Shown: positions 1 to 64,000 of the stretch, piece after piece
How positions within the stretch are numbered: the first letter of the stretch is position 1
How the letters are laid out: each line of letters opens with the position of its first letter
Virus record (IMG/VR): IMGVR_UViG_3300033121_001335
Location: 1 to 64,000 of that record
DNA: 64,000 bases
Direction: 5' to 3' (one strand)
From: a virus
Lineage: Duplodnaviria > Heunggongvirae > Uroviricota > Caudoviricetes
Position numbers and translations under genes: made by a program
Notes under the pieces: model-generated
The model's input: the letters and a program-made list of their open reading frames with translations, nothing else
Databases searched by the model: none
What the model was told of the DNA's origin: nothing

Positions 1-398
1 ACTGTTGCAGCTAATATATCATCTCTTGTTGGATTGGCACCCAATGTAAGACATGGTGTTGCAACAGTGAATGTTGTTGATATTTCATCCTGTAAGTCTT
101 GTACCAGCGTTCTTAGTGTACAATTAGCAGTGATGAGCATCTGCATTAAATTGGCTAGATTTTTATCATCACCATTTAATATATCGGTGAGAAAATCACA
201 ACCTATAGTTACAGCAGACAGGTCCACTCCTGTTCCATCAGCAAGCTCTTGTAATTTTTCTAAAACAATAACCTCTATTTCATATAAGCTGTCTCCATTG
301 CATATTCCAAGAACTGGAATATCAACCCCTGTGTATTCCACACACTTATCACTTGTTCTTATTCCATTACAATTATTTAAACAATCAGTACATGCCAT
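1..398 (-). CDS. Cys-rich hypothetical protein, N-terminal ~132 codons only (gene runs off left edge)
   Basis: Manual minus-strand translation from ATG (rc of 396-398): MACTDCLNNCNGIRTSDKCVEYTGVDIPVLGICNGDSLYEIEV..., open to nt 1. The + ORF 34..486 is its antisense shadow. Shares an N-terminal CTDC motif with 416..946. Confidence 0.45.
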   Translation of the reverse strand, partial: MACTDCLNNCNGIRTSDKCVEYTGVDIPVLGICNGDSLYEIEVIVLEKLQELADGTGVDLSAVTIGCDFLTDILNGDDKNLANLMQMLITANCTLRTLVQDLQDEISTTFTVATPCLTLGANPTRDDILAAT

Positions 399-415
399 GT
401 TATTAATTAATTTTT

Positions 416-946
416 TTAGCTACAAAGACCCCCTTGTATTATGTTTATATTATCACCTGTTATATTGTCCTCTAAGACACATATAGTTAAAATCTCATTA
501 TCCTCTAATATGACACTATGCTCTTCTCCAGCACAGTCTGTATATTCAACCAATGGTTCAGCACTAGAACCCTGAGCAAACACTGTATATGTGTAACAGT
601 TTTCAGTAGGTAATATTGTAGTGGTTGTAGTGGTTGGGTCAGAGAAATCTTCACACGGACACTTCGGACAATCGTTATATTTATACAGCAATCTTGTGCC
701 TATTGTTATTATTTGCTGATTAGTTATACAGTCCTCAGGATATTTTTGATTGTAGAGTCTTTTAAATAAAATCCTTTTTAATCTGAGAAGTGTACTATAT
801 TGTACGTCATCAAAATATGCGTCTGTATTATATGTAGCACCAATCCACTTACTTTTAATTAGTTGATATATAGAACATTGCACCTGATTATACAGGCTCA
901 TCAGGGAACCACAATCTGTACATTGTTCTATTTGTGATGTTTGCAT
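416..946 (-). CDS. Cys-rich hypothetical late protein with poly-Thr tract
   Basis: ORF track; co-oriented with the late operon; EQCTDCGS and CPKCPCE motifs; DPTTTTTTILP tract. Confidence 0.6.
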   Translation of the reverse strand: MQTSQIEQCTDCGSLMSLYNQVQCSIYQLIKSKWIGATYNTDAYFDDVQYSTLLRLKRILFKRLYNQKYPEDCITNQQIITIGTRLLYKYNDCPKCPCEDFSDPTTTTTTILPTENCYTYTVFAQGSSAEPLVEYTDCAGEEHSVILEDNEILTICVLEDNITGDNINIIQGGLCS

Positions 947-1048
947 TTATTTCTTTTTTCCAGCGCAGAGCTTACATTCACCATTTACAGTGTTGCATTT
1001 TTTTACCTTATTACCGCAAGTGATGCATCTGGTTTGTGAACAAGACAT
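947..1048 (-). CDS. 33-aa zinc-ribbon-like mini-protein
   Basis: Manual translation MSCSQTRCITCGNKVKKCNTVNGECKLCAGKKK*; two CxxC pairs; exactly fills the gap between 946 and 1050. Confidence 0.35.
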   Translation of the reverse strand: MSCSQTRCITCGNKVKKCNTVNGECKLCAGKKK

Positions 1049-1049
1049 T

Positions 1050-1589
1050 TTAATTACATTTAGGATTAAATCTATTCAATAGTGTATTGGCCTTATTATA
1101 TAATTGAACAGCCAATTCTATTGAGCATCTGTTGGCCGCAGATATAGCTCCTTGTATATAATATTCTATCTCATCTAGAGTCATTTTTTGATTCCTTTTT
1201 AATTGCCCATCGCAAGAAAACATCTGAAGATTTAAAAACTTCTCATCGAATTTAGCGTAAATCCCATCCACCCTAAAAAACGTATTTGTCACATTCCATT
1301 TATATGCTGGGGAAATAGAATATTTTAATGTGTACACCCCATCTGGTATATCAACCAAATCACATGTATCTACATCACATGTAATTCCTAAATCATTAGA
1401 ATTATATATATTGATGGTACGCTCTGTAAACGTAAGAGTTTTTACACCATATCCGGGTATTGTTATCTGCACTGTTGGATTAACAATATTATACCCTGTG
1501 GGGTAAAAACTGGAATCTCCAATAACCAAAAGCTTCTTATTATGGCTATCAAATATAGTAAGATTGAGTATAGGAGTGGTTGCTGCCAT
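1050..1589 (-). CDS. hypothetical late protein
   Basis: ORF track; abuts the endolysin gene (shared nt 1589); no motif recognised. Confidence 0.6.
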   Translation of the reverse strand: MAATTPILNLTIFDSHNKKLLVIGDSSFYPTGYNIVNPTVQITIPGYGVKTLTFTERTINIYNSNDLGITCDVDTCDLVDIPDGVYTLKYSISPAYKWNVTNTFFRVDGIYAKFDEKFLNLQMFSCDGQLKRNQKMTLDEIEYYIQGAISAANRCSIELAVQLYNKANTLLNRFNPKCN

Positions 1590-2140
1590 TAAGGAATAAT
1601 TTGTTCATACTTAAGTAATACCAAAGCATGAGCTCTGGCTAATTCGTTCTTTTTAGCATTATATCTTTTTAAATCTTCATCATTAGTGATGAATCCGATT
1701 TCATGCAATACCACTATGCCCTTTTCACTCATTAATGCTAATTTTTTATGTCTGGTTTGGGCTTCTGAAAGCACCCCCCTGTTTCTAATACCAAGGATAG
1801 ATGCTGTAGTGGCTGAGAGTTCTTTAGCACAAGCTAAGTCAAGTCTGTCTGCATCCACTTCCACCAGAGTTTCTGTCCCTGTAGCTGTTGGCGGTCCGGC
1901 ATTAAAATGATATTCACAAACAACAGAACCATCCCCTGTTTGTATTCTGTTTACATATTGAGAGAGTGTTTCTGCATCACTGTCTAGTTTATGAGGCACT
2001 CCTAATAATGTTAATTGTCTGCTAACCAAGTCTCTAAACTCTATTGTTAAAATGCCCTCTTGAACTCCATCTTTATTTACTGCTCCGGGGTCTTTAGCTC
2101 CCGGATGTTTGGCGTGGTGTCCAGCTGATAGAAATATCAT
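1589..2140 (-). CDS. N-acetylmuramoyl-L-alanine amidase (Amidase_3-type endolysin)
   Basis: Motifs LSAGHHAKHPGAKDPGA, TIEFRDL, EYHFNAG, LHEIGFITN match the zinc-amidase pattern (GH..D.GA / E / H.NA / E.GF..N). Confidence 0.82.
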   Translation of the reverse strand: MIFLSAGHHAKHPGAKDPGAVNKDGVQEGILTIEFRDLVSRQLTLLGVPHKLDSDAETLSQYVNRIQTGDGSVVCEYHFNAGPPTATGTETLVEVDADRLDLACAKELSATTASILGIRNRGVLSEAQTRHKKLALMSEKGIVVLHEIGFITNDEDLKRYNAKKNELARAHALVLLKYEQIIP

Positions 2141-2159
2141 ATTATTGATTTTTAATGGT

Positions 2160-2531
2160 TTATATATCTGTGCCTAGATTCTCACCCTCTTTATTAATTA
2201 TAGGATTGTTAGAGACTCCCGCATCTCCATATATAGAAGATACCTTGGTGTATTTCTGCACTACAATTTTGGTGAGGCCCTCAGCTGTAATAAAACCTAG
2301 TCCCCCCAACATCACCCATTTGTCTGTTTCTAATATATCAGATAATAAAGACACCAATAATGGATTTACAGAACCCTTAGGTGTAAATAATATTAAATAG
2401 AATACAAAAAAGGTTACTAAAAAGGCTGTTACAACAAAATGAAACACTAGAAATAGTGTTACAAACCTCTTAGCAGATGCGTCAGTGTTTGGATTTATTA
2501 TATCCTTTAAATATTGTTTTATAGTGGCCAT
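2160..2531 (-). CDS. holin-like membrane protein
   Basis: 123 aa; hydrophobic spans FVTLFLVFHFVVTAFLVTFFVFYLILF and WVMLGGLGFITAEG; immediately upstream of the endolysin. Confidence 0.5.
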   Translation of the reverse strand: MATIKQYLKDIINPNTDASAKRFVTLFLVFHFVVTAFLVTFFVFYLILFTPKGSVNPLLVSLLSDILETDKWVMLGGLGFITAEGLTKIVVQKYTKVSSIYGDAGVSNNPIINKEGENLGTDI

Positions 2532-2551
2532 ATAATATTAATCCAAAAAGA

Positions 2552-2592
2552 AACCCGAAAGGATTTGGAATAACATCCTTTCCTTTCGGGTT
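2552..2592 (-). terminator. intrinsic terminator after structural gene 2616..3752
   Basis: Perfect 12-bp stem aacccgaaagga (2552-2563) / tcctttcgggtt (2581-2592). On the minus strand it is followed by a CTTTTTGG T-run. Confidence 0.65.
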
Positions 2593-2615
2593 ATTATTTT
2601 ATACTTTCTTCTTTT

Positions 2616-3752
2616 TTATGGAAGCAAAGTAGTTGTTGAAGTTGTGCTACTTGTTGAGCTGGTGCTAGTTGAAGTTGTGGTGGTATTTACCGGACCGCTT
2701 TCATCCACTGGAGCACCCAAATATGGTGTTAACACTGCTACTAATCCTGCTGTCAGAGACTGAGGTGTATATATAATCACCCTTTCATCTTGCTTTAGAT
2801 TGGCTGTAAAGCTATCATCCTGTTCAGCTTCATCAAATTGAAGAACTAGTTGGTCATATGTAGTACCATCTGTAACCCAATCTTCGAATTGTTGGTTGTA
2901 TTCAGACAGGCGGAATAGATGTTTGTAGGCAGCTTGATAACTGTAATAATTAACCTGCTCCTGATATACCTGTGCTGATGTGCCTCTTGGATATGTGCTT
3001 CTTTGTGTTAGAGTTGCTGTTGCAGCCTGCTCACACCTGTCGTACACCAAGAAATCTACTGAGGTGTCGGGATTTGCATAAACCCAGCCTCTGAAATAAA
3101 TCCTATCATATTCAAAAGGATTTAAAGCAATGTCACAGAACTTACCATATGCTGTAATAGGCTTGCTTTCTACCACCAGAATCGCATCATCACCAGTACC
3201 CTGCTTAGAGAAGGTGAAGAATGTACTTATAGTGAGAGAGTTTGGCTCATTCTGCACTGCTGCTTCTTGAGCAATTTTTTCTAGGAATAAATCAATCAAA
3301 TCCTCATTTGCAACAGCTGCACAAGGACTTTCTCCACAATCACAACATGGAGTTTGGATTGTTACACTTCTGGTGAAACCATTAAAAGAGATGGTGTCCA
3401 GATATTGAGAGTGACCCCTCAGTGTTAGAGTGATGGACTGGTCACACTGAGCCGTAAAATCTGAAAACTGCCAGATTTCATTGGCTGCTGTGGGAGCGCC
3501 TGTCACCTTATACCATTTTTTTACTTTAGAAGCTTTTATATAATCGGACTTCTTTGTACCCAAATACGAATCGGGCCTACCCTGTCCAAATTCTATAAAA
3601 CTTGCAGTGCTGATATTACCTGCTGTAGCGGCTGTCCAGCTCCTATCTTTAAATACACCAAATTGACCATTGGTAAGGTCTTCAGTAGAACCTGATGTAG
3701 GCAATGAGTTATCAACAGGAACGACAAACAAGGCGGTTAGAGAAAAATCCAT
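2616..3752 (-). CDS. virion structural protein candidate with Ser/Thr-rich C-terminal tail
   Basis: 378 aa; in the morphogenesis operon; followed by a strong terminator; C-terminus NTTTTSTSTSSTSSTTSTTTLLP. Confidence 0.5.
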   Translation of the reverse strand: MDFSLTALFVVPVDNSLPTSGSTEDLTNGQFGVFKDRSWTAATAGNISTASFIEFGQGRPDSYLGTKKSDYIKASKVKKWYKVTGAPTAANEIWQFSDFTAQCDQSITLTLRGHSQYLDTISFNGFTRSVTIQTPCCDCGESPCAAVANEDLIDLFLEKIAQEAAVQNEPNSLTISTFFTFSKQGTGDDAILVVESKPITAYGKFCDIALNPFEYDRIYFRGWVYANPDTSVDFLVYDRCEQAATATLTQRSTYPRGTSAQVYQEQVNYYSYQAAYKHLFRLSEYNQQFEDWVTDGTTYDQLVLQFDEAEQDDSFTANLKQDERVIIYTPQSLTAGLVAVLTPYLGAPVDESGPVNTTTTSTSTSSTSSTTSTTTLLP

Positions 3753-3772
3753 ATTACTTTATTATTTTTGTG

Positions 3773-4501
3773 TTATTCGTTATTTTTTGTTCTTTTATCA
3801 GCATAAACAACTGCTGAGTTATTTTCTGTATACATAGCTAGATTTTCTGTAGCTATATCTAATAGCTCGTCTTCTAAATATTCTTCTAGCTCACAATTGA
3901 CAGTGGTGCTATCTGTACCATCAAATTTTACATACCCCTCTAAATCTATCTCGATAGGATACCTTATATATGTTAGGTAGATGTTTTTCGGTGTAAATGT
4001 ACCATCTGTGTAATAATGCAATTCATCCGAAGCTATGTCTACTAACACCTCTTGGTATTCAAAAGAGGGTTTGTAATTATTATTGAGGAGAAGTGTAGTG
4101 ATGTCAGCATGTTTAACTAAATCACCATTTGAATATAAAATCCTATTCTTACAATCTCCTTTATCAGCTATCATGTAACTATCCAAATAAAACATAAATT
4201 TGGGGGATACACTTGTAATGTCTGTAGTCCACCTATTTAGATATTTATCGGATAATGTTAAGGATAATTTATGGTCTTCTGGATTTTCTACAAGAAACTG
4301 TAAATCTTGATACCTCTTTTTAAATCCATCTAAACCTATTTTATATAAATTATTCCCATCAACCTTTTGCTTTATCAGCTTTATCTGTGCTTCACATAGG
4401 GCCAGCACTTTGTCCTCCACCGGAATCTGTTGATGTTCGTTAGTAGAGAGTTTATTAAGTCTTTGGTCTAGTTTATATGACAGTCTCTCTGCTAATATCA
4501 T
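3773..4501 (-). CDS. hypothetical structural-module protein
   Basis: ORF track; start/stop overlap with 4501..5451; no motif recognised. Confidence 0.6.
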   Translation of the reverse strand: MILAERLSYKLDQRLNKLSTNEHQQIPVEDKVLALCEAQIKLIKQKVDGNNLYKIGLDGFKKRYQDLQFLVENPEDHKLSLTLSDKYLNRWTTDITSVSPKFMFYLDSYMIADKGDCKNRILYSNGDLVKHADITTLLLNNNYKPSFEYQEVLVDIASDELHYYTDGTFTPKNIYLTYIRYPIEIDLEGYVKFDGTDSTTVNCELEEYLEDELLDIATENLAMYTENNSAVVYADKRTKNNE

Positions 4502-5451
4502 TATGCCATTGCTATTTTCTTCTGTTTAAGTCTGGATTTAAGGGCCAATAACTCTTTTTGATTATTATCGTCTAAAAGGAAATTAACTAAATCCTCCTTT
4601 GAGGCAGCCACTGTTTCTGTACCCTCTTGTATCTTATCACCAGCTCCCTTTCTGTATATGTTATGTCTTATAGCCTGTTCAATTAAATCCCTCACTTCAA
4701 GCCTATCATCTGTTAATTTAACTAAGTCGTTAAATACAGCCAGAGTTGAGAGGTTTTTATATTCACCAGACTCGAATTCTGGTTTTTTAAGTGTGCTATC
4801 CATCAAATTGTATACAGCTTCTTCTGTACTATCATCTGATATTGGAAGCCCCATCAGTCTTGCCACTTGCTTTTGTTTGCTCGGTGTGAGATTTTCAAAC
4901 GTAACAATGGCTTGGTTAATCTGTTTTTTCTTAGAGAAAAGAGCTTTGTTTTCAGCCTCTTCGTTTGCCAAATAATATTGGCATTCTGGACAACCACCAC
5001 GATTAAAGTCTTCTAAAGAACGGGCTATATCAGGATGAACTCTAAGCCAGCAATATGTTAAAAGAGCTAATGAGTCAGTTTCTGTGTGTAGAATAAAAGG
5101 CTCATTTCCTAAAGGAACGTGAGACACCTTAATATCACTGTCTGAGAAAGCATTCCACACCTTACTCCTTGGGCCAAAATCAGTGTCTGGAAACACCTCT
5201 TTGAGTTTTTTAAGAGTTTCGTCAATAAATTTAAACTCCGCATCTCTTTCCTCTTTTGTTAGCTTGGAGAGATAGGGTGCCGATTTATCCAGCCCTGTTC
5301 TATATCTACCGTCAGCTTCTACCTTAGGCATTAAATACCTTTTAGTACCCGGACTTCTTGCATATCCTTTATCAGATAGGGAACTTTCTAGAGTTTTAAA
5401 TCCCGCATTATAAGTTTTCCTAATTGGACTGATTTTGATGCTCTTGGCCAT
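4501..5451 (-). CDS. hypothetical structural-module protein
   Basis: ORF track; first gene after the intergenic hairpins that follow the capsid candidate. Confidence 0.6.
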   Translation of the reverse strand: MAKSIKISPIRKTYNAGFKTLESSLSDKGYARSPGTKRYLMPKVEADGRYRTGLDKSAPYLSKLTKEERDAEFKFIDETLKKLKEVFPDTDFGPRSKVWNAFSDSDIKVSHVPLGNEPFILHTETDSLALLTYCWLRVHPDIARSLEDFNRGGCPECQYYLANEEAENKALFSKKKQINQAIVTFENLTPSKQKQVARLMGLPISDDSTEEAVYNLMDSTLKKPEFESGEYKNLSTLAVFNDLVKLTDDRLEVRDLIEQAIRHNIYRKGAGDKIQEGTETVAASKEDLVNFLLDDNNQKELLALKSRLKQKKIAMA

Positions 5452-5618
5452 AAGAATTATTTAGTTATTTATTGGTTTTAGAGAATAACTGCCATCGAAG
5501 GCCACGCCTAAAACGAATTATTCTTATTTAAATTTGGGGGCTAATGGCTAGGTAGGAACTTGCTTTTCGCCCCCGGTAGGTCTATTTAATATTCAGCAGT
5601 ACAATCCCGCTGACGCTA

Positions 5619-7178
5619 TTACCAGAACGGTATTTCTTCAATCAACACTGTACGAGACATATCTTCGATGAATACATCACACCTGTCATCCATAAATATG
5701 GTGTAAGCATCCATTTTGTTGGCGGCAGAGTGGCCCTGAGATGCCATAGCACCGAGGTGACTTCTACGACCATCAATATACCCCCATGTCATGTTAGGGC
5801 GGCCCTGTCTCCTCACCTCTCTGATGTTATTAACCAGCTGTCCATCGGAAGTTGGGCTTACATCAAATACGATGAAGATTGGAGTGGATTTTTTGTTTTG
5901 ACCAAACTCCAAATTAGTTTGAGGCAGGTCAAGCTCTGTCAGGTGAATCAGGCTTACAACACCAGTTTCACGGGTAACGAAGCTATCAAAAGCGTAGTCA
6001 AGACGTAAGTTTTGACCTTTTCCTGAAATGAATTTATCGTTATCGCCCACAGTGAAATTCAATCCTGAAGCCAAAGCATCAATTTTAACGGCTTGTTGGA
6101 AAGCATCAAAACCTGCTTCATTTGTATATAGTTTAACCTTGCGGTCTCCCATATTCACCCTACGATAGAACAGGTCTCCGAACACTGTACGCAATAGATT
6201 CACAGAGAATTCACCACGATTGTAAGGAACATAATTACCTGATTTTCTCATACGGTGTACGATACCAGCAGAGATTTTCTTCAGCTCTTGCTTAGAGCCA
6301 TTGGTACGACCAAAGCCCGGTTTAGCAAAGAACATACGATTCACTTTCAATTCCAACATCTCTTTACGCATGAGAAACTCAATAAATGGCTCCCATTTAA
6401 TGTCTGAACGAGATTGGATTTGACCATTACGCACATTAGCGTAATATATAATATCCATTGGGTTACCCCATATATCTTTCTTGCCGTTGGCGATACGCTT
6501 GTCATCAGCCCAACCTGTAATTGTGTGTTCTTTAGAATATCCAGAACCAAGAGTTTCGAACATTTCGAGTCTCTCAGCCAGTCTATCCAGACCCAATAAG
6601 TCTTGGTCAAATTCACCAATAGAGGCGTTAATCACTTCAACCTCTACACCCGGAACAAACCGAGAGCGGTCAACGCTATCCACTGTAGGATTAGCAGAAA
6701 CCAATGTGGCCCTATTCAACCAGCCTGAGTTATATGGAGTTGGGTCAGATGTTAAGAGGATTTGCTGACCATGAATCCTAGAACCCATACTAACGATGGC
6801 ATTCTTAGAGATTTTAGTATCAAACACCACCTCAAATTCTTTACCATCAATACCAATATTAGTTTGGTCAAGAGTGGATTGAGGAACATCTATAATCACC
6901 GGGAACATGTATGGTTTCTCAATCTCCCAACGCCATGTATCACTCATCCCATCCAAATAATAAGGAGTGGATTTGTCTAACATTTGCAGGAAGTCGTTTT
7001 TATACAATGATGTCTGGGTGTATAAAGATATGATTTTCTTATCATAATCCGAAGGAGTGTCCCTGTGGAAACTTTCTAAGTGATTACTATCAGTAAGTTT
7101 ACCGATAGCACGTTTATCCATTTGGGAAATTCTACCTGCGTATAAACCAGTAAATCCCGGTAAAAACTGTTGAGCCAT
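5619..7178 (-). CDS. major capsid protein candidate
   Basis: 519 aa. Call is by position only: immediately downstream of the acidic scaffold-like gene in the order terminase-portal-scaffold-capsid. Followed by a 167-nt hairpin-rich intergenic region. Confidence 0.5.
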   Translation of the reverse strand: MAQQFLPGFTGLYAGRISQMDKRAIGKLTDSNHLESFHRDTPSDYDKKIISLYTQTSLYKNDFLQMLDKSTPYYLDGMSDTWRWEIEKPYMFPVIIDVPQSTLDQTNIGIDGKEFEVVFDTKISKNAIVSMGSRIHGQQILLTSDPTPYNSGWLNRATLVSANPTVDSVDRSRFVPGVEVEVINASIGEFDQDLLGLDRLAERLEMFETLGSGYSKEHTITGWADDKRIANGKKDIWGNPMDIIYYANVRNGQIQSRSDIKWEPFIEFLMRKEMLELKVNRMFFAKPGFGRTNGSKQELKKISAGIVHRMRKSGNYVPYNRGEFSVNLLRTVFGDLFYRRVNMGDRKVKLYTNEAGFDAFQQAVKIDALASGLNFTVGDNDKFISGKGQNLRLDYAFDSFVTRETGVVSLIHLTELDLPQTNLEFGQNKKSTPIFIVFDVSPTSDGQLVNNIREVRRQGRPNMTWGYIDGRRSHLGAMASQGHSAANKMDAYTIFMDDRCDVFIEDMSRTVLIEEIPFW

Positions 7179-7203
7179 ATTATTTGTAAATTTTTATTAA
7201 ATT

Positions 7204-8451
7204 TTATAGATTCCAAGGAGCAGGGGCTGCTTTTTGTTTTGTAGCCTGCTTAGTCTTTTTTGTAGCGAATTCTGAAAACAGCTCTGAAGATTCTTTACTC
7301 ACTGCTTTCTTTTGCACTTTTGACAGGTCTAAATTGTTTTGAAACAATAATCCTGCTTTTATCTTTAGTGCGTGGTTTTCTGGTTTATTCAGCTCTAAAA
7401 CGAATTTATCAAAATCCGTAAATTTTTTACCGTCCTTGCCTTGCCATTTCTTATTATATAGAAAGTCGAAGGCTTTCTGAGCCGTTTGTTCTGAGACGGG
7501 AATACCATCAAATTCTTTAGCCTGTATTTTTTCAGAAAGGATTTTAACTAAGGAGTTTTTATATTGTATGTCCTTTTGTTTCTCTCCTTCTATTTCTGCT
7601 GCTTTCCTATCCTCTTGGTCCTTCAAAGCTTTTTTATCCTGACTAATTAAAAGCGGAAGAGCTTCTTCTGCATCAGCCTGTAATTCTGAAATATCTTTTA
7701 ATTTCTGTATTCTTCCAGCAATCTTGTCTTCTGGAACCCCACTTCTTCTATACCACTCTGAAACTATTCGTTCTTGATTGGCTTCTGTATCTGTTGTAAG
7801 GGATTCGAAATCTTCTATCCTATTATACACTGGAAGATACTCTTTAGGGTCAACCCCCTTATTAAATATGGCATCGAATAGCTCTTGTCTGTCTTCACCA
7901 AATTTGGAAAGGTGATTGTCCAGCATAGCAAACATATCTCTCTGCTTCTGGTATTCGAAAAGCTTTTTAAATTCTTCTGGAGTTTTAGCTGTATGAACAA
8001 CCTCTTCCCCTGTTTCTGGGTCTACATCTGCTGTAAATACACCAGCTTGGTAAAGAGATTTTGAAAGAATTTCGAACTGAGACTTATCATCGTCAGTGCC
8101 TTCGTCATCATCTTCATTCTCCTCATTTTCTTCTTCCTCGTCTTCAGGCTTTTCTTCTTTTCCTCCTTCACCAACCTTCTTTTTTTCACCAAAGAGATGT
8201 TCAGAAGGGTCTGTTATTTCTTCTTCATCAGCCTTCTCTTCTGTTTTTGCTTTGGGAGGAGGGGTTTGAGTTTTGGCTTTGGCCTTGGCTTTTTCTTCTG
8301 CTAATTTGTTAGCAGCAGCCTCAGCATCAGCTTTTTCTTTTACCTTCTTTACATCCTCTAATTCATTTGGGTCAGTGTCTGCAAATAGTACATCATTAAC
8401 CCTATTGGATTCAGAGAATTCGTCCTCGATTCCGAAGAAATTATCCGCCAT
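7204..8451 (-). CDS. scaffolding protein candidate (acidic, coiled-coil, low complexity)
   Basis: EAAANKLAEEKAKAKAKTQTPPPKAKTEEKADEEE and EDEEEENEENEDDDEGTDDD tracts; position between portal and capsid candidate. Confidence 0.5.
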   Translation of the reverse strand: MADNFFGIEDEFSESNRVNDVLFADTDPNELEDVKKVKEKADAEAAANKLAEEKAKAKAKTQTPPPKAKTEEKADEEEITDPSEHLFGEKKKVGEGGKEEKPEDEEEENEENEDDDEGTDDDKSQFEILSKSLYQAGVFTADVDPETGEEVVHTAKTPEEFKKLFEYQKQRDMFAMLDNHLSKFGEDRQELFDAIFNKGVDPKEYLPVYNRIEDFESLTTDTEANQERIVSEWYRRSGVPEDKIAGRIQKLKDISELQADAEEALPLLISQDKKALKDQEDRKAAEIEGEKQKDIQYKNSLVKILSEKIQAKEFDGIPVSEQTAQKAFDFLYNKKWQGKDGKKFTDFDKFVLELNKPENHALKIKAGLLFQNNLDLSKVQKKAVSKESSELFSEFATKKTKQATKQKAAPAPWNL

Positions 8452-8556
8452 AAAAAATATTTAGTTTGATTGGTTTTTGTATTCTGGGTGTAAAATTATA
8501 TAGACAATTTCACAATTCCAAGAGAACAGCCCTCTATTTAATTGGTTGTTAAGCTA

Positions 8557-9105
8557 TTATAGCATTAAGTTAGATTTTTCCTTTTCATTAAAAAATTTAA
8601 ATGCTCTTGTTTTACATTTATCAGAGAAATCAAAGTCTTTTACAGTGACACCGAAATCTAAATATTTAGTGGCAAGGGCCCTCTTAATTGCATTCCTAGT
8701 CACCTTTTTCTTTATATCCTCCCAAGACACATCTTCTAAATGAGAAGATATTCTGGTTGACATACTATCCATCATATTAGATGGGGCATCATTATTATCT
8801 ACCAAAAATTTTTTCAGGTCATGTATTTCATACGTCACTACACCGGCGATGGAAATTGTTTCTCCATCTAATGTTGTGATTGTCAATGGTTTAGATTCCA
8901 TTGTCTCTTCTTTAACATTCCATGTTAATGGGTATTCTACAATTGGCCATTTAAGGTGGGTTCCGGCTTTTAGGGTGCGATGGTATACACCAAATCTTAA
9001 GACTATAGCCTCTGAGTAATGATTAACCACTACCCAAGGCTTAATGTAGTCTGATAATTGGTCTATAGTTTTTGTTATCCACTCTCCAAATCCCTCTAGT
9101 CCCAT
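8557..9105 (-). CDS. SPFH/band-7 (prohibitin-like) domain protein
   Basis: Pattern VVVNHYSEAIVLRFGVYHRTLKAGTHLKWPIVE..TITTLDGETISIAGVVTYEIHDLKKF resembles the SPFH core (E..V..RFG.....PG.H...P....V / T.D...V.V...V.Y.I.D). Confidence 0.5.
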   Translation of the reverse strand: MGLEGFGEWITKTIDQLSDYIKPWVVVNHYSEAIVLRFGVYHRTLKAGTHLKWPIVEYPLTWNVKEETMESKPLTITTLDGETISIAGVVTYEIHDLKKFLVDNNDAPSNMMDSMSTRISSHLEDVSWEDIKKKVTRNAIKRALATKYLDFGVTVKDFDFSDKCKTRAFKFFNEKEKSNLML

Positions 9106-9108
9106 TGT

Positions 9109-11703
9109 TTATTTCTTTGGTTTAGCCCTAGCCTTTTGTTTAGAGGCCTTTATTTTTTCTCTGTCAATTTTCATTTTCTCCATATTCTGCTCGAATTCCA
9201 CCTTTTTATTCTTTTGCTCGGCCTGAAACTGCATCATGTCCAGATTGAGCTTTTTGTTCTCTAGGTCTCTTTTGGCTATAGATTCCTGAAGCTTAAGCTG
9301 GTGTCCTGCTATTTCCATTATATCAGGGGTGCCATCTCCATCGGCATCTGTTGATGGTGCTTGGAAATATGTTGATATTTCTGCCTTAGCTAAGTCTGTA
9401 TTAGCCTTAACATCTGTCTTATATTTCTCCATCCTCAAATTGTCCTGATGGTGCCTTTCGTTTTGTTCTAATTGAGCCTGAGCTATTTCTTGCTCTCCTT
9501 GTGTCTTAGCCTGCTCATTTTCCTGCATTTGAGCCTGCATTTGGTCTTGCTTATTCTTAAGGTCTTTAAACACCTTCTGCATCTCACGGATGGAATTGGT
9601 AGCATAAAGAGCCGACACCTCGTATATACTAGCTCCATTTTGAAGCATAGCTTGGCTAAGCTGACGGAATTCGTTAAAGAGTTGTTGGTCTTCTGCTTTA
9701 GATGTTACAAACACCTTGAGGTCTTTTAGTTTTATATCCTCCCCTGTCACCTGAACGAATGCCGACTCCCCCTGAGAGGTTATAAAATTAACAGTGGAAA
9801 CTGGTTTCCTGCTTTCTATGTATTGGGAGCAATCAAGCATTGCTTGATATAGCTGGTTAAGGACGTATGAGTGGGCTGCAAAATATGGTTCTGTTTGAGC
9901 AAACGATTGAACCAAAGCATTCTGGTTAGCAGTGGCTGTTTCAGTGGCCAGTGGTGAACCAAGCCTTTGCCTATTCATACCTATAAGCTCCCAACATTCT
10001 TGTTTAAGCTGTACGGCCAATCTATACCGTGATTCTATTTCTGATGTTCTCGTAAGGTCTATATTCTTAGCTACAGTGGTGTTCTGTATAGACCCCTTTG
10101 TATTTTCAGGGGAATCGTCATCAAATATAATACCTCTCTTCCTTGCCTCTTCTTCCCATACGTCTATGGCATCGTTAGCATCTCCATCCTTCGGCCTTGG
10201 TATACGCCTAATGTTTACATTGGCAACATTACCAATCTCTTTTTCTAGAATTTCGAACAGCTGATTCATACAGATGTTGTATAATGTTTGGTAGGGTTTC
10301 ATCATATCCACCAAACTTTTAGGCTCTGTATTTTTCACTTCATGAATGAGACCTATAATAGGGGCATAGTCTAGGAGTGTGTATGGTTTAATGAAATAGA
10401 TGTCAGGGCCAATTTTAACTCCCTGATACCATTGATTAACCCAGCCCCATTCTATAGAAAGTTCTCCGGGAGACCCCTCTTTATATGATTCGTCTACGAG
10501 TGTGGTTTGTTCATCTCCTGCCTCATCTATATATGTAAGCTGACCCACCTTCTTTTTGGAATTCCAATAAGCTCTTATAACAACATATTTATATCCAAAG
10601 GAAAAGGCATTATTAGAACCAAGCCAATGATTGAGGTCATCTCTAAACTCATTGCCCAGCTCACTTTGTAAAATCATCCTTTCCTGATATATCAGCCTGT
10701 TATATGTATCATATTGAATTGTATTAATACCTGTTTTGTCCGTAAATAAGTTGGACTCTCTTCCATCCATGAATATAGAGTTTTGCATGGATTTCTGAAG
10801 ATGTTTAATTTCTTCTTCTGTGAGCTCTGGAAACTCTTCTATAATTTCGGATATTTCCTTAACATACACCGTACCTATTGCATAGGGTACGTTTGGTTCC
10901 CCCGAAGCACCTGATGTATATTTATTATCTGGTGTTCCTTTATGCCATACGTTTTTAGGGTTTTCTGTTTTGACATTAAATCCTAATTTGGAATTATCTT
11001 CATATATATGGTAGAACTCTCTGGAGCATATGAGAAGGTCTCTGAAAGCATCTTCTGATTTTTCCTTTGTATTAAACTGGGCTTTAAGAGCTGTGAGGAT
11101 ATGATTGCCCCACCTTTCAGCCAGCGATGTATAGTCTGTTAACAAGTCTTTAACATCTTCCATTACTAGTTGCTGCATGTCCTCATCGGAAATTTGAGAA
11201 GCATCCTCACCCTTCATAGCCATCTTATTTATAATAGTCTGTCTGGCTTGCTGGAGAATGAGTTGCTGAACTATTTCTGTCTTATATTGCAGTTCTTCGT
11301 TTCTGCTGTCGTCATCAAAAGCTTTCACCTTATGTATATCAGGTCTTTTAGAAAGCTCTCCCACCATTGTATTAACAGGTGGGTTTATAATTGGATAGTG
11401 CTTTACATATGATGGCAGGTCTTCTTTTTGTGTAAGAGTTTCTAAGAAGTCTTTAACCTCAGGGTCTGCATCCTGATAAAAGTCACTGGGTTTCAGTATT
11501 CCTTTCATCAAATCATAGTTCTTAACGAATGTCTCCTTATTTGCTTTATATTGCGTATACGCCATATTAGCAAAATAGTCAAGAGTGTTCTTGATGTAAG
11601 ATTCATTGGTAAGTTTCTCCTCCTCGCTTTTAAACGGGTCGGGGTAATTATTTAGATAGGAATATCCTAAATTAACATCACTATCACTTCTGGTAATTAT
11701 CAT
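9109..11703 (-). CDS. portal protein candidate
   Basis: 864 aa; overlaps the terminase stop (ATGA-type junction at 11700-11703); long Q/K/E-rich coiled-coil C-terminus; call is by position and size. Confidence 0.6.
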   Translation of the reverse strand: MIITRSDSDVNLGYSYLNNYPDPFKSEEEKLTNESYIKNTLDYFANMAYTQYKANKETFVKNYDLMKGILKPSDFYQDADPEVKDFLETLTQKEDLPSYVKHYPIINPPVNTMVGELSKRPDIHKVKAFDDDSRNEELQYKTEIVQQLILQQARQTIINKMAMKGEDASQISDEDMQQLVMEDVKDLLTDYTSLAERWGNHILTALKAQFNTKEKSEDAFRDLLICSREFYHIYEDNSKLGFNVKTENPKNVWHKGTPDNKYTSGASGEPNVPYAIGTVYVKEISEIIEEFPELTEEEIKHLQKSMQNSIFMDGRESNLFTDKTGINTIQYDTYNRLIYQERMILQSELGNEFRDDLNHWLGSNNAFSFGYKYVVIRAYWNSKKKVGQLTYIDEAGDEQTTLVDESYKEGSPGELSIEWGWVNQWYQGVKIGPDIYFIKPYTLLDYAPIIGLIHEVKNTEPKSLVDMMKPYQTLYNICMNQLFEILEKEIGNVANVNIRRIPRPKDGDANDAIDVWEEEARKRGIIFDDDSPENTKGSIQNTTVAKNIDLTRTSEIESRYRLAVQLKQECWELIGMNRQRLGSPLATETATANQNALVQSFAQTEPYFAAHSYVLNQLYQAMLDCSQYIESRKPVSTVNFITSQGESAFVQVTGEDIKLKDLKVFVTSKAEDQQLFNEFRQLSQAMLQNGASIYEVSALYATNSIREMQKVFKDLKNKQDQMQAQMQENEQAKTQGEQEIAQAQLEQNERHHQDNLRMEKYKTDVKANTDLAKAEISTYFQAPSTDADGDGTPDIMEIAGHQLKLQESIAKRDLENKKLNLDMMQFQAEQKNKKVEFEQNMEKMKIDREKIKASKQKARAKPKK

Positions 11704-13814
11704 CTGCTAAAGAGTTTTCTTTTCTTGCTTTTAAACATTTTTGATTCGAAGGTGAACAGTTTGTTCCCCTTTATTGGTTTCTTAAACAGAGACTGTATTC
11801 TTGGGTCAGCTTCTCCACCTATCTTACCTATAATTGGGTCTAGGTGATTGGATAGGGCTATTGCTAAGGAGAAGGCCACCTCTCTATCATAGTTGCCTTC
11901 TTCTTCATTAAAATTAATTATCTCCTCTAAAAGCATTGGGTCTGGTATGCGGGAAACCCCCAATGTTTCTTTTATTATAGAGCCTTGGTCGTCTCGTTCC
12001 TGCTTGATAACATCATCCAGATATTTCTTAGACCCGGCTCTTAGCATATCCCTGATTTTCTCAGAACTTCTATGTATACCCTTATCCCTTGTTACAGTGG
12101 TGTTTGGGACGTACAGCTTTAACCACTGAGGCTGGTCTTCTAAATAATGCCCATCGCCCTTACTAATCATATAATTAATGAAGGTCATGTCATCATTTTC
12201 ACAAAGTGTTCTGGCATTATACCATTTGATTAACATCCGGGCTTGCTCGTTCCATTTCTCAGGACTGTCAGGCCTTGACGCATAGGCCGCCACTATCATA
12301 TCCTGATATTTTTCAGAATGTATATCATGCATTCGCTTGAATATATACACAACGCCTAAAGAATCAGAATACTCTGCTTTTCCTTGCCTATAGTTATCCA
12401 CCCCCGCTACATATAGGCCAAATGGTGGGAGGTCATCAATGGGAAATTCCCACACCTGTATTGGAGCATCCTTATTTTGGGTCTTTACTGGAAACTCTGT
12501 AATAGGTAGTTTGTTTGAAGGCTTGTGGGTAATCCCCTCACCATTGTGGTATAATTCTACTAGTGAGCCCGTCACCCCATGAGCTCTTAATCTTTGTTGT
12601 TGAAACTTAGCCGCCTCAATATTATAGTCATTCTTTGTTAAAACTAAGAAGCTATCGGAGGCCTTTAAAGGCCAATAGGCTTTAAATTTCAGAACAGTTT
12701 TACTATTTCCTGATTTAAGGGCCTTCGCATATTCTGGTTTCCACCACTCTTCCAGAGCTCTCTCCTCATCACTAACAAGAATAGTTATATTATCAAAATC
12801 TGGATGTGGTTCTAATTTTCTCCCCAATTTTTCAGTGAGATAGCGATAGAGAGTCCAAGGCTGCTTATATTTCATTCTTGCTCTTAAGGCAGATATGAAT
12901 CTGCCCATCTTTCCGCCCGGAACCTCTGGATTATCAAAAGCTAAACTATTGTAAGAGAGTGGATTAAAGAACATTTCTCCTGCTTCTTTTCCCACTTCCA
13001 TATCCCCACCAGTTCCTGTTAGCATAACCAAGCACGATGGTTTATCCCCGCCGCCTGACCACCAACATCCATCTGAGTCTTTTACACATCCGATGAGGTT
13101 GGGTAATGTACCCTCTTCATCAATTACATGAAAACCGGGACGTGTACCATTGGCTGCCATTGTTTTATTACCATTCTCGTAATTCCTCACCTTTATAGAG
13201 GATTTAGAGGAAGCTGGGTCTGGCAGTCCTGTAGCCTTATCCTTCCACCCTGCTACGATTTCTTTTTTCCAATCTGAGGTGATGCGCTGTTTTCTAAACA
13301 TGGGATGTATGTTTAGAAGCCCATCCTCGATTTTATCTGTTACAAGCTTTATGTAGTTATAAGCCCCAGCAGATATTACAGCCTCACTTTGGTCATAGAA
13401 TGTGTATAAATGTCCAGCACATGAGCCGGCTATCACACTCTTACCAAAATCACGAGAGCCCACTAGGTTATATATCAATATACCCTCGTCTGTGCATTTT
13501 TCTAAATCGTCTACGAATATATCCCAATCTAAATCACGGAATAATGGAGTGATGATTTGACGAGATTTAACTGTCTTTCCTTTCACTTCCCTTTCTATAT
13601 ATGCTGCAATTTTCCAATATACAGTGTGAAAATATAGTCTTCCGGGAATTTTGAGCTGGCCATTTCCTATATAGAACCCATTCATACATCTGTCTTTCTC
13701 TCGTCTCCAATAATCACGAAAAACCTGCATAGCTTCCTCATCCTGAGGGTCGTATACGGGTTCACTCTGATTTGGAAACCAGATGTTAACGGTATTTAAT
13801 TGGTATTCTGGCAT
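11700..13814 (-). CDS. terL: terminase large subunit
   Basis: Walker A-like VGSRDFGKS, Walker B-like FHVIDEEG, C-terminal nuclease-like YVAGVDNYRQG; 704 aa. Confidence 0.75.
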   Translation of the reverse strand: MPEYQLNTVNIWFPNQSEPVYDPQDEEAMQVFRDYWRREKDRCMNGFYIGNGQLKIPGRLYFHTVYWKIAAYIEREVKGKTVKSRQIITPLFRDLDWDIFVDDLEKCTDEGILIYNLVGSRDFGKSVIAGSCAGHLYTFYDQSEAVISAGAYNYIKLVTDKIEDGLLNIHPMFRKQRITSDWKKEIVAGWKDKATGLPDPASSKSSIKVRNYENGNKTMAANGTRPGFHVIDEEGTLPNLIGCVKDSDGCWWSGGGDKPSCLVMLTGTGGDMEVGKEAGEMFFNPLSYNSLAFDNPEVPGGKMGRFISALRARMKYKQPWTLYRYLTEKLGRKLEPHPDFDNITILVSDEERALEEWWKPEYAKALKSGNSKTVLKFKAYWPLKASDSFLVLTKNDYNIEAAKFQQQRLRAHGVTGSLVELYHNGEGITHKPSNKLPITEFPVKTQNKDAPIQVWEFPIDDLPPFGLYVAGVDNYRQGKAEYSDSLGVVYIFKRMHDIHSEKYQDMIVAAYASRPDSPEKWNEQARMLIKWYNARTLCENDDMTFINYMISKGDGHYLEDQPQWLKLYVPNTTVTRDKGIHRSSEKIRDMLRAGSKKYLDDVIKQERDDQGSIIKETLGVSRIPDPMLLEEIINFNEEEGNYDREVAFSLAIALSNHLDPIIGKIGGEADPRIQSLFKKPIKGNKLFTFESKMFKSKKRKLFSR

Positions 13815-14137
13815 TATATCATTCCAGACTCGGCTGGGGAAAGAGCTTGATGCCCTCTAACATTTTTCTGCTTTTCTTCTTCTTTTTGCCGCATTAAATC
13901 TATACGAGCTATTAAGTCAGCATAGTCCTTTAGAGCTTGGGTTAGTGATTTTAGTTGAGCCTCTATAGAAGCTGTCACCATAGGTATGGCTCCACCGCTT
14001 TTAGTTTCTTTCCAATGTATTCTGTCCTTTAGCTTATCAAATGGATTGGCTTCAACATATTGTTTTAGCTCCTCAGCCTTTTTCTCTAAAAACTCCAGCT
14101 CATACACTATGTAGTTATCTTTCTTTTTTGTTGCCAT
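13814..14137 (-). CDS. hypothetical protein (small terminase candidate by position only)
   Basis: 107 aa; coiled-coil-like; directly upstream of terL and overlapping it. Confidence 0.5.
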   Translation of the reverse strand: MATKKKDNYIVYELEFLEKKAEELKQYVEANPFDKLKDRIHWKETKSGGAIPMVTASIEAQLKSLTQALKDYADLIARIDLMRQKEEEKQKNVRGHQALSPAESGMI

Positions 14138-14138
14138 A

Positions 14139-14465
14139 TCATATATTAGTAAAAACTATATCCTCTAAATCTACATTTTGTCTAATTTCTAGGGCTTGTT
14201 CAGATAGTGTTGATTTATAAGCCTCATCATATGTAGTGTAAAGCAAGCTTCCATCAACACTCATATCCTCTGTTTTATCAAAAGACATGGATTTACCATT
14301 TTTGAATCTAATTATATAATTATTATAATAGAGTCTGTTTTGGCCTCCCCATTTAAGCGCACCATCAACACTACTAAAATCTTTCATCAACACTATAGCT
14401 TCCACTATATCCTTAGTGCCGGGGAGTATTGCAAACACCCTTTCATTTTTTACAAAATAATTCAT
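14139..14465 (-). CDS. hypothetical protein
   Basis: ORF track; tight operon spacing. Confidence 0.6.
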   Translation of the reverse strand: MNYFVKNERVFAILPGTKDIVEAIVLMKDFSSVDGALKWGGQNRLYYNNYIIRFKNGKSMSFDKTEDMSVDGSLLYTTYDEAYKSTLSEQALEIRQNVDLEDIVFTNI

Positions 14466-14474
14466 ATTTAATTA

Positions 14475-14762
14475 TTAATATTCCTCTTCTTCGTCCTCTG
14501 ATTTTTCATCAAAAAGATGTTTAGCATCCTCTTCAATCTTTTTTATATAATCATCTGGAACAAGTTGTTGTTCATCCAAGGCTAATTCTGCCTGATATTT
14601 TTCAATAGCAAAACAAAGTTCCTTATCTGAAATACCCCAAAAATCTCCGTAGTCTGAAAGGGCCATAGATAGGTGGCGCCCTATTCCAAATGTGGGGTAT
14701 TCTCTAGCCAACTGGTGCATCAGTTCTCCGAATTTCTTTTTGTAGTCTGGTGTTCTTCCCAT
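14475..14762 (-). CDS. hypothetical acidic protein
   Basis: ORF track; C-terminus SEDEEEEY. Confidence 0.6.
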   Translation of the reverse strand: MGRTPDYKKKFGELMHQLAREYPTFGIGRHLSMALSDYGDFWGISDKELCFAIEKYQAELALDEQQLVPDDYIKKIEEDAKHLFDEKSEDEEEEY

Positions 14763-14764
14763 GT

Positions 14765-14938
14765 TTAACCGTTTAAGAACTTAGAATTTTTTGCAATAAC
14801 AGCATCAATATCCGTCTGCATAAATCTCAATAATTTATTTATTATAGACTGAGCTTCCTCTTTTTGTGCGTCTGTAGTTGCTTCCAAAGCTAGCATATCT
14901 AGCATTAATTTAATAGTGTCCAATGTTATTGGGTTCAT
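14765..14938 (-). CDS. hypothetical 57-aa protein
   Basis: Manual translation MNPITLDTIKLMLDMLALEATTDAQKEEAQSIINKLLRFMQTDIDAVIAKNSKFLNG*; ATGA overlap with the upstream gene. Confidence 0.4.
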   Translation of the reverse strand: MNPITLDTIKLMLDMLALEATTDAQKEEAQSIINKLLRFMQTDIDAVIAKNSKFLNG

Positions 14939-15228
14939 GATTCTTGGTTTAATTGTTTATTTATATTATCGTTTTCTTCTTTTGTAGCTATCGCCAACCA
15001 TTTCTTTTCCGGGCATTCGCAAGAAAGACAGGCACTCTTCTTCTTTAAGGGGCATCCGCAGCTCTTACAATAAGAGAACGATGTAACCCTTCCTTCTGAA
15101 CTATTAAAAGGACAATTAAGACACACTGCCAATCTTTGTGCTTGTGTTTCTCTTATCAGCTCCTTCATTTCCGTTGCTGGAAATATATCATTTTTCCAAC
15201 CCTCTAATATTTTTTTTAGACTGTCCAT
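14935..15228 (-). CDS. Cys-rich (zinc-binding-like) protein
   Basis: CLNCPF..CKSCGCP..CLSCECP motifs. The start could instead be Met21 (nt 15168), because 15188-15228 overlaps the upstream gene. Confidence 0.6.
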   Translation of the reverse strand: MDSLKKILEGWKNDIFPATEMKELIRETQAQRLAVCLNCPFNSSEGRVTSFSYCKSCGCPLKKKSACLSCECPEKKWLAIATKEENDNINKQLNQES

Positions 15229-15544
15229 GTCCCTGCTTTGTGTTTAAATAGTTTATCTCTTCTTTAAGGCTCTGTATTTTCTTAGAGTTTCTCTCCCCCT
15301 CCGGAAGGCTTAGATGGTAGTCTAGAAGAGATTGTCTCCTCTCTAGTCTCCTGTTTAGCTTTCCTGCTGTCACTAAAAGCTTTCCAAACCCAGAAAGTTC
15401 CACAGAACTACATGTTTTTGTAGCTTCTTTAGCCTGTTCATAACTCCAAGAAATCACCCTATCACATATAGACTCTTCTATTTGCAAGTCCTCAGAAACA
15501 GAGGCCAGAATCCAGTCTTTCGTTGACATATTAGCTGGCTTCAT
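15188..15544 (-). CDS. hypothetical protein, weak HU/IHF-like segment
   Basis: VELSGFGKLLV resembles the HU V.L.GFG.F.V strand pair; alternative start at 15529. Confidence 0.5.
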   Translation of the reverse strand: MKPANMSTKDWILASVSEDLQIEESICDRVISWSYEQAKEATKTCSSVELSGFGKLLVTAGKLNRRLERRQSLLDYHLSLPEGERNSKKIQSLKEEINYLNTKQGHGQSKKNIRGLEK

Positions 15545-15869
15545 TCTCTATTGATATGATTAAAGCAATGGGTTGTGTAAAATCCAGCTTATTTAAGGCT
15601 GGGTGTAGGCTTAATGTTGTTACGCCAGAGAGAATTCCCTTCTTCTTTAAGGGTCCAGATATATTCTCTAGCCTTTTATGGGTTGTGTTAAACTCTTTAA
15701 CATATTCGTCCCTGTCAGCGATGCCTCCACCTAAAGATATATTAGCTATCAGCTCTATTTGCTTTGGAGTGAGAAGCAGGTCGTTCAAAACAGACAATAA
15801 GCTGTAATAGACAATCGCCGTCTTTAGCCTGTCTTTATACACCTTCCTTATTTTCTGACTATTTTCCAA
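15531..15869 (-). CDS. hypothetical protein
   Basis: ORF track. Confidence 0.6.
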   Translation of the reverse strand: MENSQKIRKVYKDRLKTAIVYYSLLSVLNDLLLTPKQIELIANISLGGGIADRDEYVKEFNTTHKRLENISGPLKKKGILSGVTTLSLHPALNKLDFTQPIALIISIENEAS

Positions 15870-15956
15870 TATGTAGTTATTTTTACAAAGGTAGAATAGA
15901 ATTTCTTACTAAAAAAGTATCTGTCTAATTCATTTTCAGATGGAATGCTATTATAG

Positions 15957-16325
15957 CTAAGAATTATTTTGTTTTACGGTCAAATTTTCGATAAGCTCGT
16001 TGGCATAAGCCTCATATTTAGTCACATACTCATCTAGCTTCTGCTCAAACTTCCTTTTTTCCCATACACAAATGCAGCATCCCTCATGTTCTGTAGAAAC
16101 AAGGGTATATTTAAATCCCTCTTCTCTCACTCCATCCACTCCCTGAGTGCTATCGAAATAGTCACACCATGTAGTAATTTCATTATGTGGAATCTTTATC
16201 TTTCCAGCCGCCCAATCACCCTCCTGAGGAATGTCCTTCATTTTCTCTATTGTTTCAGCCTTTTCAGCTGTAAACCTATCGTATATCCTAATTGGGAATT
16301 CAAAAAATCTTTCTGTATATTTCAT
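15957..16325 (-). CDS. hypothetical protein
   Basis: ORF track. Confidence 0.6.
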   Translation of the reverse strand: MKYTERFFEFPIRIYDRFTAEKAETIEKMKDIPQEGDWAAGKIKIPHNEITTWCDYFDSTQGVDGVREEGFKYTLVSTEHEGCCICVWEKRKFEQKLDEYVTKYEAYANELIENLTVKQNNS

Positions 16326-16328
16326 AAT

Positions 16329-17006
16329 TTAGAATAATTTAAACTGTAATTTTTTATAATACCCTATTTTTAATCCGGGTTGCTTCAAAGGTAGGGAATA
16401 AGTTCCGGATAATGAAATAATATCCTCATTAGTTTTGTTTTTAAAAAGGAGTCCTAGGTCAATTTGCTGAATATTGGGCTTATTTAGAAGGCTTTCTACA
16501 CTCACCCCTATAAAAATCTGCCGCTTTAGGGGGGCATATTTTGTTATCGTAGTGGTGGTGTGTGGAAAATTAAGCTTATACGTTGGTTGTGTGCTTTTTA
16601 GTGTATTTTCTGCCACTATTTGGGTTAAATCCACTATTCCCACTTTCAGCCCAGAGGTGTCCTTAAGCTCAATAGAATCTTTATATGTCTTTACAGCTAG
16701 GTATTGTTTTACAAGCTCGTTATATTGCTCTGTAAGCTTCTGAATGTCTCCTGAAGCATTATATTGGGCTGGGATGTTTATTGGAAACACTGTGTTTCCC
16801 TGTTGCTGTGGTTGGTAGGGCGGCATTATGACAATTGGTTGAGGCACCTGAGTGGTGAAGGTTGTTGTATCAGATGTTCCGGGCTTTCCTTTTCCCTGTA
16901 GTATTTGTTTTCCCCCATTAAAGAAGAACACAAAGAACATAATTCCCACTAAAATAATGCCTAAATTTTTTTTTATTGCATCTGCAATTGTTATTTTTTC
17001 TGCCAT
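16329..17006 (-). CDS. N-terminally membrane-anchored protein
   Basis: Hydrophobic span GIILVGIMFFVFFF near the N-terminus. Confidence 0.6.
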   Translation of the reverse strand: MAEKITIADAIKKNLGIILVGIMFFVFFFNGGKQILQGKGKPGTSDTTTFTTQVPQPIVIMPPYQPQQQGNTVFPINIPAQYNASGDIQKLTEQYNELVKQYLAVKTYKDSIELKDTSGLKVGIVDLTQIVAENTLKSTQPTYKLNFPHTTTTITKYAPLKRQIFIGVSVESLLNKPNIQQIDLGLLFKNKTNEDIISLSGTYSLPLKQPGLKIGYYKKLQFKLF

Positions 17007-17185
17007 TTTTCTAAAAATTTTTTAATGTGAGATTCCCATTCTGGGAAATTATTATATTTACCCCTATTGATTTCATAAATAATCACTTTAGCCAAAAGTT
17101 CCTGTTCTTCTTTCGGGGTGTTTATATGTACAAGCAAGCCACAAGAAGCAGGCCCAAAAAATATGAAATGTGTATCTTTAACCAA
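16991..17185 (-). CDS. hypothetical protein (TTG start)
   Basis: ORF track; no internal ATG, so the start is non-canonical. Confidence 0.4.
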   Translation of the reverse strand: MVKDTHFIFFGPASCGLLVHINTPKEEQELLAKVIIYEINRGKYNNFPEWESHIKKFLEKWQKK

Positions 17186-17600
17186 TGTTTAATAATTTGC
17201 AAATATATCTAAATGTGTTTATATCCTTACATTCCCCCATAAAGAGTTGCTGACCATCTTTTACCCCATGCCATATTCTTATTGCTTGTTTTTCTTTATT
17301 TTTTCCTATCTCTTTATATATTTTTATAACATAGTCTTCTTTCCAGAACTCTATAGGATTATCCCAAGATGGGTCTGTTTCCCATCCCTCAGCTTCTATT
17401 TGTTCTTTAGTTAGATAGGGAACTCTTATAACTCCTTCCTCTATGTCATGCTTTAATTCAAACCTCCAACCTTCCATATCATAGAAAACAGGACTATCTG
17501 AATCAAAATTGTATTTTACCCAATTATCACCATCAAATCTCTCATATTCATACCCAACCCTAATGTCGGAAATATCTGGTACGAAATATTTATTTTCCAT
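17178..17600 (-). CDS. hypothetical protein
   Basis: ORF track. Confidence 0.6.
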   Translation of the reverse strand: MENKYFVPDISDIRVGYEYERFDGDNWVKYNFDSDSPVFYDMEGWRFELKHDIEEGVIRVPYLTKEQIEAEGWETDPSWDNPIEFWKEDYVIKIYKEIGKNKEKQAIRIWHGVKDGQQLFMGECKDINTFRYICKLLNIG

Positions 17601-17853
17601 TATTTAATGTTTTAAATCCTTGTTTTTGAAAAGTCTTATAAAATAATTCTAATCCAGCATCCCCACAATTTATAGTACCCGCTGTGCCACAATCAATTTT
17701 ATGGCTCCTATATTTCTTTCCATCCTGTTCCCACTCATGCGTTTGGACGTTGGGGAATCTAATACTGACTGTTTCCAACTCTTTTACATAATTTATTTTC
17801 TTATTTTTGCTCATCATTTGGTAGTTTATATTCCCATTTAAACTCTTTACCAT
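17590..17853 (-). CDS. hypothetical protein
   Basis: ORF track; true start may be MMSKNKK (about 17817). Confidence 0.5.
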   Translation of the reverse strand: MVKSLNGNINYQMMSKNKKINYVKELETVSIRFPNVQTHEWEQDGKKYRSHKIDCGTAGTINCGDAGLELFYKTFQKQGFKTLNNGK

Positions 17854-18016
17854 CTAGTTTTATATTGGAATTTGGTATAGAAAGCTGCTCTAGTATTTTT
17901 ACATCTGGCATTAAACACTTAGCCACCATATCGGCTAATTTCTGTGCTACACCCCTGTTAAGCAGGATTTCTTTGTCTTTTTCCATTAAACGCATTTTAA
18001 GCCCTATTACAGGCAT
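17801..18016 (-). CDS. hypothetical protein
   Basis: ORF track. Confidence 0.5.
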   Translation of the reverse strand: MPVIGLKMRLMEKDKEILLNRGVAQKLADMVAKCLMPDVKILEQLSIPNSNIKLDGKEFKWEYKLPNDEQK

Positions 18017-18022
18017 TTCTAT

Positions 18023-18298
18023 TTAAAAATGAGGAATAGTGTTGTCTAAATTATTGGGCAAATCCGGGGCTTTAAACGATGTCTCATTAAATATAAGCAT
18101 TTCCTTGAACATCCTATCCTGTTCTTTCTCTATTTGAGGCTTATTTTTCTCTAATTCCTCCTTAGCCCATTGCTCTACTCTTGGGGGATTGTGTGTCTTC
18201 ACCCCTATTTGGGCCTGAGCCATTTTGAGCACACCCTCTAATTCATCCAGAACAGAGCTTTCAGCTGTTATTACATATGTCCTTGTTTCTAGGCTCAT
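18023..18298 (-). CDS. hypothetical protein
   Basis: ORF track, with the start moved to ATG at 18298 (MSLETRTY...), just after the upstream stop. Confidence 0.55.
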   Translation of the reverse strand: MSLETRTYVITAESSVLDELEGVLKMAQAQIGVKTHNPPRVEQWAKEELEKNKPQIEKEQDRMFKEMLIFNETSFKAPDLPNNLDNTIPHF

Positions 18299-18300
18299 AA

Positions 18301-18534
18301 TTAAATTGTTGCTGCTTTTACAGCCCATGATGTCCCAGATTCAATTTCTGTCATAGCTAGAGCTTTAAGCCTTTTCCATTCCCCCAATGTCTCATCGTCC
18401 CAAGAAGGCCTATTAGTAGCCTCATTAATCAGGTCAATAAGTTCAGCCCCCTTAGTTTTAAGCTGAAATATGTAGTCCTCGTTTGAGGGATTGAATTCTA
18501 TTCTTGTTCTTTTTTCTCCTAATGTTTTTGCCAT
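18301..18534 (-). CDS. hypothetical protein, first gene of the leftward operon
   Basis: ORF track, with the start moved to ATG at 18534 (MAKTLGEKR...). A TAnnTTTG box lies 18 nt upstream on the minus strand. Confidence 0.55.
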   Translation of the reverse strand: MAKTLGEKRTRIEFNPSNEDYIFQLKTKGAELIDLINEATNRPSWDDETLGEWKRLKALAMTEIESGTSWAVKAATI

Positions 18535-18552
18535 AATTCTGATTTTAGAACA

Positions 18553-18560
18553 CAAATGTA
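18553..18560 (-). promoter_or_regulatory. Bacteroidota-type -7 promoter box (TACATTTG on minus strand)
   Basis: Plus strand reads caaatgta; matches the TAnnTTTG consensus; lies at the head of the minus-strand operon. Confidence 0.4.
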
Positions 18561-18613
18561 AGCCAAATGTTTTATTTCACCAAATTTTTTAAAAAATTTT
18601 TTTTTCGAAAAAT

Positions 18614-18680
18614 GTGGGACGGGGGTGTCCACATCCCACTCACCACCCCCGCTTGAAAATACGGTAGGGGGTATTCCCCG
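18614..18680. promoter_or_regulatory. GC-rich alternative-pairing / pseudoknot-capable element in the divergent control region
   Basis: GTGGGA(18614-19)/TCCCAC(18634-39); CGGGGGTG(18620-27)/CACCCCCG(18644-51); GGGG..CCCC hairpin 18667-18679. Confidence 0.4.
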
Positions 18681-18706
18681 CATTAAACATTTAAAAACGA
18701 TAAAAA

Positions 18707-19144
18707 ATGACAACTACAACAATTAACACTGCTACTGCTAAAACGACTCTTGCTGAGCATGTTAAAGAAGCAAGTGTAGGGATGAACCAAAGCGTAGTGA
18801 TTGACGCTAAAACCTTCGTAAAAGACCTCGCAGCCCTTGAGGTGAAGGAAGAGTTTGATTACTACACGAGAGAGAACAGGGGGCATTTCAGGTTTTTTAC
18901 AGAGGACGGTAAAAAGCTTTGTGTTAGCATTTCAGAGGCTGGATTGGCTTCTGCACCTGCTAAAATCAAGCTTAGCGAAGAGCCATCCGAAATCCTGATG
19001 TGGAGTTTGAAAAACCTTACATTACGGAGTGGTGTTAGCAACACTACAGGCAATGACTACCTTTCATTTGGTGTTACTGGTGAAGGCACACTTGTCACTG
19101 GTAAAATCAACCTTAAGGCTTTCATTAAGGCTTATGCTGGTTAA
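18707..19144 (+). CDS. hypothetical protein, first rightward gene
   Basis: ORF track; own terminator downstream; ends ..KAYAG. Confidence 0.65.
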   Translation: MTTTTINTATAKTTLAEHVKEASVGMNQSVVIDAKTFVKDLAALEVKEEFDYYTRENRGHFRFFTEDGKKLCVSISEAGLASAPAKIKLSEEPSEILMWSLKNLTLRSGVSNTTGNDYLSFGVTGEGTLVTGKINLKAFIKAYAG

Positions 19145-19146
19145 TT

Positions 19147-19170
19147 AAAGGGGCTTCGGCCCTTTTATTT
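19147..19170 (+). terminator. intrinsic terminator
   Basis: aaaggggc-ttcg-gccctttt with a UUCG loop and a T-run. Confidence 0.7.
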
Positions 19171-19419
19171 ATATAAATAAGGGGAATATTATGAATGGAA
19201 TGGTTGTAATAGCCTAGTATTACAATATTCTCCTTATTCTATATATAGGGTGGGTAATAAGTGTATACGAAGGGTGGGAAATACCAAAAACGAGGACATT
19301 ATTTATTAATCAATTGATTATCAGAATGTTATGTGTCATACATTAACATTGCTGTGGGCATTCGATTGCCAATACATCACTAACTAAAACAAGCTGGGAA
19401 GCTTTATATCCATTAATTT

Positions 19420-19692
19420 ATGGCAAAGAGTCCTGTATTTGTATCATTAGACCTGTCCACAACAACTAATTCTGGTGATAAAGCTGTTGTTGACAAAAGA
19501 TTATTAACCTCTTTCTTTAAAAAGTTTGAGCCATCCAATTTGGAAGAGCTTAAAACCAGTTTAAAAACACTGATTGATAACAGCCAAACTATGGAGGAAA
19601 TGGCGGAAGTGGTGGATGAACACCTGTACATCACCCAAATAGCCACCAAATATCATGGAATCACTCAGTCTGAAGCTTTAGCTGGTGTCTAA
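19420..19692 (+). CDS. hypothetical protein
   Basis: ORF track; isolated gene in the control region. Confidence 0.5.
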   Translation: MAKSPVFVSLDLSTTTNSGDKAVVDKRLLTSFFKKFEPSNLEELKTSLKTLIDNSQTMEEMAEVVDEHLYITQIATKYHGITQSEALAGV

Positions 19693-19977
19693 TTCACATT
19701 AAATATGTTTTGGTTATGTCCAATACACGCTGCAATAGGTGGTGAGGACATAATTAAATGCATTGTTGTGACAATTGTGGCTATAAAATAGACAAATTTT
19801 GTCTTCAGCCTTGCTGGTGGCTTAATACAGAGGAATTATATGTACAATATATAGGGGATTTGGGCATCAGATGTGCTATTATTGCTGGCAGCATTGGTGT
19901 TCATTTCCCTATATATTAGTATGTAGTGTTTTCCCTATGGCAAAAAGTGACTAAATGGGCTATTTTTATCATAACTC

Positions 19978-19990
19978 ATTGATTATCAAT
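19978..19990. promoter_or_regulatory. operator-like palindrome ATTGATTATCAAT (copy 1)
   Basis: Perfect inverted repeat ATTGAT-T-ATCAAT. Confidence 0.45.
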
Positions 19991-20095
19991 AAACATTTAA
20001 CGATGATTATTGGTAAATAACGATATTTTTATGATAAAATGGGTGATTTGGGGGGTGTGGACACATCCTTGGAACTTTGGTTTATAACGTAAACT

Positions 20096-20108
20096 ATTGA
20101 TAATCAAT
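20096..20108. promoter_or_regulatory. operator-like palindrome ATTGATAATCAAT (copy 2, flanked by GTAAACT)
   Basis: acgtaaactattgataatcaatatt; 21-nt near-identity with copy 3. Confidence 0.45.
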
Positions 20109-20833
20109 ATTTGGGGCAAGCTATAATGGCATTAAAACTTAATAACTATGAGCAAAATAGTTAGGTCTTATATGGTATTAATACGCCATTTTATTGCTCT
20201 TCTGAGCCATTAAGCATAAGGTGAACAACAATGCACATTTGGGGAATGTATAAATCCAGCCAAGCTATAATAGATGCAAGTATCCTTAACATTAAATCGG
20301 AGGAGAAAACTGGACGACTATTATAGAGAATACGTCTTGGGACAAACGGTAACCATTATAAGTCCTTTTTACTTATAACACAATCTGCAAACCAAATAAG
20401 CACATAATCCAGTTGTTTGCTTATTTTAAGGGGTTGTGTTCAGGATATTGAACTAAAAGCACCAAATGGAAGGATTGCCTACACTTGTTCTGCTTTTGTT
20501 AATAAAAAGTAATTACGAAACATTCCAGTTTTGGGTGTATTAGACGAAGGTGAGATTATATTCACTATTACTTTTAAAATACACTGCATTGTATTTATTT
20601 TCATTTACCACTTATTATTATGATGCAAACTATTGTTTTTTAATTGTTCAAAAAGAACAAAAATAAGTTCTGGGTCATCACTATGTCATGACATATGTGA
20701 GAAAACCTCAATAACTGGGTTTTGTATGCCATTTGAAAAAATAAATGGTAGACTTTCCCTAATATTGTAAGAGGTGATAATGGTCGTATTGGTACAGGCA
20801 TGTAAGAATATACGACACACTATTATGTAAACT

Positions 20834-20846
20834 ATTGATTATCAAT
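20834..20846. promoter_or_regulatory. operator-like palindrome ATTGATTATCAAT (copy 3, flanked by GTAAACT)
   Basis: atgtaaactattgattatcaataag. Confidence 0.45.
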
Positions 20847-21016
20847 AAGTACATTTAGTGTCTGGTTCCCAGTAAGGATTTTAATAAGCTGTAAATCAAT
20901 TAGTTATTTCTATAACTTTGAGATAATTCAGTAATAAGTCCTCTTCCAGAGAGTGGAAAAGAAATCAAGACTCTCCTAAGGTTGTGAGTAGGCTGGTGTT
21001 ACCTGCAACTCTCCTT

Positions 21017-21055
21017 AAAGAATACAGAATTATGCAGAGTTCTGTATTCTTTATT
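21017..21055 (+). terminator. intrinsic terminator / 13-bp hairpin
   Basis: AAAGAATACAGAA (21017-29) / TTCTGTATTCTTT (21040-52), then TATT. Confidence 0.55.
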
Positions 21056-21058
21056 GTT

Positions 21059-21107
21059 ACCAAAGACAAACTGGTTGTTTAATATGGTTCGATTCCATAC
21101 TTTTGGT
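21059..21107 (+). other. tRNA-like minihelix (acceptor stem + T-arm only)
   Basis: T-arm TATGG-TTCGATT-CCATA (21083-21099). 3' strand CTTTTGGT pairs with ACCAAAG (21059-65). No D arm and no proper anticodon arm. Confidence 0.3.
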
Positions 21108-21290
21108 CTAAATTGTATTATTATGAGAAATTATACATTTCATTGGCAGTATAAATATCAAATAACTGTTTATAATGCCAATAATGATTCTAAAAGGACA
21201 CATTCATCTGATAATATTAAGGATATTATTGATATATATCTTGATAAGAAAAGTGAAGGTGTATATTTTAGATTTTTGAAAAATAAATAA
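21084..21290 (+). CDS. hypothetical small protein
   Basis: ORF track 21054..21290 trimmed to its first ATG (MVRFHTFGL...). Confidence 0.35.
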   Translation: MVRFHTFGLNCIIMRNYTFHWQYKYQITVYNANNDSKRTHSSDNIKDIIDIYLDKKSEGVYFRFLKNK

Positions 21291-21297
21291 AATCACC

Positions 21298-21477
21298 ATG
21301 TGGAAGAAAATATATTTTATAGACTATGATAAAGTCAAAAAATATATTTGGGTTTATACATACAAACAATTTAAACACCTCTGGATTAGCCTTTTACGAA
21401 CTAAAGGTGAGATGTTTATAAAAATCTCCAGTCCTGAGTGTGGACACCAATTATTATGGAAAGACTCTATCCAATAG
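21298..21477 (+). CDS. hypothetical 59-aa protein
   Basis: Manual translation MWKKIYFIDYDKVKKYIWVYTYKQFKHLWISLLRTKGEMFIKISSPECGHQLLWKDSIQ*. Confidence 0.35.
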   Translation: MWKKIYFIDYDKVKKYIWVYTYKQFKHLWISLLRTKGEMFIKISSPECGHQLLWKDSIQ

Positions 21478-21683
21478 AAGACACTAAATATTCAGCTGAT
21501 TTCTCTTCTATGAGTCCGTTTATATATAAAGACTTTCCCTTTGGAAGATTAGTTTTTAAATGTAAAGAGGCGGGGGCTGTAATCATAGTTACTGATAACA
21601 ATTCTGTTATGGCTGCAAGATTTTCCAGAGATAATATGAGGCATGGAGTAAAATATGCATTTAGACCAAAATTTACTAATTAA
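21456..21683 (+). CDS. hypothetical protein
   Basis: ORF track 21438..21683 trimmed to ATG (MERLYPIEDTKY...). Confidence 0.45.
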   Translation: MERLYPIEDTKYSADFSSMSPFIYKDFPFGRLVFKCKEAGAVIIVTDNNSVMAARFSRDNMRHGVKYAFRPKFTN

Positions 21684-21684
21684 T

Positions 21685-21768
21685 ATAATTCTCTTCCTTA
21701 ATAATAAGCACAGCTTTATTGTATATAGTATTTGTATATTTTAAAGTTTTATTAGGGAAGAGAATTAT
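21685..21768 (+). other. 20-bp-stem hairpin
   Basis: ATAATTCTCTTCCTTAATAA (21685-21704) / TTATTAGGGAAGAGAATTAT (21749-21768). The single U.G pair is valid only on the plus-strand RNA. Confidence 0.55.
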
Positions 21769-21780
21769 AATTGTTGCAAT

Positions 21781-22872
21781 AAAGAGTGAGAGAAGGGAAA
21801 CATATGAGAGCTTGACTCATCCTTTCGAAGAGCATCACTCTTTAAAATTGCACTAAAAGCTACGAAAAACCTGTAAGGTTTCTAGAGAAATAAGATGAAA
21901 ACAAATTCACCTTATTGGTTATAAGTGGCTAATTGATTATTAATAAAAAATTTCTTAATAGTGGAAGTATGAATAAGTGCTAACATAGATTAGCAGCTTG
22001 CACTATTAATAGAATGGTAACAACTATTTCTTCTGCACAACTCATGTAGATATACTTCTTAGGACTTGAGATACAAAAGACAGCCTTGCTTGATAGAAAG
22101 GTGTAGGGAATATGTATCGTTGGATAGACTATCATCGAATCCCTAACTAAGATGTGAAACTACCTGATTAATAGGGTCTATGGATGTGTTCATAGTTTAC
22201 GAAGTGCGAACCATTAATCAGCTCCCAAGGGTGAGACAGTTGTAATAGGACAAGTCGTAGTACCTGTAAGTGTGTTAAACCTACCACTATTACAACTGAG
22301 TGCAGAAGAAACCTCTTTAAGAACTCTCTGGCTCTTGTGCATACATAAAAGTTACCGCTTTAGCGTTGATAGCCTAACAGCTATTTACAGATGGCTGGTG
22401 TATGTGGAGAGAGTAGAATAGCTGATACCGAACTACCTATCTGGTGAAGGTTTGAAAGCTTTGACTTCTACTGGCTGTAACCCAAGAGAGTTCTTATTTT
22501 AAAAATATTAAAGCTTAAAGCTGTCTTCGGCACTCAGAAGACCCACAGCAATAAGCTTTAACTTCTTTATGACAAAATAGGGTAGTGGTAAGATAAAAGT
22601 AAAGATATTGAACCAAGGAGTATTCCAACTGTCAATTATGACCATGTTTGTGCACTAAGCAGAAAGCCAGTATACATGACGAGAGCTTCCTTAGGGGCAT
22701 CTTTTAAACTTACTGCTGCTCTATTTTTAACAGCAATATTTATTACATATAAAATAAAATAGCTCATTGTGATATGTTGGATTGAGCAATCTGACATAAG
22801 ATATAAGGATAACCTAAGAGAAGGGGGACACAGCAGGCTTATTGCTTGGTACTTATATCACCCGAAAGGGTT
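21781..22872 (+). ncRNA. candidate large structured non-coding RNA (~1.1 kb, ORF-free)
   Basis: Nested long-range helices: 21781-89/21835-43; 22027-38/22300-11 (12 bp); 22164-72/22213-21; 22237-48/22287-98 (12 bp); 22319-28/22486-95 (10-11 bp); 22508-23/22546-61; 22800-07/22852-59; a GAAA tetraloop hairpin at 22860-71. No ORF of 60 aa or more on either strand. Confidence 0.4.
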
Positions 22873-23027
22873 ATTTATTAACATTTAAATTTATAAACAT
22901 GAAAAAGCAAACTTTTACGCCTGATAAGGCAGTTATTGAACATATATCAAAATTAATCAAATCTGGGAGATGATTTTGATGTATTAACAAAATTATCAAA
23001 AAGTCTTAAAAATAAAAGCATTAAGCT

Positions 23028-23750
23028 ATGTTTAAAAGAGCAAAAGTGGTTATGTTACCCACTAATCAAAAAGCACCTGAAGGTACATTATATCTTCAAC
23101 ACAACCAGCTTAGAATATCCCAAGGAGGTATTACTAATGCAATTAATCAAAACAAAAATAATAAAAGTGTAAATCATCAACATCTTTATATTTTATCAGA
23201 TGAAGAAATAAAAGCTGGATATTTAGCAATGAATATGTACAATAATACAAATACCATATTCAAGATAACTAAAGTTTTAGCAGATGGTTACGAAGGTCAA
23301 AAACTTAATGAGCCCAATATATTTTATGGTTTATCTAAAACTCTTAAAAAAATTATTGCTACAACTGATAGTTCTTTAAAAGTTTTTATTGATAAAGCAT
23401 ATATGAATTTTGGAGAAACAGAGTGTTTACCTCAACCATCTCAATCATTCATTGAAAAATATGTTGAGAAGTATAATAAAGGTGAACAGATTACTGATAT
23501 ATTAGTTGAATACGAATTTGATGTAAGTAGAAAACCATTTGCTATTGGTAGTAATCCTGAACATTATAATCTTAAAGTAAATCTTAAAGACAACACTATT
23601 ACAATTAAGCCTGTAAAAGAGAATTGGAACAGAAGTGAAGTGCTTCATTTTCTTGGCGAAGCTTTCAGATTGGGCAAACAGGTTCAAAGGAGTCCTGATT
23701 ATTATTCTTTATGTGACCCATTAGCTGATTTAGCTAAAAAATTATTATAA
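23028..23750 (+). CDS. hypothetical protein
   Basis: ORF track; 240 aa; no motif recognised. Confidence 0.65.
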   Translation: MFKRAKVVMLPTNQKAPEGTLYLQHNQLRISQGGITNAINQNKNNKSVNHQHLYILSDEEIKAGYLAMNMYNNTNTIFKITKVLADGYEGQKLNEPNIFYGLSKTLKKIIATTDSSLKVFIDKAYMNFGETECLPQPSQSFIEKYVEKYNKGEQITDILVEYEFDVSRKPFAIGSNPEHYNLKVNLKDNTITIKPVKENWNRSEVLHFLGEAFRLGKQVQRSPDYYSLCDPLADLAKKLL

Positions 23751-24023
23751 AAAGCGGCAAGGTGTTAAGAGTTTGTATTTTCTCAAGAAAGGTGTAAGCA
23801 TACAAAATCTACAGATTTGGGTAGCATAGAAAGATTCAAAGAATTAACTCCAGAACAATTAAACCTATGGAAAACAGCTATAGGAGAACCTATAGACCAT
23901 GAGCCATTATTATATAATTAAAAAGCTTGTTCAACATACAGTGCAATAGAATGGTGAGGACATAAACGGCCTGTTATTGGGTTAATGGGCTGTTTTTATT
24001 AACAAATTAAAATTTATTTGTAT

Positions 24024-24188
24024 ATGAGAAAAATATTTTTTATTATATTTATAATACTATATTTATTATATAATACACCAACTATGACACTATTTGGTTT
24101 AATGTCAATATGGTATTGGGATGCAAAATACATTGATGGATTTTTTGATGGTATGGTGGAAGCATTTGACAGTATTAACCCGTTATAA
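24024..24188 (+). CDS. 54-aa membrane protein
   Basis: Manual translation MRKIFFIIFIILYLLYNTPTMTLFGLMSIWYWDAKYIDGFFDGMVEAFDSINPL*. Confidence 0.4.
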   Translation: MRKIFFIIFIILYLLYNTPTMTLFGLMSIWYWDAKYIDGFFDGMVEAFDSINPL

Positions 24189-24210
24189 ACACAATTAAAA
24201 TTAAATTATT

Positions 24211-24471
24211 ATGAAAAAATTAACATTATTTCTATTCCAATTGGCGTTTCTTATTGGATTTTTCTTCTTTCTGTTTTCTGCTGTAGATTTAGTGGATGCC
24301 AAACACATGAAATTGGATAAAACCCCCTTTCTTAACTTGCCTTCTACAAGCTCTGTAATGGCTTTGGCGTTAATATTTATGATATTAAGCCTACTAGCCT
24401 TTTTTGTCACTTCAGGGGCTAATTCAGCCTCTAATGAGCTTGAGGAGGATTATGATAGATTAACACAGTAA
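24211..24471 (+). CDS. membrane protein (2 TM segments)
   Basis: LTLFLFQLAFLIGFFFFLF and VMALALIFMILSLLAFFV. Confidence 0.55.
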   Translation: MKKLTLFLFQLAFLIGFFFFLFSAVDLVDAKHMKLDKTPFLNLPSTSSVMALALIFMILSLLAFFVTSGANSASNELEEDYDRLTQ

Positions 24472-24544
24472 ATTAAAAAATGATTTAAAAAAGCTGGTAT
24501 TGCCCCCGAAGGGTTTTGAATGATTAAAATTTAAATTAATAAGT

Positions 24545-24913
24545 ATGAATAATTCAATTTGGAACACCTGCATAGGTGAAGCGATTAGGAAAGCAAAACT
24601 TTCGGGTACGCTTATACCATCAAACGAAGTGGATGAGATTATAAGTGAACTTGAAAAGTTGAAGCGGACAACCCCAAAAGAGCCTGAGACCGTTCAGGGC
24701 AATGATGAAAAGGGAGTTGACAATTTTATCCCTCCAGACCACGGGGATGTGTGTTGGCAAATAGGCGCAAAGAATTTCAGTAGAAAAGAAGTTGCATATC
24801 TGTTATACACACAAAGAGCAATGATAGGCAATGATTTGAAAGCCCATTGTGGTAATGAAATGACTGATGAAATGTTTAAGATATTGAGCAACCCCCGAAC
24901 CCCCAATTATTAA
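24545..24913 (+). CDS. hypothetical protein
   Basis: ORF track; followed by a CCTTCCCT..AGGGAGGG hairpin. Confidence 0.6.
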   Translation: MNNSIWNTCIGEAIRKAKLSGTLIPSNEVDEIISELEKLKRTTPKEPETVQGNDEKGVDNFIPPDHGDVCWQIGAKNFSRKEVAYLLYTQRAMIGNDLKAHCGNEMTDEMFKILSNPRTPNY

Positions 24914-24962
24914 CCGTCCTTCCCTGCCCATGTAAGGAGTAGGGAGGGGGAAAAAGAAAAAC

Positions 24963-25196
24963 ATGGAACTTAAAGATAAAAAATTTGCAGTAGTTTACAA
25001 AGACTTCTCATTCTCAACTGAAAATGAAGATATGATTGAACAGTATAAGGCCAAATCAAATTTTTTAGCAGTGTTACCTTATGACTTCTACTGGAATCTT
25101 GATAAAGATGAAATGACGACAAATCACAACGAGAGAATGTACGCTAAGGTTTTGGGATGGATAGATGGATACAAGTTCGCTAATAATGTCCGGTAG
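24963..25196 (+). CDS. hypothetical protein
   Basis: ORF track. Confidence 0.55.
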   Translation: MELKDKKFAVVYKDFSFSTENEDMIEQYKAKSNFLAVLPYDFYWNLDKDEMTTNHNERMYAKVLGWIDGYKFANNVR

Positions 25197-25276
25197 CCTT
25201 TCCCCTTAGTCAGATAGCTGCAAATAGTAAATAACAAAACAAAAAAATTAATCTATAAAAGCTAATAGAATTACTT

Positions 25277-25462
25277 ATGAATTGGGATGAACTTATACAA
25301 ATTATTGGGGATAATACAGAAACTCCAGAGCAGTTAAAAGCTATCCGTGATGCAGCTTTGCGAAGGCAGGGAATTGAAGTACTACTGCTGAATTTCGCAC
25401 TAAAGTTTAATAAATGTACTTCTGTTGGTTTAAGCACATCAGCCCTGCTTTTGCCAATATAA
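25277..25462 (+). CDS. hypothetical protein
   Basis: ORF track; the antisense ORF 25210..25437 is judged a shadow. Confidence 0.45.
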   Translation: MNWDELIQIIGDNTETPEQLKAIRDAALRRQGIEVLLLNFALKFNKCTSVGLSTSALLLPI

Positions 25463-25481
25463 TGTTGGGCGTAGTTACATT

Positions 25482-25733
25482 ATGGAAAGAGTTAAAAATG
25501 ATATGGAAGATTTTGTCATTAACGGCAAACTTACCATTAAGGAGTTGTACGAATTAGCAAAGAAAGATGGGTTTGAAGATAGATACCTTTTCTTTTCCGT
25601 TAAGAACAAAACAACAGGGCAACATTTTAGCACCGATACAGTTGTTGATTTTGGGAAAGGATGGAGTAAAGATAGTGCTATTATGCACTTGACTTGGGAA
25701 GATTTGCCACATCAGGATGCGTGTGCCGGGTAA
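25482..25733 (+). CDS. hypothetical protein flanked by 15-bp inverted repeats
   Basis: ORF track; IRs at 25464-25478 and 25730-25744. Confidence 0.55.
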   Translation: MERVKNDMEDFVINGKLTIKELYELAKKDGFEDRYLFFSVKNKTTGQHFSTDTVVDFGKGWSKDSAIMHLTWEDLPHQDACAG

Positions 25734-25857
25734 TTACGCCCAACGGTTGCGTATATAAGAGGTACGCCACCGAGATTATGAACTGAAAAAATATGCTTCT
25801 GCGTATCTCTTATATACGTTGTTAGCAGAAGTACGAATTTTTAAAACAAAATAACTT

Positions 25858-26139
25858 ATGGAAAAAGAATTTATTTTATGTGCTGCATTAAATTTTAACG
25901 GAAATATAATTTGCGGACATAGGCATTCAGATTGTTATGCAACTTTACAAGATGTTGTAAAAGTAAAAGATGAAGATATGCCGCAAAGAGAAAATCAAGG
26001 ATTCTTAACTTCTTTAAATCGATACGTTGATAGAAAAGAAGGGTGGAAAATCGCAAAAGAAAACAATCAAATACAATGGGGATTAAGTGCTTCTGAAATA
26101 GGCGAAGATTCACAGTTAATTAGCGAAAATCTCTATTAG
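25858..26139 (+). CDS. hypothetical protein
   Basis: ORF track. Confidence 0.6.
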   Translation: MEKEFILCAALNFNGNIICGHRHSDCYATLQDVVKVKDEDMPQRENQGFLTSLNRYVDRKEGWKIAKENNQIQWGLSASEIGEDSQLISENLY

Positions 26140-26215
26140 AAACGAAAACGCAGTATTTCTGCTAACATACAATATGTGAGAACGGGTTATAAACTATTGA
26201 TTTAAAACAAATAGT

Positions 26216-27046
26216 ATGAATATTTCTGAACACACGGGTAATTTCATTCAGGAAATGAAACGTAGAAATTATAGCCAAAACACTATTGATAACTATTCTT
26301 CCTGCATTAAATATTTTTTCGCCCAATCAGCCAAAGACCATCCAAAAAATATTAACGAACAGGATATAAAAGATTTTTTAGGCAAGTTCACAGAGGTAAA
26401 TACTCAACGCAACTACCATAGTGCAATAAAGAAATTCTACGATGTTTGTTTAGGACAAAAGGAAAAGTTCAAATATATTCCTTACGCACAAAAGAATAGC
26501 AAACTGCCAATAGTTTTATCTGTTGAAGAAATACAAAAAATGTTCTCTGTTTGCGAAAACACTAAGCACAAAGTTATACTTGCCTTACTATACTCATGCG
26601 GATTGAGGGTATCGGAATTAATAAATTTGAAGTGGGCTGATATTGACCGAAGCAGAATGATTATAAATATCATTCAGGCAAAGGGCAAAAAAGATAGACA
26701 GGTTATGCTTACGCCTCAATTAATCCCGTTACTGGAAAAGTATTACAAAGAATATAAAAGTAAAACGTATGTGCTGAATGGATGGAAGAACGAATTGCAA
26801 TATTCAGATAGAAGTGTAGGCGAAGTGGTTAAGCAATTAGCAACTAAAGCAGGTATCAGCAAAAGAGTTTATACTCATTTACTTCGTCATTGCAGCTTTA
26901 CTCACATGGTAGAAAATGGAACGGACATAAATTTAATACAGAAATTAGCAGGACATAGTAATGTTAAAACGACATCTATCTATACCCATATTTCACATAA
27001 CTTGATTTCAAAGATACACTCCCCTTTAGCAAATATTAATCTTTAA
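26216..27046 (+). CDS. int: tyrosine recombinase / integrase (XerC/D-like)
   Basis: Catalytic pattern: GLRVSELINL (Arg), HLLRHCSFTHM (H-x-x-R), AGHSNVKTTSIYTH (His..Tyr). N-terminal SAM-like domain NTIDNYSSCIKYF. Confidence 0.9.
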   Translation: MNISEHTGNFIQEMKRRNYSQNTIDNYSSCIKYFFAQSAKDHPKNINEQDIKDFLGKFTEVNTQRNYHSAIKKFYDVCLGQKEKFKYIPYAQKNSKLPIVLSVEEIQKMFSVCENTKHKVILALLYSCGLRVSELINLKWADIDRSRMIINIIQAKGKKDRQVMLTPQLIPLLEKYYKEYKSKTYVLNGWKNELQYSDRSVGEVVKQLATKAGISKRVYTHLLRHCSFTHMVENGTDINLIQKLAGHSNVKTTSIYTHISHNLISKIHSPLANINL

Positions 27047-27235
27047 CCTCACTTCACCACAGCCAGATAAATAGCTAAAAATCATTAATATAACAGCCCC
27101 TATAGTGTTAAAGCCTGTTTCTACAATAGGACTGAAACTACGAATTCTTTAAGTGTACATTACATACCTATTAATTTAATGTGCTTAATTGTTCTAGGCT
27201 GAGCTATGGGGGCTGTTATTATAAAATAATTTAAT

Positions 27236-27442
27236 ATGGAACCATTTTGGATGACTTCTGATGGTGTTTTTATAACACCGAGTAGTATGGATAATGAACA
27301 CATAAAAAATACAATTAAATGCTTAAAGGGAGAAGGAAAATCAATAATTCCTGATAAATACCTTGGTTTAAAAAAAGAACGTTGGTTAGAAATATTTAAT
27401 AATGAAGTCTTAAAAAGGAATATTCCTTTAATATTTAATTAA
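27236..27442 (+). CDS. small early protein, C-terminal tail family (..NIPLIFN)
   Basis: ORF track; ends ccttta atatttaattaa. Confidence 0.65.
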   Translation: MEPFWMTSDGVFITPSSMDNEHIKNTIKCLKGEGKSIIPDKYLGLKKERWLEIFNNEVLKRNIPLIFN

Positions 27443-27452
27443 ATATATTATT

Positions 27453-27713
27453 ATGAAACTGAAAAAGCTTAAAAGTAAATTGCCATCGGAACAGTCAACT
27501 GCTCTTTTAAACGTTAAATATCCTCATATTAATTATATTTCTGGGGAAAATCTCAATTTACATGATGCTTTTCTTACAATGCTTAAAGGCATGTGGGTTG
27601 ACAAAATTAAATACCCCAGCATTAAGCACATGGAAAAAAGACTGAATATGACAGAAAGAGGCATTATCAGAGTGGCTAAACTGAATAATTTAGGAGAAAG
27701 AAAACATATTTAA
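27453..27713 (+). CDS. hypothetical protein, possible HTH
   Basis: MTERGIIRVAKLNNL segment; lies between int and the tmRNA-like element. Confidence 0.55.
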   Translation: MKLKKLKSKLPSEQSTALLNVKYPHINYISGENLNLHDAFLTMLKGMWVDKIKYPSIKHMEKRLNMTERGIIRVAKLNNLGERKHI

Positions 27714-27723
27714 AACTTGAGTT

Positions 27724-27903
27724 ATGACAATATTAACATTTCCCGTAGAAATGCAAGAAGATGTGTATAAAGTAACAGGGCAGCCAGCTCCGGATGAAGT
27801 TATTGATGTCACAGTAAAATTTAAAGAAACACTTTCCGATGAAGTGTTAGGATTATTAAAAGCTTTAGGTGTTCAAATCAGATTTATGACACCTGTAAAA
27901 TAA
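27724..27903 (+). CDS. hypothetical 59-aa protein
   Basis: Manual translation MTILTFPVEMQEDVYKVTGQPAPDEVIDVTVKFKETLSDEVLGLLKALGVQIRFMTPVK*. Confidence 0.4.
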   Translation: MTILTFPVEMQEDVYKVTGQPAPDEVIDVTVKFKETLSDEVLGLLKALGVQIRFMTPVK

Positions 27904-27910
27904 ATGAATG

Positions 27911-28166
27911 GTTGTTTGACACTTATTTGACTATATGTAAGACACGGGTTCGACTCCCGTCTGCTCCACCGGATTAATATTGACCATTTATAGGCCGGGT
28001 AATTCCGGTGGGGCAGCTTGGCTTTGATTGCATATCAGTGGATAGGAATAGACTATTCAGTGTAATAAACGGCAAGAGAATTGCTATTGGTAGAACTGCA
28101 ATGAGAATTGCGGCCTAACAACGTATTGCCCCCCTGTATTTATACAGCGAAAAGGGGGCTTTTTTA
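27911..28166 (+). ncRNA. circularly permuted tmRNA-like element (acceptor piece, 39-nt linker, coding piece, terminator); 27941-27970 is alternatively an attP core
   Basis: T-arm ACGGG-TTCGACT-CCCGT (27944-60). 3' acceptor CTGCTCC-A-CC (27961-70). 5' strand GGGGCAG (28010-16) is its exact complement with a G3:U pair. CUUGGCUUUGA D-loop analogue. P2-like UUGCAUAU (28028-35)/AUAUGUAA (27933-40). Tag-like frame 28071-28118 GKRIAIGRTAMRIAA*. Terminator 28128-66. Confidence 0.45.
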
Positions 28167-28185
28167 ATTATTTAAACTAAATTTT

Positions 28186-28449
28186 ATGAGTGATAATAAA
28201 TACATTGTAGAATGTTCTGATGAAGAAGAATGGGAAGCTGTTAAGGCTAAGGGAAATGTTGATTTGGGGAGCTATGAGGTGTATCAATATAGCTATCCAG
28301 AAGAACCTATAGCTATTGATGTTAATAATGGAGAATGAAGTAGGCTGAGTTATTACACTAACAAAAGGGGAGGAGAATATAGCGACTATAAGTTTATAAC
28401 AGCTCAAGAATATTTAAACCCTGTTTCTGAGCCTCTTCTATTTAATTAA
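28186..28449 (+). pseudogene. tail-family gene (..SEPLLFN) interrupted by in-frame TGA at 28336-28338
   Basis: Manual translation MSDNKYIVECSDEEEWEAVKAKGNVDLGSYEVYQYSYPEEPIAIDVNNGE*SRLSYYTNKRGGEYSDYKFITAQEYLNPVSEPLLFN*. Both halves are in one frame. Confidence 0.5.
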
Positions 28450-28477
28450 ATATAAAAACCATCTATAAACTAAATTT

Positions 28478-28615
28478 ATGAAAAAGTTAAAAGCGGCACT
28501 ACTTATTACACTAGTTGTAACATTATTAACATTTCTTCATTCTTCGTGCAGTCCTTCTAGAAAAGATTGTAAGAATACGAAATATTACAAGCAAGGGGAG
28601 GGCTTATATTTATGA
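28478..28615 (+). CDS. 45-aa lipoprotein candidate
   Basis: Manual translation MKKLKAALLITLVVTLLTFLHSSC|SPSRKDCKNTKYYKQGEGLYL*; signal peptide plus lipobox Cys; ATGA overlap with the next gene. Confidence 0.45.
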   Translation: MKKLKAALLITLVVTLLTFLHSSCSPSRKDCKNTKYYKQGEGLYL

Positions 28616-28842
28616 AAACAGGTGATGTAGTTATAAGAACAGCAGATGAATTTATGGGAATGAAAAAAGGAGATTTAGCCACTGTAGTGTCATACAATCT
28701 AGAACTAAGTGGGTTAGCTGACATTACTCTTGAAGAATTTGCTGGTCAACATTCAAATAGTAGTTTAAGACTAGCAACACCTGAAGAAATACAAGCTAAG
28801 GGATTTGTGTTAAAAATAGCGGAACCATTGATGTTTAACTAA
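28612..28842 (+). CDS. small early protein, tail family (..AEPLMFN)
   Basis: ORF track. Confidence 0.65.
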   Translation: MKTGDVVIRTADEFMGMKKGDLATVVSYNLELSGLADITLEEFAGQHSNSSLRLATPEEIQAKGFVLKIAEPLMFN

Positions 28843-28912
28843 TTAAATATTCCCTGCCGTATTTAATAATTATTAAATAACATGATAATTTCATGGGGTG
28901 AATATGCAGGCC

Positions 28913-28945
28913 ACAAGGCTATTTCTATAGCTCTTGTCTTTTTTT
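28913..28945 (+). terminator. intrinsic terminator
   Basis: ACAAGGCTAT..ATAGC(T)CTTGT followed by CTTTTTTT. Confidence 0.55.
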
Positions 28946-28965
28946 AACATTTAAAATTAAAAATT

Positions 28966-29124
28966 ATGAAAAAAGCAATGTTTACGGATAAAATGGCCAG
29001 AGAATCATTTATATTTTCTCCTCCAGAAAAAAAGGATAAGAGATGTAGTAATAATAAAATATATTCTACACCAAAAATTAATGTAAAATCTGTTGCTAAA
29101 AAACAATCTTTAGGACTCAATTAA
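28966..29124 (+). CDS. hypothetical 52-aa basic protein
   Basis: Manual translation MKKAMFTDKMARESFIFSPPEKKDKRCSNNKIYSTPKINVKSVAKKQSLGLN*. Confidence 0.35.
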   Translation: MKKAMFTDKMARESFIFSPPEKKDKRCSNNKIYSTPKINVKSVAKKQSLGLN

Positions 29125-29136
29125 AAACACATTGCT

Positions 29137-29334
29137 ATGACAAATGGAAAAATTGATTCTTTTGTAGAGCAGCTGATAGAATTCGATAGTGCGTATACAC
29201 CTATACATTTATTAGAAATATGTTCTAATAAAGAAATCCTCAGAAAAACAGAAGATGAAAATCATAAAAAGAAGGATTGGGCTTTAATACAGGCATTTGG
29301 CACTATGGAATATTTTATATTTTGTAACAATTAA
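29137..29334 (+). CDS. hypothetical protein
   Basis: ORF track; ends ..FIFCNN. Confidence 0.55.
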   Translation: MTNGKIDSFVEQLIEFDSAYTPIHLLEICSNKEILRKTEDENHKKKDWALIQAFGTMEYFIFCNN

Positions 29335-29361
29335 AATTAAATAAAAATTAAAAACAAAGTT

Positions 29362-29619
29362 ATGGGTACAACAACTAATGGAGTTTATGTAGGAGGGCGC
29401 TCTGAGAGGCGTTCTAAAGCTCGTCAGCAGCTTGAAAAACAATTAGAGCTTGGCACTAAACCAAGAAAAACTGGCGTTAAATGGTCTGATTATAAGCCTG
29501 AGGAGCTTATTTGGACAGTGCCGGAAAAACCAGATGAAAAGCCTAAACCAATCGCTGTTAAATTAACAGAATCAGACAAAAAAAGAATAAACAAAGAGTT
29601 GGAGGCTCTTTCAAAATGA
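29362..29619 (+). CDS. hypothetical basic protein
   Basis: ORF track; terminator downstream. Confidence 0.6.
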   Translation: MGTTTNGVYVGGRSERRSKARQQLEKQLELGTKPRKTGVKWSDYKPEELIWTVPEKPDEKPKPIAVKLTESDKKRINKELEALSK

Positions 29620-29671
29620 GAAAAATAGTCATATTAGGTTTTTAAATAAACATTTGTTGCAATATATAAAC

Positions 29672-29702
29672 AAAAGCCTCTCTTTAATTAGAGGGGCTTT
29701 TT
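29672..29702 (+). terminator. intrinsic terminator
   Basis: GCCTCTC (29676-82)/GAGGGGC (29691-97) flanked by an A-run and a T-run. Confidence 0.6.
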
Positions 29703-29714
29703 AAATTTTAAAAC

Positions 29715-29954
29715 ATGAAAGCAAAAAATTTAAAAAAAGGACTTAATTATAGAATAACTAGGAGTAATCATTTAACAAGTCATTTTAAAAATAACACTGA
29801 AATCACGGTGAGTAATATAAAAAATGGTAGAATTTATTGGGAAGCAAAAAATGGTGATGAAGATGATTTTGATATGGGTTCTCAGGTGGATTACGAAACA
29901 GAATTTGAACTAATAACATCAAATTCTGAACAACATCCATTAATATTCAATTAA
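29715..29954 (+). CDS. small early protein, tail family (..QHPLIFN)
   Basis: ORF track. Confidence 0.65.
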   Translation: MKAKNLKKGLNYRITRSNHLTSHFKNNTEITVSNIKNGRIYWEAKNGDEDDFDMGSQVDYETEFELITSNSEQHPLIFN

Positions 29955-29959
29955 AAAAT

Positions 29960-30196
29960 ATGAAACAAAGCACTACACCCCTGTTCTTTAATTACGGCTC
30001 TACAGCTAAAATAAGAATAAAAAAGGAAAATTGTTATGAAAATCCTGATTATCCTTGCTTATATGGAATTGTAACTAAAAAGCTTTGTTTCACCCTTCCC
30101 AAAGCTGCTGTAATAATGACAAAAACTCATGTATATATTCCTAATGAAATATACAGACAAGCATTAACAAAATATTATCAAAATGTAAAACTATGA
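29960..30196 (+). CDS. hypothetical protein
   Basis: ORF track; ATGA overlap with the next gene. Confidence 0.6.
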   Translation: MKQSTTPLFFNYGSTAKIRIKKENCYENPDYPCLYGIVTKKLCFTLPKAAVIMTKTHVYIPNEIYRQALTKYYQNVKL

Positions 30197-30453
30197 GCTA
30201 TGAATTAATAAGGAATCTTCCTAATAGCGGAATATTTTGGAAACTTACTAAAGAACAAGAGGATTGTCTAATAAGAATTCTTAAAAATAAGGGGTTAAGA
30301 ATAGGCTCAAAACAAGAAAAATCAACCGATTCCAATATAGCTTGGTATCCTAGTGGATATTGTAATTACATAAAGAACAAAACTTCTCTTTCCACTTATA
30401 AATTCACTGATTATTTCAGAGAGAGTATTTTTACACCCTTAATATTTAACTAA
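30193..30453 (+). CDS. small early protein, tail family (..FTPLIFN)
   Basis: ORF track. Confidence 0.65.
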   Translation: MSYELIRNLPNSGIFWKLTKEQEDCLIRILKNKGLRIGSKQEKSTDSNIAWYPSGYCNYIKNKTSLSTYKFTDYFRESIFTPLIFN

Positions 30454-30696
30454 ATGAATATAAACAATTTACCAGAGGAACTGAGAGCTTTGGCTTTATT
30501 AAGAGCTGAAAAACCCTCACGTTATAAAAATTTTAATAAACATGATGAGAGGCTGAATTATATGTTTGATTGGCAGGGTAGCCTCGAAGGATACGGATTT
30601 TGGATGAGGGCTTATGACAGTAACTACACAACAGAAGACATTAATTATGCTGCTCATATTTTAAATATTGAATCATTCCCTCAAATCTTTAATTAA
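30454..30696 (+). CDS. small early protein, tail family (..SFPQIFN)
   Basis: ORF track; TAATG junction. Confidence 0.65.
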   Translation: MNINNLPEELRALALLRAEKPSRYKNFNKHDERLNYMFDWQGSLEGYGFWMRAYDSNYTTEDINYAAHILNIESFPQIFN

Positions 30697-31037
30697 TGGA
30701 ATATAATAAGTTAACAGAAAAAGATGTAGGCAGATGTATATGTGTTTCCGATTCCACTGACTTTTTTATGATAGGATATGTTCATCCAGAATTTCATGTG
30801 GAAAATGATTCCGACACCACTGAATTTAGAGGAAAATTCACATATTATATATCGGCAGACAAAAAGTTTAGCAAAGATGCAATTTGGTGTTATGTGGCAA
30901 GTAGAAGGGGTTATAGAGAGGCCACTGAAAAACAGAAATATTGGCTTGATGTGTGTATTGCGGCTAATAAATATATACCCGAAAAAGAAGCTCTAAAAAA
31001 CTATAATTTAATTTCTGAACCACAAATTTTTAATTAA
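30696..31037 (+). CDS. small early protein, tail family (..SEPQIFN)
   Basis: ORF track; TAATG junction. Confidence 0.65.
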   Translation: MEYNKLTEKDVGRCICVSDSTDFFMIGYVHPEFHVENDSDTTEFRGKFTYYISADKKFSKDAIWCYVASRRGYREATEKQKYWLDVCIAANKYIPEKEALKNYNLISEPQIFN

Positions 31038-31312
31038 TGGATTTAGCAGACATACAAATAGGGCAGTGGTATGCATCTAATAATAAAGAACAGCCTAATT
31101 ATCATTTTAAAGCATCAGAAATATATGTTAAGAGCAAAAAGGCTAAAGTGTTAAAAGTGGGACGTTGGAAACACCAGCCTGCTGGCTATGGCGAAATGTC
31201 AAATCCTGATTATTGGAGAAATGCCACCCCTGTAAACTATTTAAACATAGAACATCTCATACCAGATGAATTTAAAGAAAATAGAGAAACAGAGCCACTA
31301 TTATTTAATTAA
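31037..31312 (+). CDS. small early protein, tail family (..TEPLLFN)
   Basis: ORF track. Confidence 0.65.
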   Translation: MDLADIQIGQWYASNNKEQPNYHFKASEIYVKSKKAKVLKVGRWKHQPAGYGEMSNPDYWRNATPVNYLNIEHLIPDEFKENRETEPLLFN

Positions 31313-31323
31313 AACTATATAAT

Positions 31324-31608
31324 ATGAAACATAAATTACCATTTTATGTAGTGATAAGTCGGTCAGGACCTAATAATAGCGGCCATCCAAATTATAAAAC
31401 ATCAGCTATATATAAGGATGGACAACAATATTTTAAGGTGGTGGATATTTCTACAAATAAAGAACATGGTAACACTGAGAATCATGTAACATACATCACG
31501 GAGGATGGTTACCACTTGTGGAGTATGTGTGTTAATGAAGTGTCAGAACAAGAGTATATAACAAATAGGGGGCTTGAATTAATTCATGAACCTCAAATAT
31601 TCAATTAA
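31324..31608 (+). CDS. small early protein, tail family (..HEPQIFN)
   Basis: ORF track. Confidence 0.65.
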   Translation: MKHKLPFYVVISRSGPNNSGHPNYKTSAIYKDGQQYFKVVDISTNKEHGNTENHVTYITEDGYHLWSMCVNEVSEQEYITNRGLELIHEPQIFN

Positions 31609-31654
31609 GGAATCAATTTTTAATTATAAACAAACAAATCAAAAAACAAACAAA

Positions 31655-32119
31655 ATGGCAACAAAAAAGCAAGAAACAATCACAGCATTGACAGTACAAT
31701 CATCAGTTCCAGATGCTTTACAAGCAATTAATGCACGCATCGCAGCAATGAAACACATTCAGGAATGTGTGTATTTAACATCTGGTAAAATCACTACAGG
31801 CAGTGGTGGACAAAAGGATATTAAAGAAGAAAAGAATGTTACAGAATTAGTGAAGGCTTTTTCTGGTATTCTCTTCCGTGCCAAAGCCATCGAAGAAGCC
31901 TATGACGAATTAGGTATTGATTCATATCCAGCTGTAAAGGTGGATGGTGGTACAGTGGAAGAGTGGAAAAAAGACATTCTTCTCCGTATTGAAATCATCA
32001 ATCAAAAAGACACTCTGGATGAATTAAACAGCTTAAAGAAAGAGTGGGAAGATTTGATGGACAAAGAAGATAAGAAAGCAATGCTTGTGAAAAAAATGGA
32101 AAAATTCGCCAACGGCTGA
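31655..32119 (+). CDS. hypothetical protein (154 aa)
   Basis: ORF track 31586..32119 trimmed to ATG at 31655 (MATKKQETI...) after an A-rich leader; ends ..KFANG; own terminator. Confidence 0.6.
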   Translation: MATKKQETITALTVQSSVPDALQAINARIAAMKHIQECVYLTSGKITTGSGGQKDIKEEKNVTELVKAFSGILFRAKAIEEAYDELGIDSYPAVKVDGGTVEEWKKDILLRIEIINQKDTLDELNSLKKEWEDLMDKEDKKAMLVKKMEKFANG

Positions 32120-32141
32120 TTTTTTTGTTGATTATTAAACT

Positions 32142-32178
32142 AAAGGGTGTGTAGTTTTTATAGCTGCACACCCTTTTT
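32142..32178 (+). terminator. intrinsic terminator
   Basis: GGGTGTGTAG (32145-54)/CTGCACACCC (32164-73) plus T5. Confidence 0.7.
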
Positions 32179-32190
32179 AAATTTTATTTT

Positions 32191-32451
32191 ATGAGAAATA
32201 TAATGGATTTTGATGGAAACAGAGAGCAAATAGCAGTTAATAACAATGAAGAGTTTAAAAAATTAATTCCAATTTTAAACCTAAGATTTAAAGGCTGGAA
32301 AGAAGGAATGGGAAGTGGGGATTATCCACTTTATATTATACTGGAGGGAGCATGGGATGGACATACAAACATTAAACAAATTCATAAAGCCGTAATACAA
32401 GCCTCAGAATATTATACAGAACAAGAATGTATTTCTAATATATTTAATTAA
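32191..32451 (+). CDS. small early protein, tail family (..CISNIFN)
   Basis: ORF track. Confidence 0.6.
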   Translation: MRNIMDFDGNREQIAVNNNEEFKKLIPILNLRFKGWKEGMGSGDYPLYIILEGAWDGHTNIKQIHKAVIQASEYYTEQECISNIFN

Positions 32452-32464
32452 AACTCAGTGTTTT

Positions 32465-32734
32465 ATGGAAAAATGGTGTATTTTAAGAACCAAAGAAAAT
32501 TATATAGAACTTAACGATTGGTTTAATAAAAAGTATGGTTTAGAACTTTCAGACTGTAAAGGATATTTGCATTCTTATGTGGTGTCTCCTAATTGTGTTG
32601 TACCCTATTTAATGAGTATTTATAGCGATGGTCAAAGAGACAAAGAGGCCACAATAATAACAATAGAACAATTCAGAGAGCTAACGAAAGCTCCTGTTGA
32701 TAATAAAACTTTTGAGCCACAAATATTTAATTAA
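32465..32734 (+). CDS. small early protein, tail family (..FEPQIFN); KWxI/ITxEQF paralogue
   Basis: ORF track. Confidence 0.65.
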   Translation: MEKWCILRTKENYIELNDWFNKKYGLELSDCKGYLHSYVVSPNCVVPYLMSIYSDGQRDKEATIITIEQFRELTKAPVDNKTFEPQIFN

Positions 32735-32740
32735 TGTATT

Positions 32741-33043
32741 ATGAGAATGAATGAATTAGAAATAGGAAATTATTATAAATCCATATGGGGTAGTGGAGAA
32801 CAATATGGTATTATAAGATATGACAATATGTTCACGGACATTAAGAGTAGTAATTATGTACATGATAATTATGTTTATTTAGGTTACAATAAAACCATAA
32901 CTGCTAAGGGGGATGGCAGCGGTGCCAGTAATGAATGGAAACCATGCACTGAAGAGGAAATAAGGATATTTGAAGACCAATTTGAAAAGCAGTTTGGCAA
33001 TAAAAAGAATAAAAAAGCATTTACGCCCTTAATATTTAACTAA
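32741..33043 (+). CDS. small early protein, tail family (..FTPLIFN)
   Basis: ORF track. Confidence 0.65.
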   Translation: MRMNELEIGNYYKSIWGSGEQYGIIRYDNMFTDIKSSNYVHDNYVYLGYNKTITAKGDGSGASNEWKPCTEEEIRIFEDQFEKQFGNKKNKKAFTPLIFN

Positions 33044-33199
33044 TTAAGGCCAATTATAGCACTCGTTTGAAATAAAACGTGAGGAAATAATAATCCAAGA
33101 TGCGTCCATAAATGCATTTGGACAAGGGTGCTTTTCATCATCCTATTTGGCCTGTGGTGCTATAAATTGGTTTTTTAATAAATTAAAAAATAAATTAAT

Positions 33200-33472
33200 A
33201 TGATAACAGAATTACCTAAAAAATGGGCAATAAGATGCACTCCAGAGAGTTCTAATTTTATAAATAAATTTTATCAAGACCATTTAAAAGAATATGAAGG
33301 TTGTAAGGGGAGATTTCCAGTAGTAATAGATGCATATTTACATTATCCTCAACATACATCAGCTTGTCATTCTAGAATGAATGGACCTGCTGAAAATTAT
33401 ACAGTGATTTCTTTTTTAGAATTTTGTACATTCGTGCTAAATCATTCAGACGAACCACAACTATTTAATTAA
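33200..33472 (+). CDS. small early protein, tail family (..DEPQLFN); KWxI/ISFLEF paralogue
   Basis: ORF track. Confidence 0.65.
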   Translation: MITELPKKWAIRCTPESSNFINKFYQDHLKEYEGCKGRFPVVIDAYLHYPQHTSACHSRMNGPAENYTVISFLEFCTFVLNHSDEPQLFN

Positions 33473-33490
33473 CAAATAAAAACAAACAAA

Positions 33491-33718
33491 ATGAATCAGC
33501 AATTGACAAATTCCTATGCTCCAACACTATTTGGAAGTCCTAACATTATGGTTAAAACAGACTATAGTGTTTTTAAACAAACAGATGAGCAAAAGTCTGA
33601 TGCTATAGCAGCTAAATGGCAACATAAAATTTTTATGAATAAAAATGGCATTAATCCTAAAAAGCATCTAAACATCCCTATTTACAGACTTGAGCAATCT
33701 ATTAAATTTAGTACATAA
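33491..33718 (+). CDS. hypothetical protein
   Basis: ORF track. Confidence 0.55.
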   Translation: MNQQLTNSYAPTLFGSPNIMVKTDYSVFKQTDEQKSDAIAAKWQHKIFMNKNGINPKKHLNIPIYRLEQSIKFST

Positions 33719-33824
33719 TGACACCACACCATAAAAGAAAAATACATCCCATAGAACTGGTTGTTTCTATTATAGAGTTTGTGGGATTTTTATATTTATA
33801 TTGCTTATTAAAAACTATTTAAAA

Positions 33825-34670
33825 ATGGAAAAAACTAATTATTTAGAAACGAAATATCAGGGGATTATTCCCTATCAAATAGAAGAAGGAAAAAAACATA
33901 TTACGTTAGCCCCCGGTGTATATCAACTTGGCTATTATGAAATTGCTCCTATGTGTATTGTTGACCACTTTATGCCATTAAAAGAGCAAGACAGTCTTAT
34001 AAGATTTAAAGATAGTGTTGTTGACGATGTAGTGAATAAGGTGGATAAATTCTTTTCTCAGAATAGTGTAGATGCCTATAAAGAATTAAAATTAGTGCAT
34101 AAAATGGGCATGATTATACATGGTCCTCATGGAACAGGTAAAACAAGTTCTGCTATGTTAGCCCTAAGAGCTATAGCTAAAAAATATGATGCTATATGTC
34201 TTGATTGTACGCCCAGAACTTTAAATAACTGTATAAACACTATAAAAAATATCAGACAGCACCAAAAAAATCCCATTATAATGTTTATGGATGAATTTGA
34301 GGTGGAAATGAGAGAAAGAGAGGAGCAGTGGCTGCCATTTTTAGATGGGACAGGAAGTTTTGAGAATTTTGTTTTTATAGCTTGCACCAATTATATAGAC
34401 AAAATTCCTGATAGGATAAAAGATAGAAAATCCAGAATTAAACACATTGTGGAAATTAAGGGACTGCCAATGGCTGTATATTCTGAATATATTAAAGACA
34501 GACTTCCAAATTTAAAATCTGAAGAGTTAGCCGAATTTGCTTTTAAAGCTGAAAATGAAAAATTGACTATTGACCAAGTGAAAAATGCTCTTATAGATTA
34601 CAGAATTGAGGGCTGGTCTATAGACAAGGCTATAAAGGTGGCAGCTTCTATAAAGGACGAATCTATTTAA
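33825..34670 (+). CDS. AAA+ family ATPase
   Basis: Walker A IIHGPHGTGKTS and Walker B IIMFMDEFE. Start moved from TTG at 33801 to ATG at 33825. Confidence 0.8.
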   Translation: MEKTNYLETKYQGIIPYQIEEGKKHITLAPGVYQLGYYEIAPMCIVDHFMPLKEQDSLIRFKDSVVDDVVNKVDKFFSQNSVDAYKELKLVHKMGMIIHGPHGTGKTSSAMLALRAIAKKYDAICLDCTPRTLNNCINTIKNIRQHQKNPIIMFMDEFEVEMREREEQWLPFLDGTGSFENFVFIACTNYIDKIPDRIKDRKSRIKHIVEIKGLPMAVYSEYIKDRLPNLKSEELAEFAFKAENEKLTIDQVKNALIDYRIEGWSIDKAIKVAASIKDESI

Positions 34671-34693
34671 TCAAAATTTGAAACTAAATTATT

Positions 34694-34990
34694 ATGAGTT
34701 TATTTCCAATTCGAAAATTAAGATATGTAAAAGTGGAATCTCCATTCTTGCCTGTAAAACCCGAAAATAAGCCAGAATTTGTCTATCATGGAAGAAAAGC
34801 TTTTAGAAACCCGCCAGAGCTATTACAAGCCTATTTAAAAGGGGGTAGAAGATTTTCTGAGAAAAGGAGAGAAGAAATAAAAGAGCTCTATCCTGCCCAA
34901 ATAAAGGCTAAACCAAGGCAGAGCTTGTGGCCCAATTGTAAAACAGTGTTGGATGCTGTATTTAGTCCATTTTTAAAACCTGTAATATGA
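34694..34990 (+). CDS. hypothetical basic protein
   Basis: ORF track. Confidence 0.6.
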   Translation: MSLFPIRKLRYVKVESPFLPVKPENKPEFVYHGRKAFRNPPELLQAYLKGGRRFSEKRREEIKELYPAQIKAKPRQSLWPNCKTVLDAVFSPFLKPVI

Positions 34991-35142
34991 AATACACTGA
35001 ACAAGGATGGCATATTGAATATGACCCCTCTATAACTGAAGAAATGTTTAATGAGTTTGTAAAAACCCTTTCTAATGATGGTATTACTTTCTTTAAAAAG
35101 CTTCAACTGGAGAATAACGAAGAAGTGGAATCAGAAGCTTAA
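34987..35142 (+). CDS. hypothetical 51-aa acidic protein
   Basis: Manual translation MKYTEQGWHIEYDPSITEEMFNEFVKTLSNDGITFFKKLQLENNEEVESEA*; ATGA overlap. Confidence 0.4.
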   Translation: MKYTEQGWHIEYDPSITEEMFNEFVKTLSNDGITFFKKLQLENNEEVESEA

Positions 35143-35166
35143 TTATTTTATTAGCTTAATTATTTT

Positions 35167-35202
35167 AAAAACAGGGGGAAGGACAAATTCTCCCTGTTTT
35201 TT
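35167..35202 (+). terminator. intrinsic terminator
   Basis: CAGGGGGAA (35172-80)/TTCTCCCTG (35188-96) plus T6. Confidence 0.7.
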
Positions 35203-35228
35203 ATAACATTTAATTAAAAACATCAGTT

Positions 35229-35483
35229 ATGGACGAATTATTAGAACAAGCACAAAAAGACTATCCTATAGGAACTAAATTTAAAGTGGCTCATATAGAC
35301 CACAATCCTTCTGAATATATTGTAGCTGGTGGTTGGAGGTGGGAAGATAATGAAAAAAGAGTCATTCTTTGTGATGTCGTTGGAAGCGCAACGGGCTATG
35401 CCCCCTGTCTTAAATACAAGAACACATGGGCTCCTATAATAGAATTAGGAAACATTATTTTCGAACCATTAATATTTAATTAA
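35229..35483 (+). CDS. small early protein, tail family (..FEPLIFN)
   Basis: ORF track. Confidence 0.65.
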   Translation: MDELLEQAQKDYPIGTKFKVAHIDHNPSEYIVAGGWRWEDNEKRVILCDVVGSATGYAPCLKYKNTWAPIIELGNIIFEPLIFN

Positions 35484-35484
35484 T

Positions 35485-35745
35485 ATGAAACATGAAAACT
35501 TTATAGTGCAAGTGAAGACTGAAGAAGAGTTTTTAAGTGTTCTCAAATCTATGGAACACTCGCTTCCAATTTTAACATATAGTTCACACAAAGATAGTTA
35601 TAAACAGTTTGTTCCACCCACTGGTGTGTATTATATAGGTGTTCATAATAATTCTGGGTGGTATAATGGCAGCTGTTCCTATCCCTTTATAACTTTTGAA
35701 GAATTTTTACAGAAAGAAAAATCCGAGTGTATAATATTTAATTAA
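35485..35745 (+). CDS. small early protein, tail family (..SECIIFN)
   Basis: ORF track. Confidence 0.65.
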   Translation: MKHENFIVQVKTEEEFLSVLKSMEHSLPILTYSSHKDSYKQFVPPTGVYYIGVHNNSGWYNGSCSYPFITFEEFLQKEKSECIIFN

Positions 35746-35753
35746 ATTCTTTT

Positions 35754-35921
35754 ATGAATATATGTACGAAAATCAAGCAGAGATTTAATGAGCTAAGGAT
35801 AAAAGGTAAAAAGAGTATAAAATTTGATAAAAAGGAAACAACAGAAAAGCAACTGGAAGAACTCAGAGAATGTGGATATACAGTAAAAGAAATTAATAAT
35901 AATATAATTATATCAGAATGA
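35754..35921 (+). CDS. hypothetical 55-aa protein
   Basis: Manual translation MNICTKIKQRFNELRIKGKKSIKFDKKETTEKQLEELRECGYTVKEINNNIIISE*; ATGA overlap. Confidence 0.4.
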   Translation: MNICTKIKQRFNELRIKGKKSIKFDKKETTEKQLEELRECGYTVKEINNNIIISE

Positions 35922-36208
35922 AAACAATAGATTATGCTGCGGGAGACATAGTAGTGTGTTTGCGGGCTATAAAAGATAGGGGCGGTAAGCATAAACAGTC
36001 TAAATCGGTTATAAAAGACTATTTTTACAAATGCATTGGTGTATATAATCCCACTGTATATAATCCAAAAGAGGGTATCACTTGTGGATTAGACGGCTTT
36101 ACATTTATTCTTACAGCTTCTAGGTTTAGAAAGGCCACAGAAGAGGAGCTGTTATTATATAATTCAGGAGCTAAATCTATTAATGTACAATATATAATTT
36201 TTAATTAA
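35918..36208 (+). CDS. small early protein, tail family (..QYIIFN)
   Basis: ORF track. Confidence 0.65.
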   Translation: MKTIDYAAGDIVVCLRAIKDRGGKHKQSKSVIKDYFYKCIGVYNPTVYNPKEGITCGLDGFTFILTASRFRKATEEELLLYNSGAKSINVQYIIFN

Positions 36209-36474
36209 TGAATCAACATATAATGGAAAATCTAAAAAACGCTTTTATTCCCGGTGTAAAATTTAAAAGACACCCTAATCATGTAACTTGTCTTAAAGAC
36301 AAAATATACACTGTAGCTTCTCCACTTAGGATAGTCAGCGGGAACACTACAGAAGATTTAATGGTGTGTACAGTTGAAGAAGCTTATGTACATATATGCA
36401 ATAATGGAAAAGATTGGGCTACTATTCTAGAATCTAATCCTGTAATAAATGATAATCCCTTAATATTTAACTAA
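36208..36474 (+). CDS. small early protein, tail family (..DNPLIFN)
   Basis: ORF track; TAATG junctions on both sides. Confidence 0.65.
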   Translation: MNQHIMENLKNAFIPGVKFKRHPNHVTCLKDKIYTVASPLRIVSGNTTEDLMVCTVEEAYVHICNNGKDWATILESNPVINDNPLIFN

Positions 36475-36863
36475 TGAGTAGTATAAAATTTAATCCAATA
36501 GAAAGATTTATAATAATAGAGCCTGTAATAGATGAAGTGTATTGGCTTCAGTTTTATGATGATAGGTCTAAAACTCAACCCACTGATTATTTATGGCTCA
36601 CTAGATGGGGAAAAGACGGAAACAATAAATTTTCAATATGTACATATCATAATGAAAAATATAAAAACAGTTGGTATTCTGAAGATGTTGCAATTTTTAC
36701 ATCTTCTATATCTGGTAATAGACATAATTTATATTTACCAAGAACAGAAGAACTAGTTTGGCACAGAGCAATGGAACTCATTGGAAAAACCAGTCCCGTT
36801 TCAAATATAGAAGAGTGGCTTAAAAAAACTACAATTAATAATGATATTTTAATATTTAATTAA
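36474..36863 (+). CDS. small early protein, tail family (..NDILIFN)
   Basis: ORF track. Confidence 0.65.
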   Translation: MSSIKFNPIERFIIIEPVIDEVYWLQFYDDRSKTQPTDYLWLTRWGKDGNNKFSICTYHNEKYKNSWYSEDVAIFTSSISGNRHNLYLPRTEELVWHRAMELIGKTSPVSNIEEWLKKTTINNDILIFN

Positions 36864-37093
36864 TGGGAAATAAGGCAGATGAGGCTAAAGATGCCATAGA
36901 TGAGCTTCTTAAAGAAAAAGAAAGCGAAATAGAAGATTTACAATCAGAACTAGATGATATGACATCAGAAAAAGATGATTTACAAGAGCAATTGGATGAA
37001 TATAAAGAAGAAAATAAGAATCTAAAAGATATTATAGAAGCATTAGAAAACAAAATTAAACAATTAACAGCTATTCCTCATATATTTAATTAA
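36863..37093 (+). CDS. acidic coiled-coil protein, tail family (..AIPHIFN)
   Basis: ORF track. Confidence 0.65.
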   Translation: MGNKADEAKDAIDELLKEKESEIEDLQSELDDMTSEKDDLQEQLDEYKEENKNLKDIIEALENKIKQLTAIPHIFN

Positions 37094-37095
37094 TT

Positions 37096-37299
37096 ATGAA
37101 ACAATCAAAAGGCGTATTAATAACAGAATTAATAGTGACACTATTTCTGATGATAAGTTATATATGGTTGTGTTTATCAGATGAAGCCTCTGGGGGAATA
37201 TCCACAATGGTAGTTTGGTTTGTAGGATATATAACAATATTAGATAAAATTACTAAATTTGTAACATGGAATTTTGACCCCCAAAATTATAAAATATGA
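37096..37299 (+). CDS. small membrane protein
   Basis: Hydrophobic spans LITELIVTLFLMISYIWL and MVVWFVGYITIL. Confidence 0.55.
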   Translation: MKQSKGVLITELIVTLFLMISYIWLCLSDEASGGISTMVVWFVGYITILDKITKFVTWNFDPQNYKI

Positions 37300-37874
37300 A
37301 TAAATTTAACTGGTTGAAAAGCTTTTTTAGTCCTTTTAAAAGACCCAAAATTAAATTATATATAGGAAAGACGACTATAGGCACTCCCTATTTTCTTCCT
37401 AGAAAATGGGTTAAAATACCAAAAGAAGAAGTTATAAAACAAGCCAAAGAAAAATATGATAAGTGTCCTAAAGAATATCAAACTTTGCATCATTATAACA
37501 GTTTATTAAATTGTTGTAAAGGGATGAAACAGCCTATTTCAAAGAAAATAGGATTTGATTTTGTGGGGTTGGGGTGGAAAACTAAATTTGGCGATTACAG
37601 ACACGAGTGGAATCCTGTATGGAGCTTTGTCTTTTTTAGGTGGCAAATAGCCATACAATTTATCCCTATTCATGATATGCATTATTGGGAAGCTTGGCTA
37701 TATTATGAATTAGACACAGACAAAAGATGTAATAAAATGGAGAGGATTGATATGTGTTTAAAAAAGGCCCCCCAAATTTGGACTAGCTATAATAAAGATG
37801 GTAGTAAAACCACCACTAATTATTACACTAAAATACTGAAAAAGAAATATTTAAAACTGATAAAAAATGAGTGA
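37296..37874 (+). CDS. hypothetical protein
   Basis: ORF track. Confidence 0.65.
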   Translation: MNKFNWLKSFFSPFKRPKIKLYIGKTTIGTPYFLPRKWVKIPKEEVIKQAKEKYDKCPKEYQTLHHYNSLLNCCKGMKQPISKKIGFDFVGLGWKTKFGDYRHEWNPVWSFVFFRWQIAIQFIPIHDMHYWEAWLYYELDTDKRCNKMERIDMCLKKAPQIWTSYNKDGSKTTTNYYTKILKKKYLKLIKNE

Positions 37875-38607
37875 AATAATAGCAATCGGTGATACACATG
37901 GCAGGGCTCTTTGGAAAGATGTTGTTGAAAAGCATAAAAATGCAGATAAAATAGTGTTGATTGGAGATTATTTTGATACACATGACGACATTTCTCCAGA
38001 ACTTCAAATGATAAATTTTAGGGAAATTTGTCAGTATAAAGAAGCTCATAAAGAACAAATTGTTCTGCTTATAGGTAATCATGATGAGCACTATTTTCCA
38101 TTTATGGGAAATTCTGGTACATCTGGATTTAATGCAGGAGCTGCTCCAGCAATAGGACACTTATTAATGACATACAAAGACCTGTTACAAATGGCTCATT
38201 ATGAGGATAATATATTATTTACCCATGCTGGTGTAGGAGAAACATGGTTTAATGCTAATATTCCCGAAATAAAAGAAGAATGGAGCGCTAAATATATGTC
38301 AGACAGCATTAATGATGTATGGAAATATAAACCTCTTTCTTTTAAATTTAACGGTTGGAGAGATTCATCGGGGGACGAAATAGGACAAACACCAATATGG
38401 ATAAGACCCAGAGCTTTATTACAAGACACTAAAAATATGAGAAAAGCTGGAATTATTCAAATAGTTGGACATACGCAGGTGACTAAAATTGATGTAGAGG
38501 GTAGTAAGAAAAATACAGGAGGGAAACTGTTTATGATAGATGCTCTGGGTACATCCGGAGAATATTTAGTTATTAAAGATGGAGAATTTATTGTTAAAAA
38601 ATGCTAA
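37867..38607 (+). CDS. metallophosphoesterase (calcineurin-like Ser/Thr phosphatase family)
   Basis: Motifs IGDTHGR, LIGDYFD, GNHDE, FTHAG, VGHT. Confidence 0.85.
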   Translation: MSEIIAIGDTHGRALWKDVVEKHKNADKIVLIGDYFDTHDDISPELQMINFREICQYKEAHKEQIVLLIGNHDEHYFPFMGNSGTSGFNAGAAPAIGHLLMTYKDLLQMAHYEDNILFTHAGVGETWFNANIPEIKEEWSAKYMSDSINDVWKYKPLSFKFNGWRDSSGDEIGQTPIWIRPRALLQDTKNMRKAGIIQIVGHTQVTKIDVEGSKKNTGGKLFMIDALGTSGEYLVIKDGEFIVKKC

Positions 38608-38610
38608 AAT

Positions 38611-38907
38611 ATGAAATATAGTAAAGAATTAAATGGTGTGTACCACGCTAAAAATCATACATATACATATCTGGTAGAATTTAATAATGGAATTAGTGGA
38701 TGTGGATTAAAGAATGGCAATAATGCTAGAGATAATAATTTTGATGTATTTTTTACCACTTCTGATTTTAATAAAAATTCAGATGGTTATGACTACGTTT
38801 TAGCAGATGAACGCCATACAAATTGGCTGAAATCATGTAAGAAAATAGGAAAATTTACATTAGAAATAAAACAAATAGAATTGGTGGAACCATTATTATT
38901 TAATTAA
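38611..38907 (+). CDS. small early protein, tail family (..VEPLLFN)
   Basis: ORF track. Confidence 0.65.
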   Translation: MKYSKELNGVYHAKNHTYTYLVEFNNGISGCGLKNGNNARDNNFDVFFTTSDFNKNSDGYDYVLADERHTNWLKSCKKIGKFTLEIKQIELVEPLLFN

Positions 38908-38920
38908 AACAAGAAAAATT

Positions 38921-39283
38921 ATGAAAGAAGAAAAAATTATTGATAAAACAAAAAATTCAATAAACACCTTACATCCCTACAGATTAGCAAATGACTTATG
39001 GGTTTATGATGATGAAGATTTGGGGGTTTATAGCGAAGCCTTCGTTATGGGTAGTTCTGAGGTAATAAATCATCTGGTAGGTATGGAATGTGATAAATTT
39101 ACTATGTTTATATCTGCACAACCTATACCAGAATATGATGCACATTTAGTAAAAATTAAGGGGGATGGCAGTGAGGGCTGGTATCAATTACAAGGTACTG
39201 GAATGGAGCATTGGCTATGTGGGCAGGTGCTGGCTTATTTCCCAGATTATCCTTCAGACATATATGTGAAGTTGAAAAAATAA
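38921..39283 (+). CDS. hypothetical protein
   Basis: ORF track. Confidence 0.65.
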   Translation: MKEEKIIDKTKNSINTLHPYRLANDLWVYDDEDLGVYSEAFVMGSSEVINHLVGMECDKFTMFISAQPIPEYDAHLVKIKGDGSEGWYQLQGTGMEHWLCGQVLAYFPDYPSDIYVKLKK

Positions 39284-39332
39284 ATTTGGATAAAAGTAAT
39301 AAAATATACGCATTAATTAAAGTTTAATAAAT

Positions 39333-40202
39333 ATGGCAAAATTTAAAAAGGGTGACATAGTAGTTCTTAAAAAAGACTCTGAATATTATATCCCCAAAGC
39401 CCCAAAATATAGTAGTAATCCAATTCATACAGAAGGAGTTATTACTTCAGTAAGTTCAGGAGAATTTGGCATTCAAGTAAAATGGAATAACAACACTACA
39501 AATGGTTATTCTTTTAAAGATTTAGAATTATTCAATCAAAAAACAGAAAAAATGGCAACAAGAAAAACAACAACAAAACAATTTCAATTAGAAGCCGGAC
39601 AGTATTTTACAGCTACTTATGGCAAGAAAAAGGTGAGAGGAGTGGTGGCGGACGCACCAGATGATTACGATAATTTTGTATTATATGGAAAAGATTTTGA
39701 TGATGATGCCGAAGATGATGACGCAGAATTTAGCACACAATTATACATCGATATGTATGGGAGGGAGGACCAAAGTCACACAGATGTGTTAAAAGACTAC
39801 GGAATTACTAATTTTGTTTTATTAACAGATAAGAGACAAAAGGCTATTGTTGATGGAGATAAATGCCTAACTGTAGCGGGACATAAAGTGCATATTAAGG
39901 GTAATTTCGTAAATTTTGGGTGTGGCGCTGTTAGCACCACTAAAAAAGAAATAAAAGACTTTTATGCAGTGTATAAGGATGTAGATGTAAATGAGCATAT
40001 GCGTTATAAAGAGTTGATAGACGAAATAGGCGAAACAGCATTTGAAGAGGCTGTAGCTTTTTATAATCAATTCAAAATGTACACTACAGCTCAGCAAAAG
40101 GCATTTAATAATCTTGTAAAAGAAATGGATAATGCTGACAATGTACTCTTAGAAGATTTGAATAGGAAAGAAGTGGATGAATTAATGAAGAAATTAGACT
40201 AA
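39333..40202 (+). CDS. fusion protein: N-terminal tail-family module (..DLELFN) joined in frame to a larger downstream domain
   Basis: TTC AAT CAA at 39531-39539 sits where family members have TTY AAT TAA. An A-rich leader plus ATG (39552, MATRKTTTKQ) follows. Confidence 0.6.
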   Translation: MAKFKKGDIVVLKKDSEYYIPKAPKYSSNPIHTEGVITSVSSGEFGIQVKWNNNTTNGYSFKDLELFNQKTEKMATRKTTTKQFQLEAGQYFTATYGKKKVRGVVADAPDDYDNFVLYGKDFDDDAEDDDAEFSTQLYIDMYGREDQSHTDVLKDYGITNFVLLTDKRQKAIVDGDKCLTVAGHKVHIKGNFVNFGCGAVSTTKKEIKDFYAVYKDVDVNEHMRYKELIDEIGETAFEEAVAFYNQFKMYTTAQQKAFNNLVKEMDNADNVLLEDLNRKEVDELMKKLD

Positions 40203-40210
40203 AAATAAAA

Positions 40211-40238
40211 AAAGAGGGGAGAAATTCCCTCTTTTTTC
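40211..40238 (+). terminator. intrinsic terminator (GAAA loop)
   Basis: GAGGGGA-GAAA-TTCCCTC plus T6. Confidence 0.65.
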
Positions 40239-40239
40239 T

Positions 40240-40247
40240 TAAATTTG
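40240..40247 (+). promoter_or_regulatory. -7 promoter box TAAATTTG, 5 nt upstream of the polymerase ATG
   Basis: Matches TAnnTTTG; spacing implies a leaderless or near-leaderless mRNA. Confidence 0.45.
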
Positions 40248-40252
40248 TGCCT

Positions 40253-42181
40253 ATGTTAGAAAATAATGTATATATATTTGATATTGAAGGTGATGGTTTG
40301 CTTTCTACTATTACGAAAATTCATTGCGTTTGTGCATATAACATAAAAACCAGAGAAGCTGTACAATTGACTAATTATCAAGAAATTGAACAATTTTTTT
40401 CTGACGAAAAAGCCACTTTTATAGGACATAATATTATACGTTTTGACATTCCGGCATTAAAAAAGATAATAAAGGTAGAAATAAGGGGTGATGTAATTGA
40501 TACACTAGCAATATCGTGGGTGTTAGAAGAAAACAGAAAAAATCATGGATTGGGGAGCTACGGAGAGGAGTTTAATATAAAAAAACCAGAAATAAAAGAT
40601 TGGAACAGCCTTACAGTAGAGGAATACATTCATAGGTGCTCCGAAGATGTAAAAATAAACACCACTTTATGGAACAGGCAAATAAAATATTTAAAACAAG
40701 TTTATTATCAAGATGATAAGAATTTATATAGGTGGTTTAAATATCTGAGATTTAAACTAGAGTGTGTGTATGAACAAGAAACTGAGGGGCTGAGATTAGA
40801 TGTTAATAAAGCTAAAAAGCACTTTAATGAGCTCTCTATTCTTAAAGAGGAAAAAATCAAAGAATTAGAAGCTGCTATGCCTAGAGTAGCCATTAAAAAA
40901 AAGAGGGTGTATAAAGATGCTGTAAAAGATAGTAATGGTAATGTTTTTGAAAAGGGTGACCTGTTTTATAATTCTCAACCTATTAGCAGGAAAAAAGAAG
41001 AAATAATAGAAGAAAAAATCATAGGTTGGAAAGAGCCTAATGCTAATAGTCATGTTCAGATAAAGAATTGGTTATACAATTTAGGTTGGATACCACAAAA
41101 TATACAGCATAAAAGAAATAAAAAAACTGGTGAGATAAAACTTATTCCTCAAATAAAAAGCCAATTTGAAATAGGAGAAATATGTGATAGTGTTAAATTA
41201 CTATTTAAAAAAGAACCAAAATTAGAGGCTTTAGGAGGATTGTCGGTGCTTACCCATCGTATTAGTATATTTGAAGGATTCATATCCGATGAGGAAAATG
41301 GACGCATATATCCCTCTATGAATGGTTTAACTAACACCCTGCGTCTTAAACATAGGGTAATTGTCAATCTACCTAGGGCTGGGAGGGCGTATGGGGAGGA
41401 CATTAGGGGGTGTTTAATAGCTGATGAAGGATGCATTTTATGTGGAAGTGATTTAAGCGGTATAGAGGATAGCACTAAAAGACATTTTATATATGATTAT
41501 GACCCTGAATATGTAAAAAGTATGGACACTCCGGGGTATGACCCCCATTTAGAGCTCGCTGTATTGGCAAAATTTATGACCAAAGAGGATGCTGATTGGT
41601 ATAAGGAAGAATCCAAAAAACGTAAAGATGAAGCCTATAAAGCCTCTACAGAAGACAATCAGAGGTTTACAGCTTTAACAGCTAAAAGGTATGTGGCTAA
41701 AACTACTAACTTTGCAGCAACATATAAAGTAGGAGCTAAGGCCTTAAGTGTATATCCCGGTATTAATTTAGGAATGAAGGAAGCAAAGAGGGTAATAGAT
41801 ACATATTGGAAAAGAAATAAGGCTATTTTGGACGTAGAAAATAGTTTAAATGTCAAAGAGGTATATGGGCAAAAATGGCTTTTTAATCCTGTTAGTAGAT
41901 TTTGGTATACATTAAGGGCTGATAAAGATAGATTTAGTACATTAAATCAGAGTACGGCTGTATTTGTATTTGATAAGTGGCTTACAGAAATTAAAAAAGC
42001 TGGTGTTAAAATACCATTCCAATACCATGATGAAATAGGATTTAATGTTAAAAAAGAGAAAAAAAGAGAAAATACAGCGATTATTAAACAAGCCATACAA
42101 ACTGTTAACGACAAATTAAAACTAAATATAACAATAGGATGCAGTGTTGATTATGGTAAAAAATATAGTGATATACATTAA
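40253..42181 (+). CDS. family-A DNA polymerase with 3'-5' exonuclease domain
   Basis: Exo I IFDIEGDGL, Exo II GHNIIRFDIPAL, motif B RYVAKTTNFAATYKVG, motif C YHDEIGF. Start moved from GTG at 40247 to ATG at 40253. Confidence 0.9.
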   Translation: MLENNVYIFDIEGDGLLSTITKIHCVCAYNIKTREAVQLTNYQEIEQFFSDEKATFIGHNIIRFDIPALKKIIKVEIRGDVIDTLAISWVLEENRKNHGLGSYGEEFNIKKPEIKDWNSLTVEEYIHRCSEDVKINTTLWNRQIKYLKQVYYQDDKNLYRWFKYLRFKLECVYEQETEGLRLDVNKAKKHFNELSILKEEKIKELEAAMPRVAIKKKRVYKDAVKDSNGNVFEKGDLFYNSQPISRKKEEIIEEKIIGWKEPNANSHVQIKNWLYNLGWIPQNIQHKRNKKTGEIKLIPQIKSQFEIGEICDSVKLLFKKEPKLEALGGLSVLTHRISIFEGFISDEENGRIYPSMNGLTNTLRLKHRVIVNLPRAGRAYGEDIRGCLIADEGCILCGSDLSGIEDSTKRHFIYDYDPEYVKSMDTPGYDPHLELAVLAKFMTKEDADWYKEESKKRKDEAYKASTEDNQRFTALTAKRYVAKTTNFAATYKVGAKALSVYPGINLGMKEAKRVIDTYWKRNKAILDVENSLNVKEVYGQKWLFNPVSRFWYTLRADKDRFSTLNQSTAVFVFDKWLTEIKKAGVKIPFQYHDEIGFNVKKEKKRENTAIIKQAIQTVNDKLKLNITIGCSVDYGKKYSDIH

Positions 42182-42183
42182 TT

Positions 42184-42375
42184 ATGGAAAACTTAAAATT
42201 AGACATATTCAAAAAACAAGAAAGCGCCTACTATCCTATACATTCAAAGAACTATTGTTGGAAGGGAATATTTGAATATTTAATGTGGTATAAGGTGGAA
42301 GAAAAAACAACATTAATTAGTGTGGGAACTAAAGGACTTTTAGCCTTTAATATTCCTGCTTTTTGTTTAAATTAA
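42184..42375 (+). CDS. hypothetical protein
   Basis: ORF track; ends ..AFCLN. Confidence 0.55.
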   Translation: MENLKLDIFKKQESAYYPIHSKNYCWKGIFEYLMWYKVEEKTTLISVGTKGLLAFNIPAFCLN

Positions 42376-42381
42376 TAAATT

Positions 42382-42618
42382 ATGGAAAAGAAAATAGCAG
42401 TGTATTGTCCCACCCCAGAAATATTTGAATTAGTTGCTAGCAAAATTAATTGGCCTCATGGGAATATTTGGTCTAACTACCAAGAACGTACTGTAGTAGA
42501 CATTTCTCTTAAACAATATTGTAATAGAGAATATTATGAAAATAAAAAAGAAAAATATAATATACTCACCTATAGTGAATGGATTGGTGAGGATGGGGAT
42601 GTATTAATTTTTAATTAA
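42382..42618 (+). CDS. small protein, tail family (..GDVLIFN)
   Basis: ORF track. Confidence 0.65.
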   Translation: MEKKIAVYCPTPEIFELVASKINWPHGNIWSNYQERTVVDISLKQYCNREYYENKKEKYNILTYSEWIGEDGDVLIFN

Positions 42619-42624
42619 AAAATT

Positions 42625-42909
42625 ATGGAAAAATTACCAGAAAAATGGTTTATTAACCCAACCAATGAAAATGAGAGCATGGCTGTATCAAATTGGTTTG
42701 CCCAATATAGAAAATACTCAAAAGGATGTGAAGAATCATATAATTGGTATTTTCCGGCTTATGAAAATAGTGGAGAATTACAATTTTGTTATACACACGG
42801 AAAAGTAAAAGGCAATTTAATGGATGGCTACGAACAAATAACGTTTTCTCAATTTAAACAATACGTTCTAGAAGAAAATGATATTTTTACTCCCTTAATA
42901 TTTAATTAA
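42625..42909 (+). CDS. small protein, tail family (..FTPLIFN); KWFI/ITFSQF paralogue
   Basis: ORF track. Confidence 0.65.
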   Translation: MEKLPEKWFINPTNENESMAVSNWFAQYRKYSKGCEESYNWYFPAYENSGELQFCYTHGKVKGNLMDGYEQITFSQFKQYVLEENDIFTPLIFN

Positions 42910-42910
42910 T

Positions 42911-43054
42911 ATGCTTAAAATCAATTCAGAAAAATATATTGAAATATTTAAAGACTGGCCCAACAGAGAAATGATTTTGTCAGGATGGGAATGGATAGTG
43001 AAATATTATTTCTACATTCCTGTTATTATATACACTAAAAAATTATACAAATGA
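42911..43054 (+). CDS. hypothetical 47-aa protein
   Basis: Manual translation MLKINSEKYIEIFKDWPNREMILSGWEWIVKYYFYIPVIIYTKKLYK*; ATGA overlap. Confidence 0.35.
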   Translation: MLKINSEKYIEIFKDWPNREMILSGWEWIVKYYFYIPVIIYTKKLYK

Positions 43055-43350
43055 GTGAACTAGAAATACTGAAAAAATTAGAAAGAAAATATAGTAGATG
43101 GATAAACAGATGGAGTTGGGGTAGAACTTGGAACGACACTTGTTTTGGATTGTGTCGTGCCCTCTCTCAAATTGTTGGATTTAATGGACTTGATTATAAA
43201 TTAGTGTATTTAAGATTGTATTCTGAATCTATTAATTTTGGAAATACGAGAGATGGTGTATATTGGTGGAAAGAAGGCTTAATAAAGCCAAGACTACAAA
43301 CTATCAGAGCAGCAATTAAAACCCTTAAAAATGAACAGAAAAATATTTGA
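43051..43350 (+). CDS. hypothetical protein
   Basis: ORF track. Confidence 0.6.
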   Translation: MSELEILKKLERKYSRWINRWSWGRTWNDTCFGLCRALSQIVGFNGLDYKLVYLRLYSESINFGNTRDGVYWWKEGLIKPRLQTIRAAIKTLKNEQKNI

Positions 43351-43552
43351 GGAACAATTAGAGGAGGAATATCATCAGGATGTGCTTGATTATCAACAAG
43401 AACAAAAAGAGCAAGAGTCAGAACTGTTTAACATATATACAGGAAAGCCAATAAAAAACATTAATTTACATAAATTACATTTTAAAAATAGGAGAAATCA
43501 TTATAGATTTGCAAAGAAACATCCTGTTTTTAATCAAAAACTCCCTTTCTAA
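43331..43552 (+). CDS. hypothetical protein
   Basis: ORF track. Confidence 0.55.
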   Translation: MNRKIFEEQLEEEYHQDVLDYQQEQKEQESELFNIYTGKPIKNINLHKLHFKNRRNHYRFAKKHPVFNQKLPF

Positions 43553-43719
43553 TGATGCTAGAAGAACTTTTTAGAACAAAAAAATCAAATAGTATTAAAA
43601 TATATGAAGTTCATATGTATGCTTGGAATAAAGCTATGATGTCTGGACATTCAATTTTTGGGGAATCGTGGAATTATGTATGGCTTAAAAGCTATAATGA
43701 AAAAATAAAAGAATTATGA
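43552..43719 (+). CDS. hypothetical 55-aa protein
   Basis: Manual translation MMLEELFRTKKSNSIKIYEVHMYAWNKAMMSGHSIFGESWNYVWLKSYNEKIKEL*. Confidence 0.35.
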   Translation: MMLEELFRTKKSNSIKIYEVHMYAWNKAMMSGHSIFGESWNYVWLKSYNEKIKEL

Positions 43720-44315
43720 GTAAATTATTTAATTTTACGGAAAACCATTTCCTATCCCTTATTAAACAGAAGATTCCTCTGGATTGCATATTCTTGTTAG
43801 AATTAATAGTTTTAGGAGAAAATGTAGATTCAGAGGAATATCTTCCATTTATTCAAAGACTACAAAGAAAGGGATATATAGATGGGAAACAGGAGCTTAC
43901 AGAATATGGAACAGCTTTATATAAAAGTTTGTTTGAAGAAGTGGTGGCTGTTAAGCCTAAAACAATAGTTCAGAAGAATGATTTATTTGAAAAATGGTGG
44001 GAGACATACCCTGCCACTAATGATTTTACAATAAATGGACGACATTTTCAGGGTTCACAAACAAAAAGAATCCAAAAAGATGAATGTAGAAAAATGTTTA
44101 CTATTATGTGTAATTCTTTTAAAGGGGAGGATATAATAGCTGCTACAGCTTATCATATTAACAACGCTAAAGAAGTGAGCTTTAAAAGAAAGGATAATCA
44201 GCTCACATATGTTACTAATTCTCTTAGATATTTAAGAGAGAAATATTTTGAACCATTTATATCAAAGGTTAAGGAGAAGGAACAAATAGCAGCATCAAAA
44301 GAATTTGAAATATGA
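43716..44315 (+). CDS. hypothetical protein (helicase loader/initiator candidate by position only)
   Basis: ATGA overlap with the downstream DnaB-like helicase. Confidence 0.6.
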   Translation: MSKLFNFTENHFLSLIKQKIPLDCIFLLELIVLGENVDSEEYLPFIQRLQRKGYIDGKQELTEYGTALYKSLFEEVVAVKPKTIVQKNDLFEKWWETYPATNDFTINGRHFQGSQTKRIQKDECRKMFTIMCNSFKGEDIIAATAYHINNAKEVSFKRKDNQLTYVTNSLRYLREKYFEPFISKVKEKEQIAASKEFEI

Positions 44316-45397
44316 GTTTTTTTAAGGATTTAAAACAGACGATATTAGACGGACAGGAAGGAAAAAACAAGGGACATTCATTAGGAATGTCTCGGTTGGA
44401 TAGGTATATAAGCCTTAGAAAGAAAATGTTCTATGTAATCATGGGGAGTACGGGCTCTGGAAAGAGCTCTTTATTACATGATACATTCATCCTTAACCCC
44501 TTGGAAGCTCTATTACTAAATAAAGAAACAGATAAGAAATTGAAATATAAGCTTTTAAGCATGGAAAGGAGCAAAAGCTATATTCATGCTAAATGGCTTA
44601 TAAGAAGGATATTTTTGGATACGGGACAGCTTATTCCTATGCACACCCTATTAAATTGGTATGGAGATAAACTTAAAGCAGATGCTTTAGAACTTATTGA
44701 CACATATGAAGACTATTTTATTAGACTGGAAGAGCATATAGACATATATGAAGGAGGAAGAAGTCCAAATGATATATTTAGAATAGCCAGAGAATATGCA
44801 GAAACTCACGGAGAAGAAAAGAAAATAAGTGAATATAAAAAGGTGTACATTCCTGCAAATGAACATGAGGAAGTGGTATTTTGTGCTGACCACTTGGGTC
44901 TTTGTAAAACCACTAAGGATGCCGTCACTAAAAAACAGGCTATTGATAAAACCGTGGAAAATCTCCAATATATGAGAGACTATTTAGGATGGAGTGTTAT
45001 AGCTGTTAATCAACTTAATAGGGATTTGAGTAGTTCTATATACAGTAAGCTGGATTCGTTTGAGCCTCATATAGATAATGCTAAAGAAACAGGTAATACA
45101 GCTGAGGCAGCTGATGTTGTTATTAGTTTATTTGACCCTATGAGGTTTAATACAAACGATAAATTTTACGGGAATGTTGAGGTGTTTAGAAGTCCTGAAA
45201 CAGGGCAGAAATTCTTTAGGAATATTAAAATTCTTAAAAATTCATACGGAGCCGATGATATTGGCATTGGGGCCGTATTTCATGGCGAAACAGGGCATTT
45301 TGCTGAGCTTCCAAAGAGTAAATTTATAAAAGACAATTGGAAACAAGAGGATTATGATTCAATTTTTAATGGGTCTTATTTTCTACAAAAACAATAA
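44312..45397 (+). CDS. DnaB-like replicative helicase (RecA-fold C-terminal domain type)
   Basis: Walker A IMGSTGSGKSSLL and Walker B-like VVFCADHLG; arginine-finger region VNQLNRD. Confidence 0.7.
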   Translation: MSFFKDLKQTILDGQEGKNKGHSLGMSRLDRYISLRKKMFYVIMGSTGSGKSSLLHDTFILNPLEALLLNKETDKKLKYKLLSMERSKSYIHAKWLIRRIFLDTGQLIPMHTLLNWYGDKLKADALELIDTYEDYFIRLEEHIDIYEGGRSPNDIFRIAREYAETHGEEKKISEYKKVYIPANEHEEVVFCADHLGLCKTTKDAVTKKQAIDKTVENLQYMRDYLGWSVIAVNQLNRDLSSSIYSKLDSFEPHIDNAKETGNTAEAADVVISLFDPMRFNTNDKFYGNVEVFRSPETGQKFFRNIKILKNSYGADDIGIGAVFHGETGHFAELPKSKFIKDNWKQEDYDSIFNGSYFLQKQ

Positions 45398-45400
45398 AAA

Positions 45401-46609
45401 ATGAAACAATTTAAAAGAGGTGATAAAATAAAAATAATAAAAGACTTTAAAGATGGTAGGTCTGGTATGGATGGAAAAATTGGTGTGTTTTGGGATTATA
45501 CAAGCAGAGAACAACAAAGGGATGGTTATTGTTATATAGTTAAAACACAAGAAATTCATGGACTGGTTTGTGCTGATATTGAATTAGTGGAGGAATTTAA
45601 AAGTGGTGATAGGGTTAGAATAATTAAAGAGTGGAAAGACCAAGAAGGGGGACCATTTGAAGGACAAACAGCTATATTCAGTGCTTATTTAGCTCCCGAC
45701 AGCTATTATGGCAGGCAGGGTTATAAATATCTTGTGGATAAACCATCTTTAGTAGTTTGGGATATTGAACTTGTAAAAGAGAAAGAATTTGAAGTTCCAA
45801 AAAAATGGTGTATAAATGTTTCAGATTTTTCAGTGGGTGAATATTTAGTTAATAATTTTGTTCCGGCTCAGGATTGGTATTTAAAAATGCCAAACAATGT
45901 TAATTATTTTCATTTTAAAAAAAATAATTTTCATTTTTGGAGAGAAATAAAAGATGAAGAATACACAGAAATTACATTTGAACAATTTAAAAAATACATA
46001 TTAAAACAAAAAACAATGGAAAAAGAATTAATTGGCTATCGGCTAAAAGATGAAAAATATAGAAATGCTGTAAATGCATTAATTATTGAATGTGGAGTGT
46101 TTTCAAACAAAATATTAAGTTTAAATAGTCCAAAAACTATAGCCGCTTTAAGAGAAGCTAATGTCTTGGATGTGTGGTTTGAAGCTGTTTATAAAGAAGA
46201 GTCCCTACTAAAAGTGGGGGATTGGATATATTTTCTAGAATCATATGATGACAAACCAATAGGAGCTGTTAGAAAAATCTCTGGCGTACAGCCTGATTCT
46301 TACAATGGACTACAATGGGTGAATTATAGAGATGGTGGTTTTAGAGTGGGTGGAAACGGATATTTTGAAAACGAACATTATAGAAGAGCTACACAAAAGG
46401 AAATAGATGAGGTTACAAAGGTAGAAATTGGTGGATACACTGCAACAATTGAGAATGGAAAAATAGCTTTTGGTTGCCAGTGTTTTAGCAAAGAAGAGCT
46501 TTTAACTATTAAAAGACTGTTTACTCTTGAAATAAATGCCACTATATCTATTCATGGTGTGAGTATAACAAGAGAAATAATAGATAGGTTATTAGAGTTA
46601 TTTGATTAA
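45401..46609 (+). CDS. multi-domain hypothetical protein (two SH3-like FK.GD..(K/R)IIK repeats plus a KWCI/ITFEQF module)
   Basis: FKRGDKIKIIKDFKDG and FKSGDRVRIIKEWKDQ. The internal segment VPKKWCIN..YTEITFEQFKKYIL resembles the small tail-family genes. Confidence 0.65.
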   Translation: MKQFKRGDKIKIIKDFKDGRSGMDGKIGVFWDYTSREQQRDGYCYIVKTQEIHGLVCADIELVEEFKSGDRVRIIKEWKDQEGGPFEGQTAIFSAYLAPDSYYGRQGYKYLVDKPSLVVWDIELVKEKEFEVPKKWCINVSDFSVGEYLVNNFVPAQDWYLKMPNNVNYFHFKKNNFHFWREIKDEEYTEITFEQFKKYILKQKTMEKELIGYRLKDEKYRNAVNALIIECGVFSNKILSLNSPKTIAALREANVLDVWFEAVYKEESLLKVGDWIYFLESYDDKPIGAVRKISGVQPDSYNGLQWVNYRDGGFRVGGNGYFENEHYRRATQKEIDEVTKVEIGGYTATIENGKIAFGCQCFSKEELLTIKRLFTLEINATISIHGVSITREIIDRLLELFD

Positions 46610-46617
46610 TATTGTAT

Positions 46618-47688
46618 ATGACAAAAGATGAGATTCAGGCGAAGGCTGTAGAACTATTTAAAAAACAGCCTTCGCTTTTAATTGAATGGCCTACGGGATG
46701 TGGGAAGGGGTTGGCTGTAATGAAATGTATTTTAGCCTCTGGAAATGGGCCAAAATGGCTCATTGTGGTGCCGGAAATCGTCCAAATAAGTAATTGGTGG
46801 CGAGATTGCGAAAAATGGGGCCTTAGAAACAAAATAAGCCCCTTTATTGAGGATGTAATATGTTATGCTAGCTTAAAAAATTGGGCCGGAAAACGGCTTA
46901 GAATCGCTTTAAATGAGTGTCACCACTTGTCAGAAGAAAGGGCTAATATTTTAGCTTCAATAGAATACACCCAAATTATAATGGACAGCGCCACAATACC
47001 CACAGACGTAAAGGAAAGACTTCCCGCTCATATCAGCTATAAAATAAGCATGAAAGAGGCGGTAGAATGGGGAATTTTGCCAGCACCGGGGGTAAATATT
47101 CATTATATAGAGCTTGACGATTGGCAAAAACTATGGCCTAAAAAGCTCAAATCAGGCAAAATATTAATGGTGACGGCAAAATCCTATTATAGTGATTTAA
47201 CAGCTAATTTTAAATATTGGCAAAATAGACACAGAATGGAGGGGGAGCCTTGGCAACAAAAAAGGATGTTTATGTCTGCTATATCCAGAAAGAGGTGGAT
47301 GTCTGAATATAAGACAAAAAAGGCCAAAGAGGTGATAGAGCTTATAAAGAATAAGAGATATGTCGTATTTTGTGGGTCTGTTAAACAAGCTAAAGAATTG
47401 GGGGGTAAACAGGCTATTCACAGTGGGAATAGGCATAATCAAGAACTTATTGATGAATTTAACATGTTGATAACCAATAATTTATATGCTTGTTCTATGA
47501 TGAAGGAGGGTATGAATTTAGAGGGCATAGAAGCCGGACTTATTACACAACTGGATGCTGGAGATTTGGGTAATATTCAAAGGTTGGGTAGATTGTTAAG
47601 AAGTGATTTTCCTGAACTTCATTTAATATGTTTAAAGGATACAAAAGATGAAGAATATTTAGAAAACTTTTTAAAAGCAATAAAATGA
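46618..47688 (+). CDS. superfamily-2 DNA/RNA helicase
   Basis: Motif I WPTGCGKG, motif II LNECHHL (DExH-like), motif VI QRLGRLLR. Start moved from TTG at 46612 to ATG at 46618. Confidence 0.75.
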   Translation: MTKDEIQAKAVELFKKQPSLLIEWPTGCGKGLAVMKCILASGNGPKWLIVVPEIVQISNWWRDCEKWGLRNKISPFIEDVICYASLKNWAGKRLRIALNECHHLSEERANILASIEYTQIIMDSATIPTDVKERLPAHISYKISMKEAVEWGILPAPGVNIHYIELDDWQKLWPKKLKSGKILMVTAKSYYSDLTANFKYWQNRHRMEGEPWQQKRMFMSAISRKRWMSEYKTKKAKEVIELIKNKRYVVFCGSVKQAKELGGKQAIHSGNRHNQELIDEFNMLITNNLYACSMMKEGMNLEGIEAGLITQLDAGDLGNIQRLGRLLRSDFPELHLICLKDTKDEEYLENFLKAIK

Positions 47689-47924
47689 TGAATAAAATAG
47701 AGAGAGCCAGAATTCGAAACTGGACTAAGGCTAGAATAATGGGGTTAATTGTTGGAATGAATAATCCTATAGTACTTACAGACAGAGAATTAGAAATAAT
47801 ATCTGAAATAGAAGAATTAAAAAACTTATTATTGAAAGAATGGGATGATAATTCAGTGACATTGGGTATGAAAGTAAAAAAACCCAAAAAAGAATTATTT
47901 CAAAATATCGAAAAAGACTTGTAA
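47685..47924 (+). CDS. hypothetical protein
   Basis: ORF track; ATGA overlap. Confidence 0.6.
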   Translation: MMNKIERARIRNWTKARIMGLIVGMNNPIVLTDRELEIISEIEELKNLLLKEWDDNSVTLGMKVKKPKKELFQNIEKDL

Positions 47925-47929
47925 ATTTG
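47922..47929 (+). promoter_or_regulatory. -7 promoter box TAAATTTG
   Basis: TAnnTTTG, 22 nt upstream of the ATG at 47952. Confidence 0.4.
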
Positions 47930-47951
47930 TAAAAATAAAAAAGAATAAAAT

Positions 47952-48614
47952 ATGGCAAAATTAGTGGGAATTGTTGGGGATACGGGAAGCGGAAAAAGTA
48001 GCTCTATCACTCATTTAAATCCTAAAGAAACCTACATTATTAATGTAGCAGGAAAAGAGCTTCCTTTTAGAGGGAGTGAAAAACTCTATAACGAAGCTAA
48101 TAAAAATTATGCTGTTATAGAAACACCAAAAGAGGTGTTAGAAAAAATAGAGAAAATAGCTGAAAAAGCACCTCATATTAAGACAATTGTTATAGAGGAT
48201 GCTAATTATTTGTTTGGGTTCACTATGGTGGATAAGGCGACAGAAACTGGATATACAAAATTCAGTGTTATGGCTCAACAAATGAAGAATTTAGTTCAAG
48301 GGGTGAAGAAATTGAGGGATGATTTGTTAGTGGTGTATATGAGCCATTATGAGGAAGTGATGGATACAGGAGAAATTGTTACGTATAAAATGAAAACAGC
48401 TGGGCAGCTTGTGGATAAAGAATTAAAGCTCGATGGCCTATTTACAACCGTACTATATGCAATAGTGGAGGGTAAAAATAATGATGAACATATATTCCTT
48501 ACTAACAGATATAAAAAATATCCAGCCAAAACTCCAATGGGTATGTTTTCAGAGTTAAAAATAGAAAATAATTTACAAGCGGTGAGAGATATTGTAATGG
48601 AATATTATACATAA
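47952..48614 (+). CDS. P-loop ATPase (Sak4/RecA-like core candidate)
   Basis: Walker A VGDTGSGKSSS and Walker B-like TIVIEDANY. Confidence 0.55.
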   Translation: MAKLVGIVGDTGSGKSSSITHLNPKETYIINVAGKELPFRGSEKLYNEANKNYAVIETPKEVLEKIEKIAEKAPHIKTIVIEDANYLFGFTMVDKATETGYTKFSVMAQQMKNLVQGVKKLRDDLLVVYMSHYEEVMDTGEIVTYKMKTAGQLVDKELKLDGLFTTVLYAIVEGKNNDEHIFLTNRYKKYPAKTPMGMFSELKIENNLQAVRDIVMEYYT

Positions 48615-48630
48615 TTAAAAAATTTAAAAC

Positions 48631-48897
48631 ATGTTTAAAAATTGGAACTGGATTAATATATGGTTATCATTTTTGTTACTAATTGCAACTACAGCAATAA
48701 CAGGCCTTGTTCTATGGATTAGCTCAGATAAATCTACTATTAGATATTCTATAGGTGGGAATAACAAAGAAGTGAGGTTGATAAGAGAAATTGATAATTA
48801 TGAAGATGATTACATTATGGTAGATAGGGCTATCTCATTAGATAGTTTAACAAATATTGTCGAAAAATTAAATAAAGCTTTAAAAACTAAAAATTAA
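48631..48897 (+). CDS. membrane-anchored protein
   Basis: TM span WINIWLSFLLLIATTAITGLVLWI. Confidence 0.6.
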   Translation: MFKNWNWINIWLSFLLLIATTAITGLVLWISSDKSTIRYSIGGNNKEVRLIREIDNYEDDYIMVDRAISLDSLTNIVEKLNKALKTKN

Positions 48898-48900
48898 GAA

Positions 48901-49848
48901 ATGGCAGCGAAAGGAGAAAAAAGAACAGAAAAAACAGGTGGAGAAGGAATTCAGCTAGTGTGTGGACTAGGATTAGTGGAAGAAATAGTGTGCATTAATC
49001 CCACAAATGCTGAAAAAGCAAAAATGTATGGGTATGAACTGGATGAAGACAGGGAGGAAACAGAATATGTAGGAGAGAATGAAGAGGGAAAAGCTAAACT
49101 AGCTTTAGACATTTATTATCGTTTACAGGGTGTAGAAGCTCCTAGAAAACAGAGGTTTTTCCTAGAAAATGAGGCGATTACATTTGAGGATGAGAATGAT
49201 GATAATAAGGTTAAATTTAAATTTGTCAATCAGGTGGGACAAATTGCTACGGCTGAAAGTGAAGATGATTTAGGTGATTGGTTTACGGAGTTTCAGGAAT
49301 GGGATAAGGATGAAAAGAAGTTCGTAAAAATTGGAGAAAAGAAAACATTTAGAAAGTGTTTAAGGGGTGAGGACACTCTCATGAGATTTTTAAGAGAGGC
49401 TCTCTCTATTAATTATGAGCTTCCATCGGCTGATTTAAGTTATAATTATAAAAAACTTTTCACTGGAAACACTAAAGAACTTCTAACAGATTTGCAAGGA
49501 GATTTATTCAGGAAATTTGTTGTTATGACTCAAGTGACCACTAAAGAAGGTGATGATGGTGTAAATCATTATGAGAAATTGTGGCTCCCTAACAATAATT
49601 TTGGTGTTCCGACACTACCAGAAGAGGCTATGAAGCATATTAACAACGGTTGTAAATTTCCTACAGGATGGATGGGTAAAAAGTGGAAAAAATACAAGGA
49701 AACATACGAAAAATATGCTCCTAGTGGATTTGCTCCACTAGAGCCCGTACGTCCATATGATGATTCAGAGGATGTTTCAGCAGGAACAACGGCTAAGAAA
49801 GAGCCTAAGAAGATTGTAGCTGGAAGTGATTCGGATGACGATTATTAA
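48901..49848 (+). CDS. ssDNA-binding protein candidate (T7 gp2.5-like logic)
   Basis: Sits in the replication module. The acidic C-terminal tail ending in an aromatic residue (..GSDSDDDY) is typical of phage SSB tails. No fold evidence. Confidence 0.45.
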   Translation: MAAKGEKRTEKTGGEGIQLVCGLGLVEEIVCINPTNAEKAKMYGYELDEDREETEYVGENEEGKAKLALDIYYRLQGVEAPRKQRFFLENEAITFEDENDDNKVKFKFVNQVGQIATAESEDDLGDWFTEFQEWDKDEKKFVKIGEKKTFRKCLRGEDTLMRFLREALSINYELPSADLSYNYKKLFTGNTKELLTDLQGDLFRKFVVMTQVTTKEGDDGVNHYEKLWLPNNNFGVPTLPEEAMKHINNGCKFPTGWMGKKWKKYKETYEKYAPSGFAPLEPVRPYDDSEDVSAGTTAKKEPKKIVAGSDSDDDY

Positions 49849-49854
49849 AATATA

Positions 49855-49962
49855 AGATATAAGGGTGACTCCCTCAACCTGCTCCAGCCCTTTTGGGGTC
49901 GGTAGGCAGAGTCGCCAAGGCGTACCTTGGGCATCCTATTACAGGGGGTGAAATTATACTCT
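49855..49962 (+). other. GC-rich structured intergenic element
   Basis: GACTCCC (49867-73) and CTGCTCCA (49879-86) echo the tmRNA-like acceptor arm; CCAAGG-CGTA-CCTTGG hairpin at 49915-49930. Confidence 0.3.
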
Positions 49963-49995
49963 AAGCCTTGAGAAGAAATTCTCAGGGCTTTTTTA
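49963..49995 (+). terminator. intrinsic terminator (GAAA loop)
   Basis: GCCTTGAGAA-GAAA-TTCTCAGGGC plus T6. Confidence 0.7.
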
Positions 49996-49996
49996 T

Positions 49997-50004
49997 TATA
50001 TTTG
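49997..50004 (+). promoter_or_regulatory. -7 promoter box TATATTTG, 5 nt upstream of the ATG
   Basis: TAnnTTTG; same 5-nt spacing as at the polymerase gene. Confidence 0.45.
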
Positions 50005-50009
50005 TAATT

Positions 50010-51005
50010 ATGGGAGCAACAGGAGTTATAAAAAAGAAGAGAATATCAGTAGAAGAAATATTAGCTATTACACAAGGGGGTTGGGACGTATTTATTAAAG
50101 AAATAGGAAGATTTCCTGTATGTAAATCATTTAAACACCCATTAAAAAGAGATAAATCTCCTTCTGGTGCTATATTTAATCGAGAAGGAATATGGTTTTT
50201 AAAGGATTTTGCAGGAAAATTCCCCACCATGACGGCTATTCAATTTGTACAGAGGAAATATTCTTTAGATTTTAAAGAAGCTATGGATAAGATATGTCAG
50301 GATATGGGTATTAACCCTTCCACAAAAGAATATAAACCTATACAAATATTTGAAAAAGCCCCTATTTATGAACAAAGTGATATTCATATTGGATTTTCTG
50401 ATATGAAGTGGAAAAAAGAACATCATTTATTCTGGAAAAACACAGAAGTGACGGAAGCACATTGTAGAAAATATGATGCTTATGCTGTAAAAGAGTGTTC
50501 TATAAATAGAAAAAAAGTGAGAATGGGTTTAAATGAGGTGGTGTGGGCTTATTATGTAGAGGAAATAGATAGGGTTAAACTTTATTTTCCAGAAAGGGAA
50601 AAAAAATTAAGACATAGGGGAAATGTTCCTAACAATCATATATGGAATCTTCATAATATAGGAGAATGTGATAAACTTATCGCCCAGAAATCATTTAAAG
50701 ATTTATTAGTAACCACCATACTCACTCCTTGTGTTGTAGCTCTTCAAAATGAAGACGCTAAATTATTTGTTAATGCAGAAACTGGACCTAAGCTTGAAAA
50801 ATGCGGAAAAGAGATATTTTTAGCCTTTGGGAGTGATGAGCATGGGGTGGAAAATAGTAAAATCCTTACAGATGAATATGGATATAAATGGGTAAATCCC
50901 CCTAATAAATATTTAAAAGAGGATATTAATGATGCCTATTCTTTAGCTCATAAATATGGACTAAAAGCTTGGGAAGAATGTTTAAAAAAGAAAAAAATAA
51001 TATAA
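50010..51005 (+). CDS. DNA primase-like protein
   Basis: N-terminal CKSFKHPLKRDKSPSGAIF..WFLKDFAGK..AIQFV resembles the primase finger region (..F..D..PS......W.DF..G...D.I.F). TOPRIM-like FGSDEHG. The track start at 49968 is rejected because it lies inside the terminator. Confidence 0.5.
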   Translation: MGATGVIKKKRISVEEILAITQGGWDVFIKEIGRFPVCKSFKHPLKRDKSPSGAIFNREGIWFLKDFAGKFPTMTAIQFVQRKYSLDFKEAMDKICQDMGINPSTKEYKPIQIFEKAPIYEQSDIHIGFSDMKWKKEHHLFWKNTEVTEAHCRKYDAYAVKECSINRKKVRMGLNEVVWAYYVEEIDRVKLYFPEREKKLRHRGNVPNNHIWNLHNIGECDKLIAQKSFKDLLVTTILTPCVVALQNEDAKLFVNAETGPKLEKCGKEIFLAFGSDEHGVENSKILTDEYGYKWVNPPNKYLKEDINDAYSLAHKYGLKAWEECLKKKKII

Positions 51006-51009
51006 AACC

Positions 51010-51390
51010 ATGAGATTACAAAAAGAGGAACTAGCGGCAGTGGCTGGACACATATTAGAACAAATAAAAGAAAAGAACAAAGTGGAAGTTTCAAAAAAAG
51101 ATAAGGCTTTAATAGCGGCTTTTTTCAAGTTAAAGACTAAAACCTATGAACAAATTGATGTCTTAAATAAATCCATAACAAATGCTCGTGGGGAGTTAAA
51201 TAAAACCTTGGGGACTAACCTTCCTATTTATGGAGAGTCTCAAGAAAGTTATGAAAAACAACTATCTAAATCAAAGGAAAAAAGTATTCCAACATTAGAT
51301 GAAATAAAAAAACAAGTGATTCTTAAGAGTTTATTTTCAGGCGAAAAGGAGTTGAAAGAGTTTATTAAAGAATTAGTGGCTAAATATTAA
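51010..51390 (+). CDS. hypothetical protein
   Basis: ORF track. Confidence 0.6.
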   Translation: MRLQKEELAAVAGHILEQIKEKNKVEVSKKDKALIAAFFKLKTKTYEQIDVLNKSITNARGELNKTLGTNLPIYGESQESYEKQLSKSKEKSIPTLDEIKKQVILKSLFSGEKELKEFIKELVAKY

Positions 51391-51392
51391 TA

Positions 51393-52130
51393 ATGAGTAA
51401 GCTTAATTGGGAGAAATTTAAAGAAAAATTCGATGAGAGTTGGCATTTAAAAATGAAGCCCTTTATTGAATCTAAAGAATGTTATGACATATACCAAGTG
51501 TTAAAAAGCCGGGGGAATGAAATATTACCATATTCTAAAGCTTTATGGAAGGCATTTAGATGGTGTAATTTGGATAATTTAAAATGTATTGTTGTAGGAC
51601 AGAGTCCATATCATACATTAGATAATGGAATACCCTTAGCAGATGGCATAGCCTTTAGTTGTAGCAACACTAAAAAAGAAAGTCCCAGTTTAAAAATTCT
51701 ATTTGACGCAATAGCTTATGATTTAGATAGGAGAACTATAGAAAGAAACCCAAACCTTGATTATTTATGTTTTCAAGACATTTTGATGTTAAATCTAAGC
51801 TTGACAATTAAAAGGGGCGACAAGAATAGTTTTGGAGAACATGAATTGTTGTGGAGACCGTTTATAGAATATCTGTTTAAAGAGGTGTTGAATACAATGA
51901 CGGGAATTCCTATTATATTATTTGGCAGTCCGGCTAAAGAACAAATAGTGCCTTTATTACATGATAGTCAGCCTTATAAGTGTGTTAAACATCCAGCTTG
52001 GTATGCTAGAGATAAGAGTCCTATGTTTACTGATTGTTTTAGTTGGGCTTCTAAAATGAGTTTTGACAATAATGGAGAGGAAATATATTGGGACTATAAT
52101 GACTATTTAGTAAAAGGTTTACCGTTTTAA
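51393..52130 (+). CDS. family-1 uracil-DNA glycosylase homologue with Ser in place of the catalytic Asp
   Basis: AFRWCNLDNLKCIVVGQSPYH..GIAFS..PSL..L.QDILMLNLSLT..LFGSPA..KHPA aligns by eye with Ung (AFRF..VKVVILGQDPYH..GLAFSV..PPSL..QGVLLLNTVLTV..LWGSHA..HPSPLS). Confidence 0.6.
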   Translation: MSKLNWEKFKEKFDESWHLKMKPFIESKECYDIYQVLKSRGNEILPYSKALWKAFRWCNLDNLKCIVVGQSPYHTLDNGIPLADGIAFSCSNTKKESPSLKILFDAIAYDLDRRTIERNPNLDYLCFQDILMLNLSLTIKRGDKNSFGEHELLWRPFIEYLFKEVLNTMTGIPIILFGSPAKEQIVPLLHDSQPYKCVKHPAWYARDKSPMFTDCFSWASKMSFDNNGEEIYWDYNDYLVKGLPF

Positions 52131-52141
52131 TTAAAATAATT

Positions 52142-52477
52142 ATGAAAAAGAGATTATATTTCCAAGTGTGTAGCGCTTGTGGTTCAAAAGAAGTGGCAAG
52201 ATGTAAATGGGTAAATGTAAATGATGACACTATATATGACCAAGATTCAGGAACAACCCTAGAATGGTGCATGGAATGTGAAGATGAAACAAGTATAATT
52301 GAAGAAAATGAGTTTAAAGAATCATTTTTAGAAGAAATTCCCGGAAATGAATCTAAACCCTCTTGTGAAAATTGCGGAAGTCCAAACATAGAATGGCATC
52401 ATTATGATAAGAAAAGTGGGGAGCATTTTATAAAATGCTACAAATGTAACCACATTTTTGATGCTTCTTTAAGATAG
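52142..52477 (+). CDS. double zinc-ribbon protein
   Basis: CSACGS..CMECED and CENCGS..CYKCNH. Confidence 0.6.
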   Translation: MKKRLYFQVCSACGSKEVARCKWVNVNDDTIYDQDSGTTLEWCMECEDETSIIEENEFKESFLEEIPGNESKPSCENCGSPNIEWHHYDKKSGEHFIKCYKCNHIFDASLR

Positions 52478-52506
52478 TGGCTTGAACAACCATAGTTCAA
52501 CTAGAG

Positions 52507-52593
52507 TTTATAGGGTGATAGAACTAACTGGTCTGTCGTACAAATGTATTCGCTCATGATGACGTAAAATACAGCCCTATAAATTTCTTTTTT
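52507..52593 (+). other. long-stem structured element / complex terminator
   Basis: TTTATAGGG (52507-15)/CCCTATAAA (52575-83) encloses about 60 nt and is followed by TTTCTTTTTT. Confidence 0.4.
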
Positions 52594-52604
52594 AAAATTA
52601 TAAG

Positions 52605-52814
52605 ATGACAAGAGAAGAGGAGGTAAATAAAGCCAAATTAGCCGTTTTTGATGTCAGGGGCTTTTGGTGGGTGATGCAGGATTTAGCGGATTTAAAGGGT
52701 CCGGAATGTGAAATAAAGCAGTTTTTAGCGGAATTACAAAAGAGATATGAGTTTATAGCTCAATCTTCTTTAGAAAAGCCTAAATATAGTCAGGCTAAAA
52801 TAGACTATTTGTAA
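52605..52814 (+). CDS. hypothetical protein
   Basis: ORF track. Confidence 0.55.
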   Translation: MTREEEVNKAKLAVFDVRGFWWVMQDLADLKGPECEIKQFLAELQKRYEFIAQSSLEKPKYSQAKIDYL

Positions 52815-52841
52815 ATTATTTTTTAAAAACAAAATATTGTG

Positions 52842-52849
52842 TATATTTG
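52842..52849 (+). promoter_or_regulatory. -7 promoter box TATATTTG (extended TGTGTATATTTG)
   Basis: The same 12-mer occurs upstream of the recA-like gene (62292-62303). Confidence 0.5.
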
Positions 52850-52884
52850 CACAATGATTAATCAAACGTTTAAATTTAAACAAA

Positions 52885-53325
52885 ATGGCACAGACAAAGA
52901 GAAACGCAGTGGTAGCTTCGCCAGCTTCTAATCAGGCAAAAAAGTATGAAACAAACGCAACAACATGGGGCGAATTTAAGAAAGAAATTTCTGATTTGAT
53001 GGTGGGTAATGTTGAGGCTATTCTTAATCCGGGAAATGTCACTCTGAACAGAGATGATGCAGCTCTTCCCACAGGAGACTTCAGGGTGTTTTTGATTCCT
53101 ACAAAAAATAAAGCAGGAGTTATGAGTCCATCACAAGCACAAGGACTGGCTAAAGAAATCGGTGATGCTATTGTAGCTGCGGCTTCAAAGGCTTCAGATG
53201 ATGATGTACAAGAACTGAGAAACCAGCTTCGTGAAACTATCGAAGACTTTTTCGGAGTGAGTTTGGATAATGATTGCCCAGAATGCGATGAGGCACTAAA
53301 AGAGGCCAAAGCTTATTTAAGCTAA
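52885..53325 (+). CDS. ubiquitin-like (ThiS/MoaD-type beta-grasp) protein candidate with C-terminal extension
   Basis: VEAILNPGNVTLNRDDAALPTGDFRVFLIPTKNKAG(78) matches the ThiS/MoaD C-terminal pattern (v.vN...v.....L.dGD.v.i.P.v.GG). A 68-aa extension follows. Has its own promoter and terminator. Confidence 0.4.
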   Translation: MAQTKRNAVVASPASNQAKKYETNATTWGEFKKEISDLMVGNVEAILNPGNVTLNRDDAALPTGDFRVFLIPTKNKAGVMSPSQAQGLAKEIGDAIVAAASKASDDDVQELRNQLRETIEDFFGVSLDNDCPECDEALKEAKAYLS

Positions 53326-53342
53326 TTTTTTTTTGATTGTTT

Positions 53343-53371
53343 AAAAAGGGGGTGTAAAAGCCCCCTTTTTA
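53343..53371 (+). terminator. intrinsic terminator
   Basis: AAAAAGGGGG..CCCCCTTTTT. Confidence 0.7.
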
Positions 53372-53387
53372 TTTTAATTTATTTATT

Positions 53388-54566
53388 ATGGCAGAAACAT
53401 ATAAAATAGGTGATTATGTAGTGCTTTCTTCTACAAGACCTAGAGGTTGGACCACTTTTATGGACGAGTATTTAGGAAAAATTGTAGAAATAACTTATGT
53501 AGGGGGGAGAACATTTAATTGGCTAGGAAATGTTCGGGGATATACATTTGAATTAACTGATATTGTAAGAAAGGCTACTGATGAGGAAATAAAAGAGGTA
53601 ATAAGGAAGGAAGAAATAAAAAAACAGGAATTTAAAGAAAAATATAAACATTATATATTCGAAACAGATAAATTGGAGAAATTAGCTATAAGTGTATTTG
53701 GAAATGATAGGGTGTATATTGAAGATAAAAATGACCATATATATTTATATATACATTTTCCTGAAATAAACATCACCAATAGTTTAGAGCAAAAACATTT
53801 AATAAAAGACCTATATACAAGATTTAGTTTTACTGTAAGAAAAAACAATTTTGAAACGTCTGGTTATAAACTAAATTTAAGTTTTGCTGGTAGAAGGAGT
53901 TCTCTTTCTTTAAAAGAATATGAAAGTAGCTATAGACATAGTCATTTACAAAGTGGTCAAAATACATTCACTGAGTTTTGTTTAGGAAGCAGCGATTATT
54001 CTTTATTATTACAGAGTTTACAAATAGAGCCTATAGAGGATAATTGGATGATGGTGTTATTAGGATTGGAAAATTATTTAACTTGGGAAAGTTTAGAGGG
54101 TGGCCCATATATGACAATAGATAGTTTAAAATATAACAATAACAGGAGTGGTAGTGAGCTTGCAGCAGAAGCTAAAAGACTGGCAGGAGGCATACCAAAT
54201 GTTTGTTGGGAATTTATAAGTTCTAAATTTGGGCTAATTCCTAATCACCCATTATTATATAATTATTTTGATAAGAATTCTATAATAAGAAATCTCCATG
54301 CTTATTCCAAAGAGGAAGCTAAAGCAGCTGCTAAAAAAGCCACCAGTGAGCTCAATGGATATAGTTTAAATTGGAAGGGGAAGGATATAAATATGAGGGT
54401 GTATGCAGAGGATGAGACGGATGGAGATAACACCCTGAGCAGGGAAGTGGTGATAAAATATTGTGAAATATTATCAGATGAGAGTGTCAAATTTTTAAAA
54501 AATAGTCAATATGAAAGAGGAAAAGAAAGAAACGAAAAAAGAGTCTTTGGAAAAATTAGAGCTTAG
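53388..54566 (+). CDS. hypothetical protein; E2-like conjugating-enzyme candidate
   Basis: HSHLQSGQNTFTEFC(198)LGS loosely resembles the UBC active-site HPN....G.IC(L). N-terminal SH3-like YKIGDYVVL. Confidence 0.3.
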   Translation: MAETYKIGDYVVLSSTRPRGWTTFMDEYLGKIVEITYVGGRTFNWLGNVRGYTFELTDIVRKATDEEIKEVIRKEEIKKQEFKEKYKHYIFETDKLEKLAISVFGNDRVYIEDKNDHIYLYIHFPEINITNSLEQKHLIKDLYTRFSFTVRKNNFETSGYKLNLSFAGRRSSLSLKEYESSYRHSHLQSGQNTFTEFCLGSSDYSLLLQSLQIEPIEDNWMMVLLGLENYLTWESLEGGPYMTIDSLKYNNNRSGSELAAEAKRLAGGIPNVCWEFISSKFGLIPNHPLLYNYFDKNSIIRNLHAYSKEEAKAAAKKATSELNGYSLNWKGKDINMRVYAEDETDGDNTLSREVVIKYCEILSDESVKFLKNSQYERGKERNEKRVFGKIRA

Positions 54567-55791
54567 TAACAAGCCTACATTGGTTATAACTAAGGAATTA
54601 TGTGATAAAATAGCTTTTTTGCATAGCAAAGAAGATGTAGAATGGAGTGGGGAACTTATAGTGAGGGAAGAGGGTACAATAAATGATTTAGACGAATGGA
54701 AGCTTATAGCTGAAGATGTATTCCTCGTGGATATAGGTTCTTCTTCTTATACAGCCTATGAAGTGGGTAAGGGGAGTTTTCAAACAGACGATATAATGGA
54801 AATGTACGAAAAACATCCGGGATTATTAGAGGGCACACATAAACAACATCATATTCATTCACATAATAGTATGGGCTGTTTCTTTAGTGGAACAGACTGG
54901 GACCAAATGAATGACAGATGTTTAGTGAGTAACTATCTTCTTATGTTAATTGTAAATTTTGATGGAAAATGGTGCGCAAAGGTAGGATTTAAAGCCAAAA
55001 AAGAAGGAAATTCAGGAACTACACTCAATTTTGCTAATAATGCAGATGGTTTAAAACCACTAGTGCTAAAGGGAGATAAATCTGATGACGTATTGGTGGT
55101 TATGGATTGTAAAATTGTTAAAGAAAATAGTGTGACAGTGCCAGATGATTTTGTAAAAAGGTATGACACTGTTAAAAAGGTAAAAGAAGAGGCCAAAAAG
55201 AAAGAAGAAAAAGCAAGGCAATTTAGTGGTGGTGCTTACAACCGAGTGGGGCCTAAAAAAGATTGGAAACAACCTGTTCTAGGAGGCAGAGAAGATTGGA
55301 TGAGAGATGCTTGGGATGGTGTTGAAGAAGAGGATAGTGTGGATGATTACGAAAAAATAAATGGTGTTTGGAAGAAAACTAAAAATAAGCAGAAAAGAAT
55401 CAGTGAAATGACAGAAAAAGAATGGAATGAGAGTCAAAGCACTGGTGTAGGAAGTTTTACCATAGCTCATGCCAAAGCTCTTTTAAATTCCATTTTAGAT
55501 GGGACATATATGGCTTATGATTACTCAGACCCAATGAAGAAAATAGAAGAACAAGAGTCTAAACTAGTGAGGGGCACTGATGATTATGAAAAATATGTTG
55601 ATGAGTTTGCAGAGCTCCTTCAAGAACATTTTGATGTAATATTTTTATATAAAAATCAAAATGACTATATAGAACTTATGAATCAAGTGTTAGAATATTT
55701 AATTCCATACACATTTAGGAGTGATTTAGTGTCTATGATGATAGAAGCAGTAAAAATTGAAATTGAACTATATAAAGAACCTGTAATATGA
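54511..55791 (+). CDS. JAB/MPN (JAMM) metallopeptidase domain protein with long C-terminal extension
   Basis: Exact JAMM motif H116-S-H118-x7-S126-x2-D129 (HSHNSMGCFFSGTD, nt 54856-54897) plus the upstream Glu (VEWSGEL). Confidence 0.8.
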   Translation: MKEEKKETKKESLEKLELSNKPTLVITKELCDKIAFLHSKEDVEWSGELIVREEGTINDLDEWKLIAEDVFLVDIGSSSYTAYEVGKGSFQTDDIMEMYEKHPGLLEGTHKQHHIHSHNSMGCFFSGTDWDQMNDRCLVSNYLLMLIVNFDGKWCAKVGFKAKKEGNSGTTLNFANNADGLKPLVLKGDKSDDVLVVMDCKIVKENSVTVPDDFVKRYDTVKKVKEEAKKKEEKARQFSGGAYNRVGPKKDWKQPVLGGREDWMRDAWDGVEEEDSVDDYEKINGVWKKTKNKQKRISEMTEKEWNESQSTGVGSFTIAHAKALLNSILDGTYMAYDYSDPMKKIEEQESKLVRGTDDYEKYVDEFAELLQEHFDVIFLYKNQNDYIELMNQVLEYLIPYTFRSDLVSMMIEAVKIEIELYKEPVI

Positions 55792-56516
55792 GAGAACAAA
55801 CAACAAGAACAACAAGATTTAGTGGGGCTGATTGGTCAGACCAACTAAAAACCATCTATCTTATAGGACTGGGTGGAATAGGCAGCTATGTTGCTTATAA
55901 TTTAGCCAGAATAGGACATCAATTGATTTTAATTGATGGTGATATTGTTGATGAAACAAATGTAAATGGAGGACAGCTCTATCGTGTAGCAGATGTTGGT
56001 AAATATAAGGTGGACGTTATGCAAGAAATATGCAGACAATTTGGTGGAATAGGTGGAATTAGTGCTTACAGTACAAATTATGAAGAAGAGAATTTTGGTG
56101 CTAATGATATTACAATATGTGGACTGGATAATATGGCGGCCAGAAAACAAGTGTTTGAGGCCTGGGTTGATGGATTTTATGGGGACAAAGATGCTCTTTA
56201 TATTGATGGCAGACTTTTAATGGAAAGTATGGAAATATTTGCTATAAAAGGTGATGATGAAGAAGCTATTAGTAAATATAGGGAGGAACATTTATTTGAT
56301 GATAGTGAAGTGGCTGATTTAGACTGTACATCCAAACAAAGCTCATTTGCAGGGATGATTATAGCTGGTATGATGACAGCAATATTGTGTAATCATTTAA
56401 CCAACCGAAAAATGGGAATGGATTTTAGAACTGTACCATTTTATCAAAGGCTTCACCTGCCCATATTTAAACATGATGTTATAGAATCAACTATAGAAAA
56501 GGAGGCTTTGGTGTAA
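55788..56516 (+). CDS. ThiF/MoeB/E1-like adenylyltransferase
   Basis: Rossmann GLGGIGSYVAYNLARIG..LILIDGDIVDETNVNGGQLY and ICGLDNMAARK; ATGA overlap with the JAB gene. Confidence 0.8.
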   Translation: MREQTTRTTRFSGADWSDQLKTIYLIGLGGIGSYVAYNLARIGHQLILIDGDIVDETNVNGGQLYRVADVGKYKVDVMQEICRQFGGIGGISAYSTNYEEENFGANDITICGLDNMAARKQVFEAWVDGFYGDKDALYIDGRLLMESMEIFAIKGDDEEAISKYREEHLFDDSEVADLDCTSKQSSFAGMIIAGMMTAILCNHLTNRKMGMDFRTVPFYQRLHLPIFKHDVIESTIEKEALV

Positions 56517-56517
56517 T

Positions 56518-57603
56518 ATGGCTAGAAAAGAAAAACCTATATACGAAAAAATACCCACCACAGGAGAACTAGTGGAATTAGACGGAACAAGTGAATATTT
56601 AAGGAATCATAATGGTTTTTATGCGCCGGAAAGGAATAATTTAACAATGAGCGTATATAGTGATTTTATTCCTTTATTGTATTTGACATCCGGGTTAAGA
56701 GCTCCTAGAATGAGGGTGAGTCAAAATTCTTATTTAAATATAGTGGGAATAGAGAAAGAAAAATATGTTGAAGAAGACTATCATAAATGGAAAGAAAAAT
56801 ATTTGCGTGGAGTGATTAGTGGATATTACGATAGTTCTTTTTCTTTTGATAAAAATCAGAATATTATAGGATTACATTACGAGCTTAAAAGATGGATTGA
56901 AATGGATTCTAAGATGGATGTAGAAAGCTTGATTCCATACCCATCGCATTCTTGGAGTGTTTGTGATAGAACTGCCGTATTAAATAGAATGGGCAGATTT
57001 CAAATTGGAAGCAGTTGTCAACGAACTTACAGGGTGGGGACAAGTGCTTTTTCTTTATATTTAGCAAACAATCAACAATGGACTCCGCATGTTTTAGCTG
57101 TAGTGCTCCCGGAAAACTACATCTATTTGAAATATAAACTATTAACACAGAATGTGTTAGACCTTAGTAAGGTGATTATACTAATAGATAGGGAATTGGA
57201 TACAACAACCTTTCCAAAGCAGCCCTTTAGAAAGCTTTATAGGGAAGGTATGATGCCACGCATAATGAAAAGCGCTTGTGATGTTTGGAGAGTGCCTCAA
57301 AGTTTTATAAAGGAAAAATGTTTTGTAGAACCGTTTAGTTTAAGAGGAATCGGACCTTTAGAGAGAAAAAGGGTGTTAGACCAACTTATCGAAGGATTTG
57401 TAAGTTTTTTAGATGAGAAAAAAGAAGAAGATAAGTATAAAGCCCTTCTTACTTCTTCATTGACTGAAGCTTTTCAACAAATAACTGCTACAAGTGGACT
57501 TTATAACATTTCTACAAATCAACAAGGACAATCTAGTGCTGATGCCATATATGTGGGAGGAGTAGACCCAATAGATATAGTTTATGAAGAAAATAGAAAT
57601 TAA
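56518..57603 (+). CDS. hypothetical protein, last gene of the Ubl cassette
   Basis: Starts 2 nt after the E1-like stop; no motif recognised (PYPSHSWSVCD noted). Confidence 0.6.
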   Translation: MARKEKPIYEKIPTTGELVELDGTSEYLRNHNGFYAPERNNLTMSVYSDFIPLLYLTSGLRAPRMRVSQNSYLNIVGIEKEKYVEEDYHKWKEKYLRGVISGYYDSSFSFDKNQNIIGLHYELKRWIEMDSKMDVESLIPYPSHSWSVCDRTAVLNRMGRFQIGSSCQRTYRVGTSAFSLYLANNQQWTPHVLAVVLPENYIYLKYKLLTQNVLDLSKVIILIDRELDTTTFPKQPFRKLYREGMMPRIMKSACDVWRVPQSFIKEKCFVEPFSLRGIGPLERKRVLDQLIEGFVSFLDEKKEEDKYKALLTSSLTEAFQQITATSGLYNISTNQQGQSSADAIYVGGVDPIDIVYEENRN

Positions 57604-57615
57604 AAAATAAATATT

Positions 57616-57653
57616 AAAAATAAGCAGGAATTAAATATTTCTGCTTATTTTTG
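57616..57653 (+). terminator. intrinsic terminator
   Basis: 12-bp stem AATAAGCAGGAA/TTTCTGCTTATT plus a T-run. Confidence 0.65.
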
Positions 57654-57658
57654 TATGT

Positions 57659-58111
57659 ATGAGAAGAAAAAAAGGAAAAAAGCCTATAAAGGCTAGAACA
57701 GACACATCATCTAAGAAACGCAAGGCTGTAAAGAAGAAAATAGCATCAAAAAGAAAGGCTGCCCCAAAAACCAGAAATGCTGGCAGATGGTCAGAAGGAG
57801 AGTTCTGGCAATCAATTCGTTCGGCTTTGAGAAATCGAACCAGATTTTGGGTTCCTAAATTGGAAGCTTTAAAGAAGGCTAGAAGGCCGTCTCAGAGTGT
57901 TAATAAGCGACTTAAATGGGAGTTTATGTGTGCTGAATGTAAAAACTGGTTTCCTCAGAAGGGTGTACAAGTGCATCATGATGTAGAGGCTGGAAAGCTT
58001 AATTCAGCAGAAGATTTAGCTGGATTTGTAGAGAGACTTTTTGCTGAAGAGGGTTGGACAGTTATGTGTCGGGGATGTCATTCTGAACATCATAAAAAAT
58101 TAAAACAATAA
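57659..58111 (+). CDS. HNH endonuclease with basic N-terminus
   Basis: CAECKNWF..VQVHHD..CRGCHSEHH. Confidence 0.65.
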   Translation: MRRKKGKKPIKARTDTSSKKRKAVKKKIASKRKAAPKTRNAGRWSEGEFWQSIRSALRNRTRFWVPKLEALKKARRPSQSVNKRLKWEFMCAECKNWFPQKGVQVHHDVEAGKLNSAEDLAGFVERLFAEEGWTVMCRGCHSEHHKKLKQ

Positions 58112-58113
58112 CA

Positions 58114-59238
58114 ATGGGAGCAAAAGGAACATTAGTAAACAAGCCTATAGAAACACCTGATGTTGTTTATAGGAAATTAGAAGGATTAAATTATAGTGCT
58201 ATCAAAACCTTTGATAAATCGCCTGTACAATTTTTTAGCGAGTTTATAATGGGTAATCCAAAAGAGGAGGAGGACACCGTTAATACACTAATAGGAAACA
58301 TAGTGGATGATGCTATATTGACGTATTTGGGTGATTTTGAAGAATTTGAACAACATTTCGATGAAAGCTATGCTTTATTTCAGGGAGAGCCGGGGAGTGG
58401 GCAGGGGTTTTTATTAGCTGACGAATTGTTTAAAATAACAATGAGGAGTGTAGTGGATGGCCACATCACCCGTAGTTTTGAAGAAAGGTTCAGAGAAGCT
58501 TTTGAAATAGTGCAGGGGGAAGGAAAATATAAAGGAAAAACAGTGGAACAGGGATTAGAAGACTTTAAAAAGCCTAACAAAGCCGGAACCACCCCTGAGA
58601 GCTATTTTCAGGCGAAATTAGACAATATGGGGAAAAAGGTGGTGTCTGCCAGCATTAAAGCAAAAGGGCTTCAAATAGCCGCTAATGCGCTTATAGACCC
58701 ATTTACGAAAGACTACTTTGATTTTGAGGAGCACAAGGGTGTGGAAAGACTACCCAAATTCCCTATTACATTCATGTATAAAGGGGAAGAGGGGGAAATT
58801 GAAGGAAAGGTGGAAGTGGACGAAATAGAAATCAACCACAAAAATAAAACTATTCAACCTATAGACCTTAAAACCACTTATGATAACACCCAATTTACAT
58901 ATGGGTATTTAAAGAATGGATATTATATTCAGGCTGTATGGTATTCTATAGCCATAATTTGGTGGGCTAAAAACAATGGGTTGGAAGACTACACAGTGCT
59001 TCCCTATAAATTTATTGTTCTGGACACCAGTGTTAACAATAGAAGACCTATTATAAGAACGCTTTCTGAAAAACATATGAACGATGGATATGAAGGATTT
59101 TGGGCCAGAGGAAGGTGGTATAGAGGAGTGAAAGAGCTTGTAGAAGCTATTATATGGGGAAATAATACATGTATATGGAATGTTTCTAGAGAGGCATTTG
59201 AAAACAACGGAGAAATAAAAATGGAGGAACATTACTAA
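58114..59238 (+). CDS. PD-(D/E)XK (RecB/Cas4-like) nuclease
   Basis: VDEIEI..IQPIDLKTT (D..E/D-x-K) and the YYIQAVWY (QxxxY) motif. Confidence 0.6.
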   Translation: MGAKGTLVNKPIETPDVVYRKLEGLNYSAIKTFDKSPVQFFSEFIMGNPKEEEDTVNTLIGNIVDDAILTYLGDFEEFEQHFDESYALFQGEPGSGQGFLLADELFKITMRSVVDGHITRSFEERFREAFEIVQGEGKYKGKTVEQGLEDFKKPNKAGTTPESYFQAKLDNMGKKVVSASIKAKGLQIAANALIDPFTKDYFDFEEHKGVERLPKFPITFMYKGEEGEIEGKVEVDEIEINHKNKTIQPIDLKTTYDNTQFTYGYLKNGYYIQAVWYSIAIIWWAKNNGLEDYTVLPYKFIVLDTSVNNRRPIIRTLSEKHMNDGYEGFWARGRWYRGVKELVEAIIWGNNTCIWNVSREAFENNGEIKMEEHY

Positions 59239-59822
59239 TGATAGGAGAGCTTTTTAAATACAACTGCTCAACATTATTTATATTAAAACCTGTTGTGGGA
59301 GTTAATTGGGGAATTCTTGGAGAAGAATTTGGCCTTATTAACTCCTATTTACGGGATAGGGCCAGAGAAGATTTGACGGGAGAATTGTTATTTGTCCTAT
59401 TTAAACCTATAGATTTTGATTATTTTGAGATGTTCTTAGAAGAACAAAGTGAAAGTGAGCATTTTTTAGAAGATTATGATTATGCTGGTGGATATGTAGT
59501 GATGGTGTATAAAATTCCAGAGTGGCTTAAGCCAGATTTTGAGCTGTTTAAACAGGGAAAATATTCTAAATTCTCTAATTTGTTAAAGAATTGTTATGAT
59601 AAGGAGGTGAAGGCGTTTCTTAAGCCTATTCCTACATTTCAGTGGGAAGTGTTTAATAAGTCAAAAAGCCTAAGAGAAGAATTAGAAGAATATATAGGAA
59701 GCGCCATTGATAAAAACAGCGAAATATGGGAACTTCCAGACCAAGAAAAGAAGGAAGTGCTTGATATTCAACAATTTATAAAACCAGAGTTAACACAAAT
59801 TTTAAAAACTGAGGAATTATGA
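59238..59822 (+). CDS. hypothetical protein
   Basis: ORF track. Confidence 0.65.
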   Translation: MIGELFKYNCSTLFILKPVVGVNWGILGEEFGLINSYLRDRAREDLTGELLFVLFKPIDFDYFEMFLEEQSESEHFLEDYDYAGGYVVMVYKIPEWLKPDFELFKQGKYSKFSNLLKNCYDKEVKAFLKPIPTFQWEVFNKSKSLREELEEYIGSAIDKNSEIWELPDQEKKEVLDIQQFIKPELTQILKTEEL

Positions 59823-60199
59823 TAGACATAAAAGAAATAAAGAAAAATCAGCCTAAAGCTTATGAACTTTTAAGGAAGTTTATAGAAAACGGGCTTAAAG
59901 AAATGCAAAATAGAATGACTCAGAATATTGGGTCTGTTAAAATAGAAGAAATCCCCCCTGTTGATGACAGAATAGTGGAGGGGGTGTTATATTGGAATAT
60001 TAGGAGTTTATACGATTTTCTAGACCAGAATAATCAAGAAATCGGTATTGGGTTTTCTACATTAGAGGGAGAAAAGAGATATGAATATTCTATAGGAGAT
60101 GATGGTGTGTCTATAGGAGAGTTTAAAACAAGACCAGAAGCCGAACAAGCTGCTTTTGAAGAGGCTTTTAAATTTTTAGAAAATAAATTAAATAAATAA
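59819..60199 (+). CDS. hypothetical protein
   Basis: ORF track; ATGA overlap. Confidence 0.65.
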   Translation: MIDIKEIKKNQPKAYELLRKFIENGLKEMQNRMTQNIGSVKIEEIPPVDDRIVEGVLYWNIRSLYDFLDQNNQEIGIGFSTLEGEKRYEYSIGDDGVSIGEFKTRPEAEQAAFEEAFKFLENKLNK

Positions 60200-60201
60200 C
60201 T

Positions 60202-60885
60202 ATGGCAACAGTAACAATGGATATAGCCGAATTAGATAAATTGCGGCAGGAGTTAAAAGAACAAAAAGAAAAACAAGAAGCTCTTTCAAAAGAAATGAAC
60301 GATGTAAAGAGTGATAAAAGGGTGATAGTAAAAACAAAACCAGCTACCAAAGCAGATTTTACTTATAGTTTTGACATGCAAAGATATACTAAGTATCATC
60401 AACAACTTACCTCTAGATTGGGTTATAGTAGTCATACGGTGTTTTCAGAAAATGATGCTATAAGAAAGTGTCTTACTATATATCCTCTTCATAATATAGA
60501 GGGGCAATTTAAAGAATTTATAAATTTTGAGGATGCTAAAGAGGAACTTAAAGCTAAGCTTGAGGAAAAATATAAAGATGAATTAGCTAATTTAAGAGCC
60601 TCTGAAAAATACTCTGATGATAGACTTAGAGATAAACAAAAAGAATTTGAGGAAGCTAAGAGAGTGTTAATACAGCAACATGAAGAAAGAGAGGCGCTTA
60701 AGCAAAAAGACATTGATGCTCTCCAAAAGAAATACGATGAGTTAGAATCTGGTAAGAGGGAACTTTCTAAAATACAAAAATTACAAGAAACTATACAAAA
60801 ATTACAAGAAACTATACAAAAACTGGAAAAAGAGCTAATTAAAGAAAAATCCAAGTCTTGGTGGCAAAAATTATTAGGAAAATGA
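60202..60885 (+). CDS. coiled-coil protein with internal 21-bp tandem repeat
   Basis: KIQKLQETIQKLQETIQKLEKE encoded by 60772-60824. Confidence 0.65.
   Translation: MATVTMDIAELDKLRQELKEQKEKQEALSKEMNDVKSDKRVIVKTKPATKADFTYSFDMQRYTKYHQQLTSRLGYSSHTVFSENDAIRKCLTIYPLHNIEGQFKEFINFEDAKEELKAKLEEKYKDELANLRASEKYSDDRLRDKQKEFEEAKRVLIQQHEEREALKQKDIDALQKKYDELESGKRELSKIQKLQETIQKLQETIQKLEKELIKEKSKSWWQKLLGK
60772..60824 (+). repeat. 21-bp tandem repeat x2.5 (atacaaaaattacaagaaact)
   Basis: Copies at 60772-60792 and 60793-60813, partial copy at 60814-60824. Confidence 0.9.
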
Positions 60886-61367
60886 AAATATTGTATATAG
60901 ATATGGATGGGGTTGTAGCAGATTTTGATAAGTTTGTCCAGCCCCTAATACCAGATATAGAATTAGGTGATGGTGACCCATCTACATACGTAGAGAGAAG
61001 TAAAAGAGTGGATGAGTTAATGATAGCTAATCCTACAATGTTTGAAAAGCTACCACTTATACCGAGGGCTTCTTGGGCTATCTATAAGCTTAAAGATAGC
61101 GGATTATACGATATATATTTTCTTTCTACTCCTGTTTGTCATGTTCCAGAAAGCTATAGTGGAAAAAGAATATGGTTAAAAGAGAATTTTGGAGAATGGG
61201 TGGATAAAAGGCTTATCCTTACACATAGAAAAGATTTAGCTATAGGAGACTATTTAATAGATGATAGATTTAAAAATGGTGCTGCTGAATTTAAAGGAGA
61301 ACACATACATTTTAAAGGAGAAAAATTTCCTAATTGGGAATCAGTTATAAAATATTTATTACCATGA
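60882..61367 (+). CDS. 5'(3')-deoxyribonucleotidase (HAD superfamily)
   Basis: Motif I ILYIDMDGVVADF. Start moved to ATG at 60882 (ATGA overlap). Confidence 0.75.
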   Translation: MKILYIDMDGVVADFDKFVQPLIPDIELGDGDPSTYVERSKRVDELMIANPTMFEKLPLIPRASWAIYKLKDSGLYDIYFLSTPVCHVPESYSGKRIWLKENFGEWVDKRLILTHRKDLAIGDYLIDDRFKNGAAEFKGEHIHFKGEKFPNWESVIKYLLP

Positions 61368-61687
61368 CACCAGAAAAACAATTAGAAATATACAAGGAAA
61401 TAGATGCTGAAATCTTAGAAATTACCAAATCTAAAAGACATGATTACGCTGATGCAGATGTATTAAGTAATTTTAAGAGTGTTAGTATGGCAGCTAAGAG
61501 TTTAGGAATAGATATAGGAAAATCAGAACAATATGCTATGTTTATGGTGTTGTTAAAAATTGCTAGACTAACAAATCTTTTGAATTCTGGTAAAACACCA
61601 TCAAACGAAGCTATAGGAGATAGTTTTAAAGATGCTATAAATTACATGAAATTATCTTATTGTTGTTACATTGATGAAACTATATAG
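61364..61687 (+). CDS. hypothetical protein (DUF1599-like impression)
   Basis: KRHDYADADVLSNF..LLKIARLTNL. Start moved to ATG at 61364. Confidence 0.5.
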   Translation: MTPEKQLEIYKEIDAEILEITKSKRHDYADADVLSNFKSVSMAAKSLGIDIGKSEQYAMFMVLLKIARLTNLLNSGKTPSNEAIGDSFKDAINYMKLSYCCYIDETI

Positions 61688-62165
61688 AGCTAAAGACAGG
61701 GCTGATTTATACCATAAAATATATGTATACAAACAAAGAAGAGACAAAATTAGAGAAACCTATGGATGGAAAAATGGGGTAAAGGCTGTGGACGAATACA
61801 AACACGCTGTGTTCAATATAAATGAAAAAATAAAACATTGGGAAAAAATGATAGATGTTATAGATAAGAATAATATAAAACTAATAGCTATTTCAAACGC
61901 AATAATATATTTTTTTGGTGTGGATATTAAAAAATCCATATTAAATATGTCTCCTAGATGGAAAGAAGCTAAAAATGTATTTTATAAATATTGCTTAGAA
62001 AATAACATATCTGCTACATTAGTGGCTGAATATGTTGGGGCTAGTAGGGGAGATGTGGTAGCAAGAGCTAGGCTTAAATTTACTAAAAGTTTTGAAAAAA
62101 TCCCCAAAAATAAAGAAATTTATATGAATTTTTGTTCATATATAAAAGAATTGTCAGGACAATAA
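61674..62165 (+). CDS. HTH DNA-binding protein (DnaA domain IV-like impression)
   Basis: NISATLVAEYVGASRGDVVARARLKF. Confidence 0.5.
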   Translation: MKLYRAKDRADLYHKIYVYKQRRDKIRETYGWKNGVKAVDEYKHAVFNINEKIKHWEKMIDVIDKNNIKLIAISNAIIYFFGVDIKKSILNMSPRWKEAKNVFYKYCLENNISATLVAEYVGASRGDVVARARLKFTKSFEKIPKNKEIYMNFCSYIKELSGQ

Positions 62166-62237
62166 TTTATAATTTAAACAGGGGCTTTAAAGGAGCTCCT
62201 CTACGGGTTAAATAATTGAGTAACTATTCCTGATAAT

Positions 62238-62276
62238 AGGCCGGATATTCTCTATATCTGGCCTTTATTTTTTTGT
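62238..62276 (+). terminator. intrinsic terminator
   Basis: AGGCCGGATAT/ATATCTGGCCT plus a T-run. Confidence 0.7.
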
Positions 62277-62295
62277 TTATTTAGAGAAATATGTG

Positions 62296-62303
62296 TATAT
62301 TTG
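62296..62303 (+). promoter_or_regulatory. -7 promoter box TATATTTG (extended TGTGTATATTTG)
   Basis: 19 nt upstream of the recA-like ATG. Confidence 0.5.
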
Positions 62304-62322
62304 TAAAAAATAATGACACATT

Positions 62323-63387
62323 ATGGCAAAAGCAAAAAAAGCAGAAAAAATATTAGAAAAGAAAAATGATGGATTTGCCTCTATGGAGGAAAAATTTGGA
62401 AAAGGGATAATGATAAAGGCCTCTACTAAGAAATTAGAAGAAGTGAAAGAGTGGGGGAGTACGGGCAGTTTAACTTTGGATAACGCTGTCGGGGGGCTAG
62501 GAATACCTAAAGGCTTATGCACCTGCATATTGGGGAAAGAAAGTAGCTCTAAAACCACTCTGGCTTTACATATTATCAAAGAAGACCAGAAAAAGGGTAA
62601 TGTATGCTGTTTTTTAGATGCTGAGGATAGTTTAGACCTAAAATATGCTGAAGCTATCGGAGTTGACTTAGATATGCTCCATATAGTGGATAGAGAAGGC
62701 TTATTAAAGAGTTTGGGAGTGAAAGATAGAGAAATACTATCAGGAGAGGAATGGCTGGAATTCGCTTGCAAGGTGCTTAAAAGCAATATATACGGCACTG
62801 TAGTGTTTGATAGTGTAGCTTGTTTAATTCCTATGGCTGAAATTATGCAGGGTATTCAAGGAGGAAGACTGGCTGGAGTGGCTTCTATGATGGCTAAAGC
62901 TTACAGAGCTGTAAATGCAGCTATGACTGTTAGTAAAAGTGCTTTTGTTTATTTAAATCAATATCGAATGAATCCGGGGGGATATGTACCCCTTGTTGAG
63001 CCGGGCGGCGAAGCTTGGAAATATCTACAAGCTCTGAAAATAGAGATTAGTAAAAGTGTTGATAAAGATGCCAATGGAGCTTACGGTATTATGGTAAAGG
63101 GCAAAATCACTAAATCCAAGGTGTGCATACCATATAAAACCTTTGAATACTATGTCGAATTTGGTAAGGGTATTGTACGGGAAAAAGAAGTGTTAGATTT
63201 AGCTCTTCAAATGGGTTATATAAAGAAAAGTGGTAGTTGGTATAGCGATGATAATGGAGAAAAATTAGGACAGGGTGAAGATTCTGTACTGAAATTGTTT
63301 AATGATAATCCTGAATATTATAAAGAATTGGAAGACAGGGTGTTATCAAATTTAGGAAATATAAAAATAACAGAAAATGGAGAATAA
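62323..63387 (+). CDS. recA: RecA-like recombinase with atypical Walker A (GKESSSKT)
   Basis: FGKG.IM..STGSLTLDNAVGGLGIPKG..ILGKESSSKTTLALH..CCFLDAEDSLD..GVDLD aligns by eye with RecA. Confidence 0.85.
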   Translation: MAKAKKAEKILEKKNDGFASMEEKFGKGIMIKASTKKLEEVKEWGSTGSLTLDNAVGGLGIPKGLCTCILGKESSSKTTLALHIIKEDQKKGNVCCFLDAEDSLDLKYAEAIGVDLDMLHIVDREGLLKSLGVKDREILSGEEWLEFACKVLKSNIYGTVVFDSVACLIPMAEIMQGIQGGRLAGVASMMAKAYRAVNAAMTVSKSAFVYLNQYRMNPGGYVPLVEPGGEAWKYLQALKIEISKSVDKDANGAYGIMVKGKITKSKVCIPYKTFEYYVEFGKGIVREKEVLDLALQMGYIKKSGSWYSDDNGEKLGQGEDSVLKLFNDNPEYYKELEDRVLSNLGNIKITENGE

Positions 63388-63751
63388 TATAAAAGCTGAT
63401 GTAACACTAAAATCTCTAAAGACCAGACTAGAGAAAGAAAAAGCTGAGAGTAGTGCTATAACTAAGCAAATAAACCAATTAAAAGAGGACCAAAAAGTGC
63501 ATAATAGCAGGATTAGTTCTTTAATGTATCAGATAAAGGAATTGACAAAAGAAGATTTAATTGTTTCAGAACATGCTCTTTTGCAATTTTTAAGACGGGT
63601 GGAATTGGTAAATATAGAAGAAGCAGAAAAGAAAATACTAACACCGGAAGTGATAAGAATTTGGAAGGTGTTGGGAGATACATCTATACCAATAGGTATA
63701 GGGGAACATGTGGCTGTTATTAAGAATGGAGTTGTGACAACGATTATTTAA
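63377..63751 (+). CDS. hypothetical coiled-coil protein
   Basis: ORF track. Confidence 0.6.
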   Translation: MENNIKADVTLKSLKTRLEKEKAESSAITKQINQLKEDQKVHNSRISSLMYQIKELTKEDLIVSEHALLQFLRRVELVNIEEAEKKILTPEVIRIWKVLGDTSIPIGIGEHVAVIKNGVVTTII

Positions 63752-63764
63752 TTAAATATAAACT

Positions 63765-63962
63765 ATGAGTTTACAAGAAGATGTTTCGAGAGAATTGAAT
63801 GGAAATAGCATAGAGGATTTAGAAAATTTAGCAGAATGGTGGCTATCCCATGAATATAATCCTAATATGTGGGAGGATGTAGATACATACAATAAAAGAA
63901 AGGATATGGTGATACCGATGATAATGGAAGCTAAATTAAATAAATATGAAGAGGACTATTGA
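63765..63962 (+). CDS. hypothetical acidic protein
   Basis: ORF track. Confidence 0.55.
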   Translation: MSLQEDVSRELNGNSIEDLENLAEWWLSHEYNPNMWEDVDTYNKRKDMVIPMIMEAKLNKYEEDY

Positions 63963-64000
63963 ACAAAAACAAGCAACAACGGAGCTACACGAGTGGCTCC
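63946..64000 (+). CDS. partial ORF running off the right edge
   Basis: ATG at 63946, MKRTIEQKQATTELHEWL.., open to the window end. Confidence 0.25.
   Translation, partial: MKRTIEQKQATTELHEWL

Follow-up and report, generated by a model that had tools for sequence, protein, structure and literature searches.

What purpose is served by the palindromes that recur in a gene-poor stretch of this phage genome? The window, that is, the whole 64-kb stretch of DNA that was analysed, has a crAss-like phage as its source according to protein family matches. The phage is uncultured and comes from freshwater. The initial annotation regarded the palindromes as operators at which a dimeric regulator controls a lysis-lysogeny or early switch. 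The control of early gene expression in crAss-like phages is little known. We put at roughly 0.5 the probability that they are two-fold symmetric, ~25-bp protein-binding control sites of the early units that also serve as crossover points for cassettes. An extended 25-bp motif, its conservation in five lineages and its coincidence with recombination junctions are new with respect to the initial annotation.

The core palindrome ATTGATWATCAAT occurs exactly at 19978, 20096 and 20834, all inside 870 bp, and nowhere else in the window. Shuffled sequence yields a mean of 0.02 matches and none of 100 shuffles reaches three, which bears out the earlier observation; the copies are non-random. The 21-mer GTAAACTATTGATWATCAATA is found at 20089-20109 and 20827-20847 (0.03 expected). 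Two degenerate copies are also present, ATTGATTATCAGA starting at 19313 and ATTGATTATTAAT starting at 21932, about 2 nt from where they had first been placed, and a separate 12-bp palindrome, ATGTCATGACAT, was found at 20683 as described. Once two mismatches are tolerated, the genome as a whole shows no enrichment of the 13-mer (13 matches, 8.6 expected). The signal of the motif resides in the exact and near-exact copies and in their clustering; exact copies are confined to the cluster, where they stand far above the level of the shuffles. A PWM scan returned one strong site outside the region, TAACATGTTGATAACCAATAATTTA at 47460-47484, inside the helicase ORF 46612-47688 (score 20.0, against null maxima of 11.8 on average and 22.0 at most).

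The sites had been described as 21 bp long. Copies of that length exist, but the motif extends to ~25 bp with outer TAA/TTA elements and reads TAA-N3-ATTGAT-W-ATCAAT-N3-TTA. Of 26 independent half-sites, 14 have the outer TAA at -12 to -10 from the centre, for which the background frequency is 0.038 (P ~1e-13). From its outer end inward, the half-site logo reads T-12 A-11 A-10 N4 T T G A T W, and the symmetric logo reaches +/-12. Beyond +/-7 the flanks have no symmetric arm except TAA/TTA, and the spacers between these triplets and the core are not complementary. As DNA hairpins the motifs are worth only -1.7 to -2.4 kcal/mol; sites A-C (located below) fold into a stem of 5-6 bp with a 3-nt loop, and site D does not fold. 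Compensatory changes between the two arms were not seen across the site variants compared. Because the outer triplets are symmetric, the spacers non-complementary and the hairpins weak, a dimeric DNA-binding protein is favoured over a hairpin.

Apart from the site at 47460-47484, the copies are located in the rightward, largely non-coding, gene-poor early region of the window. The region is syntenic with the early region of phage phi14:2 through a homologue of the early gene g004 (23028..23750, plus strand; 34% identity, E 1e-25). In phi14:2 the equivalent region gives rise to abundant early long non-coding RNAs, which the transcriptional study of that phage left without explanation, and it is transcribed by the injected polymerase gp66. 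The phi14:2 early non-coding region has no comparable repeated palindrome. Gene 1, the first rightward early gene (18707..19144, plus strand, 145 aa), is kept in four motif-bearing lineages (L014/L024, L027, L016 and L019) and in contig L079, and a terminator-like hairpin lies 3' of it (19146..19167, plus strand; -13.4 kcal/mol). Gene 2 (19420..19692, plus strand, 90 aa) is found in three of the five lineages and has no family match. Reading TAG or TGA as sense opened no long ORFs in the ORF-poor block, and Rfam at a permissive threshold gave only chance microRNA matches there. The DNA from 19200 to 23100 matched none of 50,697 phage records, and pattern searches of IMG/VR with the 240-aa and 90-aa proteins found no match. 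A search of GTDB genomes with TerL found no relative, and therefore neither a prophage nor a host was identified.

Five sites can be placed within this region. Site E (TAATCAATTGATTATCAGAATGTTA, 19307..19331; PWM score 22.4) combines a degenerate core with the two outer TAA/TTA elements; it stands 146 nt past the gene-1 terminator and 107 nt ahead of the gene-2 ATG, and has positional orthologues in L014, L027 and L019rc. Site A (TAACTCATTGATTATCAATAAACAT, 19972..19996), with an exact core, closes the most conserved non-coding block (19920-19991) at its 3' side, and neither the site nor the 14 bases upstream of it vary even in L027, despite an overall identity of 78%. Site B (TAAACTATTGATAATCAATATTTGG, 20090..20114), with an exact core and A at the centre, heads a ~320-nt unit and has decayed in the L014 lineage; the unit that follows sites A and B is closed by a strong terminator-like hairpin with a U-rich tail (20395..20428, plus strand; -12.1 kcal/mol, z -2.9). 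Site C (TAAACTATTGATTATCAATAAGTAC, 20828..20852; PWM score 23.3) is kept in L014 and L024 and heads a ~210-nt unit closed by another such hairpin, also with a U-rich tail (21016..21053, plus strand; -18 kcal/mol, z -6.6), which doubles as an assembly break point in L013 and L015. Site D (21926..21950) has the degenerate core ATTGATTATTAAT, replaced by the perfect ATTGATTATCAAT in its counterpart in L014. A long hairpin with 21-nt arms lies upstream of it (21684..21769, plus strand; -34 kcal/mol, z -7.6), and it heads a conserved region with a candidate for a conserved, structured non-coding RNA (22320..22500, plus strand), which has no Rfam match.

The spacing between sites ranges from 118 to 1100 bp, and every unit is directed rightward. 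A site usually lies past a terminator and ~80-130 nt ahead of the next ORF or non-coding RNA, and the order terminator, site, ~100 nt, ORF is seen at site E and at L071 1436, L019rc 18761 and L019rc 19461. Terminator-like hairpins had been reported in the initial annotation at three positions; those at 20395-20428 and 21016-21053 are strong, and the one at 20645-20661 exists but is weak (-4.6). None of the strong hairpins is part of a site; they follow 200-450 nt downstream.

Conservation in relatives, on which the operator proposal depended, was found: motif clusters occupy the same zone in five lineages, the only ones available and all of them metagenomic, and the surrounding non-coding DNA no longer aligns. 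Clusters of exact or one-mismatch sites occur in L014/L024 (~95% identity), L027/L028 (~86%), L016 and L019 (~73%) and L071, which has no alignable DNA. In an unbiased k-mer survey of the early non-coding zones of four divergent lineages, k-mers derived from the palindrome came first among the shared multi-copy words. A scan of IMG/VR with the motif plus flank gave only single, scattered chance matches.

In these comparisons homology also stops at sites. Homology of the window to the L028/L030/L031/L027 lineage and to the L014/L024 lineage ends at 19991, at site A, and homology to L014 ends again at 21945, at site D. In the pairs window-L028, window-L027, window-L014 (two sites) and L014/L024-L027/L028, it breaks off 7 or 11 nt from the centre of a site. 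Contigs L025, L079 and L080 end at site edges, the end of L025 being site A. Inter-lineage homology, like these three contigs, thus breaks off exactly at site edges, which makes the sites mosaic junctions as well. For some of these coincidences the conserved site could simply be the last alignable piece of a conserved block, and other indels (19757/19920 and 21290/21364) lie away from the sites.

In the reading we prefer, the ~25-bp sites would punctuate the rightward early region, each copy heading a short transcription unit past a terminator-like hairpin. A dimeric DNA-binding protein, encoded by the phage or by its host, would occupy the sites and switch the early units on or off co-ordinately; it may be a sequence-specific regulator or an architectural protein of the IHF/HU type. 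Since the sites are the only sequence common to otherwise unrelated modules, they would also act as crossover points at which co-infecting relatives exchange cassettes. For this freshwater crAss-like clade, a conserved 25-bp dyad site where early units begin is a concrete handle, which can be used to find the binder, to map early promoters and to test early shut-off or activation.

The operator proposal holds in so far as the sites are symmetric, conserved and placed at the heads of early units; its lysogeny part is not supported. Scans of the neighbouring ORFs against Pfam, PHROGs and NCBIfam, which included the candidates named in the initial annotation, returned no match to a repressor, HTH, CI or Cro family. 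Gene 1 has only weak similarity to OB-folds (Z <=4.2) and no sequence match to solved structures. Gene 2 was considered as an HTH binder and set aside, its HTH-looking C-terminus not being conserved among homologues. A lysis-lysogeny switch is not supported: no repressor was recognised among the neighbouring ORFs, and the sites are not operators clustered between divergent regulators.

The link to integration had been drawn from a half-site, TAAACTATTGAT, which is indeed found at 26190-26201 on the plus strand, 14 nt ahead of the ATG (26216) of an Xer-like tyrosine recombinase gene (26216-27046) that lies 5-6 kb from the sites. This recombinase has 30 relatives in IMG/VR with 56-85% amino acid identity. 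The seven whose DNA was compared with the window resemble it only over the gene and some 20-30 nt of upstream sequence, and the palindrome cluster was found at none of the 27 loci of recombinase relatives scanned. On these sequence comparisons the recombinase gene is a separately mobile module, with the half-site at its left junction. The TTGAT of the half-site is part of the conserved upstream sequence of the module itself (TTGATTTAAA is conserved along with it in L063 and L036), and no part but TAAACTA is specific to sites B and C. In L027, where the motif is present, the 5.3 kb that follow gene 1 contain no called recombinase gene. The half-site does not, then, tie the motif to the integrase as had been supposed.

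A regulator is not the only protein that could occupy such sites. They may instead be architectural sites of the IHF/HU type rather than classical operators, where host IHF or an HU/IHF-like phage protein bends the DNA and builds a nucleoprotein complex that serves early transcription, the initiation of replication or, near the genome end, packaging; we regard this as doubtful. The half-site YAA-N4-TTGAT-W is the reverse complement of the core consensus of E. coli IHF, WATCAANNNNTTR, and the conserved logo positions fall on the specified positions of that consensus with the same 4-nt gap. We treat the match as a lead, not as a test. In canonical IHF sites, however, the consensus occupies one half only, so that they are asymmetric, and two elements overlapping at a single W cannot both engage one dimer. 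CrAss-like phages do carry a conserved gene for an IHF subunit, gp074 in phi14:2, and the window has a candidate of its own, a 118-aa HU/IHF-like protein and possible binder (15188..15544, minus strand), whose homologue P0009 was named 'nucleoid DNA-binding protein' by JGI. Its score against PF00216 is 20.4 bits, below the cut-off of 22.4, and its AF2 model is all-helical, without the beta-ribbon arms, the Foldseek matches to HU having E values of 2.8-6.8. As a further lead, a weak one in AT-rich DNA, site B fits the 19-bp Fur box at 14 of 19 positions.

The position of the sites at the heads of early units raises the question of promoters. A scan for the sigma-70 consensus gave no enrichment (19 matches, 21.4 expected) and no association with the sites, although the promoter type of the host may differ, and Bacteroidota-type TAnnTTTG elements do not track them. 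The palindromes might be elements of a crAss-type early programme, either promoters of the virion RNA polymerase or sites of an obligatory co-factor, which also border mobile cassettes of early non-coding RNA. We think this unlikely; if true, it would provide the first cis-element known for crAss-like early transcription, one missed in the phi14:2 study.

It is less probable still, and to our minds quite improbable, that the sites are early promoters which a virion-packaged RNA polymerase reads as small extruded DNA hairpins, as in phage N4. The promoters of the N4 virion RNA polymerase are several small inverted repeats with a 5-7 bp stem and a 3-nt loop in the region transcribed first. Sites A-C have such a stem and loop, and the three perfect copies, with degenerate ones, lie near the start of a rightward early region whose phi14:2 equivalent is transcribed by injected gp66. 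In vitro gp66 transcribed denatured phi14:2 DNA and accepted single- and double-stranded M13 DNA as templates. The hairpins are very weak, however, with site D unfolded, and symmetric outer triplets with non-complementary spacers fit recognition of a duplex. Moreover, a common motif was not found upstream of the early transcripts of phi14:2, and the polymerases of crAss-like phages and of N4 are not related.

A hairpin could also act in RNA, as an antitermination element of the boxB/nut type, as a site of processing or as a target for a protein, or the copies could pair with each other, the T-centred and A-centred ones being exact reverse complements. By analogy with phi14:2 the region is probably highly transcribed as non-coding RNA, and terminator-like hairpins follow each site, which read-through would have to pass. 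Variants at sites D and E and at L019rc 19461 retain G-U pairing, but others break the stem (L016rc 19518 and L027 5471) and compensatory double changes were not found. The stem has only 5-6 A-U-rich pairs, and a hairpin does not account for outer TAA/TTA symmetry without complementary spacers. We consider a function in RNA very unlikely.

The mosaic junctions suggest one more kind of site, the crossover site of a site-specific recombination system, run by the Xer-like recombinase or integron-like, that defines mobile cassettes. Homology breakpoints and contig ends do fall exactly at site edges, a tyrosine recombinase whose gene is preceded by a half-site is encoded at a distance of 5-6 kb, and its best NCBIfam matches include 'tyrosine recombinase/integron integrase'. 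The best match, however, is the Xer-type model NF040815 (212 bits against 220), and the integron-integrase model TIGR02249 scores 182 bits against a cut-off of 265. The latter matches in two stretches, so that the IntI-specific insert is absent. The sites resemble attC no better, with a 13-bp core and non-complementary spacers where attC repeats are imperfect, tens of bp long and folded as hairpins in single-stranded DNA. Tyrosine recombinases work across an overlap of 6-8 bp, for which a 6-1-6 palindrome leaves no room, and a dif-like 11-6-11 pattern is missing from the flanks; with a central spacer of 1 bp in place of ~11-bp arms around a 6-8 bp centre, a dif-like or loxP-like reading was rejected. 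Inversions between sites were not seen, and the recombinase relatives without the cluster, like L027 with the motif and no called recombinase, also speak against this explanation, to which we give very little probability.

Least probable of all is that the sites bind the initiator of a phage replication origin at the divergent junction: the cumulative GC skew has its minimum at ~19 kb, the region is among the most AT-rich (GC down to 0.288, with 0.28-0.42 across the window) and prototypic crAssphage origins are predicted to lie where the forward-strand module begins (PMC10983915), but the sites form no phased iteron array, no initiator or RepL-like gene is found among the nearby ORFs, and the skew switch is not independent evidence because it coincides with the switch in transcription direction.

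Our preferred reading, a family of protein-binding control sites that double as cassette borders, can be set beside several known systems. Like the operators of lambda, P22 and 434, the sites are two-fold symmetric, within a range of ~13-25 bp, and occur in several copies (three exact and two degenerate) with a variable central base and conserved half-sites. Unlike those operators, the copies lie hundreds of bp apart, each at a separate unit, and not in tandem between cI/cro-type genes. Tandem operators, divergent promoters and repressor- or cro-like genes were not found, nor was a coupling to an integration module (0 of 27 loci with the cluster). With IHF sites the likeness is confined to the half-site, which fits every specified position of the consensus at the same spacing; here two such elements are fused head-to-head as a palindrome, and no canonical IHF was identified in phage or host. 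The hairpin promoters of N4 are likewise several small inverted repeats in the early region of a phage with an injected RNA polymerase of its own, but the hairpins here are AT-rich and marginally stable and the polymerase families are unrelated.

A parallel in genome organisation is with the PeSL (promoter-early stem-loop) cassettes of T4-type phages (Arbiol et al. 2010, PMC2839356; Comeau et al. 2014, PMC4122927), where a short, conserved and repeated regulatory motif is found in a hyperplastic, ORFan-rich early region. As in those phages, the repeated motif flanks variable ORFs and units, stands at unit boundaries beside terminator hairpins, and coincides with the junctions of insertions, deletions and replacements between close relatives (sites A and D, 7 to 11 nt from their centres). 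The elements themselves differ. A PeSL joins a strong sigma-70-like promoter to an efficient terminator stem-loop, whereas the present element is a 25-bp dyad site with no recognisable promoter and no terminator stem-loop within the motif, its own hairpin reaching just -1.7 to -2.4 kcal/mol; and the phages that carry PeSLs are T4-type, the present one crAss-like. The breakpoints at the sites suggest that modular shuffling at a regulatory motif, of the kind seen in T4-type phages, also shapes the early region of the unrelated crAss-like order.

The window belongs to a crAss-like phage. On the minus strand it encodes a Crass_capsid major capsid protein (5619-7178), a portal protein (9109-11703) and a large terminase (11700-13814), and on the plus strand, rightward of about 31 kb, a replication module (DNA polymerase, helicases, primase, a Sak4-like protein and RecA). 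GC skew and the direction of transcription both flip at about 19 kb, and the palindromic sites described here lie immediately to the right of the flip. The nearest cultured phage is the cyanophage Leptolyngbya phage Lbo-JY46 (33% amino acid identity in TerL and 34.5% in the g004 homologue). The transcription study of the Cellulophaga phage phi14:2 reported early "long non-coding RNAs" of a function not known to its authors, as well as rightward early genes that are transcribed by an injected virion RNA polymerase and for which no common upstream motif was found. A 240-aa protein encoded at 23028-23750 is homologous to g004 of phi14:2 (34% identity, E 1e-25); this homology and the phi14:2 early RNAs together identify the ORF-poor stretch 19693-23028 as the counterpart of the crAss-type early non-coding region. 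Hidden coding in this stretch was rejected because alternative genetic codes open no ORFs.

Within the whole 64 kb the exact core ATTGATWATCAAT is found only at 19978, 20096 and 20834, three copies against a mean of 0.02 in dinucleotide-preserving shuffles, none of which (0/100) reached three. The 21-mer GTAAACTATTGATWATCAATA is present in two copies in the window against 0.03 expected. The initial annotation had described these cores and 21-mers accurately, and its degenerate copies are present as well, with cores that begin at 19313 and 21932. In a PWM scan of the window the four top scores fall on sites E (19307-19331), A (19972-19996), B (20090-20114) and C (20828-20852), and one additional strong match lies at 47460-47484 within a helicase ORF; the fifth site, D, occupies 21926-21950. 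The reported half-site TAAACTATTGAT was recovered at 26190-26201, just upstream of the recombinase ATG (26216), and the 12-bp palindrome at 20683. Two of the terminator-like hairpins are strong (20395-20428, -12.1 kcal/mol; 21016-21053, -18 kcal/mol) and the third, 20645-20661, is weak.

The phage is rare, its clade is one of freshwater and groundwater, and all of its relatives are metagenomic. Five lineages of contigs (L-numbers) were obtained: L014/L024/L025/L026 (about 94-99% DNA identity), L027/L028/L030/L031 (about 78-87%), the 122-kb IMG/VR contig L016 and the 124-kb groundwater contig L019 (each about 73% in structural genes), and L071-L078, which have in common with the window only a homologue of gene 2 (19420-19692; 49% amino acid identity) plus a few short islands of DNA. 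The same early zone holds, in every lineage, a cluster of TTGATWATCAA copies that are exact or have one mismatch, and the clustering is kept even where the neighbouring non-coding DNA is unalignable. The site is also present in the contig pair L079/L080, outside the five assigned lineages. When the k-mers common to the early zones of four divergent lineages were ranked without bias, palindrome-derived words came first, and site A with its 14 upstream bases is invariant in a lineage just 78% identical overall. We regard the palindromes as real and functional.

Other elements of the region are conserved too. A leader at 18575-18706 (+), 5' of the first early gene, consists of A/T tracts followed by ACACCCCC...GGGGGTA(C/T), with pairing possible, and is common to L016 and L019 despite unalignable flanks; both contigs carry the palindrome variant TTGAAAATCAA 150-215 nt 5' of that gene (gene 1). 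A second conserved element, TATATAGGGTGGGTRAT, lies at 19240-19258, after the gene-1 terminator. Just left of the divergent junction (equivalent to about 18.3-18.6 kb of the window, minus strand), L025 (4226-4459) and L027 (3476-3709) encode a 77-aa protein with a precomputed Pfam match to the anti-defence sponge family Acb2_Tad1_hairpin. Relatives have, in their small-ORF block, homing-endonuclease genes (GIY-YIG in L014/L024/L025, NUMOD4-HNH in L027/L028) that the window lacks, and a putative HNH-like ORF was read by eye at 2017-2451 of L016. The large-terminase gene of L019 is split by about 1.1 kb without counterpart in the window (at about 13013), possibly an intron or intein.

The extent of the site was defined from 13 independent sites, aligned as 26 half-sites. 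In the logo, three or four unconstrained positions separate T-12 A-11 A-10 from A-6 T T G A T, and the central base is W. Of the 26 half-sites, 14 have the outer TAA at -12 to -10, for which the background frequency is 0.038 (P about 1e-13), and the site is therefore about 25 bp long: TAA-N3-ATTGAT-W-ATCAAT-N3-TTA. The core-to-triplet spacers are non-complementary in every site bearing both outer triplets. Such symmetric conserved blocks separated by free positions are probably the imprint of a dimeric protein that recognises duplex DNA. Less likely are a terminator, a hairpin promoter formed by extrusion and an RNA stem: folded as a single DNA strand, the palindrome gives a stem of 5-6 bp with a 3-nt loop at only -1.7 to -2.4 kcal/mol, no fold is obtained for site D, and among variant sites no compensatory changes were found and several variants disrupt the stem. 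A protein-bound duplex site is moderately well supported. To our knowledge, the early control elements of this phage order are undescribed.

The palindromic sites occupy the heads of units. Site E is 146 nt past the terminator of gene 1 (18707-19144) and 107 nt ahead of the gene-2 ATG. Its positional orthologue in L019 is about 70 nt past a terminator and about 100 nt ahead of the next ORF, the site at 1436 of L071 is 40 nt past a terminator and 105 nt ahead of an ATG, and that at 19461 of reverse-complemented L019 is 80 nt ahead of an ORF. After sites A and B comes a unit of about 320-450 nt closed by the hairpin 20395-20428, and after site C one of about 210 nt closed by the hairpin 21016-21053. 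Site D is 3' of a long hairpin (21684-21769) and 5' of a conserved structured RNA candidate. No promoter could be placed, because matches to sigma-70 and Bacteroidota-type consensus sequences, which may not be those of the host, do not track the sites.

The RNA candidate (22320-22500, plus strand; about 180-240 nt) is common to L019, L027 and L071, which are otherwise unalignable here. It has a closing helix AACUCUCUGG/CCAAGAGAGUU, conserved blocks CUCUUGUGCAUACA and UGUAUGUGGAGAG that pair together, a hairpin CAGCUAUUUACAGAUAGCUG, a variable arm with a few compensatory changes, and a U-rich tail after these. An Rfam search with it gave no match; it may correspond to the early long non-coding RNAs of phi14:2.

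Lineages diverge at the sites. Over 1.7 kb the window is 86-87% identical to L028/L030/L031; the identity breaks off at 19991, which is seven bases from the site A centre, and the next 2.1 kb do not align. L014/L024 and L027/L028 begin to diverge eleven bases from the same centre, so that three different sequences follow site A in three lineages. At site D, 98% identity to L014 ends at 21945, seven bases from the centre, and the sequences past it are unrelated. Three contigs (L025, L079 and L080) end at a site edge: the end of L025, ...CATTGATTATCAATA, is where the window type and the L014 type branch apart, and the 57-kb contig L079 and L080 both start with CCATTGATAATCAATG, possibly from the same source sample. 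Other indels among close relatives (19757/19920 and 21290/21364) lie away from the sites, so the association of sites with breakpoints is strong and not exclusive. The simplest reading of these alignments would be homologous exchange within the sole sequence common to otherwise unrelated modules. Such exchange was shown by Arbiol et al. for the PeSL (promoter-early stem-loop) cassettes of T4-type phages (PMC2839356). A second short element, CTCTGGATTAGCCTTTTACGAACTAAAGGTGAGA (21372-21419, plus strand), forms a CCUUU/AAAGG stem-loop, is 92% conserved and in the window falls within doubtful small ORFs. It lies directly 5' of different genes in L071 (gene 2) and in reverse-complemented L016 (about 20397) and L019 (about 20423); it resembles a mobile stem-loop cassette with a regulatory role and would fit the same picture of mobile regulatory pieces.

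The initial annotation read the palindromes and the half-site as a lysis-lysogeny or early switch. The 276-aa recombinase is a tyrosine recombinase of the Xer type (212 bits with NF040815, cut-off 220); with the integron-integrase model it reaches 182 bits (cut-off 265) and matches in two pieces. Relatives of 56-85% identity are encoded by thirty IMG/VR contigs, and the seven compared by DNA share with the window only the gene and 20-30 nt upstream. No palindrome cluster was found within 10 kb of the recombinase in any of 27 scanned loci. The TTGAT of the half-site belongs to the module's own conserved upstream sequence (TTGATTTAAA in L063, TTGAATTAAA in L036), and only seven bases of the half-site, TAAACTA, are specifically shared with sites B and C. 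The half-site may be what is left of a former site at which the recombinase module was joined to this genome, or it may work as a half-operator; under either reading a lysis-lysogeny switch on these palindromes is unsupported.

Several features neighbour the recombinase. In the stretch 25750-26181, inverted repeats at 25806-25834 and 26153-26181 (29 nt, 76% complementary) flank an ORF (25858-26139) immediately 5' of it, and may be its own site or bound an invertible segment; the right arm holds CTAACAnAnAATATGT, conserved about 45 nt 5' of the gene in several IMG/VR relatives. About 0.9 kb 3' lies a permuted tmRNA gene (27879-28209, plus strand; Rfam RF04321, 53.7 bits against a gathering score of 47, full-length model match at 27911-28118), with the tag GKRIAIGRTAMRIAA according to ARAGORN; it may be a tmRNA carried by the phage, or it may belong to an attachment site. 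Among genomes, the nearest recombinase relatives come from two MAGs, one of Bacteroidota (82%) and one of Legionella (83%), where they lie on short contigs, and from a 78-kb Chitinophagaceae contig (63%). Farther right, sixteen small plus-strand ORFs (27425-42909) end in the identical pattern P-[L/Q]-[I/L/M]-F-N-stop, often preceded by E or T, which occurs neither on the minus strand nor at internal positions. Its codons vary synonymously (CCT/CCA/CCC, TTA/CTT/TTG/CAA, TTT/TTC, AAT/AAC) and selection therefore acts on the peptide, which may serve early proteins as a common docking motif or as a degron.

We infer both the regulatory outcome of the site and its binder. Neither the regulators proposed in the initial annotation nor the proteins encoded beside them match a known DNA-binding family. 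Most lineages have just one local gene in common, gene 1, and the best matches of its structure model, itself of moderate confidence, are weak ones to OB folds (Z no higher than 4.2). crAss-like phages have a conserved IHF-subunit gene, according to the phi14:2 transcription study. The best lead, which is not a result, is a 118-aa HU/IHF-like candidate (15188-15544): it carries the hallmark V-x-L-x-GFG motif and scores below threshold for the HU/IHF family (20.4 bits, cut-off 22.4), and JGI names a homologue "nucleoid DNA-binding protein". Its model is all-helical, without DNA-binding arms, and matches to the HU fold are non-significant.

Each half-site fits all specified positions of the E. 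coli IHF consensus, WATCAANNNNTTR. A canonical IHF site differs, however, since here two IHF elements stand head to head with one base in common. The site is best described, on present sequence evidence, as a conserved 25-bp dyad-symmetric putative protein-binding site at the heads of crAss-like early units, where it also acts as a junction at which modules are exchanged. It belongs with known kinds of element, the phage operators and the PeSL-like shuffling motifs, in a form of its own.

Follow-up and report, generated by a model that had tools for sequence, protein, structure and literature searches.

What is a 1.1 kb segment of phage DNA that has no ORF of appreciable size and is rich in long-range complementary pairs? 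The question is raised by positions 21781-22872 of a 64,000-nt stretch of viral DNA (IMGVR_UViG_3300033121_001335:1-64000), the whole of which is called the window here. The original prediction, made from the sequence alone, had proposed that this segment specifies a large structured RNA, possibly of the GOLLD or ROOL kind.

A non-coding, structured segment in a crAss-like phage

The window derives from a crAss-like phage that is uncultured. An ORF on the minus strand (5619-7178) matched the Crassvirus major capsid family (2.4e-24), and the nearest cultured capsid, that of Leptolyngbya phage Lbo-JY46, was only 24.7% identical. Structural genes occupy the minus strand up to 18555 and plus-strand genes begin at 18707. 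On the plus strand long ORFs are nearly absent from 19693 to 23027, a tract that exceeds the segment originally noted. As had been claimed, 21684-23027 contains no start-codon ORF of at least 60 aa. All three stop codons are present in every frame of the region, and an alternative genetic code was discarded, as recoding TAG, TGA or TAA singly opened no frame and gave no convincing ORF. The lower AT bias reported for the segment was also evident, with a GC fraction of 0.39-0.42 at 22050-22500 against 0.26-0.32 in the flanking DNA.

The capacity of the region to fold was compared with that of shuffled sequences. A count of exact 9-mer inverted pairs within 320 nt gave 29 for 21684-23027, whereas 300 dinucleotide shuffles had a mean of 3.3 (SD 2.4, maximum 13). 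For the plus strand of 21781-22872 (1092 nt) the minimum free energy (MFE) was -296 kcal/mol compared with -253 +/- 7 kcal/mol for the shuffles (z = -6.0); the minus strand gave z = -4.3, and two coding controls of equal length gave z from -1.7 to -2.8. The observation of an ORF-free, structured segment is confirmed.

All of the helices that had been proposed are present in the sequence. Pairing is entirely Watson-Crick in 21781-89/21835-43 (9/9), 22319-28/22486-95 (10/10) and 22800-07/22852-59 (8/8), as it is in 22027-38/22300-11 (12/12), 22164-72/22213-21 (9/9) and 22237-48/22287-98 (12/12), the last three of which are also supported by covariation in the homologues described below. The helix 22508-23/22546-61 is paired at 14 of 16 positions, and the ACCC/GGGT hairpin at 22860-71 has its four pairs. 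Three helices that are conserved in the family were absent from the earlier list (22041-45/22231-35, which is P4; 22046-49/22160-63; 22054-61/22148-55). The hairpin flanking the segment (21685-21768) has 19 Watson-Crick pairs and one G.U pair, with an MFE of -31.9 kcal/mol on the plus strand versus -19.4 kcal/mol on the minus strand. The helices of the family contain G.U pairs and the twister consensus is readable only on the plus strand; the proposal of a non-coding structured RNA read from that strand was borne out.

Searches against known RNAs did not identify the segment. With Rfam 15 at gathering score, the whole window gave a permuted tmRNA alone, located elsewhere in the window, and cmscan of 21400-23200 at E<=10 returned only chance-level snoRNA, miRNA and sRNA matches. 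The suggested classes (GOLLD, ROOL, HEARO, raiA and group I and II introns) found no covariance-model match in that all-Rfam comparison, and neither did OLE. The window contains no match to hatchet, pistol, hammerhead or twister-sister, and blastn of the region against 50,697 cultured phage records found nothing. A group I/II intron, RNase P, a hammerhead (CUGAU../GAAA) and a CRISPR or guide-RNA scaffold were each considered and dropped, as the relevant motifs covary as helices or are optional.

Two separable modules and their flanks

The gene downstream of the segment, at 23028, encodes a 240-aa protein with 677 homologues, and the contigs carrying the closest of these were compared with the window. 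A query of IMG/VR with the single protein recruited no loci, whereas an alignment-based query did. One locus (L001) is identical to the window, and the gene caller had placed no gene in the region there; a second (L002) is 95% identical. In L003 and L004 the 240-aa homologue is 86% identical, and only 22014-22496 of the window is held in common. Within this interval 201 nt (22215-22415) are 99.5% identical to L003 despite the divergence of the neighbouring protein. When the window, L002 and L003 were aligned, whole hairpin arms were found to have been exchanged with the pairing of their bases kept.

The conserved interval comprises two modules, separated by just 8 nt in the window and in L002 and L003. 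In L036 module 1 is present and module 2 is absent, and in L139 a canonical module 1 is followed by an ORF and then by module 2, a gap of about 680 nt. Outside the 95%-identical strain no homologues of the flanks (21781-22013 and 22500-22872) were found. Because the modules occur apart, L003 shares only 22014-22496 and the flanks lack homologues, the 1.1 kb segment is a mosaic of separable modules and not one obligate RNA. Thus the part of the original prediction that called for structured non-coding RNA stands, and the part that made it a single ornate RNA of 1.1 kb does not. The features outside module 1 are as follows.

21685-21768, plus strand: 20-bp hairpin, starting 2 nt after the stop of ORF 21438-21683; z = -8.8 (+) and -5.5 (-); in the flank, outside the modules
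21781-22026, plus strand: upstream spacer with local hairpins; z = -2.3 (21781-21843) and -3.7 (21844-22026)
22319-22495, plus strand: module 2, a conserved structured element; z = -3.6; common to L002, L003 and L139 only
Closing helix of module 2, plus strand: AAGAACUCUCUGG/CC-CA-AGAGAGUUCUU; the closing pair is G-C, G.U and A-U, stepwise, across three sequences
Inner helix of module 2, plus strand, within 22319-22495: CUCUUGUGCAUAC/GUAUGUGGAGAG, carrying two hairpins
22412-22472, plus strand: variable hairpin of module 2, substituted by other hairpins in relatives
22508-22561, plus strand: lineage-specific hairpin just after module 2, 14 of 16 positions paired; z = -6.0
22562-22872, plus strand: downstream spacer with local hairpins (22800-07/22852-59; ACCC-GAAA-GGGU at 22860-71); z = -3.0 (+) and -1.5 (-)

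The hairpin at 21685-21768 was seen only in the identical contig L001, and the upstream spacer had no match in L003, L139 or other loci. The hairpin that follows module 2 is found in L002 and not in L003 or L139, and the downstream spacer, which precedes the 240-aa gene, is conserved only in L002. Searches of IMG/VR with module 2 gave nothing or chance matches, and no homologues. In L139 the ATG of the 240-aa homologue follows immediately after module 2, which because of this position may be a leader of that gene. Several loci of the module 1 family share structural genes with the window.

The family to which module 1 belongs

Module 1 is homologous to more than 60 units on contigs of uncultured crAss-like phages. 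A 17-mer (CAGCTCCCAAGGGTGAG) retrieved 37 IMG/VR loci, of which 35 were true homologues by an extended motif and 2 were GC-rich chance matches; an earlier k-mer (CTCCCAAGGGTGAGAC), which differs from the window by an additional A that follows GAG there, had for this reason given two GC-rich chance matches only. A covariance model, R1, was built from 23 trimmed sequences. It had a single match in the 64 kb window, at module 1 (55 bits, E about 1e-13), and detected 47 units in the k-mer loci and 17 further units in MAG and metagenome contigs. In loci for which the 240-aa protein had served as an independent bait it detected 12 units, every one of them on the strand of that gene. Every occurrence of the family was in uncultured material, namely IMG/VR contigs, metagenomes from lakes and contigs of MAGs; the MAG contigs that bear it are probably mis-binned phage. 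Blastn of a canonical unit against the cultured-phage database gave no match. Most members are single units of 65-340 nt, and many loci have two or three, sometimes head to tail (L102, L103, L122, L098). Units were found within tRNA arrays on the same strand in L115 and L121, and in L102 the strand that bears the family units also carries a hatchet ribozyme, about 1.1 kb from them. Apart from the 240-aa family used for recruitment, no recurrent neighbour protein was seen, whether RtcB or another ligase.

Covariation was examined in an alignment (A6) of 54 units from 42 sources. Paired cells made up 96.9%, compared with at most 51% when partners were slid, a share that is inflated since the alignment was fitted to the model and favours pairing. 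Compensatory changes on both sides were nevertheless present in 27 of the 39 modelled pairs, a number that 0 of 500 shuffles reached, and the variety and number of compensatory pair types is large despite the model-fitted alignment. As the 17-mer that recruited the 35 loci lies in L4/P4, the invariance of L4 is partly a recruitment effect, although the L4 motif also occurs in units recruited by the protein or the model.

The minimal members of the family, which lack the middle 100-190 nt, expose a core that reads (U)U^AA-UGCAC-C-AUAA-CUCAC-[N or insertion]-UCCCAAGG-GUGAG-[P5 hairpin]-A-GUGCA-GAGGG. The published twister ribozyme, a class described by Roth et al. (2014), has the sequence U^AA-CACU-GCC-AAU-GCCGG-UCCCAAGC-CCGG-AUAAA-AGUG-GAGGG; its published descriptors are CCGGTCCCAAGCCCGG for P4/L4, 'NC' for PK1, 'GRG' for PK2 and 'NA' for the cleavage site, with an A as general acid, a G as general base and P0, P3 and P5 as optional or auxiliary stems. 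Twisters of type P1 are Rfam RF03160 (PMC11662667).

The correspondence is one of order and sequence in the core elements. In the 27 canonical units that were parsed, the cleavage dinucleotide is found as U^AA just 5' of UGCAC. The outer helix corresponds to twister P2 and occurs as UGCAC/GUGCA, UGUAU/AUACA, UGCGU/ACGCA, UGCAU/AUGCA and UGUAC/GUACA, and P4 changes on both sides at all five pairs (CUCAC/GUGAG, CUAAC/GUUAG, CUCCA/UGGAG, CCUGU/ACAGG, UCACA/UGUGA); double changes affect three of the five P2 pairs and five of the five P4 pairs, with about 97% of cells paired. The L4 loop is N-UCCCAAGG in the family against CCGG-UCCCAAGC-CCGG in the published ribozyme, and the canonical units have GUGCA-GAGGG at the general base position, the same GAGGG as published. 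Complementary strands for the two predicted pseudoknots are in place, the 'NC' behind P2 with the end of L4 for PK1 and the CCC of L4 with the GRG behind P2-3' for PK2, and they vary little: PK1 cells are 97.7% paired and PK2 cells 86%, the exceptions in PK2 being zipped or degenerate copies, and each shows only one or two double changes. Covariation of the nucleotide that precedes the PK1 C fits better with a fifth pair in P2. For P1 there was no statistical support, the mean pair run of 2.6 being equal to that of a permuted-partner control (2.6); P1 has been reported to be dispensable for twister activity. By the sequence of their core, the canonical members, L100, L093, L139 and L085 among them, are assigned to the twister ribozymes, as an unusually large family that had gone unrecorded.

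The Rfam twister models did not detect these units, either as short stretches from L033, L085 or L044 at E<=10 or in 14 family loci (146 kb) at gathering score. This is likely because of their AU-rich stems, long P5 and insertions. The insertions are a feature of most members, in which a three-helix domain occupies L4 position 1 and reads GURG-AUAUAAAG-ACUUCUUA[arm]UAAGAUGU-GAAA-CYAC-CUGAUUAA[arm]UUAAUCAG; the minimal members lack it entirely. Its first helix covaries (GUGG/CCAC, GUAG/CUAC, GCAG/CUGC; one pair is G-C in 16 units and A-U in 14), the joiners AUAUAAAG and GAAA are nearly invariant, and the arms vary freely. No description of such an L4 domain was found in the literature searched. 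Twister is reported to accept imperfections at L4 position 1, and its activity to be uncorrelated with the length of L4.

The zipped helix of the window copy

The kinship of the central domain with twister had gone unremarked in the original prediction. The window copy aligns to R1 and keeps P2, P4, L4, the insertion and P5; its parts are listed here.

22027-22313, plus strand: module 1, a twister-derived, 'zipped' unit, matched by R1
22027-22038, plus strand: 5' strand UUUCUUCUGCAC of a fused P1-P2 helix, replacing the cleavage-site loop (..U^AA-UGCAC)
22041-22045, plus strand: P4 5' strand CUCAU, pairing with GUGAG at 22231-22235
22046-22221, plus strand: three-helix L4 insertion, supported by covariation and by arm swaps that keep pairing
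22046-49/22160-63, plus strand: insertion helix GUAG/CUAC, covarying
22054-61/22148-55, plus strand: insertion helix ACUUCUUA/UAAGAUGU with a variable 86-nt arm, conserved in the family
22156-59, plus strand: insertion joiner GAAA, near-invariant in the family
22164-71/22214-21, plus strand: insertion helix CUGAUUAA/UUAAUCAG with a variable 42-nt arm, covarying
22222-22230, plus strand: L4 remnant CUCCCAAGG (published L4 UCCCAAGC), conserved in the family
22231-22235, plus strand: P4 3' strand GUGAG, covarying in the family
22237-22298, plus strand: P5 hairpin with base CAGUUGUAAUAG/CUAUUACAACUG and variable top; 10 of 10 modelled pairs have both-side changes
22300-22311, plus strand: 3' strand GUGCAGAAGAAA of the fused helix, replacing P2-3' and GAGGG (general base and PK2 strand; canonical GUGCA-GAGGG)

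Features that define an active twister are missing from the window copy: it has no cleavage site, no partner for PK1 and no strand for PK2. In place of U^AA it reads UUCUUC-UGCAC, with these positions base-paired; there is no PK1 C after UGCAC and no GGG for PK2, and the tail GAAGAAA is paired to the 5' strand. The result is a helix of 12 continuous Watson-Crick pairs, compared with five in canonical units, where they are flanked by UAA and GAGGG. Because the UAA site, the PK1 C and the PK2 GGG are absent and P1 and P2 are fused, the window copy most likely does not cleave itself. Despite the loss of its partners L4 has been kept, and a search for a new L4 partner within the window found only chance-level complementarity.

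The same arrangement was found in six other sequence versions. These are L041 (UCUUUUGUAC/GUACAAAAGA), L104, L114 and L152 (UCUCUYUGCAY/GUGCAGAGGGA), L151 (UCUCUUUGCAC/GUGCAAAGGGA) and L144/L153 (UCUUUGCAC/GUGCAAAGG). All zipped copies lack UAA and the PK1 C, and their helices have 9-12 continuous pairs that covary (CUCUCU/AGAGGG, CUCUUU/AAAGGG, UCUUUU/AAAAGA, UUUCUUCU/AGAAGAAA). The zipped state is a recurring design and not an isolated accident. A scan of IMG/VR for the window type of zipped pattern gave no match. A rare GAGACAG signature is common to the window and L139, and because the L139 unit is nonetheless canonical (UUAAUGCACC ... GAGGGG) the zipped state is taken to be derived. It may have arisen by deletion of both loop strands from an L139-like unit, with UCUUC/GAAGA as P1, or by descent from an L114-type zipped form through G-C to A-U covariation.

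These results suggest that the segment is probably a non-coding stretch of the early region, made up of a disarmed, twister-derived module 1, module 2 and lineage-specific hairpins. The ancestor of module 1 would have belonged to a phage lineage of type-P1 twister with P5 and the three-helix domain at L4 position 1. Canonical relatives would cut themselves at U^AA, with the first G of GAGGG as general base, A1 as general acid and L4 docked through PK1 and PK2, and tandem units would thereby be freed as RNAs of unit length (250-330 nt). The window copy has no catalytic internal loop, its P1 and P2 are fused into the 12-bp helix and cleavage would have been lost, so that the unit would stay within its transcript as a stable scaffold displaying its peripheral arms. 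We infer that the window RNA is expressed and that the fold it has kept serves some function, such as the binding of a factor or the stabilisation of the transcript.

Two other accounts that keep the twister ancestry are unlikely in our judgement. In the first, module 1 would be a decaying twister pseudogene that does nothing by itself, set in 1.1 kb of junk or of spacer between genes. Degenerate or truncated units do occur elsewhere in the family (L116, L101, L120b, L094b, L044), the flanks of the modules are unconserved, and among zipped copies the L4 consensus has been lost in L041 and apparently in L144. In addition, 4 nt (AAAG) of a near-invariant insertion joiner are missing from the window copy, a loss that could be a sign of decay. 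However, drift that destroyed the catalytic loop would not yield a perfect 12-bp helix, seven zipped sequence versions hold 9-12 pairs through compensatory changes, and the core keeps 99.5% identity in phages that have diverged to 86% in the neighbouring protein. Because the zipped helices are compensated, the core is highly conserved in diverged phages and arm swaps preserve pairing, we favour maintenance of the fold over simple decay.

In the second account, which we would hold only tentatively, the family would be a distinct class of giant twisters in crAss-like phages whose L4 domain would itself be a functional site and might bind a ligand or protein. One sublineage, including the window copy, would have been exapted into a purely non-catalytic RNA by zipping its active site, the phage needing the payload and not the cleavage. 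If this were so, the family would offer natural allosteric or payload-carrying ribozymes.

It is very unlikely that 21781-22872 is one large RNA of the GOLLD/ROOL kind, with nested domains that fold and act jointly. The z of -6.0 over the whole stretch, the 8-nt spacing of the modules in the window, L002 and L003 and the occurrence of the family in phages near tRNAs, as for GOLLD and ROOL, would fit such an RNA. Against it, no large RNA in Rfam matched at E<=10, the modules separate (module 1 stands alone in L036, and an ORF intervenes in L139), the flanks lack homologues and most family members are single units of 65-340 nt.

Extremely unlikely, too, is that the window unit is a working split or permuted twister, to which U^AA, CC and GGG are supplied from elsewhere, in cis (by module 2) or in trans. 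An intact L4 loop CUCCCAAGG persists without local partners, and module 2 loosely resembles a second P2/GAGRG plus P4/L4 arrangement with an insertion (CUCUC ... ACCCAAGA-GAGAG); natural permutations of twister are known (PMC10085705). R1 gives module 2 only 2.9 bits, however, no complement of L4 in the window exceeds chance, and the module 2 of L139 accompanies a complete canonical unit and so is not needed as a complement. Small-protein genes or a DNA-level element (an origin, packaging site or attachment site) are scarcely credible, for although there are ORFs of 30-53 aa on both strands and an integrase gene 3 kb downstream, conservation tracks helices and not frames, homologues differ by hairpin-sized indels, G.U pairs and the strand-specific consensus indicate RNA, and no gene was called here in L001.

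Comparison with known RNAs

Twister ribozymes have as yet no known biological role. A lineage that has a large conserved domain, tandem excisable units and repeated loss of catalysis with the fold kept would provide a handle on what these RNAs do, and a natural case in which a ribozyme has become a structured RNA without catalysis. It would also mean that, in environmental crAss-like phages, curated models overlook a considerable part of a ribozyme class that has been studied well.

GOLLD and ROOL, which sit in phages near tRNAs (PMC12286853), are likewise large, multi-helix non-coding RNAs of phages and prophages. The element described here differs from them in being modular and in having a core of ribozyme ancestry, and it matches neither in sequence nor in structure (Rfam, E<=10). 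Small self-cleaving ribozymes are known to cluster. The family resembles hatchet and other ribozymes of this kind in its clustering in phage-like regions, as with the hatchet near the L102 units, and the hatchet fold is unlike that of the family units. Small ribozymes have been located near phage genes (PMC6765202). From the published twister the family differs in being AU-rich, in its weak or absent P1, in the conserved three-helix L4 insertion of 100-190 nt that many members carry, and in that Rfam models are blind to it. It agrees with twister in the order and sequence of the core in canonical units (U^AA, P2, the PK1 C, P4, L4 UCCCAAGS, GAGGG and an optional P5), in the covariation of P2, P4 and P5 and in its phage-like setting beside another small ribozyme.

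Other elements on the strand of the structured stretch

Three features flank the ORF-free structured-RNA stretch at 21781-22872 (+) in the window, together with an integrase gene:

19693-21437, + strand: ORF-poor stretch, reaching 2 kb upstream of the structured stretch
21685-21768, + strand: very stable 20-bp hairpin (z = -8.8)
26216-27046, + strand: tyrosine integrase gene
27879-28209, + strand: permuted (two-piece) tmRNA gene (ARAGORN, Rfam)

The ORF-poor stretch gave no match when 19693-21437 was searched against Rfam at E<=1, and strong folding signals were obtained on the + strand at 19750-20049 (z = -5.3) and at 20650-21100 (z ~ -4). Another contig, L139, is 94% identical to window positions 19000-19992. 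The hairpin begins 2 nt past the stop codon of the ORF at 21438-21683 and has no U-tract on its 3' side; it may mark a processing site or act as an atypical terminator.

The permuted tmRNA gene, which lies ~830 nt downstream of the integrase gene, scored 53.7 bits with the Rfam tmRNA_permuted model at 27911-28118, and ARAGORN assigned it the tag peptide GKRIAIGRTAMRIAA. The gene could belong to the phage itself or be the attP copy of the host's tmRNA gene. Its two-piece form gives a hint that the host comes from a group with such tmRNAs, for example the Alphaproteobacteria or some Cyanobacteria. A standard tmRNA was found as well, in contig L092.

Twister-like units in tandem and beside tRNA sequences

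Twister-like units occur on other contigs in the following settings:

L103 ~9878-10471, - strand: head-to-tail units
L115 3259-10487, - strand: units within or adjoining phage tRNA arrays
L121 2524-3315, - strand: units within or adjoining phage tRNA arrays

Head-to-tail units likewise occur in L102, L122 and L098, and at the junction ...GAGGGAU is followed at once by AAUGCACC of the next unit, an arrangement in which cleavage would excise unit-length RNAs. Were the units to cleave, as their sequence predicts, these RNAs would carry 5'-OH and cyclic-phosphate ends.

In L115 and L121 the units and tRNA arrays share a strand, which suggests that they are co-transcribed, and a role in precursor processing is possible. 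T-arm-like tRNA sequences were also detected directly 3' of a unit (GGGTTCGAGTCCC; L036 ~8300-8345) and inside the variable insertion arms of units in L102 and L119 (GGGTTCAATTCCC); ARAGORN called no tRNA at any of these.

A hatchet ribozyme near tandem units

L102 also carries a known small ribozyme:

L102 3088-3239, - strand: hatchet ribozyme (Rfam, 81.7 bits)

The tandem units of this contig lie ~1.1 kb from it on the same strand. The presence of both in L102 is consistent with the known clustering of small ribozymes.

Follow-up and report, generated by a model that had tools for sequence, protein, structure and literature searches.

About half of the small genes between positions 27236 and 42909 of the analysed phage DNA (64,000 nucleotides in total, hereafter the window) encode the same C-terminal 5-6 amino acids (...P-L-I-F-N), a tail that is limited to one phage lineage. 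Twenty-one intact ORFs of 68-129 aa on the plus strand end in [ILM]-F-N-TAA (Table 1), most often as PLIFN (7/21), PQIFN (4/21) or PLLFN (2/21) and in single cases as PLMFN, PQLFN, PHIFN, ILIFN, VLIFN, CIIFN, YIIFN and SNIFN. The initial annotation had counted 22 such ORFs, but the remaining one, a third PLLFN case, is broken by an in-frame TGA. The tail follows the formula ..[E/D/T/N]-[P/L/F]-[L/Q]-[I/L/M]-F-N-COOH at the extreme C-terminus, and a short polar or acidic linker separates it from the last structural element of the protein body.

Given the residue frequencies in this region, a gene ends in [ILM]FN with a probability of 5.8e-4, and 0.023 such genes are expected by chance among 40 (binomial P ~1e-57). 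In a shuffled-sequence control on motif frequency, ATATTYAAYTAA occurs 16 times versus 0.54 in shuffles, and TTTAATTAA 31 times versus 7.2, with tail-gene ends accounting for the excess. As initially annotated, TTTAATTAA is also found out of frame (~52126, 63747, 19141). These results confirm that the shared tail is real and beyond chance.

Table 1. ORFs of the window that end in the shared tail; L-numbers denote other genomes compared.
Position	Strand	ORF	C-terminal end	Remarks
27236..27442	+	68 aa	..RNIPLIFN-TAA	residues 5-62 match phrog_16964
28186..28449	+	TGA-interrupted	..SEPLLFN-TAA	in-frame TGA 28336-28338; orthologue L096:1498-1755 intact, Trp at TGA position, end ..ILLIFN
28612..28842	+	76 aa	..IAEPLMFN-TAA	
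29715..29954	+	79 aa	..EQHPLIFN-TAA	
30193..30453	+	86 aa	..IFTPLIFN-TAA	
30454..30696	+	80 aa	..ESFPQIFN-TAA	reciprocal best hit L096:1007-1228, end ..SLLIFN
30696..31037	+	113 aa	..ISEPQIFN-TAA	body homologous to residues 394-483 of L080 tandem-domain protein
31037..31312	+	91 aa	..ETEPLLFN-TAA	
31324..31608	+	94 aa	..IHEPQIFN-TAA	
32191..32451	+	86 aa	..ECISNIFN-TAA	same tail on L082 orthologue
32465..32734	+	89 aa, KW domain	..TFEPQIFN-TAA	hhalign probability 96-97% to 33200, 42625
32741..33043	+	100 aa	..AFTPLIFN-TAA	
33200..33472	+	90 aa, KW domain	..SDEPQLFN-TAA	L082 orthologue end ..TEFLIFN
35229..35483	+	84 aa, YPxGTKF..KWAxII domain	..IFEPLIFN-TAA	domain elsewhere mostly tandem
35485..35745	+	86 aa	..KSECIIFN-TAA	entire gene absent from L074
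35918..36208	+	96 aa	..NVQYIIFN-TAA	L074 orthologue end ..QEPLIFN
36208..36474	+	88 aa	..NDNPLIFN-TAA	entire gene absent from L074; indel ends within tails
36474..36863	+	129 aa	..NNDILIFN-TAA	
36863..37093	+	76 aa, acidic coiled coil	..TAIPHIFN-TAA	orthologue ends ..NPLLFN (L074, L082), ..NLQIFN (L096)
38611..38907	+	98 aa	..LVEPLLFN-TAA	non-homologous 98-aa ORF at this site in L074, end ..QEPLIFN
42382..42618	+	78 aa	..DGDVLIFN-TAA	
42625..42909	+	94 aa, KW domain	..IFTPLIFN-TAA	a 406-aa L080 protein starts with the KW domain

The constraint lies on the peptide

Aligned at their stop codons, the tail genes showed a codon-periodic conservation that is strongest in the last three residues and weaker further upstream, while the information content is about zero from one base past the stop. 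Within the last three codons, 11/63 wobble positions vary versus 3/126 non-wobble positions (Fisher p = 4e-4). The wobble variation in Pro, Phe, Asn and Glu codons had been correctly described before, and the use of TTT/TTC, AAT/AAC and Pro codons in tails follows that of the genome. In the relative L096, Phe is encoded by TTC in 7/14 tails and Leu at position -5 by five different codons. The terminal Asn is invariant among 59 distinct tails from six phage variants, and all six-frame matches to P[LQH][ILM]FN (18/18) are directly followed by a stop. Codon-periodic conservation and free wobble thus uphold the proposed protein-level constraint: purifying selection acts on the tail peptide, not on its DNA.

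A separate gene-junction motif at the DNA level, also proposed in the initial annotation, was not supported, since conservation stops at the stop codon, wobble follows genome usage and all three stops occur in relatives, including TAG (L097, L077) and TGA (L096). Invariable TAA therefore holds for the window, where it follows 21/21 tails versus 69% of 87 other genes (p ~4e-4), but not for the relatives. The TTAATTAA palindrome reported at the stops is present where AAT meets TAA, but it is a by-product of these codons and missing in the 4/21 tails ending in AAC. Likewise, five TAATG overlaps illustrate the described closeness of the next ATG, but the gaps to the next start range from -1 to 156 nt and stop-to-start spacing did not differ between tail and non-tail genes (Mann-Whitney p = 0.5). 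Tails are enriched in ATA for Ile(-3), in TTA for Leu(-4) and in TAA, which indicates some contribution from the nucleotide level or from shared descent; this moderate preference is all that remains at the DNA level, and it could stem from a common origin of the tails.

Diverse bodies and lineage-specific flavours

After tail trimming, the tail was found on at least 14 body families without detectable mutual similarity, in line with the modular tail on unrelated bodies suggested earlier. Blastp among the trimmed bodies returned one related pair only, no common Pfam or PHROG family was found among them, and hhalign gave a probability below 13% for most pairs, next to one trio above 95% (the KW-domain bodies at 32465, 33200 and 42625) and a few weak pairs (36-63%). 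Body types include a coiled coil, the KW domain and a YPxGTKF domain. By eye, loose 'SH3-like + R.AT.EE' features are common to several bodies. Single-sequence AlphaFold models had pLDDT values of 45 and 51, too poor to judge whether the tail is free.

Metagenomic relatives with polymerases 59-96% identical keep the tail, each in its own flavour (EP[LQ]IFN in this phage, xLLIFN in L096, EFL[IY][FE]N in L076), and none of the more distant relatives compared carries it. Position -5 is Pro in 16/21 window tails versus Leu in 10/14 L096 tails (p = 5e-6), and this difference holds in reciprocal-best-hit orthologues.

Several bodies recur within larger proteins. The bodies at 30696 and 35229 have homologous copies arrayed in tandem in a 705-aa protein of L080 (4272-6389; E 1e-5 to 3e-8), and in a set of 1.84 billion representative proteins the domain of 35229 occurs mostly within proteins of 250-1043 aa with 2-10 matched stretches. 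KW-domain and YPxGTKF-domain bodies stop where the next domain or linker of the fused proteins begins. In another clade, stand-alone YPxGTKF domains have a different hydrophobic C-terminal extension, IINNYN[IL]F.

Possible roles of the tail

The reading that we favour, if tentatively, is that of a modular C-terminal recognition tag, through which modules encoded by separate genes may well dock at one receptor specific to the lineage. The tail would be a short linear motif, read together with its free carboxylate by a single shared receptor. Small domains made as individual proteins would thereby all carry one address and dock at a common scaffold or machine. The flavour changes concertedly from one sister phage to the next, so this receptor is likelier to be phage-encoded, or at least lineage-specific, than to be a deeply conserved host hub. 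A search of the window, which is possibly only part of a genome, recognised neither a sliding clamp nor a TPR or PDZ domain. An AAA+ ATPase encoded within the tail cluster has homologues in phages without tails, and in L096, a genome with 14 tails, it is not found at the syntenic position. Since a distant relative joins some of the same domains in one tandem-domain protein, the tag would substitute non-covalent tethering for covalent linkage. As a side effect, the final 15-21 nt of all tail genes, together with the stop/start junction, would be almost alike, and such near-identical ends would therefore allow easy gain, loss and permutation of genes as cassettes. A new body landing upstream of a tail would be instantly plugged into the same receptor. 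The tail may also serve as a packaging or sorting tag.

All evidence for docking fits equally well with the main rival, a shared C-terminal degron through which an AAA+ protease, of the host or recruited by the phage, would rapidly turn over many early or accessory proteins; we consider this rival unlikely overall. The tailed proteins would then act only in a short infection window. The strict extreme C-terminal position, the near-invariant last three residues, the hydrophobic core and the short unstructured linker are degron-like, and recognition of unstructured terminal degrons by ClpX, with ssrA as a C-terminal class, is described in PMC12723719. The phage also encodes its own permuted tmRNA within the tail cluster (tag ending in ..MRIAA), which links it to ribosome rescue and C-terminal tagging. 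However, the tail resembles neither LAA-type nor any other degron known to us, the concerted Pro-to-Leu shift at -5 in sister phages would be unexpected with a conserved host protease, and concatenated modules without internal tails in relatives are left unexplained.

It is improbable that the tails associate with one another or with the small domains (homotypically or head-to-tail, so that modules from separate genes reassemble non-covalently as 'beads on a string'), or fold back as a structural cap where, in fused proteins, the next domain is contacted. Such roles would agree with the covalent concatenation of the same domains in relatives, with the IINNYN[IL]F extension and with the hydrophobic, Asn-flanked nature of the tail, but one tail sequence would then need to suit numerous unrelated folds, the coiled coil included. 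Moreover, that extension is confined in L101 to two paralogues and is a family feature, not a shared tag.

Gene order bears on the very unlikely reading that the tail is primarily a DNA element, i.e. a junction or boundary for short-homology cassette exchange or for initiation of the next gene, with an incidental peptide. Compared to L096, nine tail genes are permuted (tau 0.33), whereas the order of seven non-tail genes is fully preserved (tau 1; p = 4e-4). Indels of whole genes versus L074 begin and end within tails, and homology blocks shared with L082, L097 and L096 restart where tails begin (w35734, w36457, w42892), although BLAST blocks would extend into the mutually similar tails regardless. 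Genes for a Sak4-like annealase, a UvsX-like recombinase and an exonuclease are present, the core codons are all A/T-only, and the ATA, TTA and TAA enrichment would fit as well. Against this stand the codon-periodic conservation ending at the stop, the free Phe/Asn wobble (with C if anything over-used in L096), the consistently in-frame C-terminal position of the motif, whose window excess reflects gene ends, and the ordinary distances to the next start. The recombination boundary put forward in the initial annotation is thus reflected in indel ends and permuted genes, but it is not the primary cause of conservation because the constraint lies on the peptide; recombination at tails is better seen as consequence rather than cause.

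Only a slim chance is left for a nascent peptide that tunes termination, recycling or re-initiation within the ribosome of a non-Shine-Dalgarno host. Translation initiation of this phage is of the Bacteroidota type, with an SD-like core in only 5/79 genes, and the decay of conservation upstream of the last three residues, the uniform TAA in the window, the tightly packed operons with their TAATG overlaps and the tmRNA would all be compatible. Yet these operons also contain non-tail genes, scattered among the tail genes and with the same spacing, TAG and TGA follow tails in relatives, and the lineage-specific shift at -5 is hard to fit with a conserved ribosomal tunnel. Plain paralogy, with the tail as the slowest-evolving remnant of one ancestral gene, is scarcely credible: the KW trio, the few weaker pairs, the loose resemblance seen by eye and the ATA/TTA bias suggesting shared descent of the tails themselves speak for it, but most trimmed pairs are dissimilar, the bodies span coiled coil, KW, YPxGTKF and other types, and a tail outlasting all body similarity needs selection on the tail regardless.

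The literature searched yielded no description of such a tail, consistent with the earlier statement that no described system uses one. With regard to the favoured docking tag, three T4 proteins (DNA polymerase, gp33 and gp55) bind the clamp through C-terminal motifs that are hydrophobic and acidic, very much alike and exchangeable for one another (PMC2988020). These motifs provide a precedent for the docking proposed for the shared tail of the present phage.

Census and setting of the tailed genes

Within 27236-42909, 21 intact plus-strand ORFs of 68-129 aa end in [ILM]FN followed by TAA, sharing a C-terminal peptide of the form ..[EP][LQ][IL]FN-COOH (hereafter the tail; its positions are counted from the C-terminal end, and the rest of each protein is called the body). 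These genes make up about half of the approximately 40 genes in the interval, compared to a chance expectation of 0.02 (P ~1e-57). The initial annotation had counted 22 such ORFs. Of these, 21 stand, whereas the 22nd (28186-28449) is broken by an in-frame TGA at 28336-28338, where the intact orthologue on the metagenomic relative contig L096 has Trp and ends ..ILLIFN. A nonsense mutation, a leaky stop and a sequencing error are all conceivable explanations of this TGA. A reading as sense codon was rejected, because TGA terminates 20 other genes of the window and is thus not generally recoded. A proposed control on string frequencies confirmed an over-representation of ATATTYAAYTAA (16 occurrences vs 0.54 expected) and TTTAATTAA (31 vs 7.2), with the excess located at the ends of tail genes.

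The window belongs to the genome of a tailed phage, in which the genes for terminase large subunit, portal and major head proteins lie on the minus strand (~5.6-13.8 kb), while plus-strand genes extend from ~19 kb onward, where the GC skew switches. In addition to the enzymes listed in the table, this plus-strand arm encodes a metallophosphatase, DnaB-like and other helicases, a Sak4-like annealase, a primase-like protein and a UvsX-like recombinase. A Shine-Dalgarno-like core was found in only 5/79 plus-strand initiation regions, with A strongly over-represented at -12/-11 (0.80/0.70) and -3 (0.70). Because such cores are rare and A occupies these positions, which we take from translation in Flavobacterium johnsoniae to be the Bacteroidota pattern, a Bacteroidota-type host appears probable. 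A Bacteroidota -7 promoter box (TAnnTTTG) inside the tail was considered and rejected, since the sequence does not fit.

Scanning for hairpins followed by T-runs yielded 16 sites vs 7.4 expected, and the terminator-like ones among them divide the tail-gene region into several polycistronic units, replication genes included. The tail-gene cluster also contains a permuted two-piece tmRNA gene (Rfam RF04321, 53.7 bits with a gathering threshold of 47; also called by ARAGORN), whose 3' part is 86% identical in L096:70-246, above the conservation of neighbouring genes.

Coordinates of features in the window and on related metagenomic contigs (L074 to L101)
Feature	Position	Strand	Remarks
Acidic run + Tyr C-termini	14475-14762	-
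Tyrosine recombinase	26216-27046	+
tmRNA gene	27911-28118	+	tag reading frame GKRIAIGRTAMRIAA-TAA
Hairpin then T-run by the tmRNA	~28139-28166
ORF	29137-29334		ends ..EYFIFCNN
Terminator-like hairpins + T-runs	29672-29701, 32142-32176, 35174-35193, 40208-40237	+
AAA+ ATPase, classic clade	33825-34670	+
Family-A DNA polymerase	40253-42181	+	ends ..KKYSDIH
63-aa ORF directly 3' of the polymerase	42184-42375		ends ..NIPAF[CS]LN; same place in L074, L097, L096
73-aa and 245-aa proteins	43331-43552, 51393-52130		end ..[KG]LPF-COOH
402-aa protein just 3' of the DnaB-like helicase	45401-46609		KW-like domain, residues ~131-204; ends ..RLLELFD
Acidic run + Tyr C-termini	48901-49848, 58114-59238, 63765-63962	+
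ILN-motif proteins	L076:1248-1520, 2221-2574, 3834-4070; L080:661-918, 1601-1858, 7892-8077; L074:2319-2588
Tandem-small-domain proteins	L080:4272-6389, L080:12818-14038		the former 705 aa
Frameshifted orthologue of 35918-36208	L082:4937-5156		IEPLIFN-TAA intact in another frame
Stand-alone YPxGTKF copies	L101:9754-10255

In order to establish whether the bodies are related, they were compared after trimming of the tail. Using blastp, a single related pair was found. Profile-profile comparison (hhalign) grouped ORFs 32465, 33200 and 42625 (named by start coordinate; the KW family) with probabilities above 95% and gave weak pairs for 35229~36208 (63%), 28186~35485~42382 (36-56%) and 30696~38611 (56%), all remaining pairs staying below 13%. 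No Pfam or PHROG family common to two tail proteins was found, and their N-termini are not conserved. The bodies thus fall into at least 14 groups without detectable similarity, one of them an acidic coiled coil, in line with the several unrelated groups described initially. Descent of all tail proteins from a single paralogous family was rejected, since removal of the tail leaves no more than the KW trio and some weak pairs related. A database search with the 42625 protein returned one near-identical match, and single-sequence AlphaFold2 models of 35918 and 42625 (pLDDT 45 and 51) were too poor for a fold search or for judging the tail.

Tail conservation in relatives and the level of constraint

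Among deposited sequences, megablast of the 27-43 kb region against 50,697 phage records gave no match, and the best polymerase identity in this set was 44%. Scanning IMG/VR with the polymerase recovered a single distant relative, which is tail-less, and with CCNTTAATATTTAAYTAA isolated chance-type matches only. GTDB genome scans with the polymerase and with GARCCNYWAATATTYAAYTAA contained no clade member, and an exact look-up of the window polymerase and the UvsX-like protein matched no record. The polymerase has many metagenomic relatives, some from wastewater and others from other metagenomes; relatives are present in the runs SRR8299383, SRR30424959 and SRR27448546-50 and in ERZ965348.

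Searching these related phages for the tail, as had been proposed, showed that it is kept at polymerase identities of 59-96% and absent, within 10 kb of the polymerase, at ≤56%. The closest contigs (87-96%; L074, L082 and, from a wastewater metagenome, L097-L100) retain orthologous genes together with their tails, and changes remain inside the motif (YIIFN to EPLIFN, PHIFN to PLLFN, EPQLFN to EFLIFN). On L096 (polymerase 64%), 14/24 ORFs on 9 kb are IFN-tailed, mostly as xLLIFN, while L076-L078 (59%) show an acidic-aromatic variant (DDEFLIFN, EEFEIFN-TAG, EFLYEN, NFLIEN). The overall count came to 82 tail ORFs, whose C-terminal 35-mers comprise 59 distinct sequences, and the terminal Asn is invariant. 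The lineages differ in their flavour of the tail: position -5 is Pro in 16/21 window tails vs Leu in 10/14 L096 tails (p = 5e-6), reciprocal-best-hit orthologues included. Because the Leu codons are diverse (CTT, CTA, CTC, CTG or TTA), this shift looks like selection rather than gene conversion, and such a concerted change would be the outcome expected from a co-evolving receptor.

An apparent "tail fossil" in non-coding DNA of L082 was rejected, as it is the frameshifted orthologue listed in the table; a pseudogene or an error in assembly would account for the frameshift. Other small proteins have recurrent C-termini of their own. The ILN-motif proteins end ..[SA]ILN[AV]YP..N[IV][LV] (or ..SILNVK.M..YE), have similar N-termini (..IPTA.EF..) and are probably one paralogous family. 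The product of the 63-aa ORF behind the polymerase has a terminal Asn after a hydrophobic stretch, without the IFN tail.

Several lines of evidence point to constraint on the peptide rather than on the DNA. When the sequences are aligned at the stop codon, the first two codon positions carry high information content and the third carries little, and one base past the stop the content is at background. Over the last three codons, wobble positions vary in 11/63 cases vs 3/126 for non-wobble positions (p = 4e-4), and the synonymous codon choice for Phe, Asn and Pro in the tails equals the genome average; in L096, Phe is TTC in 7/14 tails. A six-frame scan for P[LQH][ILM]FN gave 18 matches, each immediately 5' of a stop. 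The protein-level constraint suspected from the sequence is therefore supported by codon periodicity, wobble variation and the strictly in-frame occurrence of the motif.

The initial annotation had also read the gene ends as constrained DNA, an idea that fared less well. TAA follows the tail in 21/21 window cases vs 69% elsewhere, yet TAG and TGA are also found after the tail in relatives, so that the stop is not always TAA. The palindrome TTAATTAA is a mere by-product of AAT+TAA. Close spacing to the next ATG is no special trait of these junctions, since stop-to-next-start distances are equal in tail and non-tail genes (p = 0.5). Two codon preferences were observed, for ATA at Ile(-3) (14/14 in L096, p = 0.002) and for TTA at Leu(-4) (p = 0.01-0.04). 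Together with the preference for TAA, these could reflect a common origin of the tails, if transitions have already been randomised and transversions not yet.

Cassette behaviour and fused domain forms

The proposed comparison of gene order between relatives revealed cassette-like turnover. Two tail genes (35485-35745 and 36208-36474) are missing in their entirety from L074, and the second indel has its ends inside copies of the tail. Homology blocks shared with L082, L097 and L096 restart at tail starts, and at one site a tail gene is replaced by a non-homologous 98-aa tail gene. Compared to L096, gene order is fully kept among seven non-tail genes (tau 1, p = 4e-4), whereas nine tail genes are permuted (tau 0.33), a contrast to be read knowing that small accessory genes turn over fast anyhow. 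Mosaic breakpoints thus coincide with the tail, as expected of a boundary sequence at the DNA level, with the caveat that similar tails lengthen alignments unaided. The frame-independent nucleotide conservation typical of boundary sequences in phage mosaics was not seen: synonymous sites vary, the motif is always in frame and conservation ends at the stop.

Homologues of some of the bodies also occur in fused form. On L080, a tail-less relative, the 705-aa protein is a tandem array that includes homologues of the 30696 and 35229 bodies, and the KW domain forms the start of a 406-aa protein. Among 1.84 billion representative proteins, the 35229 domain (YPxGTKF..KWAEII) occurs mostly in proteins of 250-1043 aa with up to 10 matched stretches. 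For both families checked (KW and YPxGTKF), the tail begins where the fused forms have the next domain or a linker.

The two L080 tandem proteins combine SH3-like + R.AT.EE, YPxGTKF..KWAEII and KW domains and matched nothing in Pfam or PHROG; similar arrays of up to ~1000 aa are widespread in metagenomes (proteins P0123-P0131). The KW-like domain of the 402-aa window protein is related to the stand-alone tail proteins, and the C-terminus of this protein resembles a clamp-binding motif, its shorter L074 counterpart ending ..KLLKMF. In another clade, stand-alone YPxGTKF copies (on L101 and in P0132, P0141, P0142 and P0151) carry a different hydrophobic tail (..IINNYN[IL]F, ..INNNYSII, ..IIDNYNIV), within L101 only on two adjacent paralogues.

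Possible role of the tail and comparison with known systems

As judged from these comparisons, the tail is established as lineage-restricted, peptide-level, strictly C-terminal and modular. We infer that one common receptor may recognise it as a short motif together with its free carboxylate; this would give many separately encoded modules one address in place of covalent concatenation. Because the flavour shifts in concert, a phage-encoded or lineage-specific receptor is favoured over a deeply conserved host hub. Tentatively, the tail could be a phage "address-tag", i.e. a signal of ~5 C-terminal residues (the last three near-invariant, ..IFN-COOH) that plugs a set of fast-evolving, cassette-shuffled single-domain accessory proteins into one phage-specified receptor. 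Its action would then resemble that of PTS1 or an effector translocation signal, and it would form a split, non-covalent counterpart of the long tandem-domain proteins in relatives, with receptor and tag co-evolving so that each phage lineage has its own flavour.

The main rival, which fits about as well, is a shared degron. Like C-terminal degrons of the ssrA and ClpX C-motif classes (PMC12723719), the tail lies at the extreme C-terminus, is dominated by its last three residues and is portable between proteins. Its sequence does not match LAA-like degrons, which accelerate proteolysis, and the tag of the phage's own tmRNA ends ..MRIAA; we know of no LAA-like degron tag common to many phage proteins. 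We consider four further readings less probable: that the element acts purely at the DNA level as a gene junction, that the nascent peptide affects termination, that the tails mediate self-assembly, and that the genes are simply paralogues.

Small proteins of unknown function, a class that usually resists study, account for about half the genes of this 16-kb block. By virtue of a shared tag, all of them could be approached at once through a single peptide, a single receptor and a single pull-down. If the tag is an address or docking signal, phages would use short-linear-motif logic at a scale described mainly for eukaryotic sorting and secretion effectors, long multi-domain proteins and swarms of tiny ORFs could interconvert, and new modules could function upon recombining upstream of a tail. 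A degron function would instead make it a global timer of early proteins. Under both readings, the tail is a candidate portable tag for use in Bacteroidota-type hosts, and its pattern can be searched for to find similar systems in further phages.

Modular architectures with some likeness are known from tandem "polyvalent"-style phage proteins and from the terminal reassortment of secretion-system effectors. As in the former, the same small domains are joined in long proteins of relatives, and as in the latter, a fast-changing repertoire shares one terminal signal and is reshuffled as cassettes. Here, by contrast, the modules are encoded by separate genes and have their common element at the C-terminus, and nothing implicates a translocation machinery. 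Sorting signals such as the T4 capsid-targeting sequence, encapsulin cargo peptides and PTS1 (SKL-COOH) also direct unrelated cargo to one destination by a short terminal peptide. PTS1 and encapsulin peptides are C-terminal, whereas the T4 signal is N-terminal and cleaved by the prohead protease; the tail is C-terminal, on proteins with unconserved N-termini, and in contrast to such signals its genes lie in the replication arm and not among structural genes.

The acidic tails of T7 gp2.5 and gp4, like the SSB tip (..D-D-D-I/L-P-F-COOH), are C-terminal peptides that many partners recognise along with the free carboxylate. SSB is one hub protein, whereas the IFN tail sits on 22 small proteins and ends in F-N-COOH, with Asn instead of an aromatic residue and without the acidic run and [IL]-P-F-COOH of the tip. 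Further C-terminal classes in the window do recall these peptides. The ..[KG]LPF-COOH ends are SSB-tip-like and conserved in L074, L097 and L076 (..KLPF, ..NFPF, ..TLPF), and the 245-aa protein occupies the position of a PF03167 UDG gene in L076. The acidic-Tyr ends (..SDSDDDY, ..KMEEHY, ..YEEDY, ..EDEEEEY) recall the T7 tails, and that of 48901-49848 is conserved in L074, L076 and L087.

The bacterial beta-clamp motif QL[S/D]LF is a pentapeptide, often C-terminal, found in many unrelated proteins and ending in a hydrophobic pair with Phe (PMC9690074). Defined as Q-L-[S/D]-L-F (or QLxLxL) with Gln at position 1, it binds the hydrophobic cleft of DnaN. The tail, as x-[L/P/F]-x-[I/L]-F, appears superposable on Q-L-x-L-F, most closely as NLLIFN in L096. 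Only the Phi-x-Phi-F skeleton fits: in window tails position 1 is E, T, D, N or I, Gln occurs only at -4, and the tail differs by an extra invariant Asn after Phe and by never being internal.

Judged by analogy, the closest precedent is provided by T4: its polymerase gp43 and the proteins gp33 and gp55 have C-terminal peptides, hydrophobic and acidic, that can replace one another and bind one hub, the clamp (PMC2988020, PMC7892883). Like this motif, the L076-type tails (EFLYEN, EFLIFN) are acidic and aromatic. The three T4 carriers are all replication or transcription proteins, whereas the 22 carriers here are all small and of unknown function; the polymerase, the helicases and the primase-like protein are tail-less. 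We know of no counterpart to the invariant terminal Asn in the T4 motif. Searches with Pfam, PHROGs and PDB sequences found no sliding clamp gene in the window, which may be a partial genome. The AAA+ ATPase gave weak clamp-loader PHROG matches, with classic AAA proteins as its nearest relatives. As a receptor it is not convincing, given its classic AAA clade and the lack of an aromatic pore loop by eye, and it is also missing at the syntenic site in tail-rich L096 and found in tail-less phages. Because Gln is missing, Asn is added, the polymerase is tail-less and a clamp gene was not found, we assign the tail to neither the T4-type nor the beta-clamp motif. A full-text literature search for the tail peptide strings and for shared C-terminal motifs, SLiMs or degrons on phage early proteins returned nothing relevant. 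As a kind of element, portable C-terminal peptides are known. What is new, as far as we can tell, is that 22 genes of at least 14 families, making up half of a gene block, carry one, that its flavour is specific to each lineage, that it is linked to fused tandem-domain proteins and that its genes behave as cassettes.
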